Shown: piece by piece, positions 1-64,000 of the stretch
How positions within the stretch are numbered: position 1 is the first letter of the stretch
Layout: each line of letters begins with the position of its first letter
From: Laetmonice hystrix
Taxonomy: Eukaryota
Length of the DNA: 64,000 bases
Assembly (NCBI GenBank): GCA_965235115.1
Contig: OZ249453.1
Span: forward strand, 2,232,001-2,296,000
Direction: 5' to 3'
Notes under the pieces: model-generated
The model's database searches: none
What the model was told of the DNA's origin: nothing
Seen by the model: the letters and a program-made list of their open reading frames with translations, nothing else
Program-made: the position numbers and the translations under genes

Positions 1-1450
1 GTTACAAAGTAGCAGCAAAATGGTGGAGTAGATATGCATCTTATAGGTTTTTACAATGGTGAAGCAGAATACGGCAGCGCCCTCTATGTGACTCTGAGGT
101 ATTGACGACTGCAGGATAGCACGGCGGTCTCTAGCTGTGCGGCAACAAATTGTAGGAATTGAGACCGAAGCTGCCCGGGCATGAGTTTTCTTTTTCTTAT
201 ATCTTTGTTTCTTTAATACCAAATTCGTAATTATTTCGGTAATTACATTTGTGTCAACAGCCGCATCAAATCCCGTGTCTTTGCTTTGTCAGTAGAGGGC
301 TTGGATTGAGTTCAAGCTGCCGCGTTGCTTTGTTTACATCTCCACCACAGTCGTTCATAGGGGGCGCTGCGCTATGACGGCCTACTTGCATTCAGTGATT
401 GGAAACCTGATTACGATGGGTTTACCATCAAAGCAGACATTGACGTGGATAGCTTTGTATCAAGCACGGTATATACCCACTGTGTGTTTTGGCAGAGGGT
501 GCCCGCTTTCTAGGTTATAATTAGAGGAGTTTCATCCGATGAGCATCACTGTGCTGGTCGATTGTAACAGGGATAATCAGAGACCGTAGCGCCGCCTGGC
601 GGGGACTGATGACAGACAGATGGCGCAGCGTTCAAAATGGCCGTTAAAACGCGAATGCCGTGCCGCGTGTTGGCAAACCGGAATGGACTGCGGAAATATT
701 GTGGCCTTCATTTTGTAAGGTTGTAACATGTTATCAATATCATGGTGGGTTGGAATCTGAATCAGTTCACAGAAGACGTTGTTTCTGGGAAGATTCTGGG
801 GATATTCTACGTCTGTTATTAGGCCTAATAAACGAGAGATGGCATTCCATAAAGGTCTCATCACTACAACTGTAGGTTCGTACATCGCATGTATGATTGA
901 CTCTATGCATGGCCTGTATTCCGGACGTACTTTTATGTTGGATGTTAAAGTTTAGGAACGATTAGACCCAGTCTGATTGTAGGCTCTCTGTTATCTAGAG
1001 GTAGAGCCAGGGTTTTGAAAAGACCATTAATAGGCCTAATGAACAAAATGTGTGGATTCCAAAAAGAAGGGAAAAACAGAAGAGAAAATAGAAGTTCTGA
1101 TCCGGTATGGCCCAAATCATAAAACAAGTATCAAACAAGTATGAAATGTTACAAGTAATCTAGAGAGACATAATTGAACCTCTCGTTAAAAAAAGTTAAA
1201 ATCTTATTCCGGGTCCGTAGATTGAATAAAAGTTCAATAAATTATACCCGGGTGTTTGGAAGCAATCTGAAAGCCTCCGCCGTTAGTGTGAGAAAACACA
1301 GTCTGTACTGTTTTCATGTAGACTTAGCTATCACAACAAACTTAGTGTGTGCCGTGTCAATGACGAGATACGAACACGTTCATCAACAATTTGTTAGTTA
1401 TTACAACCATGTGTAGAAATCAATAAACCATATCTAGGAAACAAAGTGTG

Positions 1451-1696
1451 AAACGTAATGAAAACTGTTATCAAACATACTGAAAACTTTGATCAAACGT
1501 AATGAAAACTTTTATCAAACGTAATGAAAACTTTTATCTAACGTAATGAAAACTTTTATCAAACATACTGAAAACTTTTATCAAACATACTGAAAACTTT
1601 TATCTAACGTAATGAAAACTTTTATCTAACGTAATGAAAACTTTTATCAAACATACTGAAAACTTTTATCAAACGTAATGAAAACTTTTATCAAAC
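1451..1696. repeat. 22-bp minisatellite, about 11 copies
   Basis: Unit aaacgtaatgaaaacttttatc with an aaacatactg variant. Confidence 0.9.
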
Positions 1697-2350
1697 AGGT
1701 ACCGACGTTTTGACGACACTGTCACCACGAAATCAAACGACCACGTGACCGGGGGGGAGGGATGGGTAACTCACGACTTTCTCACCAGGTGTCGTGGGTG
1801 TGCTACAGAGGGTACCGTAGCGCCACCTACAGGGTAATCGTTCACTCACAGTGTCTGCACGACTAGCTACGTGTCTGACTTTAGGGCGAGGTCCACACTT
1901 AGACATGCATACGCACCAATACAGGAGTGTTTGGTAGGGGACTCTGGGGGGGGGTTAGCCCCCCTAGTATAAAATATTGAATTTGCATGGGGTTCGTTGG
2001 CCTTAAAATGATACGGTGCAATTGAAAATGCCTTAATTTACCGTGTTCAAAGCCTAAATGGCCGGACCTATTTGAAATGAAGTAACAGGGGTATTTGTAC
2101 TCCATTCCCCTTTTTTTGTCGATCCCATCCTAGATAGTTAATAAATTACGGAGATAGCCCGGCCACAAGCACACACGTTGGCAACCCCTCTATACCTATG
2201 TTATCGAGTTAATTGGGTAGGTTAGTAGGACCTATCTATAGACACTAAACACGGTCTACAAACTGGGAGGACAGAGCATTCAGCTGTGACTGCGTCTGTC
2301 CTTACCATTAATTGGTGTGACAACCTACACATACACAATTATTGTCTTAC

Positions 2351-2371
2351 CCTTGTGTGCCGGGACATCGT
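2351..2371 (-). CDS. Probable 21-nt microexon of the claudin-like gene
   Basis: Acceptor attatcatttttgtctttcaag|, exon ACGATGTCCCGGCACACAAGG, donor |GTAAGA. Phase 1-1 and in frame after exon 2: (D)DVPAHK. Confidence 0.5.
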
Positions 2372-2984
2372 CTTGAAAGACAAAAATGATAATAGCAGGA
2401 CGAATTATCAACGGAAAGAAGCTACTGAAAATATCACCAAAATTTAACCGATGTAAAACTAGCCTTACGGCCCACGCACACGTATGTGCGATTTTTTTTT
2501 ATAATACGGAAACTAACAGAGAAGTTTGCATTAATTCAAGCAAACATAAGTTAAAATGAGCAAGTGATAAAATTCACGCCTATATTTGCTCGGATTGGCC
2601 GACTGGAAAAGGGGCGTGTCCCAGAGAAACAACTTTAGGAATTATTGAAACTCATAAAGTAATACTTAAAGAGGAGAAATAATTTGAATTGATTTGAGTT
2701 TCCAGCTCGGCCATTCCTGTGGCAACAAAATCCCATCGGAACATTTAAATATTTGCTAATTAAACAAAATGCTCGCGTTCCAAGTATGTTTTTCTCATCC
2801 GGGAATGGCTTGAGAAAAGTCCCTCGTAAGAATAGTTCTTTGTCTGAGCGCATTCAAAACAAAACTTGGGGTGCGTTCAGTAACAGTGGCGTCACAAAAC
2901 GTTGGGTCGTTTAGCCGTTCAAGATTCGTAACGATGCCAGCGTTTTGAGATTGACTTGTTACCTGCGGCTGTTTGCTAGCCTAC

Positions 2985-3077
2985 CTTTGCCGTTGAGTCG
3001 TGAGCAGTTGTTCCCGTGGGGACTGGAAGTACACTCGAACCACAGGCCCGAGTGTATAGCACCATGGTGGACAGTCG
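2985..3077 (-). CDS. Coding exon 2 of the claudin-like gene (extracellular loop 1 signature)
   Basis: Acceptor gttgcattgtatgtttcag| and donor AAAG|GTAGGC. The 93-nt exon is phase 1-1 and reads (A)TVHHGAIHSGLWFECTSSPHGNNCSRLNGK. Joined to exon 1 it gives W-x14-GLW-x2-C-x8-C, close to the claudin/PMP22 ECL1 signature. Confidence 0.85.
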
Positions 3078-4833
3078 CTGAAACATACAATGCAACATTT
3101 TCCTGTTAAATCTTTAAAATTTTAATTATATATTTGTCTTTGTGAGAAATGCCAAGTTTACGATATGATTCCCCTCACCGTTTTAGATTTTTCTTTTTAT
3201 AAGGAATTAAAGCCTTCCACGTGAGCCGCTAGGTGGCGATCGGGGTATTACTAAATTGGTATCACCCAGCATGCTCCGTCGCCACAGGCGTTGATCACTC
3301 ACGCCCCCTAGTGGCTTCCATTAGTACTACAGGCAGGGGTGGGGATGAAGAGATGTGGCGGCCAGGGATGGGGTCACGGGTCAACGGGTCAACGGGTTAC
3401 GGGGTCCGAGTGAGGGTTAGGGGTAATATTGATCGACAGTCTGCTGCCTGCCTTCCTCTCGTTCNNNNNNNNNNNNNNNNNNNNNNNNNNNNNNNNNNNN
3501 NNNNNNNNNNNNNNNNNNNNNNNNNNNNNNNNNNNNNNNNNNNNNNNNNNNNNNNNNNNNNNNNNNNNNNNNNNNNNNNNNNNNNNNNNNNNNNNNNNNN
3601 NNNNNNNNNNNNNNNNNNNNNNNNNNNNNNNNNNNNNNNNNNNNNNNNNNNNNNNNNNNNNNNNNNNNNNNNNNNNNNNNNNNNNNNNNNNNNNNNNNNN
3701 NNNNNNNNNNNNNNNNNNNNNNNNNNNNNNNNNNNNNNNNNNNNNNNNNNNNNNNNNNNNNNNNNNNNNNNNNNNNNNNNNNNNNNNNNNNNNNNNNNNN
3801 NNNNNNNNNNNNNNNNNNNNNNNNNNNNNNNNNNNNNNNNNNNNNNNNNNNNNNNNNNNNNNNNNNNNNNNNNNNNNNNNNNNNNNNNNNNNNNNNNNNN
3901 NNNNNNNNNNNNAGACTGCAGGGCAAAGCGGCCAAACACTCAGTTTTGCCACTGAACAGTTACAGATCTTGACGCCCATGTACTGAATTAAACATCTATG
4001 TTTAAAGACGCCGGAGCTGTATCGATGTTTTTCATAAAAATATGAATTTAGGAATGTCTTACTTTAGATAACATACATCTATAGGCCTACATGGAAGCAA
4101 TCTCTGAGAGTATTGTGCACGTCCTTCCAAGATTTCGACCTGTGAGGGCCTTATAACCGTTTGATTAAGGCGTCCTGTCAGAAAGTCCAATCACCTTAAA
4201 TCATAGAGCTCCAAGCCATGTCCACTTCCAGTAACAGCAACTCTCTGAGCACTGACAGAGAATTCAATGGGTCATAGTTGATTGAATTCGATTCCTTTTA
4301 TTAAACGACCAATTTCGTGAGATTGGATGGCGAATACGTCTGTCTAAAATCGATGCTATAGCAACTATAGCTCAACGTGGGGATGTACGATTGGTAAGAT
4401 GTAAACACATGGCTGAGACATTGAAAAATGTCAAATTTTCACCCAAGTTAATTGCAAACGCCCTAAGTAGAAGGCGTCTACCTCATGTGGTTGTTAAAAA
4501 AATCAATAGATTTTTACGGTGATCAACGAACGCTTACGCACAGAAAGCCATACATCATCTGCGCATGCTCAATAAATCATATGATAATTAAAATCTGAAG
4601 GGGATNNNNNNNNNNNNNNNNNNNNNNNNNNNNNNNNNNNNNNNNNNNNNNNNNNNNNNNNNNNNNNNNNNNNNNNNNNNNNNNNNNNNNNNNNNNNNNN
4701 NNNNNNNNNNNNNNNNNNNNNNNNNNNNNNNNNNNNNNNNNNNNNNNNNNNNNNNNNNNNNNNNNNNNNNNNNNNNNNNNNNNNNNNNNNNNNNNNNNNN
4801 NNNNNNNNNNNNNNNNNNNNNNNNNNNNNNNNN

Positions 4834-4899
4834 AGTGAGAGAGACAGACAGACAAAGGCAGACAGACAGAAAGAAAGAGATACAGAGAGAAAGAAAGAG

Positions 4900-4956
<57 letters not shown>

Positions 4957-4980
4957 GCAGAGACAGAGACAGAGACAGAT
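4834..4980. repeat. (GA)n/(GACA)n microsatellite next to an assembly gap
   Basis: Directly visible. Confidence 0.95.
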
Positions 4981-7946
4981 GCTGTATTAAAAGGACACAA
5001 TAATAATATTATTATCTTTTGTTTCTCGAAGAGTATCATGGTCGCCGCTTGTTTTAAAAAGCACGACCGGAAACGAATTCAAATATTACACCATGTGATG
5101 GTCATAATTAACATCTTACAATGGCAGTGGCTTGTGTAAATTAACACAACAGGGTCTGGGCGGCAACTTCTCAGCCTTTGTCATGTAATTAGTCTGAGGC
5201 TGCTGTCTCGGTGGTCGCCGATTGTTCCCATGGCACCCCCTGGGGACCAAACGCCCGCCTTAGTTACACGATATGACTTCACTACTGTCGCCCAAAGCTA
5301 CAAATTCCTAGTACCACAGAAATTTCTTTTCACCGGTTAGATTCCGCTTCGTGGCTTGCTGATTCTTCCCGGGTCAGAAACGAAAACGGGAGCTACGAAT
5401 CGAAAACTGAATCGAAAAATGTGTACATTTGGGCCACAGTACTACATTGTACGCCTAATACAGCCGCCAGAACACCAGCAACCCCTGGGTCTGTGAGAAT
5501 CCCAAACAAAACCCTCTGGTTCACCACCAGCTGGTGTTCATTCAAAATATTGATCATTTAGAGATCTGAGGCAGTGAGATGATGGTAGTGAATAAATGCT
5601 TTCCACGCCTCAGGACCACAATCAGACTTCTGTATTCCCTCCAACCTTGAAGGCTTTGTGTCCTTGAACAAAACCTCGGAAATCGACCTCGGAAAATCGA
5701 CCTCGGAAATTACAGCCCTCAGAAATGGTTGTTATAGAAGCCTTACTGGAAAAGAAGCCACTAATTTTGGGCTGAAAACCATCAGCGTGCATAGAAATGA
5801 TGCATGGTATTCTACCGCGCTATAAAATATCATTTGGCATTATACGATACGTAATAAAGTGTTCCAGGTTGTTACAAACTGTAGCTATATGAGGATCTAG
5901 CCATGATGTAAACTGAGTTATAATTATGAGGGTTCGAGCCATGATGTACACTGAGCTATATGAGGGCCGGGGCATGACGTTAGCTACAGTAACACCAGGC
6001 CAGGGTCACGACGCTGAACTGAACTTTATTTTGTTTGATAAGAGTGATTGATCTCATTGAATTCAAGTAAAAGGTCAGAGGAGTTTCCCCTCCACGGACC
6101 GCCACACATCGAATAGGATCTGTCCAGTATTTTACATTTCAACGTTCAAACGTGTCATGCTATAACAAACTAGGATCGGCTGTTTCTGCTACTTGACCTA
6201 ATGGTATAGCCATTCATAATATTACCAGCATCACTACATACAACCTGTGGCCAGACCGGCCGACTATATCTCGGTCACGGCGACGCTAGCGTCTGCGTGT
6301 GTAGCACACGGCGTCTCTGGGACCGACGCTGACTTGCCGTCCGTTGTACCTCACGCACACACCTCACGCACACGTCCGGTACGTCAAAGATTCAAACATC
6401 TCTTCGAAGTGACATTGGGCTCCATTTGGTAACCCTAGCTACAGAGCGACCCGTGTTTCCTCCCATTGATATCAAACGGGGCTTTCCGTTTGGTTAGCAC
6501 GGACGCGGGCCAACGTTTCACAAACATCTGTGAGGGCATTTCAATGAGCCAAAAGATGCAATGGTGGCGCTGACGAAAAGATTTCTTTTCTGGAGACGTG
6601 GTGTTTCAAAAATCAATTCGCTGAAAGCATTCATTTAACACCTAACCAAAGACGCCGTTTTAAAGACACCATTTTAGAGAAGTCGTTTCTAAAGACGTCG
6701 TTTCTAAAGACGCTGTTTCTAAAGACGTCGTTTCTAAAGACGCCGTTATTTACTGAGACGCACCCTATTGATTCACTAGTTCGGTCAGGTCATGTGACGT
6801 TACAAATAATTATCAGTAATCAGTTGTAGGCTACTGATATGTAGGCCTAGAACTCTGTCTGTCTCTCTNNNNNNNNNNNNNNNNNNNNNNNNNNNNNNNN
6901 NNNNNNNNNNNNNNNNNNNNNNNNNNNNNNNNNNNNNNNNNNNNNNNNNNNNNNNNNNNNNNNNNNNNNNNNNNNNNNNNNNNNNNNNNNNNNNNNNNNN
7001 NNCAGCAGATCCCTAATTCTATCCAGCATTGATTACGTTCTGAAAAACGTAATATTTTTTTACTCGTCAGGTTTCATGTTTGTTCCTTCCATGAACAAGT
7101 CCACCACCAGGCGGCGCTGTAACAATCCCCTCTGACTAATCCCATAGATGCCCTTTATGTCGACTGTCAGATTACGGATGTAGGGAACTTTAAGGTCAGG
7201 TACTGGCGTTCACACTCATCATCAATTAGATCAACTACTACTGTAGTGTTCAATGAACCGTGCCACTCTGTTCAATCAGATGTGTTCACGCAGTCTGAAC
7301 ATCATTACAGGCGTCAATCGATTTCAGTTTAAAATGAAGCCGTGAACACTAGGAGTGAGAATGTTACGGATTCAATGAAGCGGCTGTCTTCTCCCTCTGG
7401 TTGCTTTCTGTCTCCGTGTCTTCACATTCGATGCTCAGCTGTGCGACGTCTGAGCGACCCCCACCACCTCTACTCCCGACATGATTCTGATTCTCGTAAA
7501 AATCGATTTCCTAAATCGGCAATTACGCAAATAAACGCCAATTCATGAAAATGACTATCAATCACAACAATGGCTCTGAATTATGTCTCAGTAATCAGCA
7601 TGATCGACTCAACATTGAAATAATAACAGAGCAGATTGATTAGCCTAGCAGTTAATTAGCACCTCTATCACCAGGTTCTTTCACTGTGAATTAACAAGCG
7701 TCTATAGACATAACCGACATTGTGTGTGAGATTAATTGGCCTGCTACGTGGGAACGCAATCCTTGCTGCGTTATAACCAACCGTTTTATTGGCAATCCTT
7801 GCTGCATTATAACCAACCGTTTTATTGCTATAGACCCGGAGCCTGTCACAACACAAAGTGTGTTTACCAATAAATCCCAGGCTTATAGTTCATCTTAATA
7901 CTACATTGTAGAGTATTCATACAGGCCTAGCCTACAGGTACAAATG

Positions 7947-8257
7947 CAGTGGGGGATGCAGGATTTTGATAAGGGGTGCCCACCTAAAAGTTTTGCCCCG
8001 CTACGTTCGGCATGGTTTTATTGTGATTATTGCCATTTTGGGCCCCTTTTGGTCTATTTCAATGCTACATGGTCCAGACTTATGTTTCTCCTGGATGACT
8101 GAGGAGGTCCTTTTGGGCCCGATGTTACGATCACGTACAATATAGGAGGCTTTCTTAAAGAATTTTGTTGGAATCCGAATAATGCATCTTTTTAAAAAAA
8201 GAGAGAGAAGGAAAATTTAGGGGGGGGGGGCCCTTGGGCCCCCTGGATCCCCCTGTG
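7947..8257. mobile_element. Non-autonomous TIR element (CAGTGGGGGATGCAGG...CCTGGATCCCCCTGTG)
   Basis: Imperfect 16-bp terminal inverted repeats; AAATG directly flanks both ends (7942-7946 and 8258-8262), a candidate 5-bp TSD. Confidence 0.6.
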
Positions 8258-8427
8258 AAATGCATTGTTGTCATCAAATTATAAGAAAGTCGGTGAGTGT
8301 AATGAGTGTCTATATTATGACAGCTGTGAACCCCATTAAGGTGGAAGTTTCTTACTTCAGGGTGTTGAGACTAAACCAATCTGACGCCATTAGGCGCCGA
8401 TGGCGTCACCTTCTTCAATGATCAACA

Positions 8428-8691
8428 GTACAACGACAACTGACACTTGGTGCAGATGGAGACAGCTGCCACTCGGTACAGATGGAGACAATTGACAATC
8501 GGTGCAGATGTAGACAACTGACACTCGGTGCAGATGGAGACCATTGACAATGTACAGATGGAGACAACTGACACTCGGTACAGATGGAGACCATTGACAA
8601 TGTACAGATGGAGACAACTGACACTCGGTGCAGATGGAGACAATTGACAATGTACAGATGGAGACAGCTGGCACTCGGTACAGATGGAGAC
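8428..8691. repeat. Composite minisatellite of 23-27-bp subunits
   Basis: Recurrent cagatggagaca...tgacactcggt / ttgacaatgt units. Confidence 0.85.
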
Positions 8692-8864
8692 GAGCCCTGC
8701 TATAACAGCGCCATGACCAGGTCACGTACAGCCTGGTAGAGTGTGTCCCCCCCCCCCCCCCCCCCCGAGAGGTCCCAAATATTTTGGGGTTGGTAAGTTG
8801 GGGGTCATGGTGTTAGAGGGGGTGTTGGTGTTTCATTATGATCAGATGACAGACCTGTGTGATT

Positions 8865-9160
8865 GAATTCAATCTCTGCTGATTTGGAGGTCTGGCGAAA
8901 TATGCCACGACCAGACGGTGCTGAGTGACCTATATTAGGCCTAATATGACGAGGACCTCGCATAGCAACGAGAAAAACAGGAAGTAATTTAGGTCCTCAT
9001 GGCTTCTACTGATGACGGTCACCATGATGATCCCTACTCAATATTATCTGTTTCGTGGGTTTCTACCTAAATTACACGAGGCCATTGTCATATAGGTCAT
9101 TCAGCACCGTCTGGTCGTGGCATATTTCGCCACACCTCAAAATCAACAGAAATTGAATTC
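8865..9160. mobile_element. MITE-like element with about 70-bp imperfect terminal inverted repeats
   Basis: 8865-8935 (gaattcaatctctgctgatttggaggtctggcgaaatatgccacgaccagacggtgctgagtgacctatat) is the near reverse complement of 9090-9160. Confidence 0.7.
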
Positions 9161-9344
9161 CGTGTGTCGGAGGTCCTGGACGAGAACTGCATGCAAAGAT
9201 ACACACTTGTGTTGAATAAGACAGAGTAAAATAATCAGTTTCAATCTTATATAGGTTTCAGACAAACTGCTGACGCCACCTTTCGGTAAGGTGTCAGAAC
9301 GGAACCTCATATGAGTAGGGTAACTCACTACAGACCGTTTTTAT

Positions 9345-9382
<38 letters not shown>

Positions 9383-11667
9383 GAATATCCTTGATTTCTA
9401 TTGGTTTTCCAAAAGGATTCGTGGATGTCACTTATCATGATATTTCACATCGTCATCAGTGGAAGCCATGCCACTGGGCCGAAATTTCTGCCATTTCTCC
9501 TATGATTGAGTCAGTGAACACCCACGGGAGCCACTTGGGATGAAATAATGATATATCGGGGACGGTAATACCTCTATGGTGGGACCTTGGAACATAAGAA
9601 ACACATCACGTTCACTAGGCCCACCCTCTGCGGGTAACGGATGCCTGAGCCGGACCTGCCTGACAGACGTGGCTTCATTGACAGTACAATGGAGGACGCG
9701 TGGCCAAGTAACCGACCGCATGATTGGAAAATAGGAGGCAATAAGGAACCGGGACCGTATCATTGCAGGGGCATTGTGGGAAGGTGATTGTCAGGGGAAC
9801 TGGTGATATTCTTGAGGGCAAGGTATTAGAAGAAGACCGTTTATCTCACTAGCTGAGATCAAACTTGAGGCCTTTTATGACGTTGACAACGATTAGATAA
9901 AACTATTACAAGTAGCGAGATCCCAGCAACGCCTTCCATAAAACAAGACTTTTTACGTCATAGTTACATTGTAAACAACTTTTATTCCCCACTGCCGTCG
10001 GGTAGAAACCGGTTGGACTTGTCCTGAGTTTAATCAATTCACCGTCTGGTCTTGTGCAGGTCTTAACTGACTGGTTTAAACTGACAACAGAACTGTTGTC
10101 AGTTTAGATCCAGGTCTAAACTGACAAATAATGATCACCAGTGCTGGAATAATAAATCGCTAATTTGAGGTTTCTAGGTCACAATGCCGCGCTCGTCCAA
10201 TCAGCGCCGATGATCGTTTTCTATCACGGTCACCGTGTAACCTAGATAGGCGTTTGTGTCCATACCCTTTTTTCAAGCGACGAGCGGCCTTTGGCGAGAA
10301 AAAGGGCCTGGTGATCGAGGCTAGCTCACAGTAGGCCTATAATTGTGTCCTCCTGTGATGACCAGGTCACAGTCAGTAGGCATACATCAGACCTACCCCA
10401 TGGCGCCTATAAACTAGCGTCACGCACATGTACAGGATGCCAGTGATGTTGACACGCACCTGTAAGTACATGTAGAGCATGATCACGATACTCCGGGCAG
10501 TAACGGAGGGAGGAAGTCTTTAGGGAATACACTGTATCTGAACGAATGTTTGCCACTGCCCCTGTTTAATTAGAAAGCGAGGGGTCACCCAGAGGTGGCA
10601 TGTCATTACCTTGATTGTACCTGAGGATTCTCACCCCTCAGGTGCAATGTAAGACGCGCCCCTCCATGTCAAGATACTGTTGCGTGAGTCCACACAGAAG
10701 TGCAACACAAGAATGTCTAACAGCCCTTGCTGTTTTAAAAATTGGATTCGAACCAGTTCCGGTTGGCGGAAGCCCTTCCAGTGGCCAGTGTTATAGGCCT
10801 GATGTAACGGAGCGAGCATTCCGTTTTAATTGTCAGGCTGAATCGGTTGATACTGGTGCTGACACACAGCACACCCAGCAGAAGTGCATGACTACTGTGG
10901 CGCAAAGGTACAATTCTTCGCGGAACACAAATTATTTTTAACACCTGGAAGATTTCGCTTTGCAATTAAATTTCGTATCTTGGTCGAACGGTGCCACTTC
11001 GGAGCAGAACCACACAATTTGAAGCGAAATCTGACGGATAAAAAGAAATTTATGTGCGACCGACTTTTTGTACTCTTGGGCCATAGTAGCATACCAGCCT
11101 AGTGTGTTTTCAATTAGATCCAATACAGTTCTACCGGCACAGAGTACCATTGTCCACATGACAATACCCGACGCACCAACCTACAATCATATTCAATAGC
11201 GTCTCATTTTCAAACACACACCATTTGCGTGTTATTATTTTATTTAAATTCACGTGCTGCAGAGCCCCCCCCCCACACCCCCCCCACACCCCACCCACAC
11301 CCCTCCAGTGTAAGTGTAAGAAATCTAAGGTCTAATTATGAGGCGTTTGAAAACCACCGGAAAAAACAGCCCAGCAATGAAATCAGCATTTACGAGTGCA
11401 TCAATACAAAGCCATTGTACATAGGTCTAATTATTTATAAGAATCAATTCAGGTATAGATCTGCGGGACTACAATGAAAACAGGTCAACTGAGACTATTG
11501 TGTTCCTTCAGATAAATATGACGTTTAAATGGAGCGCATAAATCACGAAAATGTGCAGTAAGTATTGAATAAAGTATATGACCACCCACAACAAACCGGG
11601 TCGTCGTTTTCAATTCAATCGATAATATCCTTATATATTGCCTGCAAATTTCGCAAGGAAAATGTGC

Positions 11668-12024
11668 GCTTACACAGACCATTAGAAACAGTGCGCTTAC
11701 ACAGCCCACTGGAAACGGTGAGCTTACATAGCCCATTGGAAACAGTGCGCTTACACAGCCCACTGGAAACGGTGAGCTTACATAGCCCATTGGAAACAGT
11801 GCGCTTACACAGCCCACTGGAAACGGTGCGCTTACACAGCCCACTGGAAACAGTACCCACTGGAAACAGAGCGCTTACACAGCCCACTGGAAACAGTACC
11901 CACTGGAAACAGTGCGCTTACACAGCCCACTGGAAACAGTGCGCTGACACAGCCCACTGGAAACAGTGCGCTTACACAGCCCACTGGAAACAGTGCGCTT
12001 ACACAGCCCACTGGAAACAGTGCA
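11668..12024. repeat. 27-bp minisatellite, about 12 copies
   Basis: Unit acagtgcgcttacacagcccactggaa. Confidence 0.9.
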
Positions 12025-14054
12025 CACATTACGATTCAAAATTATCGACGTGAAAAACCGACCCCTCTCTCCCGCCTACCCGTCATAACGCGTGTTATAT
12101 CGCCCCTCGCCCTCCCCACCCGTTTCTCTCGGGGGTTTCTAACTGGGAAGGGTTCCGAAATAAACCCCATCGCCCGCCAGTCCCCGCGTTCGTCTCAAAC
12201 TCAACCACATCCATCGTTCCACAACTGTTTTCAGCCACGAGCCTCGTTTTGGTATTCTTTGACACCTATCAGTCCTTGATGGCCCCCGGTCCTCGCTCCC
12301 ACCCTGAGCTTGATTTTATCGGTTTGCATAAATCAGCAGGAATTAGGGACCACGTGACCTGACGTCAACATGCCCATTGGTCAAGTCAGGTCAATCGATT
12401 TTATCCTCGCACTCTGCCCTGCTCGAATCTTTGCCATGCATTCCGGGAAGACCTATTATTACAGAAATGGTTGAACCAAACTACAAATATGTTTCTTAAA
12501 TAGATGCCCCCATATGTGTTTGGCCGTTCGATCATTTTTCAGTAATAATAAATTAGTTTCCAATGTACAATATGACAAGCATTATACATTACTTCGGTCC
12601 AGAATATTCCGGCTTAAATTCAACGCAACATGATCATGTTACCTGTTTTGTAAACAGTACGTCACTCCGAATCTCCGATTGTCAATTTCATGTTTTCGGT
12701 GGGAAATGGGTTAATCATGATCGTTCAGTTTTAGCAGATCGCATTCCTAAAATGAAATGTGATATTATTAGTTGACCTCAGCTGCTGATTGCCCACATCC
12801 GGGTTCTTCATGACGTGTCCTCATGGCGCGTGGACGACGGGCTCAAATCCGATAATCAATCACGTCACACGTCACGGACAGCGATTATGTGACAGCTAGG
12901 AACATTTTGATTGGTTTAGAGGGCGCCTCAATGTCGGCTGACTAGACGCTATGTCCAATTAACGTAGTATAGTCAGCGACCAAGGTGCAGCGACAGATTG
13001 GGACCTGCAGAACTGCGTGGGGTACATTTACAACCCCGATGCGATGTCATTATGTGAAAAATGGCATCAAGCTTCCAAAGAAAGATTTATCATTTGTAGG
13101 CTTAGAACTTTTCACACCACAATTTGACATTTTTCTACCTGATTGTGTAAATGGGCTATAAATAATAACACCCTCCCCNNNNNNNNNNNNNNNNNNNNNN
13201 NNNNNNNNNNNNNNNNNNNNNNNNNNNNNNNNNNNNNNNNNNNNNNNNNNNNNNNNNNNNNNNNNNNNNNNNNNNNNNNNNNNNNNNNNNNNNNNNNNNN
13301 NNNNNNNNNNNNNNNNNNNNNNNNNNNNNNNNNNNNNNNNNNNNNNNNNNNNNNNNNNNNNNNNNNNNNNNNNNNNNNNNNNNNNNNNNNNNNNNNNNNN
13401 NNNNNNNNNNNNATGCCCACCGATTCACCAACAAACGATCTGTGTTTAATAGCGTTGACAGCTCAAACTGCTGGAAGTATTCACGTCCGACTCCATATGT
13501 TACGTGACCAACCCACACACAAACCACCGTAACGAATCTGTCTCAACGGTTTTATACAACGCACCAAATCAAATTAATTGCATGTCACTGGGTTAGACCG
13601 TCTGGGCTTTGATATCACGTAAGGTTATCTAACCTCACGTGATAGTACTGGACAAGAATTATCCAGGCCTCAGGATAGATTCTACACCATGTATAGATTG
13701 TGGCACACATAAAGACTGACAAAGACCTAATCCGATGTGGGCGATAATAGGAGCAGGGCCGACTCGGAGATAAACCGTAACGTATTCGGCTAGCTCTACA
13801 CGGTATAATTGTACAATGATTGCCCGCTAATAGAACCGTTTTAGTGAGTGCAGGTTACGAGAGATTTAAATAATCAACGCTGTAGGTTCCATCTGGTTTT
13901 AGCATAACAATACGCATGCGCATTGCAATGTATAATCAGGGTCCACCGTCCCAGTATGTATATCGACCGGTTCAGCAATTTCTGAACGCCTGCATCTGGG
14001 TACGATGACCTACATGTTTCTGTTTAGAATATGGAAGAACCGAATGTGCACGAT

Positions 14055-14635
14055 CTCTATAGAGGCCTACACAATCCACTCCCAATGAAGGCAGGAGATT
14101 CCCTCTCTAGAGAGAATCTGCTGGAGGCATGAGATTCCCTCTATATAGAGGTCTACACAATCCACTCCCAGTGAAGGCAGTAGGTTCCCTCTATAGAGGC
14201 CTACACAATCCACTCCCAGTGAAGGTAGTAGGTTCCCTCTATAGAGGCCTACACAATCCACTCCCAGTGAAGGCCGTAGGTTCCCTCTATAGAGGCCTAC
14301 ACAATCCACTCCCAGTGAAGGCAGTAGGTTCCCTCTATAGAGGCGTACACAATCCACTCCCATTGAAGGCAGTAGGTTCCCTCTATAGAGGCGTACACAA
14401 TCCACTCCCAGTGAAGGCAGTAGGTTCCCTCTATAGAGGCCTACACAATCCACTCCCAGTGAAGGCAGTAGGTTCTCTCTATAGAGGCCTACACAATCCA
14501 CTCCCAGTGAAGGCAGTAGGTTCCCTCTATAGAGGCCTACACAATCCACTCCCAGTGAAGGCAGTAGGTTCCCTCTATAGAGGCCTACACAATCCTCTAT
14601 AGATGCGTACACAATCCACTCCCAGTGAAGGCAGG
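14055..14635. repeat. 48-bp minisatellite, about 11 copies
   Basis: Unit ctctatagaggcctacacaatccactcccagtgaaggcagtaggttcc. Confidence 0.92.
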
Positions 14636-14666
14636 ATATTTATATTTAAGAGGCCTATGCACATTT

Positions 14667-14826
14667 CAAGAGATCAGAGCAATACTTTAACTTATTATTA
14701 CAAGTGTATTCAAGAGATCAGGGCAATACTTTAACTTATTATTACAAGTGTATTCAAGAGATCAGAGCAGTACTTTAACTTATTATTACAAGTGTATTCA
14801 AGAGATGAGAGCAATACTTTAACTTA
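14667..14826. repeat. 44-bp tandem repeat, about 3.7 copies
   Basis: Unit caagagatcagagcaatactttaacttattattacaagtgtatt. Confidence 0.9.
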
Positions 14827-15500
14827 ATCATACATGTTCGGCTAATACTCTGTTCTCCGGCCTTCCAATGCGAACAGGTTTAAGTTGCCAACAATCCCGT
14901 CGGAATATGTTGCGTCTAAGCCAACTAGAACAAAAAGGCGGAGTAGTTCAGCCACTGATGTGGACAGAAGTACATGGGAAAGCGGGACCGTTGGAACGAA
15001 GGACGCAGGCAAAAGAATTACGGAACGCCATCGATCTTTTTGGGTCCCTCGGGGACCAAAAGAAAATCTCATTCAGAGGAAGCTTTCCGAGGTCGACTTC
15101 CTGTTAAAAAGATCTGGAACGAGTTTGTTTCTGGTGGGATCTCTGCGCTACGCATGCCGGGAATGGCATGGTGACGAATTAATCCGCCTGGTCCCACTCA
15201 CCCCGGCCTGTTTACACCCAGGGTCACTAGCGGAACATTTAAATAGTTCAATCCAGTCCCCTGCGTTCGTTCAGTAAAAAAATAGAAGAGGATTTTCATG
15301 AAAGTATCCCCACCTTGGCGAGATCTGGCGAGATCTGGCGAGATCTGATACCGCTCTGTGAGTTAATGAATTAGTAATGAGCCTGCCGACATTTGGCTGG
15401 CGTCCAATCGACCTCTGCCGAGACCTGGCAGTCGAGACCACCCGCTGTTTGTACAACAAGTACACTGTCCCATGGGATGGGCCACGGGGTCTAGACCCCC

Positions 15501-15930
15501 TGGGGTGGATCAAATATACCCCGGGGCTGTCTGGATCAAATATACCCCGGGGCTGTCTGGATCAAAAAATACCCCGGGGCTGTCTGGATCAACGTCAAAA
15601 CGGTGTTTAGTCTCTAACTCTATCAGGTCATATTGCAGTCTACATTGTATCAAAACGGTGTTTGATCTCTAACTCTATCACGTCATATTGCAGTCTACAT
15701 TGTATCAAAACGGTGTTTGGTCTCTAACTCTATCAGGTCATATTGCAGTCTACATTGTATCAAAACGGTGTTTGGTCTCTAACTCTATCACGTCATATTG
15801 CAGTCTACATTGTATCAAAACGGTGTTTGGTCTCTAACTCTATCACGTCATATTGCAGCCTGCATTGTATCAAAACGGTGTTTGGTTTCTAACTCTATCA
15901 CGTCATATTGCAGCCTGCATTGTATTAAAA
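15501..15930. repeat. Adjacent 26-bp (about 3.5 copies) and 55-bp (about 6 copies) tandem arrays
   Basis: Units ggatcaaatataccccggggctgtct and tcaaaacggtgtttggtctctaactctatcacgtcatattgcagtctacattgta. Confidence 0.9.
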
Positions 15931-16153
15931 TGGTCTTCCTAGTATCCAAATGATCAAAAACAGAACAAATGAAGACCATAATAGGTATAAAGACGCTGGA
16001 TATGAGTTTGCTGGGGAAATCGATAGTTTCTGTCTTTACGATGATATGCTCTATTCACAATTATACATCTTATGAAGACTAAGCTTTCTTTTTTTGCTTT
16101 ATGCGTGAAAATCTGTATTCCATATGTGAATTATCATATCAACATAATTGTTT

Positions 16154-16736
16154 ATGGTGACAGAATAGGAAGGAGCATGCAATGCCTGTGTCTGGGTCGA
16201 GGGAGGCAGGCCTTGTCATGACGTTTATGGTAACAGAATAGGAAGGAGCATGCAATGCCTGTGTCTGGGTCGAGGGAGGCAGGCCTTGTCATGACGTTTA
16301 TGGTAACAGAACAGGAAGGAGCATGCAATGCCTGTGTCTGGGTCGAGGGAGGCAGGCCTTGTCATGACGTTAATGGTAACAGAATAGGAAGGAGCATGCA
16401 ATGCCTGTGTCTGGGTCGAGGGAGGCAGGCCTTGTCATGACGTTTATGGTAACAGAATAGGAAGGGGCGTGCAATGCCTGTGTCTGGGTCGAGGGAGGCA
16501 GGCCTTGTCATGACGTTTATGGTAACAGAATAGGAAGGAGCATGCAATGCCTGTGTCTGGGTCGAGGGAGGCAGGCCTTGTTATGACGTTTATGGTAACA
16601 GAACATGAAGGAGCATGCAATGCCTGTGTCTGGGTCGAGGGAGGTAAGCCTTGTCATGATGTTTATGGTAACAGAATAGGAAGGAGCATGCAATGCCTGT
16701 GTCTGGGTCGAGGGAGGCAGACCTTGTCATGACGTT
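16154..16736. repeat. 73-bp minisatellite, about 8 copies
   Basis: Unit atggtaacagaataggaaggagcatgcaatgcctgtgtctgggtcgagggaggcaggccttgtcatgacgttt; the repeat-derived ORFs are offset by 292 = 4x73. Confidence 0.92.
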
Positions 16737-17392
16737 ACCACCGTTTGCCAGTAGAGGGCGTTTATAACCTGGCCGACACCACGTCAGTTTTATGGACCCA
16801 ATACCCAGCCATAAATTCACCTTACTCCTTTTCTATACTTCTGGCTGAGATATCCATTAGTACCCAGTGGCTGCTCACAACATCAATACAGAGTGTCCAA
16901 ATACAGCCCCAAACAGCTTACAGCTTTGTAGATCTAACATATTGTTGTATTTGCTCGCGGTGGACCGGCAGTAGCCATGTGCCACCAATCAATACCTATA
17001 CGGAGATGTTATCGGTCGACACAGGGTGGGTACTGAAGGGACATCTGAGAGGGAGATAGAGCGGTCGAACAGCTGGGATGTGCCTGTTCACATAGCATCA
17101 TGGTGGTACCGCCACTGTCTTCATCACAGGCCAACAAAATGATATATGTCAACCTTTATTAAAAGGCCGGTTTGGGTTACTCGAAATTTAGAGCCCTTTT
17201 GTGATGCCTGCTGCAGCACTAAGCAGATCCTGACACGTTTGAAAAGAACAACAATGTGGAAGCTAATTATAAAATTGTTAGCCAACATTCACATATATTA
17301 AATATAATATGGTCTTTATTTTTAGACTATGCCAACTACTATTCACATTAATTCTATTCGTATAATATGACGAAACCTCGACGTTTGGCGAT

Positions 17393-17499
17393 GATTGGTT
17401 GGCCGCAGTCACGTGACCGATGACGTCACCGGTAGATTTCCGGCATAACGTCCCATGTTCTGACGTCACATATGCCGCCATGATGTGTTGCTATGACAC
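17393..17499. promoter_or_regulatory. Dense intronic motif cluster (CCAAT, E-box, two CRE, ETS-like, YY1-like)
   Basis: GATTGG 17393-17398, GTCACGTGAC 17408-17417, TGACGTCA 17421-17428 and 17461-17468, TTCCGG 17438-17443, GCCGCCAT 17474-17481. Confidence 0.4.
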
Positions 17500-19855
17500 T
17501 GAGATAAATCTCCGTGACCGAGCCGAGATTTCCTCCTGACTCATTCTTTATTTATTGTATTCGCCGATAATACTTCACCCACGGCAGTACCGTCTCTGTG
17601 TTGTAATGCCAACACCGGACCTTGTTATTGATAGAAACACGAACGTGAACAACGGACGCCAAACCATGACATCACACACGAACAAGGCAGTGAAATCGTA
17701 GCCATCACACGACTGGTTGGCTGATAATGAACCGTGCAGGGCCTACAGATTAAAACAAAGCCTCCAGGAGTGGAGCCAATGTAGACCTACATTCTGCACT
17801 TAATAAGGTGTTTATATCTCATCATTAGATTGATAGGGAACCCCCTACGCATGTATTGTTCGTGAAGTGAGACAGTGGATAGGGTCCAGTATAAACCAGT
17901 TAACGTCGTTTTCATACCGTAGCTATGGAGACTATATAGAGTTTTCAGAGTCGGTGTTTTTCTTGATGAAAAACATTTCCGTAGTAATTCAGGCAGACGT
18001 GCGTGGGTCGAGTAAACTCCCCCCTCCAATCTTGTTACATTTCAATATGATCTGAGTCGTTTGTTACCTGCTATGTGGCTCTGTGGAGGCCTCCAGGTAA
18101 ATAGAAGATTCTACATGGATGCTAGCGGTCGGTGACTATATAATTGACAGTATCCGCCTCATACACCGGGACACAGTCACAGTACGGTCACGTGATGCAA
18201 ACATTGTATAGATCGTGAATATGTTAACTAGAAACTAGAAAACAGAATACCGGCATGTAGGTGACCTTGACCTTTGGGCCCCGGCAGAATGACGTTATAA
18301 TAACGTCATAATTAAGACGTGCGTTGGCGGGGACGTCACTGCTCGGGGTGGGAGGCAACCGAGCTAAAATCTTAATACGAATCAGCCCTCCAACTGTAAT
18401 CTAACAAACTAGCAATCAGGGGCGCATTTGATTGATAGTCGGGAAACATGACCGACATCTTGATTCTTGAGTCTCCATTTCTTACACCGGGACGGACGAG
18501 CTCGTCTCCACACACGCCTACTGAAAGCTGCCCTGACTGCAGAACACAACACAATACTGTAGGTAAATTTTGCATCGAGAAGAAGGTCAATACAGGAATT
18601 TTTACAGGTTTGCAGGAGTCTTTCCAGTCTGCCTTTATTTCTAGGGAGTGTAGATGAGGTATATTGTGACCATTAAAACAGTAGGCACGGATCTACGTCT
18701 GGCTGAAACGTTAGCGTGTGTATACAGGTTGTATACGACACCCCCATTTTCTCTCGAGTCGGTCTTCCGGCGTTTTCTAACGTTTCGTACAGCGTATAGA
18801 GATACGCTGAAGACGGTGGCGGATTGCTACTGTACTTCAGGAGATCGTTGGCGGTGTGCGGTACTGTATGTAGTAAAGTAGGGCAAGCACGAGGGATCTC
18901 TGGAACGCGAACACTGCCATGGTCTGAGAACGGATGTCGGGGGAGTTTGCTTGTCATGTCCCTGTGGAACAGAAACGCCCCTTACTATCTCGCATGAACT
19001 CACTCAGAATTTCTACCTATTCTTCTGCCCTTTACTCTGGCTTTATTGGTGAGAGAACGTTTAAAAACGTTTTTAGGCCGTTTTCAAGGCATTTTGTGTG
19101 CCGGGTCGGTGTAGAGTAACACTTGGTTACATTATATTTTACACGCGCCGGTATAGATAAACCAACCAAGAGATTACATATTATGTCCGCCTCAGACATC
19201 GGAGAATTATCCCCAGGGGAGAGTGCCATACCTGAAACCAGTTACAATATTATACTTCACATGGCTCATTGGATTAGCCATCGCCACGGGAGGTTACACA
19301 AACTGACCTCAGTCCAGATCAGTTGTGCAACAGCCGAAGGCAATATAAGTAAAGGTGTGGGCGCCTGGTACCTCAGCCGACCACTAGGCGGCGTGGTTAC
19401 AATGACCAATGAAACTGACCGACAAAGGCTGCGCAAACATGAAACGCCGAAGACGATTGGCTGAGATGACAAGATACAATATCTGCTAACAACGGCCTAT
19501 TTTTGCTGACACAAGAACGCCCGTGACCTGAACTGACAAACAATACAGCTTTCACAGCGAATTATTGTCAAAGTTCCATTTAGACATCATAATCACGTTT
19601 GTCTTTACGCATGGGTTTTCCTTCAGGCAGGACATCAGAAACCTTTCATCTGTCCTCGAGTAGAGCCGCTCGTAGTGTGAATGCCTGACACTATACGCCT
19701 ACTTCCATATCCTACTAACTCCCCCAACCATTTCATGAATACTCCCTGTATTGTCTGTTTACTAAACGTTCACGGGATCCTTACGAACAAAGGAACAGTT
19801 TCTGGGTGATAGAATGACATGACGATGAAGATGGTTTTGTTGAACAAAGGACCAT

Positions 19856-20047
19856 TACCGGGTGTGATAGAGTTACCGGGTGTAATAGAGTTACCGGGTG
19901 TGATAGAGTTACCGGGTGTGATAGAGTTACCGGGTGTGATAGGGTTACCGGGTGTGATAGAGTTACCGGGTGTGATAGAGTTACCGGGTGTGATAGAGTT
20001 ATCGGGTGTGATAGAGTTACCGGGTGTAATAGAGTTACCGGGTGTCA
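19856..20047. repeat. 18-bp minisatellite, about 10 copies
   Basis: Unit ttaccgggtgtgatagag. Confidence 0.92.
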
Positions 20048-21279
20048 TAGACATAGACATTGCGATGACGTATCATCTGTCACTATCCCGCTCGATTCTC
20101 GCGTCTTCTCGATTATCCACGGAGCGTCCGTGAAGAGGAACGCCCTTCATCCAATCCGAAAATAACCCTTCATCCGGGTTGTCATTAGCTTAAGGAGGCA
20201 TGTGTCAATCTCCCCACTTAGGTCGACGGTCATATTGATGGAAAGACCCACACAGCCAACATATCAATCTATCCTAGGAGCTCTTTTCTAAAAGAGGTGG
20301 AAAGAAAATTCATGAACGCTTTGAAACTAGGAAGGCGCTCGGCGCGAAAGGCTTTGACGGCGAATCGATCTGTTTGAAGTGTTTTAAGCGCGAGTTTTGT
20401 GGGTACTCGCTATACGACCCGCGTTCCGACGTCCTTGAATGAGTTCAAGGTCATACCCTCAAGGTTCTTTGTGTTCCAGTGACACCTGCCCTCAGAGATC
20501 AGACGCCTCTCATGTCCCTGAGGCGTGAAACTTCAAGACGGAAGAAAGGAAAAATCTGACATCAGGCTAAGAAAAGGAGGTTGTTTCTTGTCTCCGCGCA
20601 CGCTCCCTCCCAGACGAAAGAAAGGAAAAATCTGACATTAGGCCAAGAAAAGGAGGTTGTTTCTTGTCTCCGCGTATACACTGTAAAAAGTATTCGTATA
20701 ATAACAGACATAATCAGTTATTATAACTGTAAAAATACGCAGCAATTTTTTTTACAGTGCGCTCCCTCCCGCCCTACTTCAAGTATTTAGTTTTCTATCA
20801 AATCCAGCCGTTTCATAATGGTTTCATGTAGTCTTGTGATAATATACCGTGGCTTGTCGTGCTGTGATTTCCCTCTTTTTTAATATCACTGGCTGGATGC
20901 ATTGATACAAAGTTGAAAAACTAGAAATAAAAAGACCTCTCACCGTCCCAACGTTATTTTATATGAAAGGACAAGAAATGACACTTAGATACATGTCACA
21001 AACGCATACACCATTGAGACTATATTAAACTTTCTATATTAAACCTGGGACAGCCGTCACCTCGAGTTGTATGTTTAGTGAGAAGTGTCATATTAATACG
21101 CTACATTCACTTACATATTGAACTATGATATCGATCAGCAGTTTATTGAACTATGATATCGATCAGCAGTTTATTGAACTATGATATCGATCAGCAGTTC
21201 GTCTGTTTTACTATCCCTACCGTGTGATCAGATACAGTAATCTGTCCTTTAATATCGGCTGACTGTAGCCAGAGTTGAC

Positions 21280-21449
21280 CATCTGTCTATAGGACAGACA
21301 TCTGTCTATAGGACAGACATCTGTCTATAGGACAGACATCTGTCTATAGGACAGACATCTGTCTATAGGACAGACATCTGTCTATAGGACAGACATCTGT
21401 CTATAGGACAGACATCTGTCTATAGGACAGACATCTGTCTATAGGACAG
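21280..21449. repeat. 19-bp quasi-palindromic minisatellite, about 9 identical copies
   Basis: Unit catctgtctataggacaga; CTGTC and GACAG are inverted within each unit. Confidence 0.92.
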
Positions 21450-21633
21450 AATCCCACATTGACGCTGGTGGGGCGTCCGGCCGTCAGGAACTATATCTAC
21501 ACCGCCATCCCTTACGGTTGATTTACATGAAATATGACACGCTGGAGGAAATCTGACTCTTAGACAGCTATGGTACCCGCCCCAACCTGGGGCAGACAGT
21601 CTTCTACGTGCCTGACGCTAACCTGCAACTTTA

Positions 21634-21902
21634 TATACTACTTACAATTGTTACTCCGAGCGACTCCATATACTACTTACACAATGGGTGCTACGAGCGA
21701 CTCCATATACTACTTACACAATGGGTGCCCCGACCGACTCCATATACTACTTACACAATGGGTGCTCCGAGCGACTCCATATACTACTTACACAATGGGC
21801 GCTCCGAGCGACTCCATATACTACTTACACAATGGGCGCTCCGAGCGACTCCATATACTACTTACACAATGGGTGCTCCGACCGACTCCATGCTTACAAT
21901 GG
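21634..21902. repeat. 37-bp minisatellite, about 7 copies, plus a detached partial unit near 22105
   Basis: Unit gcgactccatatactacttacacaatgggtgctccga. Confidence 0.9.
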
Positions 21903-22714
21903 GTGGGAACGCTGGTGGGGCCTGTGGGGCAGAATTTATGGCCCAACTGAACGTTGTTGGGGCATCCTGCCGTCGGAGAGCGCAAACTGTCACTGTCATG
22001 GACCCCCTCACCCGGCTCCGGCTCCCGGCCCCTACCCCCGGGCCCCGGGCCCCCGGGCCCCGTCCCCCCACCCCCGGGCCTCGGCCCCGGCCCCCACCCT
22101 ACTTCATATACTACTTACAATGAGCCTCCTCGGTTGTTTCCAATGGGGCATAGATAAATAAATAAATAAATAAATAATCAAATGAGATGATAGTGTTGGG
22201 TTTCTATATTTCTTGATACAGCCTACAAACTTACATTGATATTACCTCAACACTATGAAAAGGTTCCTCCTTTGGTTGCTAGTTGACTAGATTCTAGAAA
22301 CCTTGTAATATACCAGCTTCAAGCTGGTCGTATTATTCCTAGCTTTGTATGTCTTGGCTCCAGCTTGCTGTCGATCGTCATGTTAGAAGTCAAACCTGCC
22401 TCAGTTCAAACAGCCACAGCCGCAGGGGAAGCAACGTTCAGGCAGGCAAAATGAGGGGCCGTCTCAAAGTATGCTAATAATTCCACCGTCAATAATCAGA
22501 TGGGGAGTCACGGGGGGCGTCTCATTAACGTCAGTCGGGGTGAGCGGGGTGACCGCCGAATTACGGACATACGAAACGGAGGAGGGAAGGTGGGGATGGG
22601 TCTAGGATTTGGTTATAGGGAGGAAGGGCCGAGAAAAATATACAATACTGTATGGAGAGCATGCTTGTCTTCATTTTGACCTTCATACCACAGCCATTTT
22701 TAGAAGTGTGCAGT

Positions 22715-23320
22715 TGGTATATGATAAAATACTGGGGAGGTGTTAGAGTTAGTGCTACACATAGTATTTGGCGGTCGGTGTGCTGTTGGTATATGATAAA
22801 ATACTGGGGAGGTGTTAGAGTTAGTGCTACACATAGTATTTGGTGGTCGGTGTGGTGTTGGTATGATAAAATACTGGGGAGGTGTTAGAGTTAGTGCTAC
22901 ACATAGTATTTGGTGGTCGGTGTGGTGATGGTATATGACAAAATACTGGGGAGGTGTTAGAGTTAGTGCTACACATAGTATTTGGTGGTCGGTGTGGTGT
23001 TGGTATGATAAAATACTGGGGAGGTGTTAGAGTTAGTGCAGTATTTGGCGGTCGGTGTGCTGTTGGTATGATCAAATACTGGGGAGGTGTTAGAGTTAGT
23101 GCTACACATAGTATTTGGTGGTCGGTGTGCTGTTGGTATGATAAAATACTGGGGAGGTGTTAGAGTTAGTGCTACACATAGTATTTGGCGGTCGGTGTGG
23201 TGTTGGTATGATCAAATACTGGGGAGGTGTTAGAGTTAGTGCACTATTGGCGGTCGGTGTGCTGTTGGTATGATAAAATACTGGGGAGGTGTTAGAGTTA
23301 GTGCAGTATTTGGCGGTCGG
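22715..23320. repeat. About 62-72-bp minisatellite, about 9 copies
   Basis: Unit ggtatgataaaatactggggaggtgttagagttagtgc(tacacat)agtatttggtggtcggtgtggtgtt. Confidence 0.9.
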
Positions 23321-23820
23321 GGTAGTGTAGTTTCATTAGCCTTGTGAATGAGTAAGTGGCATTGCCGAGTTTAATGTCATAATGTTGACGTACTTGGGTT
23401 CGTATTACTCGTCGTGGATATTTTGATCAAGATATTGATTGGAAGTAGACAACTAATGTTTGGGATCGATTAGTCACTACCATATCAAGCGTCAGTCCCT
23501 AATTCTTATCATATCAATCGAGACCTTGTGATGTCATTTCTTTTTTCTTTGTGTTTTTGCACGTAATAGTATATTACCCAGGGTTCCGGACATACGACAC
23601 GTAGATAAGTCAGCCCTATTATTGTCCTCAGCCTCTGTCTCAATGATAATAGATATGCAGTGGTCTTGCCAGGTTTGCCATGGCTCGCATGATGTCTCCT
23701 TCTTACCGCATCAATCCTGATTACAAATAGGAGGTCGACAATGCCCTTCCTATAATCGATCAGAATTCGCTGACACATATTTTGCTGATGCAGCAGACGA
23801 TAATGTAATGCACCACATCA

Positions 23821-23835
23821 CCACCAGATGGCGCT
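23821..23835 (+). promoter_or_regulatory. CTCF consensus motif (best of at least 12 CTCF-like matches in the window)
   Basis: CCACCAGATGGCGCT matches the CTCF core CCASYAGRKGGCRCT. Confidence 0.55.
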
Positions 23836-24148
23836 GACGACCTGCCACCGTCTTGGCGTCTTGGAATGTCTTATTGTTGCCATCTTGTCTCAACATAAAC
23901 CAATTAGTGGAGGCCCACTTAAATTATCATCAAGGTGACAAATCCTATCTACAATCACGTGATTAGAATGCTTGACTCTCCATCGGGAGGATTCGATGTT
24001 GTTCACGTCTTCGTCTTTACTGCTCAGCCTTCTGCCGGAAACCGAAACGCAGGTTTATTTTCATCAATATTTTGTTGTCTTTTGCAGTTCCAGACAAAAT
24101 GCCTTTCTGGTCTGTTATCGTGTTAGATTAAATACCGTCCCATTATTT

Positions 24149-24603
24149 CGTACCATCCCATCATTTCGTTGCCATCCCAGCATTTCGGTACCATCCCAGC
24201 ATTTCGTTGCCATCCCATCTTTTCGTTACCATCCCAGCATTTCGTTGCCATCCCAGCATTTCGTTGCCATCCCGGCATTTCGTTGCCATCCCATCATTTC
24301 CTTACCATCCCATCATTTCCTTACCATCCCATCATTTCGTACCATCCCATCATTTCGTTGCCATCCCAGCATTTCCTTACCATCCCAGCATTTCGTTGCC
24401 ATCCCAGCATTTCCTTGCCATCCCAGCATTTCGTTGCCATCCCATCATTTCGTACCATCCTATCATTTCGTACCATCCCATCATTTCGTTGCCATCCCAT
24501 CTTTTCGTTGCCATCCCATCATTTCGTACCATCCTATCATTTCGTTACCATCCCAGCATTTCGTTGCCATCCCAGCATTTCGTTACCATCCCAGCATTTC
24601 GTT
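24149..24603. repeat. 18-19-bp minisatellite, about 24 copies
   Basis: Units ccatcccagcatttcgttg and ccatcccatcatttcgta. Confidence 0.92.
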
Positions 24604-25375
24604 AACGTATAGAGGATCGTATTTATGTCACGCCAACCTGCAGACCGAGTATGGTACCAACTGATTTTGGTGGAATCCAGGCCGACTGATCAAAGCCCAG
24701 ATGCTGGGGGATGTTTGAGTGACTCCTTTAACTATAAATATTTCTACATGATCACCCGCGGACCCCTACCCTGATCTTCGGCGCCGTTACGGACGTCACT
24801 TCGCTTGAAAGTACCCCCCCCCCCTTCCCCCTTATTCAAAGATCACCCTACGGGCCTGTACCACATTCCTGCATGTCTCCAGCCCCTGTGTCGATTCCAA
24901 CCTCCCGTTCCTTTACTTTGTAGATAAGGCGACTACAGCGCCCCCTGTCCACGGATCATTTACCAGTATCTGATGGCCGTCATGGCGGACTTGGCTGCGG
25001 CGAGAGCGAGGCTACTATTGACAGATGTCGTCATTTGTCAGCTGACCCGGATGTAACAACAACCGATACGGTCTTCAGGAAACACTTGAGTATTTCTCTG
25101 TCCCTCTACGGCAGGATCGCAGCGCCAGTTGGCACATTGCCAACTGGCTTCGTCTATTGATCTTTCTCCGGGTGGGACGGTTTAACCCTGGAGCTGTCAA
25201 TATAAAGACGCAACCAACACGTCGTGCTGTTTTAAAAAAAAAATGTTTTGCGTCAACGCTCACGCTTCTTTTTTTCTTAGTTTGACTGTCTTCCTCAAAG
25301 AGTCTTCATAGTAACTGGCTCAAAAATGAAAACATTTCTGGGCATTTTTAGATTTTAGCAAATCGCAATCACAAA

Positions 25376-25603
25376 TCACGAATTTGGCCAAATTAGCGTT
25401 ATGTGTGGTCAGCAGGAAACATTACAAAAACTACTCATCTTCATCTGATTTGATCTTCAATTTCTTCTAATTTGATCTTCATCATCATTCATATAAGATT
25501 GTTAATAGGAATTACTTCCCTTGCCAATGTGACAAAGCAGATGATGTACTTTTGTGAAATTTTCTGCTGACCACACGTAACGCAAATTTGGCCAAATTCG
25601 TGA
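25376..25603. mobile_element. MITE-like element with about 65-bp imperfect terminal inverted repeats
   Basis: tcacgaatttggccaaattagcgttatgtgtggtcagcagg... on the left pairs with ...tctgctgaccacacgtaacgcaaatttggccaaattcgtga on the right. Confidence 0.65.
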
Positions 25604-27825
25604 GACACGACCTTCTATTCATTTTTGACTTATTAGCAGAGAATAGGTAGATACAGAAGTTTCACTGTCATTGAGCTCTATTGTGACGTCATTATTCACA
25701 AGTTGGCCTGGTAGATTATACAACAGTTGCTGTTGGTGCAGTTCAACAGGATAAAAATGGTTAGCAAACTACGAGATAATCGTTTCAATAAATTCATTTG
25801 TAACTCTCGACCTGAAGTGAGCCCAGCTGGGCCCAACAAGAATGGATGCAATTAGATTTCACTCCTTATAACTAATTAAATGTATTAAATGTTACCTTGC
25901 TAAAGGTAAAAAGGTAGCATGAAACACATACCAGCACCTGCCTTTAATGGTACTTTCACATGTATAGCATATATTCAACTATATAACATGCGGCTCAGAT
26001 GAGGACGTAACACCATGACTAGGCCCATGAAATGCTCTCTAGGTTTATCTCAACCTTTCACGTTTCCACAGCGTTCCTGCCTGTCCACAATGTTCCGCGC
26101 CGCTAGGCTGGACTTGAGAGAATTACGGTACCTGATCTTTTTCACACGAACGCTCATATCGAATGCCATGGTCTGTCTTAACAAAGTGTTGCTGTGAAAT
26201 ATCAAGACACTGCCACGCATTTAGTTATAAAATATTTATAGTCTACTACTTGTCTTCATTGATAATTCTATTTTTTTATAATATAAAAACCATAATATTA
26301 TAACGTTGTTAAAATGTGATATGAATAATGATTTAATTTGGATATTCCACGTCCATAGCTCCTGTAACGTCTGTAATATCTTAGCTGAGCTCTGGAGACT
26401 TTGCTCCCCGTTCTACTCAGAGAGATAGGCCTACGTACGGGGTCCAGAGTATCTCCCTTACACGCCTTTCATTCCGACTCTGTGGAGATGAATTAATTAA
26501 TCAATGCAGTGATACCTAAAGCCGGAAGCGGAAGCTAACGGTAATGTAATTATTGTTGGTCGATTTACCGTTTAATTCAAATGACGGGATGACGCTTAAT
26601 CTAACCAGAGCGGTTTAAAGATTATTATCACGACCGACTGACGATTGTTATCGACCGAACTGAGTCCTGAGCTTCATGACAGAGTGATATGACCTGCTAC
26701 CATTTGAGATCATAAATGTCTCTACGATATGCGAGTAATCGATAGCGTTAAGCGAAGTCTAGCGATGGTACTGACAGTCAAGGTGTTAGAGCCTACAGTC
26801 CCGTCACCGGATCACATCAAGACCTGCACCGCCGATTGTATTAGTGGATGGCTATGGGTTGATGACTGCCAAACCGTGTTGAGGGATTCAATTTCAGATG
26901 AAGATGTATACAGTGCTTACCAATGGTTACCAATGGTTACCAATGGTTACCAATCATTTATGCTTACCAATGGTTACCAATGATCAACCATGCATCCCAT
27001 AATGGCAGGCGTAGTTTCCTCATCTAGGGCATATAAACAGTGCATGATTCTAGATTATGATGTACTGAAATTACACTATTAGATTCTTTGTTCTTTACGG
27101 TGAACTCAAACAAGGGTTCAACAAATTTGAAGGAGTCGAACCAAAATAACTTCAAAGTTTGGTATGGTTTCGGCTCTATAACCGTTCTGAAATTTAATAT
27201 CGTTAACAGATGTCAGTTCACAAACGTCCTGAGCAGAATCTAATTAGATAGAAGGAGATTTTGTTTGGTTCTTTCATCAGGGCCACTAAGTGGATTTTTC
27301 AGGGGATAGCGGTTTGGTCCCCTGTGGATCCGTTCCGACCGGGTCATCCATATCAAAATAATTCTTTATATAAGAAACTCTAAAACGCCACTTGAAAGTG
27401 AAACGCCACTTTATGCGATCATCCTTTCCCAGACCCACTGACATCACAATGTAATTTTGTGTTCCCTCGCCGGACAATTTGCTGGATCCGCCACTGGTTG
27501 TTTCGGAGAACGATACGCCATCCTCTGGGTTCAGCAGGATGTCTTCACATGTTCATGTACATACTTCCTTTACTTCACTGTCACCCCCCCCCCCCCCCAA
27601 CACCCCCCCCCTCCCCCTTACCCTCCCCTCCCCCCTCCCCGACCCGGGAGTACGCTTGCTGCAGCAGGTCCAATGGAGACCCGACGGCCTTATTCATCAG
27701 TCTGAACATGCGCAGTGGGTCACGCTTGACGACCTTCACCTGTCACCCGCGGCCTGATTGGCTGGACCCCAAACGAGGCTGGACGGAGGTGAGCCGAGAA
27801 CTGTCTGCCCTTGTCCATTCTGGCA

Positions 27826-28002
27826 ACCTTCGGCGGGTTGTCTTCGGTAATGTTCGGCGGATTCTCTTCGGTAATGTTCGGCGGATTCTCTTCGGTAATG
27901 TTCAGTAGGTTCTCTTCGGTAATGTTCGGTAGGTTCTCTTCGGTAATATTCGGTAGGTTCTCTTCGGTAATGTTCGGTAGGTTCTCTTCGGTAATGTTCA
28001 GC
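27826..28002. repeat. 24-bp minisatellite, about 7 copies
   Basis: Unit ttctcttcggtaatgttcggtagg. Confidence 0.9.
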
Positions 28003-29133
28003 GGATTGATAAACGTATACGTCTCTGGTACATAACGCGGCATTCACTGAACAGGAGGAAACGAAGCGGCGCGGATCCTGCAGGCAGTAAACAGTCTCTA
28101 ATATAGTCCACTACAGATTTTTTAATATGCGTTAATGAATTCCTATATTACATCGAATTTTAATTATGGTTCTGATGTACAGGATCTACTGTAGATTATG
28201 ATGATGTTCAGGTACTGAAATTGCATTACGTAATACGCTCTATTACGTTGGAATCCATCTGGCAACCTTCGACAGGTGCCAGTCGGCATTTTCTATCACC
28301 GGAAGTCCCGGCATTCCCTATAACAGGAAGTAGTGCTATCCCAGAGAAACACTGCACCAGAGGTGATTTCTTGGCCGCTTGGGGGCCAGAGTGGTCCTTG
28401 TCAATATGTATTCTGTGTTGTTATTGGTCCATTCTTTACCGCGTGATCACGATAAAATCTTCGAATCGTATTCCGTTCTTTCCGGTTTCAGGTCTGAGGT
28501 AATACAGATGTAACAACGCAAATATAGCCATTTATATGGTGCACCGCGAAACCTTTTTTACACTTATATTAATATGAGCACTCCTAGTGCAGACTGCCCT
28601 ATACCGCCCTATAGGACTAACCGGCCATGGACGAGACACGAGGTGTAGTAATTTGATTAGAATACCTGAAGATCAAAGCTCCGACCAGTGGGTCTGCCAT
28701 GGAGGGCTAAGGTCAATGGGTACATGTCCTGGAGGTCAGCACGTCAATGTGTGGAGAGGACTGTACTGGGAGTGTGTGATGTAGATCCCATAGATTAATA
28801 AATCTACATCTTTATTGAAGAGATGTAATCGTATGTCCCACTGGACGTCCGCCTCCATACGTAATGTAAGAAACTCTAAGAGACATACAGATCTCTCCAT
28901 CGTTCTTTTACTGTTAGATTTCACCCATGATGAGTTCCAATCATATTAACCTATAATCTAAGTTATGTACAATCATTAGCCCTGGCTGTATACGTATTAA
29001 AGCTGGCTTAACCACGCATAGGGGCCGCCATAATATCGCTCATACATATTTAATTCCTCGTATCAAATTCTATGTAGATCTAAAGTCCGTCCTACATAAC
29101 GCGGGCAGCCAAGGTTAGTTTGGGTCCACCTAA

Positions 29134-29443
29134 TGTGTGTTATATTGTAGTGTGTGTTATATTGTAGTGTGTTATATTGTAGTGTGTGTTATATTGTAGT
29201 GTGTGTTATATTGTAGTGTGTGTTATATTGTAGGGTGTGTTATATTGTAGGGTGTGTTATATTGTAGTGTGTTATATTGTAATTTGTGTTATATTGTAGT
29301 AGTGTGTGTTATATTGCAGTGTGTTATATTGTAGTAGTGTGTGTTATATAGTAGTAGTGTGTGTTATATTGTAGTGTGTTATATTGTAGTAGTGTGTGTT
29401 ATATTGTAGTAGTGTGTTATATTGTAGTGTGTGTTATATTGTA
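29134..29443. repeat. 13-18-bp degenerate minisatellite
   Basis: Unit gtgtgttatattgta(gta). Confidence 0.9.
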
Positions 29444-30301
29444 GCCACAAACTGGTTGTTCATACGGAAGCCACATGGGGGTTAGCTAGCCTTGAGATGT
29501 CTGCTTGCTCCCCACGGCTGTCAGTCTATGGTGGCACACTGTATGCACTCAGTAGAAGCACTGATGCCCAGGACCTGCGGCGTGCACACAGAGTGTGTCG
29601 GTGTGGACGCCATTACAGGAATTATCATTGGGTTTTTTACATTGTAACGGGTAGGATACCTATACACACCCGTATTAAATCTTCCTGCACAAATAACTGG
29701 ACTTGAATCTCGATGTGTTAGACACACAAAACACAAATCTATCTGGGGCATGAATTTACGGCATACATGGTCGTTACTATCATGTAGGACATGTAGAAAA
29801 TGTAGTTTACTCCCACGCTTGGGTTTTGGTGGAGTTTGAGTCAAATATTTGCGTATATGAGCTGTATCTCAGTCTTGCGGCCGAGATCTTGCGGCTAGTC
29901 AGTTTAGGCAGAAAATTTGGAATCAAGTTCTATGAAAACAAAAAGGAAGTGATTATTGACCCGGCAACCGGCTGCAGTATCGAGAATTTGCGGTTGTTTA
30001 CCCGGCAGCCGGCTCCCCAGTGAAGAAACCCGAACGTTCATTGTTGTGTACCCGGCATTGCCGGGCATGGAAGGCTTAATTTTTTCACTGAGACCCCGGC
30101 TGGCCCGGTCCCGGGCCTGAAACACGCGTTGACTTTCTTTCCCTCTAGTCTAGGCCCATACTTTTAGCCTTTTAAGTTTGGTTTAAGTTTAGGTTAGGTA
30201 TAGGCGCCTACCCGTGAAGCTATGGTAAAAGCTAGGGTCGGGGGCATGCCCCCCAGAAATATTTGAAATCGGATGTTGAAAATGGGCCAGGGGTTTAATC
30301 C

Positions 30302-30835
30302 AGCATACCTCATGAAAACCACCAGGAAAAACGGTATCTAGTACACTCGCATACCTCATGAAAACCGCCAGGAAAAACGGTATCTAGTACACTCGCATAC
30401 CTCATGAAAACAGCCAGGAAAAACGGTATCTAGTACACTCGCATACATCATGAACCCTCCAGGAAAAACGGTATCTAGTACACTGTCATACCTCATGAAA
30501 ACCGCCAGGAAAAACGGTATCTAGTACGTCAGTGTATATCAATGTACCAGTACGTCAGTGTATATCAATGTACCAGTACGTCAGTGTATATCAATGTACC
30601 AGTACGTCAGTGTATATCAATGTACCAGTCGTCAGTGTATATCATTGTACCACTACGTCAGTGTATATCAATGTACCAGTACGTCAGTGTATATCAATGT
30701 ACCAGTACGTCAGTGTATATCAATGTACCAGTACGTCAGTGTATATCAATGTACCAGTACGTCAGTGTATATCAATGTACTAGTACGTCAGTGTATATCA
30801 ATGTACCAGTACATCAGTGTATATCAATGTACTAT
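30302..30835. repeat. Abutting 46-bp (about 5 copies) and 26-bp (about 12 copies) arrays
   Basis: Units gcatacctcatgaaaaccgccaggaaaaacggtatctagtacactc and gtacgtcagtgtatatcaatgtacca. Confidence 0.9.
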
Positions 30836-33111
30836 CAGGTTTAATCGTTACTGAATACATACCTATATAACTATGGAATGATAACGACAACAATATCCCG
30901 GATATCTTGTGTTAATTTATAAAATATCCGATATATTTGTCTTAACCTCTGGTTGACCCAACCACTGTGCCCATACACGGGCCCTATATTCACGTCTATC
31001 GCGTCCTCATGGCTTCATGTTGGTTGGACAAAGGATTCAACTTCCAGAAGAGTGAATCAATGAATGGTCGTGAATAACCGGAGTATTGAATGAAAACGAG
31101 GCTGTGCTGACAATAGGACATATGGTGACGTTTAACAAGAAATGGCGGCCCAGTACACTTGTGTATGATGAGGTGAACTAACGCCTGGGGCTTCGATTCC
31201 ATGCTAGGGGTATGGTAGGCAGTCATCATGAAATACAGGATTCATAATATAGGGGTATAGTCAAACCATTATATTATACATTATACCATAAAGGTATATT
31301 TATACCATAATGGTGTATTCATACCATAGTGGCATACTCATTTTAAACCCGTTTATATCGCCCATGCTTGTCGTACTTGTTAGTCTATATTGCATGTCGG
31401 AGGGATAGTTCTATTCTGCATGCCCTGCTAGGCTCGAGGCGGGGTCGAGATCTTATTCAGGGCATGCAGCAAGGGAGACTGACAAACGAAAGCAATATCT
31501 ACATTAGTACACTGCTGGGAGTACAGATCGCATTAGGCCCTTATAAAACTCCATTATCGGGGCATAATATACCTTTTAGCAGGACCAAAGTGTGATAATG
31601 TAGGATATAATAACTAAGCCGTTGTGCAGATGGTACTCCAGAATCTCCCGCAGGTAGGAACTGTTTACGTCACCCCAGGGTAAAGTATCTCTGCGCCCTT
31701 GTATGTATAGCGGCAGGTGTGCTATACACCCACATTTATTGATTAGAACTGACATACCCTAACATCAAGGAACACGGGCCAACCAGCTAAAGGCATCAGC
31801 CAACACAGGGCACACGATGTGTGTGGTAACTACTGCTGAGGGGGTCGCATTCTACATGGAGAGATAAATACATTAAGGTTACTGGCAGACTCCGCATCGA
31901 CGGGCAATAATATNNNNNNNNNNNNNNNNNNNNNNNNNNNNNNNNNNNNNNNNNNNNNNNNNNNNNNNNNNNNNNNNNNNNNNNNNNNNNNNNNNNNNNN
32001 NNNNNNNNNNNNNNNNNNNNNNNNNNNNNNNNNNNNNNNNNNNNNNNNNNNNNNNNNNNNNNNNNNNNNNNNNNNNNNNNNNNNNNNNNNNNNNNNNNNN
32101 NNNNNNNNNNNNNNNNNNNNNNNNNNNNNNNNNNNNNNNNNNNNNNNNNNNNNNNNNNNNNNNNNNNNNNNNNNNNNNNNNNNNNNNNNNNNNNNNNNNN
32201 NNNNNNNNNNNNNNNNNNNNNNNNNNNNNNNNNNNNNNNNNNNNNNNNNNNNNNNNNNNNNNNNNNNNNNNNNNNNNNNNNNNNNNNNNNNNNNNNNNNN
32301 NNNNNNNNNNNNNNNNNNNNNNNNNNNNNNNNNNNNNNNNNNNNNNNNNNNNNNNNNACATTATTAGAGTTTAGTTAAACATCAGTGCAGAAATTTATCA
32401 CAGGTGATATTATTACCCTTCCAACACTTCAGCATTAGTTGTAAACCAATGTAAACCAATCAACCCCTCTTCTGGTTTATACCGAGAGTTCTCAAACTAA
32501 ATATATAACAGGGCATCAATAATAATGTCAGTACTGGTCGAGGAGCATTGATCGTCAACAGTTTGCTACATTGGGTTTAAATCCCCCCGACCTATATACC
32601 CACCTTTACATATTTTACTTCATGCCATCACTGTGGTCGAGAATCTGTACAAACTGCTTCAATTTGTTTGTTATTTGGTATAATGTAACTTCAGCAGGAA
32701 ACCTTTCGGTAAATCAAGTTTACAATCCTGAAAAGTGAGCATGCAACCTGAAATATACACGAACAATCGCGTGCACGACATAATGTTGACATTTCCATCC
32801 CAGTATGAGCCAGAGGTAAAATTGATCGAGAACGAACAGAACATCTATTGTCTGCCTCAGTATTCCAGTCCACTGAATGCCAGAGACAAGGCGAGAGGTT
32901 AAAATCATTAGGTTGGTCCGTGCAATTTCCAGGGCTCATATTGAACGGTGAGTTCATTAATAGAACATGGCCTGTGCGTGTATACGATGTTTGTAACGGG
33001 TACCTGGGGCAGAAAGTGGCAAGGTGGGGTACGGGGGGTAACGGGGAGGGGGTGAGAGAAACGGGGGCAGGGTAGAGAGGGTAAAAGTAAAGGGGGTTCA
33101 AGTCCACCTAC

Positions 33112-35656
33112 CTTGTTGTCGAAACCAATCGTGGTTGGTAATACTAATGATGGTAAGAAGTAAAGCAATCAGGCTGAGTAAGGTTCCCACGTATCGACAT
33201 CGAGTGAACATTGAATGATCCCAGAACGCCACCAGATTGTTCCACTGGGACACCGTCAATTTTACCTCCTCTTTGGCTGATTTCTTCCTCCTCCGGGAGA
33301 TCACGGGTACGGTCACCGTGCTGACGACCACAGGTTTTTGGTCACTTGGTCTGTCGTTGTTATCTCCGAACGGAGTGTCATCAAAACCGAACTGGTCCTC
33401 GCATAAAACATGTTGCGATTCCAACTCGGCGGATACAAACATCACTGATTCTTTCCTCGCCTTACGGACTGGAGTGCTGACTCGAGTTTTTTCCATCTCC
33501 TTTTGCCGCTGTTCGAGATTGTCGAGTCGTTTTTTGAAAGAGTTGCGTCTGTCTTGTGACCAGGTAAGCCAGGTGGAGTTGGTGTGAACGCCAAGGAAAC
33601 GCCCTGACCCACTCCGGCTGAGGGTGGGCGTGTCAGTCGGAGTGTATGACCCCCGGCGCACGTCCGATCCACGCCTACCAACGTCGATGACAATTTCAGG
33701 GTTGGGCCCCCTCCCCCCTCCCCCACCCCCTACCTGGGTGGCTGGCATACCTGGCCGACCCACCTCATGGCCGTCAGTGCGAGCCTGGCCGTACAGAGTC
33801 AAGTCCAGTCCATGCTCGATCGCCGCCGATGTTAACTTGCGATCTCGGCTCATGGTTTTGTCGGCCGACTGGACCCGACGGCCTGACGTCGAGGGGGGTC
33901 CGGCCGGTCCGGTGTTGCTGCTCGGCCGGCGCCGTGTTGGGGTGGTAGTCGTACCTGGGGTTGTGATGACTCGACTGGTGCTAGCGTTCGTAGTGGTAGG
34001 TGTAGTGATGAAGCTAACATACGTATGATGGCGACTGCTACCGTTACCTTCTCCTCCTCCTCCTCCCCCTCCTCCTCCTCCTCCTCCTCCTCTGCCGCCG
34101 CCCCCGCGCTGTTGTTGAGCCCCAGCAGGGTGTTGGTTGTTGTTGTTGTTGTTGCTAGTCTGGAGGATAGCAGCAGCTGGTCGACTTGTTGACTGATGTT
34201 CCTGCTGATGTTCCGTACCACCGCTGATGGCGCCACCAGCACCGCTGGATCCAGCCGTTGCACCACCCCCACCACTGACACCACCACCACCGCCCGGTGG
34301 AGAGTCTTTCACGCTGACGTCGCTCCTCCTGCGGGCGGCCACTCGGCGCGCTGCATGCCGGGATGGTCGACCGTCCGATACAAGCGTCGGGTCGTGGAGC
34401 GCCGAGGGTGGGGTACCTGTAACCTCTCGGTCAGGACCTGTGGGCGAGCGGCGGTGGTGGTGGTGCGGGTGGTGGCGATGATCAGGGTGTTGTTGGCGGT
34501 GGCGATGATGATGATGATGATAATGATGATGCCGGGATGACGGGTCAGTAGTACCTGAGGCGGCCGCCAGGTTGCCATCTGACATATGATGTCTACGGCG
34601 TGGGAGCGGGTCGTCCGTTCGGCGCCTCGCACCTGTGGCGGAGGTGGTGGTGCTAGCGGTGCTACCTGCGGTTCCGGGGCCACCACCACCACCGGCCCCA
34701 CCGGCACCACCGGCACCACCGGCCCCAGAGCCAGCAGTACTCGAGTCACGGCGGCCAGGGTTATAGTGCCGCCGTGAGTGATGACGTGAGCCGTGGTGGT
34801 CCTCTCTGTCATGACCCCCCGGACCGTGGGGATTCCCGACACTGTCAGCAGCACTGCCCGGCCGGGAGGCGTCGTGGGAGGTCGACCCATGCCGGGATCC
34901 CGGGTTGTGGGGGTTTAGGGGATCCCCCCACTGACCACGTGGGTTTGAGGGATCCCCCCACTGACCACGTGGGTTTGATGTACCCGCCCATTGACCACGT
35001 GGGTTTGGTGTGTCCCCCCACTGACCACGTAGATTTGGTGGGTCCGCCCACTGACCACGTGGGTTCGGGGTTTCCCCCCACTGACCACGTGGGTTCGGGG
35101 TTTCCCCCCACTGACCACGTGTTTGAGAGAGATTCCTTTCACTAGAGTAGCGCTCGTCAGGGCGAGACCGTTCAAGAGACGGACTCCGTGCCCCCCGCCT
35201 CGGGTTTCCAGGGTTATCCCCGTGTCCCCTTCCCCTTGGGTTGGGGTTGGGGTTTGGATTGGGGTTGGGGTTGGGGTTATTACCACCTGGGTTGTGCCCG
35301 AGAGGTAGCCGCATGCCCCTGGACCCTCGAGGGTTGTTGGGGCTGACGTGAGGGTTGTCAATGGGTGAGGGGTCGTACGCCCCTGTCGGGGAGGGAACTG
35401 TGTCTCCATATCCACTCGTCTCGGTCGAGCTGAGCGTATGAATCCGCTGTAAACTGTCCCCGAGTCCCGACGTCTCCGCCGAGCTGTGAGCGTGGATCTT
35501 CTGAAGGCTGTCCAGTCGATCTAACTTATCTCCGTAATCATGTAACGGGATGGATTCCCTGGGACTGGGTTTCCTGGGGAACATGTCCCGACCCTTACCG
35601 TGGACAATAATCCCACCTATACCATCGTCCGTGGGACTTTCATTGCCATAGTCCAT
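33112..35656 (-). CDS. Coding exon 1 of a claudin/PMP22-superfamily-like membrane protein: about 820 aa low-complexity N-terminus + TM1 + start of extracellular loop 1
   Basis: 858-codon open frame. The ORF finder start at 35674 is GTG; the first ATG is at 35656 in a strong Kozak context (CGCGCCATGG). The frame ends in the hydrophobic helix YVGTLLSLIALLLTIISI (33193-33140), then TNHDWFRQQ, then a phase-1 donor CAAG|GTAGGT (GT at 33111-33110). It joins in frame to the exon at 3077. Confidence 0.8.
34911..35122 (-). repeat. Coding 30-bp repeat, 7 copies (decapeptide RGQW[GA]xxxNP)
   Basis: The (c/t)tgaccacg core recurs at 34931, 34961, 34991, 35021, 35051, 35081 and 35111, inside coding exon 1 of the claudin-like gene. 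Confidence 0.9.
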
Positions 35657-35915
35657 GGCGCGGGGTGTGGTCACCTGCTGGCCTAACCGTAGCCACTGCT
35701 CCGGTCTGACCTAACTAATATCCTTCCTTGATGTCGGCAGCCATGGAGATATAGAGTTGAGAACTAGAAGAACGCCATGGGTGCGGGCTGTCAGGTCGGT
35801 TTGAGATAATCCAATGTGTATGCGGACCAGACAGGCCCGTGGTTCCCACGGTCGGTCCTCGAGACGCGCTGGCGGACACTGCATCCATGCGGTCAGCCCA
35901 CAGTCGTGGGCCGGT

Positions 35916-36676
35916 GTCTGAGGTCTGCTGCAGGGTCATCGTACCTCCAGGCTATATACTGGAGGACAGAGTCTGAGGTCTGCTCCAGGATCATCCTACC
36001 TCCAGGCTATATACTGGAGGACAGTGTTTGAGGTCTGCTCCAGGATCATCTTACCTCCAGGCTATATACTGGAGGACGCCGTCTGAGGTCTGCTCCAGGA
36101 TCATCCTATCTCCAGGCTATATACTGGAGGACGCCGTCTGAGGTCTGCTCCAGGATCATCCTACCTCCAGGCTATACACTGGAGGACGCCGTCTGAGGTC
36201 TGCTCCAGGATCATCCTATCTCCAGGCTATATACTGGAGGACGCCGTCTGAGGTCTGCCCAGGATCATCCTATCTCCAGGCTATATACTGGAGGACGCCG
36301 TCTGAGGTCTGTTCCAGGATCATCCTATTTCCAGGCTATATACTGGAGGACGCCGTCTGAGGTCTGTTCCAGGATCATCCTATTTCCAGGCTATATACTG
36401 GAGGACGCCGTCTGAGGTCTGTTCCAGGATCATCCTATTTCCAGGCTATATACTGGAGGACGCCGTCTGAGGTCTGCCCAGGATCGTCCTACCTCCAGGC
36501 TATACACTGGAGGACGCCGTCTGAGGTCTGCCCAGGATCATCCTACCTCCAGGCTATACACTGGAGGACGCCGTCTGAGGTCTGCCCAGGATCATCCTAC
36601 CTCCAGGCTATATACTGGAGGACGCCGTCTGAGGTCTGCTCCAGGATCATCCTATCTCCAGGCCACACACTGGAGG
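35916..36676. repeat. 55-bp minisatellite, about 14 copies, with an internal hairpin
   Basis: Unit gtctgaggtctgctccaggatcatcctacctccaggctatatactggaggacgcc; stem CCTCCAG/CTGGAGG. Confidence 0.92.
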
Positions 36677-36884
36677 AAGAAGATGTTCCAGGAGCCACTC
36701 ACAACTGGCGGCCAATCAAGGAACATACGAGCAGCGTGTGAATTATTTATCTACTAGGATCCTATACCGTACTTCTGCACACCATTCGGAGCACGCACAA
36801 AGAATATTTAGTCGGCACCCCGCGGTTCGATTGTCTGTGTGCGTTTAGACAGATAGAGTCCCACCAGGATATGGTCAATGGGAG

Positions 36885-36898
36885 GTCGCCATGGTAAC
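36885..36898. promoter_or_regulatory. RFX X-box motif
   Basis: GTCGCCATGGTAAC, 1.2 kb upstream of the claudin-like ATG. Confidence 0.45.
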
Positions 36899-38357
36899 TG
36901 GATATCCCCACCCTCTCACCTTATCCATGGATACAGACAGTGCTCCAGGCGTTCAACTATACAATCCACGTGTTCCAGAACGATTGGAGATGAGGGAAGT
37001 CCTGGATTGTTTATTTTTAGGACTGCGGTTGATTCCAGTTTTATCCAATACGTGTGTTTATAATTGAAGCACAGTAATCGTTCACAATAAGCAACTTCAG
37101 CTGCACAACTCGTCACTTAATCCACTTCCGTCTCTGGGGGCCGTCACCCAAAGATCCAAGTTCAGGATGGGTGGTTTAGTAAGACTGGAATGGTTTGAAA
37201 TATCCGGGATAATTCTGTGGATAGCGTGGAGGTGTCAGTGGCGGGTGGTCGCAGGGAGACATGGGTGCCGACGTGTGACCACAGTTTACCAACAGCTTCA
37301 GTTGATAACCCTTAGATCAGCCGTCAGTGGTTGACACGGCAGCGCGGGGGGGTCTCCGGCTCACGAGACATTCATCAAACGTGACGTTATCCTCAGCAGA
37401 CGACATTTGTACCGAGCGTCTCCCTCACGACGTGACGACGGCAGCGTCTCCTGGCCCGTTGATTCTGCTTCCGTCGGTCCGCGTCCTGGACGCCGTCTGT
37501 AGCCTGCAGCAGGTGGCAGGGCGGAGACTGCGGCAGTGGCCTGCAGCAGCCGACTAGCGTCCGATCTCAGCGTTTAGCCCACCCACCGGTAGGTGACAGT
37601 CCAACAGCCCGCCAGCCGTCGATACGTATAGCGTCCGTGGCCGTGGCGTCCGTCCCCATTGCAGGCGCGTCTCCGACTGGCTGGGAGAGCGCGCGCCAGT
37701 ATGAACCAGCCTGCCACCACCACCAACCACCCCGCTTCATCAAATATTAAATGTCCAATCTTCCCCCGCGGCGCGGTGCCGCACCATGCGACGAACAGAC
37801 GGCCGGCACAGTCAACGCTGCTCCGGCACCGCGTCCCGTCCTCTCTGCATCCACATACACGTGGCTATACAGAACGTCGAACTGCCCCACCAGTAACGCT
37901 CAGCGTGCACGTGCCCGCACGTGTCAAACAAAACCTAGGGCATTATGCACGACCATATAACAGGTGCTATAACGTCAGCGCTCCAAGCGACGACTGGCCG
38001 AACTAGCACTGACACCCCTATCCCGGGATGACGTAGTATCTGTCACCCGCAACTCCAGCGTCCTCTCCGGTGTTAGAATCCCTGGCGTTCACACAGTTAA
38101 TCTACCCACTCGTCACTCCCTAATTACCCTTCTCATAGTAAGACATAACACTAATTGAAAATCACCGATTCCGTGGGGAAATCCTCAAAGTGTGCAGTAC
38201 TATAATAACTTTCTGTACGATTCCTGTTCCATGAAGCTCATCATGATCTCTGCCAACTTTCTCTACGATTCCTGTTCCATGAAGCTCATCATTCTCTCTG
38301 CCAACTTTCTCTACGATTCCTGTTCCATAAGCTTGATATATATTTCTTCTAGACCCA

Positions 38358-38745
38358 TATAGCACCATTTCACTATACTACTTACGTCCGGGATTTGTGT
38401 GTTCATATAGCACCATTTCACTATACTACTTACGTCCGGGATTTGTGTGTTCTTATAGCACCATTTCACTATACTACTTACGTCCGGGATTTGTGTGTTC
38501 ATATAGCACCATTTCACTATACTACTTACGTCCGAGATTTGTGTGTTCATATAGCACCATTTCACTATACTACTTACGTCTGGGATTTGTGTGTTCATAT
38601 AACACCATTTCACTATACTACTTACGTCCGGGATTGTGTGTTCATATAGCACCATTTCACTATACTACTTACGTCCGGGATTTGTGGGTTCACATAGCAC
38701 CATTTCACTATACTACTTACGTCCGGGATTTGTGTGTTCATATAG
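38358..38745. repeat. 48-bp minisatellite, 8 copies
   Basis: Unit atagcaccatttcactatactacttacgtccgggatttgtgtgttcat. Confidence 0.92.
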
Positions 38746-40148
38746 CAACGGTATATGACCGACTAAAGGTTAAACCTCAGATTATTATCTATAATCCATC
38801 CAAGGTCAAACTACTCACGGGAAAAGGTCAAAGCTTCCTGAATAAGGTGAGCGATTTACCATGTTCCGTACTCTCTCAAATAGTCTCCGGCACCTCCAGG
38901 CCGTAATCATCACACATGGCCATATCACAGTGATTTTAGTCAGGTTGATGCGAGTCGTTTACATCCTTGCCCATAGAGGGCGTGGGCGGCGGTTCTCTCC
39001 ACTCGCCGCCCCCAGTGAATCCACTGAATCCACGTCCGGTCGACCCACCCTGGTAATTGCGGCGGGAGCATACAGTGACAAGTCAGTCATAGAAACCTCA
39101 CACAGACCCGCCACCAGTCGTGTTACTGACGCACAGAAACAGGTTGCTCCAATAACGGCTTATTGAAAATATTTTCCATATGGCGACACGCGTTCGCTCA
39201 GTTGGGTCTCGCTTGGGTAAAGATGAAACAAATGGGAATGGTTAGTTCGTTCTATCATGCGATCTATTCCGAAAACCTGCCACACCATAAAATTACATCT
39301 TCAGCAAGACTGCTATAGATCCGCACCAAACTGTATGGTTGATATATAGACCGTTGTTATTTGAAACCACTGACGTTAATCGGTGAAATTATGACATGAT
39401 AATCAACGGATCTGACTTCGTATATGGCGACGGTCTATACAGGGTCGATTTTCATACAGACAGTTACAGACAGAGAAGGGAGAATTCCTCTTTAAAACAG
39501 TTTTTATCCCGACAAAAATCTCTTAGAGAGGACTGTAATGTGTGTGGGCGCGGGGGTGTTATCGATTATAGTAGCTGTCACAGTTATAATATGTATTCTA
39601 CCAACTCATAGAGATAATTTCTCGGACAAGTCAATGTTTTATAACGCTATTAACGAAATGTATACCAAGCTGATAGTCCTCTAACTTAGACGGGTCACTC
39701 CTCGGAGAGGGCTGGTAATGGTGACAGAAGACCAAAATATGAATCACTTTTTAATTTCTCTCCCCCCCCCCCCGGCATGCTAACACTAACCTAACCCTCA
39801 ACATGAGCTCTGTGGTCACGATGGAGGAGTAGGCATACTGACTGAATTACCCACAGAATGAGGTGATTTACATTATTGGAGGTCCTTCCGGCCTGGAGAG
39901 GCCTTGGGACAGGTCTAGGTGTGAACTTATGCCCCTTTACCAGACTTCCGATTTTATAGACTCTATAGTACACAACCCGACACATTGCTCAATACACCAG
40001 TCTCATTCCCCTTTTGTTACATGCCGTCCATTCTCCATGTCTAATACATCATCGACGTCTCTGCTGTGACCTTTTTAAGTCCCGACGTTGTTGTGTATAA
40101 AACCGATCTCCAATCAAAGTCCGCCTCCGGGCAGCCATCAATCGGCGA

Positions 40149-40390
40149 CGCATGCGCACCGCCTGTTATGACGTCCTGCTTGCTAATAACGCCCTCTGGC
40201 GGTAGGGGCACGCGGTCTTTTGGTGGTTGCATCAAATGTCTGGTGTGAGTTCACGTTTAAGGACGCGAGACTGCTTGGGGAGGTTAATAATGTAAGCAGG
40301 TTAAACCGACACCAGCGCCACTCGACGGCAGCGGGATAAAACGACAAACCGAGGCGACGCCATCTTGACGACTGGCAGGGACCGGAAATG
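40149..40390 (-). promoter_or_regulatory. Promoter-like motif cluster (NRF1, CTCF, YY1, ETS)
   Basis: CGCATGCGCA 40149-40158, CTCF-like 40188-40202, CGCCATCTT 40358-40366 (AAGATGGCG on minus), ACCGGAAATG 40381-40390. Confidence 0.4.
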
Positions 40391-43300
40391 TTTCGCATGT
40401 TTCGTTCCATTAATCGTTTTCAATTTGCTCTAGATGTGGGCATAGCATGACAGAGCGCACAGCCATGGACCTGTATATAGGCCGATTATATTCCCATCAT
40501 TAGAATGTATGCGTGTGGTGGCTCTATAGGTGAATTATTAAACCATGTGCTACAGAATGAGGTGGCCCTGTAAATAAAGGGTCAATCAAAGTCCGGGCAC
40601 TACCCGAGTCATGAACCAAACTGTTGGATCATGGCAAGGGTCGTCTAATGAAGGACACACACCTCGACATCACCCACACAGGTTGACTAACGTTAGCCAC
40701 ACTCATCGGAGTCTTGCTGAGACAGCGCTTTTTTCTTATTGGCATATTAATTTCTCACCCGCCTCCACCTTTCTGCAGTCATGTGCGTGTTATATTCCTG
40801 TGTGGTCGTTTAGGGTTTCTAATAAATCGCTTCACTCCGCCGTTCTGTAACTGTTCATCTGAAAGTCGACACTTTGAGCTTCAGGCAGTTTTCTTTTCCA
40901 ACTCGTAAAGCGGTCTGGAATTAATTGTGACTCATGCATAAGGATTTATAGAATGGCGGAATGGTGAATGGTTGTTGCCATTCATGACTTTGTTATTTGG
41001 AGGTAGCCTCATATCATTTGATATATTTCGATTTCTTCGATTTAACAACCAGAACCTGATGCGATTAGCAACCCAACCCAACTTCTCCCTCTGCGATCTC
41101 CCATATCTCCATACAATTCTGAACAAGTGGGCTTAGCTTCAATCTAACCTATATACAGCCAATACGGTACGAGGCCTCAGCCTTTTTACAGTTTCTCTCA
41201 ACTGATTTAACAGTCTTTTTCCTCTTTAATTAGTTGCTCCATTATCAAAGGGTCAATAACTGGATCGATGCTGATCCCGACGGCCTTAGTCCTTGCCTGA
41301 GTTTATTCAAACATGCGTATGATGAAAGGTACGTAAGCGAACGCCCCCTTGTGGAGACTGAGTGGAACTAAAGCCACACCTGAGCCGTACCTTAGCGGTG
41401 TACTACCTGAGGGAGACGCCCACCTCCATGGCGTTAGGCAGACCACGTGATCACACTCCGGGAGCCGAGACTCTCGGCGATTAATGAAACACGAGTATAC
41501 GTCACCTGGCGGGTATCAGGTGCGTTACTCCTGTACCTCAGTACCGACCTCAACCCACACCTACACCTCCGCACTTACTCCATCAACTTTCAACCCACTC
41601 ACACCCGTACCCACACCCCCACCCACACCCCCACCCACACCCACACCCACACCCACACCCACACCCGTAGAACGGACTGCATGCTCTCTAATGTCAGCGT
41701 GACTGGGATCATGGGCCTATGGCACGACTGATGCTAGAAAAAAAAATTATTAAGAAAAATACATGAAAACGGTCACTTTAGGCTATGCCCTTTAGGTGTC
41801 AACCAAATAGGCAACGCTTTATTTCCCAATGTTACAAGCAATGTCATTTTTTTGTCCACCACGGCCGGGCCAGTGGACTAGGCCCTTTATTGACCTGAGC
41901 GCATGCGCCGTGGTATTATCACGTTATCGTCCGAGACACTCTCTACGCGGCTGATATTTGTGATACACTGCTGCCCACCTACATCCGGTCCGTGGTGTCC
42001 TCCCCCTATCGGCGAGTGGAGGAACTTATGTAACGATGCGCCTTATCTATCTGAGTAAGGACCTTAATCCGGATGTAAGATAAAGAGGGATTATACCGGT
42101 AGCCGTAGATCTTATCACTCACTGATGTGATCATAATGAATCGATGATCTAACGTCAAGCAGAAAACTTCCGCAGGCACATTGTGAGCTGATTAGAAAAA
42201 TTCGTGCCGTATATTGTCAAGTATTACTGGCGATATTAATTTTCTTCCTCTCCTTCCGGGGCCGTTTTCACTGTCAAAAATTGCTTGGAGGCAGTTTGGT
42301 GTTTGGAGGGACGTGCCATTAGGGAGCAGGGCCTATATTTCTACAAATTTAAAAATGGACCTGCTTTAATTGTCAAAAAGAGCAATCTCATCACTATTTA
42401 AATGGGGCGTTGTTACGCATACAGTCGTCATGATACAAGTGAACAGTTATAGAGAAAACCTCCCCCTGGTGGTCATGACGAGAACTAGAGGTACATACAT
42501 AGTCTCGTGTCGGTTTGTTGACACACGGAAGTCTGGCCAGACTTAAACGGGATGAATGAACGTTTATACGGAACGCGACGTCCTGCGTCTGGTCTGCCTC
42601 GATCGTCTGCAGCGTTTGTTACCCCTCCACCCCGCACCCCCGCCACACACACCCACCACCACCGTCTCGGGTAGATTCACCACGTCGCCCTGCCCACTTC
42701 AATCAGGCGAGTAAAAACAAACCTTTCCGTTATTGATTTGTAAGTATATGTTCCTTCGCTTGACTGTTAAGGAGTTGTAAAAAGGCAGTGGTTATTATAA
42801 AATGATGTAATATTGATGTAATACATGTATTACATCTGATGATGATTCTTACATCCCACTTACACCACGGCCATTTATTGATTACCTTTTAACGTAACGT
42901 AACGTAACGACCTCGTTAATCCGTGCTTCTTTAATCCGTATATACCTCACAATCCGAACACACTTTCTGGTAACCTCTTCTACCACTTTCTATTTATAAT
43001 GATTCAATAATCCGTATGTCTCACAAACCGAACACATTTTAATGGGCACCTGACTGTATTCATATAAACCATAATGTCCCCCTCCCGAACTTTGACCCTT
43101 TTTCTGTGAGCAGTCAGCTGAAATAATTGGTGGAGGGTACCGGAACACACGGCTAAATGCAGAACCAAAGACCTTGCAGAAAGTAGCTGACAAACCTTTG
43201 ACGTAGAGATGAGACCCTTTTGATCACGACTTGGCTTGGACCACTGAACCACTGCGGCCTCCTGGGCGTTCAGGTGTCAGTAATATAGATGTTGTGACCT

Positions 43301-43738
43301 ATGACCTTTGAGCGTGGCATACGACGTGGCTTTTGTTAGCATGCGCCCCCCCCCCCCCGTCACGATCTTTGTCAACATCGTGTGATAATAATGTGACTGT
43401 GGATGCACATGAAAGCGTTGGATTTCCATTCTTTTTTCACGTTTGTATTCATTTTTCTTTTTGGGATAAATTATTCCCATGTGGTTCTTTATAATTGGTC
43501 ACTTCGAGGTAACACTCAGCTGCCGTTTGACATTGAACCTCCAGATATTCTCGTGACAGTGTGCTTTTGTCTGCTCTACCTCCTACCATGCCCTCCCAAG
43601 GTTAGCCAAAGGTCACCAGCGCCAGCAAAGAAATGAAGCAATATTCCTGCATTCGGGCAGTTTGATCTATCGCCTTTTGATGGGGTGTAGTCATCGCATT
43701 AGTGTTAACTGATTACAGGGGTCACTTGGGGTCGACCA

Positions 43739-43785
43739 GTCGCCCGGGCAACCTCCAACACAACCTCCTCCGTAACCATGGCAAC
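43739..43785. promoter_or_regulatory. Pair of RFX X-box motifs
   Basis: GTCGCCCGGGCAAC (43739-43752) and GTAACCATGGCAAC (43772-43785) both fit GTNRCC-N2-RGYAAC; an ETS-like CCGGAAAT lies about 60 bp downstream. Confidence 0.55.
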
Positions 43786-46700
43786 CCTTGACAGGAAGAG
43801 TTTTCAGTGGCTGCGTGACGGACCGTCTGACTGCGCGTGAACCGGAAATGGACGTCTACAATGGCACAGGACGCGCCCTCACGTGTCGGCTGCTCTTTTA
43901 GCCTCGTTTTGGGATAACTGGCATCTGAAAACATGCCATTTACAGACTCCGCGAAGGAGAAAGAGGTCCTGCACTCTTTCAAAGTGAAACGAGAAGAAGA
44001 GGTGAACGAAAAAATGGAAACGTGAGGAGATAATATAATAATTATTCATTAAAGCATATGCCTGGAAACGGAGGAGTGTTGACAGGGCTTAGAAAATACC
44101 GAGGCCTCAATGCCTGCTTCTGGTGTCTGCCTCGGATAATTATATATCCAACACGTCTTGTCCAATTCTTCAGGATATTCCTTATAACACGCAGGTTTCC
44201 ACTACCTCGCCTTCTTTGCCAGCTGTGTCAGCATAATGACAGCAGCTATAAGTATAACCCTAACGACGTGACTACTTCAGCCCCTTCCAAGCCATGGCGT
44301 GTGCTAGCTAAGCAAAATTTCCACCGGTCGGTCATTAAAAAAGGCACACATATATATCTTAAGAATGGCACACTGGGGACACGTTGAAAGACCTCCTCGT
44401 TTCTCAGCATTCCCACAGAGGGCGCTATTCCCAAGGCAGGAACTGCGCGTGGCATGTACAAATTCTCCGGAAACGCTTGCCTGAAGGGAAGACCCACAAT
44501 TGTGGTCCGTATGGGTGAGAAAAGGTTGGTCATGGAGGAAGGTAGGGGGGTATAAATGGGCTACAATAAAAAAAAACCCCCACAAACTGATGCTACTGCT
44601 GATATGGTCTTATATTATGACGTCACCAAAAGAAGATAGTAAGGATTATTATCCTATTTGCCCGCCTTCATTGTGACGTCATACATTTACATATTTGGTC
44701 ATTCGATAGCCTCAGTAGGTTTACTGTTTCTGTACCACAGATTCAATCTCCTAAAGGTCAACCTCAGCCAATGTGTAGACTCTAAACAGGAGAGTGAAAC
44801 GTTTAAAACGGTTTGCGGTTACAAAAAATACTTGTCTACTCTCTGTCCGGTTGTCAGTGGTTCCTGGCTGTTCCTTCACTGACCAGTAACACGCCACTCT
44901 CCTATACGTGATTGGTTGAGGTAGACATGGTGTCCGTCACGTCACGGCATCATTATACGGTATACTGCGTCTGCATGACCCAGTACGCGTGCGCACTCAA
45001 TACAGTCTGACCACCACCGTCCTTCAATGGACAAAGGGCAACTTTCTCGTGCCAAACAAAGTATGCTGAAAGCTTTTGTCGCTTTGTGTCAGTTCGAAGT
45101 TCCTTGTCTCGACGTGTCTGAGTCTTTGACTGGACCCCGGGGGACGGGGGGGGGGACATACATTTGTATGCAGAGTGTTAAACTCATATGGGAGGACTAG
45201 TCCTTGCGGAAGTCGACGGGAGTCCTTGTAATAACAGATCGGATGTCCTATCATTTGTCATTACATTCATTCTTTCTTTCCATAGCTTCAGAAAATATGA
45301 GCGCTGGAGATGACGGAAATGATAAGGATACTCAAATTAATCATCTCCCGTCTGAATATCATCGACGTGTTAATTTAAATACATCATTTTAAATGTATAG
45401 GCATATAGGTCGATGTAGGGGCCCATGACATTCTTCATATATCAAGCACACTGGAACAGTCATCAGTTACAACCAGATTTTAATGTGGGTAATAGATACA
45501 AAGTCCTCTCCCTGACCAAAGCTTGCTTATCAGATGCAAAGGTTTTTATTTAGTTTGTTTTATTTATTTTTAAATATAGGTACCTTTTTTCTCTCTCAAA
45601 ATCTAGCGACGATGCTATACGGGCAATACATATATACTGTGCACCGGGGCCTGTTGTACGGCGTACAGCTACTGCACTGACATGAGAACGATCGATGAAA
45701 TAATATGCTGGCCAGCGCCGATCGCAAAATACCAAAGAAGCACGTTCCGCATACAGCGCGCGAGTGGGCGCCGTAAGGGAGAATAATCATGCGACACGTG
45801 CTCTGGAGCTGGTGCCTAGCAACGTGTGGTGGTGGATTCCATCTTAACAGCGTGTCTCGCACCTCGCCCGCTGTGATTATTACCAGTAAGCAGTTTAAGA
45901 ACTGCCGGACTAATGAGCCATCTGGCTTATGTCCCGTTCATAATGAACGCCGGGTGTGCTGTGACACCAGATAATTTTTCCCTTGATTCCAGATTTTGGG
46001 TGTCATTGGAAGGGATCAAAAACAATAACGAGAGATATATATAGGTTTATCAATGGTGGAGTGAGAATTCTGCTGCCTTTAGCTGGCCCTGCATGCTCGG
46101 TACGAATTAACGAGTTTCCGTTCAGTCAATTTAATCATGTCACGTTTTCCTGAAGTCAACTTTCGAATAAACCATGCGGATGGATCTTCATCTGTCGTCT
46201 GGCGCTTCATAATGTCCTCTAACCAATTATCATCCTAATTAAAAACATGTTCCGTTCTACATCGACCTAAATTCTTGCCGGCAGAGATAAAGTATACATC
46301 ATACTGGCCTTTTTGTGGCCTCCATGTCCGCCTGTTCTCCCGAGATCTTTTATTGTGGACAGTAATTCATTGTTGCGATTAACCTTGGGAAAACAGTGCA
46401 GGATCTAGGCCCTAATTGCTTTGAGAGTTCTCCTTATAAATTGCATAGAGACTTAATTAAAGGTAATATGTCACGAATTTCAAATAATAGGGCCTACGTC
46501 GCGTTTCAGCAAAAATATGTCTGTATTGCGGTTCTCCGATATGCCCCAAAGGTCCCCTACCTGTTTATGTAGCTTTGGCTAGTATTTTGTAAAAGAAAAT
46601 CGCCAATTCTTAATGCGGTCACTGAAATTTGAAACATTTAGATTGCGAAACCCCGGGATTTGCAGCCGGCTGTGTTTTGCACCCTTTTCACGCGATCGGC

Positions 46701-48306
46701 GGATGGGCCATTATAGTCCCGTGTTTATATCTCGAGTAATCACAGCGAGAGTCACGTGATCATGGGACCCGTTCAAACGATTCGCAGCAGCCAAAGGGGG
46801 CCGGATTCATCGCACTTTGCGGACACTGCAGCTAGTTTTATTCATTTTTTCTACATATATAATTAAGGAGAATTTCACAGCTGTCTACTCGTAGTATGTG
46901 TTAACAGAATCAATATGAAAAACAATCAGTGCCATAAAGTAGGCCCTACGTCAGTGGTGAGCAGGTAAGCAGAAAACTGAAGATTTCGGTCGATAGAGGG
47001 GTCTACCCCCCCCCCCCCCGTGACATATTTTGTATCATCCGTAGATCTACTAATAGGAATGTCGAGTCCACCTATGGTAATAACCAAACTAACATGGCTA
47101 TCATATTTCAAGCACGCGCAAGAATTCCCACCCACCATAGGCCTACATGTTCAGGTCTCGGCGAGTCCAGATAATATAATAACCCGATATTGACACTGTC
47201 AGAGCTTGCCTGCCCTCCCTGGTGGCCAGGCCACACACAAACAGCCGACCACGGACCCATCCGGTAAAATGACTTCCAAATTCTGTTTTTACCAATAACA
47301 CATACGACGCGGAACGACCCTGGCGGCAAGCGACGACAGCGACACCTACCGTCTCGACGGCCAACCAATCTCGGTAATTGTATTCTGTCCGAAAATAACC
47401 GAAAATGTCCCAGGCGCCATAGGAGCAGTTTGACCTTCGCCTGACTAGTCGGTACATTTGCAGTCTTCATAAATCAAGGCTGTCACCAGCAATCGAGTCT
47501 GGTCCCCGCTGACGGCAGATCATGCTGTATGATTGATGGCACCAGGCAGGGACAACCATATCATCCGTCATGGTCGATCAATAGAGAGAGAACCACGTTA
47601 AACCCATCCTCGACCCACAGTGAGAATGCTGGTAAATGTATTCTGCTATATTTACAAGTCCCTCATTCATCTAATCTATAAGGTACGGAGAGCTTAATTT
47701 GATGACCAGAAAAAGTCCAGGTAGGCTATGATAAATAATGCTTCAGGGTTAAAAGGGTTAAACCATGTTCCAGGCACATTGTAGGGCCTATTTACCGGTT
47801 TCAGATTTCTGCATTTTTGCACATACTGCAATCTCTAGATGGGCTGACCGATTTTGATGGCATGAATCCATTTATTATTGAAAGAAAAAAACCGTCTGTT
47901 CAGTCTGACTGTAGCAAAATGGCGCTGGCAGAAAACCCTGTCGCCCTCTGCTGGAAAAATAGAAGCATTCCTATTTCCTGTTTTCGAGATTGCAAAGAGA
48001 AAATAGCTTGAACTTGCTTTATTTGAGTGGGTATTTTGCTTATGTAAAAGATATAACTAGAACTGTCGGGGGAAAAGCTTTGGCGTGAAAAAATGAATTT
48101 AGGTGGACGACCTGAAACGCCTATTTATATTTCCAGCCTTCCCTTCCAGTAGGCCCGGCTACAGGTTTACTGTTGGAGTCTTGCTTTCCAACTTCTCTCG
48201 ATAGGTGGCGCCCTACTCACCCGACGATTCCAAGATGGCGTGCTCAACCCGAATGTCCATTCGGCCAACCTCGGGACTGTTCCTCTCGACCCTCGCACGG
48301 TCGTCA

Positions 48307-48388
48307 CCCAATCTCTTCCAGGGTTCACCGCGCCGGGGACGATGGCGCGGATAATCAGCCCGCGCGGTGAACCCTGGGAGAGATTGGG
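48307..48388. repeat. 27-bp inverted repeat with a 28-nt loop
   Basis: cccaatctcttccagggttcaccgcgc (48307-48333) versus gcgcggtgaaccctgggagagattggg (48362-48388); one mismatch. Confidence 0.85.
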
Positions 48389-49160
48389 TCGTCACCATGT
48401 TGGATCTTCTTTTATCACGTGACACAACGCATCCACCCCTAGTTTACACACATGTGGCGTGGCGACTTTTTCGCCGCGAAAACCTACCGCTTTCTGTTCA
48501 AGAAAGGTTGGCAGACCTGTAGCCTATGCATTAAGTACCTATATTATAATATTCAGCTGTTATGCGGCAATTTAAATGAATTCTTGCATTATATTTAAGG
48601 CTTTGAAATAATGGGCCTATTATAATACGCTCTGGTCCTATACTAACATTATGGCTGACACTGAATTATTGTAGTGTGGAGAAGAGTTTGTCGTCATCTA
48701 TCGGAAAAGGACAGGGGTAGTAGCCTACTAGGGTAAGGCCTATAGGCCGATTCTTTGAGATCGGGCAAGAATACTATGTTACAAGTGAAAAATATAGCCT
48801 ATGCCCTAATATCTAGACTGTTGCATAATTCCAGTCTTTAACAGCTACCTTCAGAAGCGGATCCAATCCTTCCGCCCATTGCGTCGCGTTGGCCTACATT
48901 AAAGGTGGTGGCCATTCGTTCCAATTCCTGTCGACAGGAGGCGCAAACTGTGGTGTCGGGGGATGTAGTTCTCCTGATGCCCGCATACGTCGCCACTTGA
49001 TAGTGAGTCCAGCTACACTGCCGCCTGGCGGAGAATTGTAACACCAGAAGCGTGTGTAGACGACGTGCAAGGGGTGGGCTCAGATTCTGAGCGGTTCCTC
49101 CTGCCCTCGAATTCTACGTATCCATCAGATGCCGGAAAATAGCATTTTTGGCCTTCTAAA

Positions 49161-49462
49161 TAGGCCTATTCTATAGGCCTACCCATGGCAGACGCCTTGG
49201 TCTGGGGAAATGGGCTTAGCCTCCGTCCCTCGAACCACCAGTCGGCCTGTAGGCCTATTCTACCCATGGCAGACGCCTTGGTCTGGGAATTAGGCTTAGC
49301 TTCCGTCCCTCGAACCACTAGTCGGCCTGTAGGCCTAGCCTATAGGCCTAGGGCCTATTCTACCCATGGCAGACGCCTTGGTCTGGGGAATTAGGCTTAG
49401 CCTCCGTCCCTCGAACCACCAGTCGGCCTGTAGCCTATATAGGGCCTATTCTACCCATGCAT
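49161..49462. repeat. About 80-bp tandem repeat, about 3 copies, rich in TAGGCCTA
   Basis: ggcctattctacccatggcagacgccttggtctggggaattaggcttagcctccgtccctcgaaccaccagtcggcctgta recurs. Confidence 0.85.
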
Positions 49463-61060: not shown

Positions 61061-63901
61061 TTTATAGAAATCAGAATGTCCGTGGTTAAACATAACTCTG
61101 ATCGAGTGTGTGCAGTTACAGTCCAGTTAGGTAACGGTGGTCTCCTACTTTTGGTATGTGTATATATGCCATGTGATGACAGAAGACCTGGACCAAAGTT
61201 AGTGGAGTACACAAATACTCTCAATGATATAGAAACTATTTGTAATAGTGTGAACGCAAATTATGTTTGTATTGGAGGAGATCTCAACACGGACCTTATA
61301 AGAAACTCGTATCAGACAAGAGAGTTACTCAGGTACATAGACAGAACAAGGCTTTGTATGTGTGTGAATGATGTGTGTAATACGGTACAAGTAACTTATT
61401 GCCATAAAGGCACAGGTGCTACGTCTTTGATAGACCATTTTATACTAGGTGAAAATGCTATGCCCATGCTTTTGTCATATGGCTCGTTTGACGCTGAAGA
61501 CAATTTTTCTGATCATTATCCCATTAAATGTGTACTTGACTGTGATGTAAGTGATTACATAAATGCCAACCTCACGGATAATAACCAAACCTGCAGACCA
61601 CTATGGCGAATGGCTACGGTGAGGGACATTGAAAGGTATCAATCTCAAGTATCGGCCAATCTGGACAATATTTGGCTTGATAGAGAGGTGTTACTATGCA
61701 CTGATAAACATTGTAAAAGGCACATAGAATATATTAATGAATTACATGATGGTATTATTCGAGGGCTATTAACTGCAGGAGAGAATGTTACCCCGCAAAG
61801 GAGGCCCCCGGGGGCAAAAACCAGGGCAGGATGGAATGAATATGTGGAAAAATACTTTAGAGAATCTCTAAGATGGCATGATATCTGGAAAGCATATGGT
61901 CAGCCTAGAGAAGGTGCCATAGTGGATCGTATGCGTACAGCTCGGTCCCAATACCATAAAGTATGTAAAATGGTAATAAAATATGAGGAGGAGATTAAAT
62001 CAAATAAATTAGCTGAGTCCTTAGGCGAAGGTGACTCAGGTGCGTTCTGGGCAGAGGTTAAAAGGAGTCGCCCCAGGAATGCTTCATATCCCAATGTGGT
62101 CGATGAAGTTATTGGAAAGGATGAAATTGCTGCCCTATTTGCAGGGAAATTCAAGGATTTATATAATTCTGTCGGCTACGACGTCAATGAAATGGATGAA
62201 CTTGTGAAAGACATTAGTGGCAAAATAGACAGAACGTGTTCATCTACTTGTACGCACGGCAGTCACAGCATTGAAGTCAGTGATGTTATCTCGGCAATAA
62301 CAAAGCTTAAGCATGCAAAAATGGATGGCTACAGTGAGGTTATGTCCGACCATATTATTAACTCGGGTGACAAACTCCCGGTTTTCTTGAGTCTGTTGTT
62401 TACCACTATGTTACGTCATGGACTCTCACCAGTTGGTATGCTAATTGGCACAATGGTGCCCATTCCCAAAGGAAAATGGATTAACCTTGCATCATCGGAC
62501 AATTTTAGAGCAATTACCTTGAGCAGTGTTTTTGGTAAGCTGCTGGATATCATAATAATGAAACTGGAAGCTGGTAATCTTTGCACAAATGATCTACAGT
62601 TTGGCTTTAAAACAGGCTCTTCGACCAGCCTTTGCGCCTCTATGGTACAGGAAACGGTTTCCTACTTTGTTCATGGGGGCACCAATGTGTATGCGCTACT
62701 ATTAGATGCAAGCAAAGCCTTCGATAGAGTTAATTACTGTAAATTATTTCGTACACTGTTTAATAGAGGAATATGCCCCATGGTTTGTAGGCTTCTGCTG
62801 AATATGCATTTAAATCAGAAACTAAGAGTCAGGTGGGAAAGCAAACACTCTGACCTGTTTTCTGTAACGAATGGGGTGAAGCAAGGGGGAGTGATATCGC
62901 CAGTGCTGTTTTGTGTTTATATGGACAATTTACTTCAGGAACTAGCAGCCAGTGGTGTAGGGTGCTTTATGGGAAGCGTATATGCAGGTGCATTTGGATA
63001 TGCAGACGACCTCATGTTACTTGCGCCTAGTGTTGCCGCACTGCATAAAATGGTTAATATCTGTGAAAATTATGCAGACAGGCATTCAGTAAAGTTTAAT
63101 GCTAAGAAGAGTAAAGTGATTATCTTTAAGCCTAACTGTGCACAAACACCAGACCCCTGTGTCATAATCGATGGCATGAAGGTAGATGTTGTTGACAGCA
63201 CTATATACCTTGGTCATAAAATGACTGACAATGTTTACGAGGCTGATGTGTCTAAATGCGTGGAGGATTTCAACCGACAATGCAACATGTTTATGGCAGA
63301 CTTTAAGCATACAAGCTCACACATGAGGAATATACTGTTCCAGAAATACTGTATGAGTTTTTTTGGGTCACAGATATTGCCACTATGGGATGATAAAATT
63401 GAAACGCTGTATAAAACATGGCGTGTTGCTGTCAGGAGAGTATGGAGAATTCCATGGAGGACACATTGCTGCCTATTGCCACATCTAGTAGGCTGCATGA
63501 GTCCGGAACTACTGCTGGCAAAGAGATGTATAAAGTTTATTAATATGGCAGTTAAGTCACAGAATTGTACTGCTCAAACAATAAGTAAAATGGGCCTTTT
63601 TGGCAGCCACTCTATAATGGGAAGCAACTATAAATACTTACAAACTAGATTCAAGATGTGTCAAACTAATGTTTTTAAATGGTGGGATAATTTATGCAAA
63701 GATGAGGCAGAGACAGTTCGTATAGTCGAACAGATTAAGGAGGTGGTCGGGATGAGGGACAGATGTGTGAGTGCTGTACTCAGTAGGAAGGAGTGTGGGG
63801 AAGTGTTGGAAGTCCTGTGTGCAGGATGAGAGGTGTGTTCGCTTGTAACTCTATTGTATTGTGCATTCCTGGATGCGAATAAAGAAATTACTACTACTAC
63901 T
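61061..63901 (+). mobile_element. Non-LTR retrotransposon (LINE, CR1/L2-like group), 5'-truncated, inserted in a KIF1A intron
   Basis: Partial APE endonuclease plus RT ORF, short 3' UTR, AATAAA at 63878-63883 and a (TAC)4 tail at 63889-63900. An in-frame TAA at 61058-61060 and the missing N-terminal endonuclease motifs indicate 5' truncation. Confidence 0.92.
61076..63829 (+). CDS. LINE ORF2 remnant: C-terminal part of APE endonuclease + reverse transcriptase (917 aa, no stops)
   Basis: Endonuclease motifs VCVYMP, CIGGDLN, LIDHFIL, SDHYPI. RT motifs FRAITLSSVFGKLLD, QFGFK, LLDASKAFDRV, GVKQGGVISPVLF, YADD, KFNAKKS, YLG. Confidence 0.95.
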   Translation: MSVVKHNSDRVCAVTVQLGNGGLLLLVCVYMPCDDRRPGPKLVEYTNTLNDIETICNSVNANYVCIGGDLNTDLIRNSYQTRELLRYIDRTRLCMCVNDVCNTVQVTYCHKGTGATSLIDHFILGENAMPMLLSYGSFDAEDNFSDHYPIKCVLDCDVSDYINANLTDNNQTCRPLWRMATVRDIERYQSQVSANLDNIWLDREVLLCTDKHCKRHIEYINELHDGIIRGLLTAGENVTPQRRPPGAKTRAGWNEYVEKYFRESLRWHDIWKAYGQPREGAIVDRMRTARSQYHKVCKMVIKYEEEIKSNKLAESLGEGDSGAFWAEVKRSRPRNASYPNVVDEVIGKDEIAALFAGKFKDLYNSVGYDVNEMDELVKDISGKIDRTCSSTCTHGSHSIEVSDVISAITKLKHAKMDGYSEVMSDHIINSGDKLPVFLSLLFTTMLRHGLSPVGMLIGTMVPIPKGKWINLASSDNFRAITLSSVFGKLLDIIIMKLEAGNLCTNDLQFGFKTGSSTSLCASMVQETVSYFVHGGTNVYALLLDASKAFDRVNYCKLFRTLFNRGICPMVCRLLLNMHLNQKLRVRWESKHSDLFSVTNGVKQGGVISPVLFCVYMDNLLQELAASGVGCFMGSVYAGAFGYADDLMLLAPSVAALHKMVNICENYADRHSVKFNAKKSKVIIFKPNCAQTPDPCVIIDGMKVDVVDSTIYLGHKMTDNVYEADVSKCVEDFNRQCNMFMADFKHTSSHMRNILFQKYCMSFFGSQILPLWDDKIETLYKTWRVAVRRVWRIPWRTHCCLLPHLVGCMSPELLLAKRCIKFINMAVKSQNCTAQTISKMGLFGSHSIMGSNYKYLQTRFKMCQTNVFKWWDNLCKDEAETVRIVEQIKEVVGMRDRCVSAVLSRKECGEVLEVLCAG

Positions 63902-64000
63902 GTACAGAGCATTCAGATTGAAGGAGACAAAATGAGTGTATGGAGACTAGACAGGTGTATGAGTGAGGTATAGTTTGTGTCTATATATGATTGTAGTCTT

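What the first reader, a model, noticed from the sequence alone, without database searches (positions are those of the whole stretch)
2351..35656. Claudin/PMP22-like gene with an ~820-aa disordered N-terminus encoded by one 2.5-kb exon, spliced across a 30-kb intron
Seen: the 858-codon ORF ends in a TM helix and a phase-1 donor. About 30 kb away, a 93-nt phase-1 exon with consensus splice sites continues the frame as HSGLWFECTSSPHGNNC, completing W-x14-GLW-x2-C-x8-C. The ORF track cannot see this join. Known: classical claudins and PMP22/EMP proteins have N-terminal cytoplasmic tails of only a few residues. Inference: this is an atypical claudin-superfamily architecture, a tetraspan module fused to a large G/H/R/S/T/P-rich intrinsically disordered region that could act as a scaffold or condensate-forming tail at junctions or cilia. 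TM2-4 are outside the window, so the tetraspan call is incomplete.
Basis: partly seen in the sequence, partly recalled or inferred. Interest (0 to 1): 0.8.

Follow-up and report, generated by a model that had tools for sequence, protein, structure and literature searches.

The report
Two-isoform claudin-like junction gene
The spliced gene is real: a claudin/PMP22-type four-helix membrane protein with an 820-residue, mostly disordered tail, belonging to an uncharacterised family shared by annelids, molluscs, brachiopods and nemerteans, and the same gene also carries a second, short-tailed start cassette.

Summary

**Long form.** The 858-codon minus-strand ORF (ATG at 35656) ends in a TM helix and an AAG|GTAGGT phase-1 donor at 33112. 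The 93-nt exon at 3077..2985 continues the frame and gives W-x14-GLW-x2-C-x8-C. All assembly gaps lie in intron 1, not in exons. Left of the window I found two more phase-1 exons that supply TM2-TM4 and a stop. Together they give a 1002-aa product.

**Family.** The last 215 residues align end to end with full-length relatives at 40-58% identity. Those relatives come from Owenia, Lingula, Tubulanus, Littorina and Dreissena, plus transcript-like contigs. They score above Pfam's PMP22_Claudin cut-off. All named ones are labelled uncharacterised or carry only an automatic name. The nearest known clade is TMEM47/VAB-9.

**New here.** Between exon 2 and the shared exons lies a second 5' cassette with its own ATG, TM1 exon and loop-1 exon. 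It predicts a 214-aa short-tailed isoform. The same exon order is present in Lingula and Paralvinella.

**N-terminus.** It is low-complexity but carries three conserved elements.

**Limits.** No RNA data exist for this species. Function is inferred.

The parts
33112..35656 (-). Exon A, the first coding exon of the long isoform (2545 nt). It runs from ATG 35656 to donor AAG|GTAGGT after 33112 and encodes aa 1-848: an N-terminal tail of ~821 aa plus TM1 and the first W of extracellular loop 1.
   Evidence: Start Met aligns with that of the 78-80% identical relative P0001. 12 synonymous: 6 non-synonymous variants in DNA contigs.
35371..35505 (-). Conserved N-terminal short linear motif, duplicated in tandem (aa ~51-95). 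Each copy has the pattern L-Q-K/R-I-H-x-x-S-S-A/T-E-T-S-G-L/Y-G-D.
   Evidence: Present in most long-form family members listed: in the annelid-like rows mostly in two copies, and as one copy in molluscs, the brachiopod and the nemertean. tblastn with Owenia P0059 36-56 hits 35461..35399 at 76% identity.
34911..35121 (-). Coding 30-nt minisatellite of 7 copies, encoding repeats of N-P-R-G-Q-W-G-D/E-T-P inside the variable low-complexity region.
33431..33607 (-). Conserved juxtamembrane element (aa ~684-742): a predicted ~29-residue alpha-helix (S-T-W-L-x-W-S-x-D-R-R-x-S-F-K-K-R-L...) followed by the invariant stretch R-V-S-T-P-V-R-K-A-R-K-E-S-V-M-F.
   Evidence: Alignment A1 has 25 invariant columns. 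AF2 helix at residues 12-40 of the segment, pLDDT 79-90. The profile finds 100 proteins, 48 of them at E<1e-30.
33113..33262 (-). Conserved pre-TM1 element (W-N-x-L-x-x-F-W-D/E-H) plus TM1 of the long isoform.
   Evidence: Hit by profile A2 at G000:C30:2265113-2265262, E 1.5e-8.
3078..33111 (-). Intron 1, 30,034 nt as assembled. It contains all five assembly gaps (1,488 N in total).
   Evidence: No further family exon was found in it by tblastn with nine relatives or by profile.
2985..3077 (-). Exon B (93 nt, phase 1-1): the loop-1 exon of the long isoform, carrying H-S-G-L-W-F-E-C...C.
1..2984 (-). Start of intron 2; the gene continues left of the window. In G000:C30 coordinates: exon A' 2225337..2225148 (own ATG, TM1', phase-1 donor GAG|GTAAGC); exon B' 2218836..2218753 (84 nt, G-V-W-D-T-C...C); shared exon C 2217653..2217504 (150 nt, TM2 and start of TM3); shared exon D 2216839..2216619 (rest of TM3, loop 2, TM4, tail ending S-R-V, stop TGA).

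Best explanation
This is one ~51-kb minus-strand gene of the PMP22/EMP/MP20/claudin superfamily. It belongs to a conserved, uncharacterised spiralian subfamily whose nearest characterised relatives are TMEM47/VAB-9. It has two alternative 5' cassettes, each with a TM1 exon and a loop-1 exon, in the order A, B, A', B'. All boundaries are phase 1. Both cassettes feed two shared exons, C and D, which encode TM2-TM4 and a tail ending in a Cys pair and S-R-V.

The A+B+C+D form gives a 1002-aa protein. Its ~821-aa cytoplasmic N-terminus is mostly hypervariable, low-complexity and probably disordered. That tail tethers three conserved elements to the membrane module: an N-terminal S/T-rich motif duplicated in tandem, a basic juxtamembrane helix with R-R-x-S and S-T-P sites, and a pre-TM1 W-N-x-L-x-x-F-W-E-H box. 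The A'+B'+C+D form gives a 214-aa conventional tetraspan with a ~37-aa N-tail and a different, N-glycosylatable loop 1.

Shown: exon structure, reading frame, family membership of relatives, conservation of both cassettes across phyla, and purifying selection on exon A.

Inferred: use of two promoters in this species. Also inferred is a junctional role like VAB-9/TMEM47, with the C-terminal S-x-V acting as a PDZ ligand and the membrane-proximal Cys residues as palmitoylation sites. In this reading the long tail is a regulated docking region for kinases or other partners, and the alternative TM1/loop-1 changes extracellular or lateral partner specificity, as in claudin-18 and claudin-10 isoforms.
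For: **Structure.** ORF, donor and acceptor are as described. Exons C and D were found left of the window with consensus sites. The spliced CDS is 3009 nt with a single terminal stop.

**Homology.** tblastn with relatives hits A, C and D at E 1e-7 to 1e-25. The spliced C-terminal 215 aa align over residues ~1-204 with P0041, P0076, Littorina P0060 and Owenia P0059 at 48-58% identity, E 1e-54 to 1e-72 (MSA).

**Family.** Relatives score 33.8-57.7 bits on PF00822, cut-off 26.7. The profile against PDB finds LIM2/MP20 at 4.6e-9, then TARP gamma-2/3 and claudin-15/19. The AF2 model of the short relative has four helices plus loop-1 strands, and its top seven Swiss-Prot fold hits are all TMEM47. 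ESM features point to a mollusc PMP22 cluster, arthropod TMEM47 and nematode VAB-9.

**Second cassette.** A' and B' have splice sites and the same intron position and phase as A and B. The short product matches the transcript-like P0110 (221 aa on a 1,219-bp contig) and Paralvinella P0109. The order A, B, A', B', C, D is the same in Lingula. In Paralvinella, A lies ~60 kb upstream of A', B', C, D on the same strand; B was not located. C and D are unique in the genome. Cassettes group by type, not by species, with 98/95 support.

**Coding.** Exon A shows 12 synonymous against 6 non-synonymous variants (expected synonymous fraction 0.25, p=2e-4), and the only coding indel is 9 nt.

**Disorder.** The N-terminal 690 aa have normalised hydropathy 0.361 against a boundary of 0.425.

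[quoted passage not shown] CLDN10 has a and b variants with opposite charge selectivity (PMC9184838).
Against: - No RNA run exists for this organism, so none of the junctions (33112->3077, 2985->exon C, A'->B'->C) is seen directly. Promoter use is also unobserved.
- Pfam run on the single exons of the window's own product gave nothing above cut-off. The only hit was Clc-like at 14 bits for exon C.
- The spliced protein itself could not be submitted because it has no reference.
- The Lingula RefSeq model includes both B and B' in one protein, so the two loop exons may not be strictly exclusive.
- The TMEM47 link rests on 22-24% identity and TM-scores of 0.39-0.48 from a model with mean pLDDT 71. 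No phylogeny with TMEM47/VAB-9 sequences was possible.
- VAB-9 is reported to lack a PDZ ligand (PMC3879130), whereas this family mostly ends in S/T-x-V.
- Some 'variants' between 34782 and 34920 may come from repeat copies rather than alleles.
Confidence: 0.8

Rival explanations
1. There are two separate genes. One is a single-exon gene encoding only the 858-aa ORF, reading through into the intron to its stop at 33098. The other is an independent short tetraspan gene, A'-B'-C-D. On this view exon B is a relic or chance match.
For: Every ORF-style prediction in databases, and the Paralvinella annotation, end at this exon boundary and split the locus into two models. No RNA is available here.
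Against: Exon A ends in a conserved TM1 with the family's W, and the intron sits at exactly the same codon and phase as in A'. Exon B has consensus sites, matching phase and the conserved H-S-G-L-W...C...C. Contigs of 2-4 kb from relatives (P0041, P0111, P0076) and gene models carry the N-terminal domain and the whole tetraspan in one protein. A lone N-terminal tail ending in one TM helix plus four intron-encoded residues has no conserved end.
Confidence: 0.05
2. The long isoform contains both loop exons (A-B-B'-C-D), as in the Lingula RefSeq model. This would give a tetraspan with an enlarged, duplicated first extracellular loop. A' would be a rarely used or dead first exon.
For: B and B' are both phase 1-1, so including both keeps the frame. 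XP_013410926.1 of Lingula is built that way.
Against: The other seven long-form relatives aligned carry a single loop exon of the B type. They include transcript-like contigs and P0041, which groups with Lingula's long cassette in the tree. A' keeps an ATG at the same aligned position, an open frame and 38-48% identity between this genome, Lingula and Paralvinella. A transcript-like contig, P0110, has A'+B' without any A-type N-terminus.
Confidence: 0.1
3. The long ORF is not translated as such. It could be a compositional artefact of GC-rich low-complexity DNA, or a decaying exon, with translation starting near TM1.
For: The region is full of simple repeats, and other frames also hold ORFs of 166-193 aa. 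The only Pfam hit on the ORF is one below cut-off (MAP_Futsch, 16.9 bits).
Against: An 858-codon open frame in 45.6% GC DNA is not expected by chance. Conserved motifs sit at aa ~51-95, far upstream of TM1, across four phyla. The start Met and N-terminal residues match those of P0001. Variants are biased to synonymous changes, including at codons 15, 16, 80, 85, 265, 266 and 417, and the only coding indel is 9 nt long.
Confidence: 0.03

Closest known systems
TMEM47 (TM4SF10/BCMP1) / C. elegans VAB-9 clade of the PMP22/claudin superfamily
   Same: Both are four-TM proteins with a W...GLW...C...C loop 1. TMEM47 takes the top seven Swiss-Prot fold matches for the model of the short relative. Arthropod TMEM47 and nematode VAB-9 clusters are among the three nearest by language-model features. 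PERP comes next, as in the published VAB-9 clade (PMC3879130).
   Different: Identity is only 22-24%. TMEM47 is ~180 aa with a short N-tail, and no long low-complexity isoform or dual cassette is described for it to my knowledge. VAB-9 is reported to lack a PDZ ligand, whereas this family mostly ends in S/T-x-V. Orthology was not tested by phylogeny.
Claudin-18 (18.1/18.2) and claudin-10 (10a/10b) alternative first exons
   Same: One gene has two alternative 5' ends that swap the N-terminus, TM1 and loop 1 while sharing TM2-TM4 (PMC11464258; PMC9184838).
   Different: Here each cassette is split into two exons, and the cassettes are interleaved over ~49 kb. One cassette adds an ~821-aa tail. 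The cassette pair predates the annelid-brachiopod split. Use in vivo is not shown.
Lens fibre membrane intrinsic protein LIM2/MP20, TARP gamma-2/3 and classical claudins (solved structures)
   Same: These are the best sequence-profile matches among solved structures: 9cbv at E 4.6e-9, TARP gamma-2 at 3.8e-6 and claudin-15 at 7.3e-6. The matches cover TM1 to TM4.
   Different: The similarity is distant. None of these has a long N-terminal cytoplasmic region; TARPs are extended at the C-terminus instead.
Database relatives: XP_013410926.1 (Lingula), XP_074655128/9 (Tubulanus), CAH1775399.1 (Owenia), XP_070206529.1 (Littorina, 'trichohyalin-like', 2330 aa), XP_052285350.1 (Dreissena), KAH9519954.1 (Bulinus), LSH36_798g01023 + g01048 (Paralvinella)
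   Same: They share the architecture: N-terminal motif, variable linker, juxtamembrane helix and PMP22_Claudin module.
   Different: All are unnamed or misnamed, and none is characterised. Linker length varies from about 100 to about 1,900 aa. Several models look incomplete or mis-joined: Paralvinella is split in two and skips B', and Lingula includes both B and B'.

Membership tests
PMP22/EMP/MP20/claudin superfamily (Pfam PF00822) | Four transmembrane helices with cytoplasmic N- and C-termini | tested here: met
   Hydrophobic segments lie at aa ~822-841, 884-907, 921-944 and 964-983 of the spliced product. The AF2 model of short relative P0110 shows four long helices.
PMP22/EMP/MP20/claudin superfamily (Pfam PF00822) | Loop-1 signature W-(x)n-G-L-W-x-x-C-(x)8-10-C | tested here: met
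   W844-x14-GLW-x2-C-x8-C across the A|B junction. The short cassette has W-x8-GVW-x2-C-x11-C.
PMP22/EMP/MP20/claudin superfamily (Pfam PF00822) | Score above Pfam's gathering cut-off (26.7 bits) | tested here: inconclusive
   The window's spliced product has no reference and could not be submitted. Its single exons score nothing above cut-off. Relatives that align end to end with it at 40-58% identity score 33.8-57.7 bits.
PMP22/EMP/MP20/claudin superfamily (Pfam PF00822) | Beta-strands in loop 1, joined by a strand from loop 2 (claudin fold) | tested here: met
   AF2 model of relative P0110 has strands 75-81 and 89-94 (loop 1) and 171-174 (loop 2). Loop confidence is only 53-60 pLDDT.
Classical claudins (tight-junction strand formers) | Very short N-terminal tail (a few residues) and a C-terminal Y-V PDZ ligand | tested here: not met
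   The N-tail is ~821 aa in the long form and ~37 aa in the short form. The C-terminus is S-R-V, not Y-V. Classical claudins are only distant hits.
Classical claudins (tight-junction strand formers) | Forms paracellular strands or barrier | not testable with these tools
   Needs expression and freeze-fracture or permeability assays.
TMEM47 / VAB-9 clade | Groups with TMEM47/VAB-9 to the exclusion of other superfamily branches in a phylogeny; reciprocal best match | not tested
   No TMEM47 or VAB-9 sequence was obtainable by reference. The only evidence is fold-search ranking and feature similarity. The word-indexed profile search returned family members only.
TMEM47 / VAB-9 clade | Localises to adherens junctions in a cadherin-dependent way (PMC3879130) | not testable with these tools
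   Needs imaging.
Genes with alternative TM1/loop-1 first exons (CLDN18/CLDN10 type) | Two alternative 5' units, each encoding N-terminus, TM1 and loop 1, spliced to shared downstream exons | tested here: inconclusive
   The genomic layout, phases, uniqueness of C and D, conservation in Lingula and Paralvinella, and separate long- and short-type transcript-like contigs in relatives all fit. No transcript data exist for this species.

The most novel reading that the evidence does not exclude
This is an ancient two-promoter, two-cassette gene that predates the annelid-brachiopod split and is the spiralian counterpart of TMEM47/VAB-9. It switches between a plain junctional tetraspan and a form that hangs a long, fast-evolving disordered tether on the membrane. 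The tether carries two deeply conserved regulatory elements: a tandemly duplicated E-T-S-G-x-G-D/E-S/T motif, which from memory resembles phosphodegron-type motifs, and a basic phosphorylatable juxtamembrane helix. On this reading, junction composition, extracellular specificity (a different TM1 and loop 1) and turnover or signalling would all be set together by promoter choice.
Probability: 0.3. Interest if true: 0.65.

Novelty: new variant of a known kind. Interest (0 to 1): 0.55.

Why it matters
Claudin-superfamily proteins are usually read as compact tetraspans whose regulation sits in the C-terminal tail. This is a phylum-spanning spiralian subfamily in which the N-terminus is the large regulated part. 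One locus encodes both that form and a conventional form through interleaved TM1/loop-1 cassettes.

This has two uses. First, it gives a concrete way to test how invertebrate junction tetraspans couple to cytoplasmic machinery. Second, it flags systematic annotation errors: the long introns (30 kb here, about 45 kb in Lingula and about 60 kb between the two first exons in Paralvinella) make gene finders split or mis-join the gene. It is not a new fold or a new principle. Relatives are already in databases as hypothetical proteins, and alternative first exons are known for claudin-18 and claudin-10.

Tried and rejected
- **Whole-genome exon scan.** The Claudin_2 and PMP22_Claudin HMMs, run exon by exon, found other claudin-like loci but not this one because its exons are too short.
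- **Pfam on pieces.** Pfam on the whole exon-A ORF and on single exons gave only sub-threshold noise: MAP_Futsch 16.9 bits and Clc-like 14 bits.
- **Exon 2 in Paralvinella.** A search of the 10 kb downstream of the Paralvinella N-terminal exon found nothing. That intron is also long: the tetraspan part lies ~60 kb away.
- **Close relative's DNA.** DNA for the closest relative P0001 was not available because the file is too large. One look-up for Owenia failed for lack of a slot.
- **RNA evidence.** Two searches found only three DNA-type contig sets from one sample. Laying them showed continuity across the exon-intron border, so they are DNA, and no joints.
- **Names.** Cluster look-ups gave only 'uncharacterized', 'hypothetical' or 'trichohyalin-like'. 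The word-indexed searches returned no named family.
- **Earlier scan notes.** They held nothing on this gene.
- **Spliced proteins.** I did not submit the spliced 1002-aa or 214-aa proteins to Pfam, folding or database searches, because they have no reference and may not be typed in.
- **Complex prediction.** Not used: no binding claim is made.
- **Rejected readings.** A chance ORF, two independent genes, and a hidden exon in a gap are dealt with under the rivals and the observation check.

Full report
**1. The observation**

The minus strand carries an uninterrupted 858-codon ORF at 33098..35674. It contains no N. The five gaps of the finding all lie between 3465 and 32357.

The first ATG is at 35656. 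The residues that follow it match the start of the closest database relative, P0001, which is 78-80% identical in the conserved part.

The ORF ends with a hydrophobic helix, then N-H-D-W-F-R-Q-Q, then AAG|GTAGGT. The last exon base is 33112 and the phase is 1.

The exon at 3077..2985 is 93 nt long. It follows tgtatgtttcag and precedes gtaggc, and it is phase 1 on both sides. The join reads W-x14-G-L-W-x2-C-x8-C. A relaxed form of this motif occurs four times in 104 kb over six frames, and two of those four are the real loop exons.

The gaps sit 388 nt or more from any splice site. Relatives align across the junction without a missing block, so no coding exon of this isoform is hidden in a gap. 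I did not attempt to fill the gaps. Intron length is approximate.

**2. The rest of the gene**

The window is G000:C30:2232001-2296000. I fetched 40 kb to its left and found two further minus-strand exons with consensus sites, both phase 1:
- Exon C, C30:2217653..2217504, 150 nt, encodes TM2, the short cytoplasmic loop and the start of TM3.
- Exon D, C30:2216839..2216619, encodes the rest of TM3, loop 2, TM4 and a tail with a Cys pair that ends in S-R-V before a stop.

A+B+C+D is 3009 nt, in frame, with one terminal stop, and gives 1002 aa. From ATG to stop the gene spans 51,038 nt.

**3. Is the join real?**

No RNA run exists for this organism. The only holders are three contig sets of one sample. 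They run straight across the exon-intron border, so they are DNA. The evidence is therefore comparative.

- An exhaustive profile search with the juxtamembrane region (alignment A1) found 100 proteins.
- Most stop at the exon-A boundary because they are ORF-type predictions.
- Nine continue by about 140-200 residues past the matched part. Eight of these hit PF00822 PMP22_Claudin, seven of them above the 26.7-bit cut-off at 33.8-57.7 bits.
- The named ones are:

| Species | Phylum | Label in the source |
|---|---|---|
| Lingula anatina | brachiopod | uncharacterized protein |
| Tubulanus polymorphus | nemertean | uncharacterized protein |
| Owenia fusiformis | annelid | unnamed protein product |
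| Littorina saxatilis | mollusc | trichohyalin-like (2330 aa) |
| Dreissena polymorpha | mollusc | uncharacterized protein |

- Further N-terminal-type hits come from Bulinus and Mactra, and a full-length one from Candidula. All are 'uncharacterized', 'hypothetical' or misnamed.
- Several relatives sit on contigs of 1.2-4 kb that hold the whole protein, which is what a spliced transcript looks like.
- The last 215 residues of my spliced product align over nearly their full length with these relatives at 40-58% identity, E 1e-42 to 1e-72. There is no gap at any exon junction.
- tblastn with the relatives finds exons A, C and D independently.

**4. Is exon A really coding?**

- Motifs far upstream of TM1 are conserved across four phyla.
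- In the DNA contigs of the sequenced sample, 18 single-base variants fall in exon A. Twelve are synonymous, against an expected fraction of 0.25 (binomial p = 2e-4).
- The only coding indel is 9 nt long.
- Caveat: the six variants between 34812 and 34890 lie beside or in a repeat and may not be allelic.

**5.

A tblastn hit of the Dreissena protein led to a further TM1 exon between exons B and C.

- Exon A', C30:2225337..2225148, starts with its own ATG (M-R-T-F-V-K-L-K...). It ends N-R-H-W-L-Q-G-R plus one base before GTAAGC. That is the same intron position (four codons and one base after the W) and the same phase as exon A.
- Exon B', C30:2218836..2218753, is 84 nt and phase 1-1. It encodes G-V-W-D-T-C-Y-Y-N-E-T...C, with a glycosylation sequon.
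- A'+B'+C+D is in frame and gives a 214-aa protein.
- That protein matches P0110, a 221-aa protein on a 1,219-bp contig, along its whole length. It also matches Paralvinella P0109.

Exons C and D are unique in the 627-Mb genome. The only TM1-type matches upstream of them are A and A'.

The layout is conserved:
- In Lingula the order is A (10001-11575), B (57107-57205), A' (67261-67455; E 2.6e-12, Met at the same aligned position), B' (from ~79316), C, D.
- In Paralvinella, exon A lies about 60 kb upstream of A', B', C, D on the same strand.

A tree of the cassette peptides separates the four short cassettes from the nine long ones with 98/95 support. Cassettes therefore group by type, not by species, and the pair is older than the annelid-brachiopod split.

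Annotation pipelines handle the locus badly. Paralvinella has two gene models and skips B'. The Lingula RefSeq model strings B and B' together.

**6. The N-terminal tail**

Residues 1-690 are 18% Gly and about 10% each Arg, Ser and Pro. Order-promoting residues make up 0-14% of each 50-residue block over aa 101-600. The region lies on the disordered side of the charge-hydropathy boundary, at 0.361 against 0.425. It contains a 30-nt coding minisatellite, a His tract and Gly runs.

Linker length between relatives ranges from about 100 to about 1,900 residues.

Three elements are conserved:
- **N-terminal motif.** L-x-K/R-I-H-x-x-S-S-A/T-E-T-S-G-L-G-D/E-S/T, mostly in two copies in the annelid-like sequences and in one copy in molluscs, the brachiopod and the nemertean.
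- **Juxtamembrane block.** It has 25 invariant columns. The first part is predicted as a 29-residue helix at pLDDT 79-90. It is followed by R-V-S-T-P-V-R-K-A-R-K-E-S-V-M-F.
- **Pre-TM1 box.** W-N-x-L-x-x-F-W-E-H.

R-R-x-S and S/T-P sites suggest phosphoregulation. The resemblance of E-T-S-G-x-G-D/E-S to phosphodegron-type motifs is my recollection only and is untested.

**7. What it is like**

| Search | Result |
|---|---|
| Profile against solved structures | LIM2/MP20 4.6e-9; TARP gamma-2 3.8e-6; claudin-15 7.3e-6 |
| AF2 model of short relative P0110 | mean pLDDT 71; four helices, loop-1 strands |
| Fold search, Swiss-Prot | TMEM47 in the first seven places (22-24% identity), then PERP, then claudins |
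| Language-model features | mollusc PMP22 cluster, arthropod TMEM47, nematode VAB-9 |

A review describes a separate VAB-9/TMEM47 clade with PERP loosely attached. It places VAB-9 at adherens junctions, dependent on cadherin and working with ZOO-1, and it states that VAB-9 lacks a recognisable PDZ ligand (PMC3879130).

Members of the present family mostly end in S/T-x-V. I could not obtain TMEM47 sequences by reference, so orthology is a lead, not a result.

Swapping N-terminus, TM1 and loop 1 through alternative first exons is known for claudin-18 (PMC11464258). Claudin-10 has a and b splice variants with opposite charge selectivity (PMC9184838).

**8. Verdict**

The gene is a real, conserved, uncharacterised PMP22/claudin-superfamily member with a long, mostly disordered N-terminal tail. 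In addition it has a conserved second cassette for a short isoform.

Structure and family placement are well supported. Isoform use in this species and the junctional-scaffold function are inferred.

It is a new variant of a known kind and of moderate interest. It is not new to databases, but it is unstudied, and it shows an unusual, ancient interleaved-cassette layout.

Noticed in passing
window 35916-36677: A 55-bp tandem repeat of 13.9 copies, 95% matching, starts about 260 bp upstream of the ATG of exon A, in the presumed promoter or 5'-UTR region.
   Followed up: no
window 61076-63829 (+): A 917-aa ORF with endonuclease (Exo_endo_phos_2) and reverse transcriptase (RVT_1) domains: a LINE-type retrotransposon copy with an open frame.
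   Followed up: partly
window 34689 and 33085: The sequenced sample carries an in-frame 9-nt deletion allele in the Gly-rich coding repeat. It also carries a 15-nt deletion 27 nt into intron 1.
   Followed up: partly
G000:C30 about 2192700-2198500 (window -33.5 to -39.3 kb), minus strand: Downstream of the gene's last exon, several ORF fragments with multiple hydrophobic segments look like exons of a multi-pass transporter. By eye they resemble an amino-acid permease, but this was not tested.
   Followed up: no
L008 (Lingula LFEI02000514.1) and L006/L009 (Paralvinella JAODUP010000798.1): Public gene models of the orthologues look mis-built. The Lingula model XP_013410926.1 includes both loop-1 exons and omits the alternative first exon at L008:67261-67455. 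Paralvinella splits the locus into LSH36_798g01023 and g01048 and skips the loop exon at about L009:15040-15140.
   Followed up: yes
L007 (GCA_029980185.1, JARPMW010007967.1) and proteins P0007-P0014: A sub-group of relatives has an extra intron between the juxtamembrane block and the TM1 exon. The TM1 exon was found at L007:4733-4882. Their taxon was not identified.
   Followed up: partly
proteins P0099, P0114-P0120 (~322 aa, metatranscriptome-type contigs): A divergent branch, ~25% identical, has a short N-terminal region but still carries the juxtamembrane block and the PMP22_Claudin module. Its source organisms are unknown.
   Followed up: no
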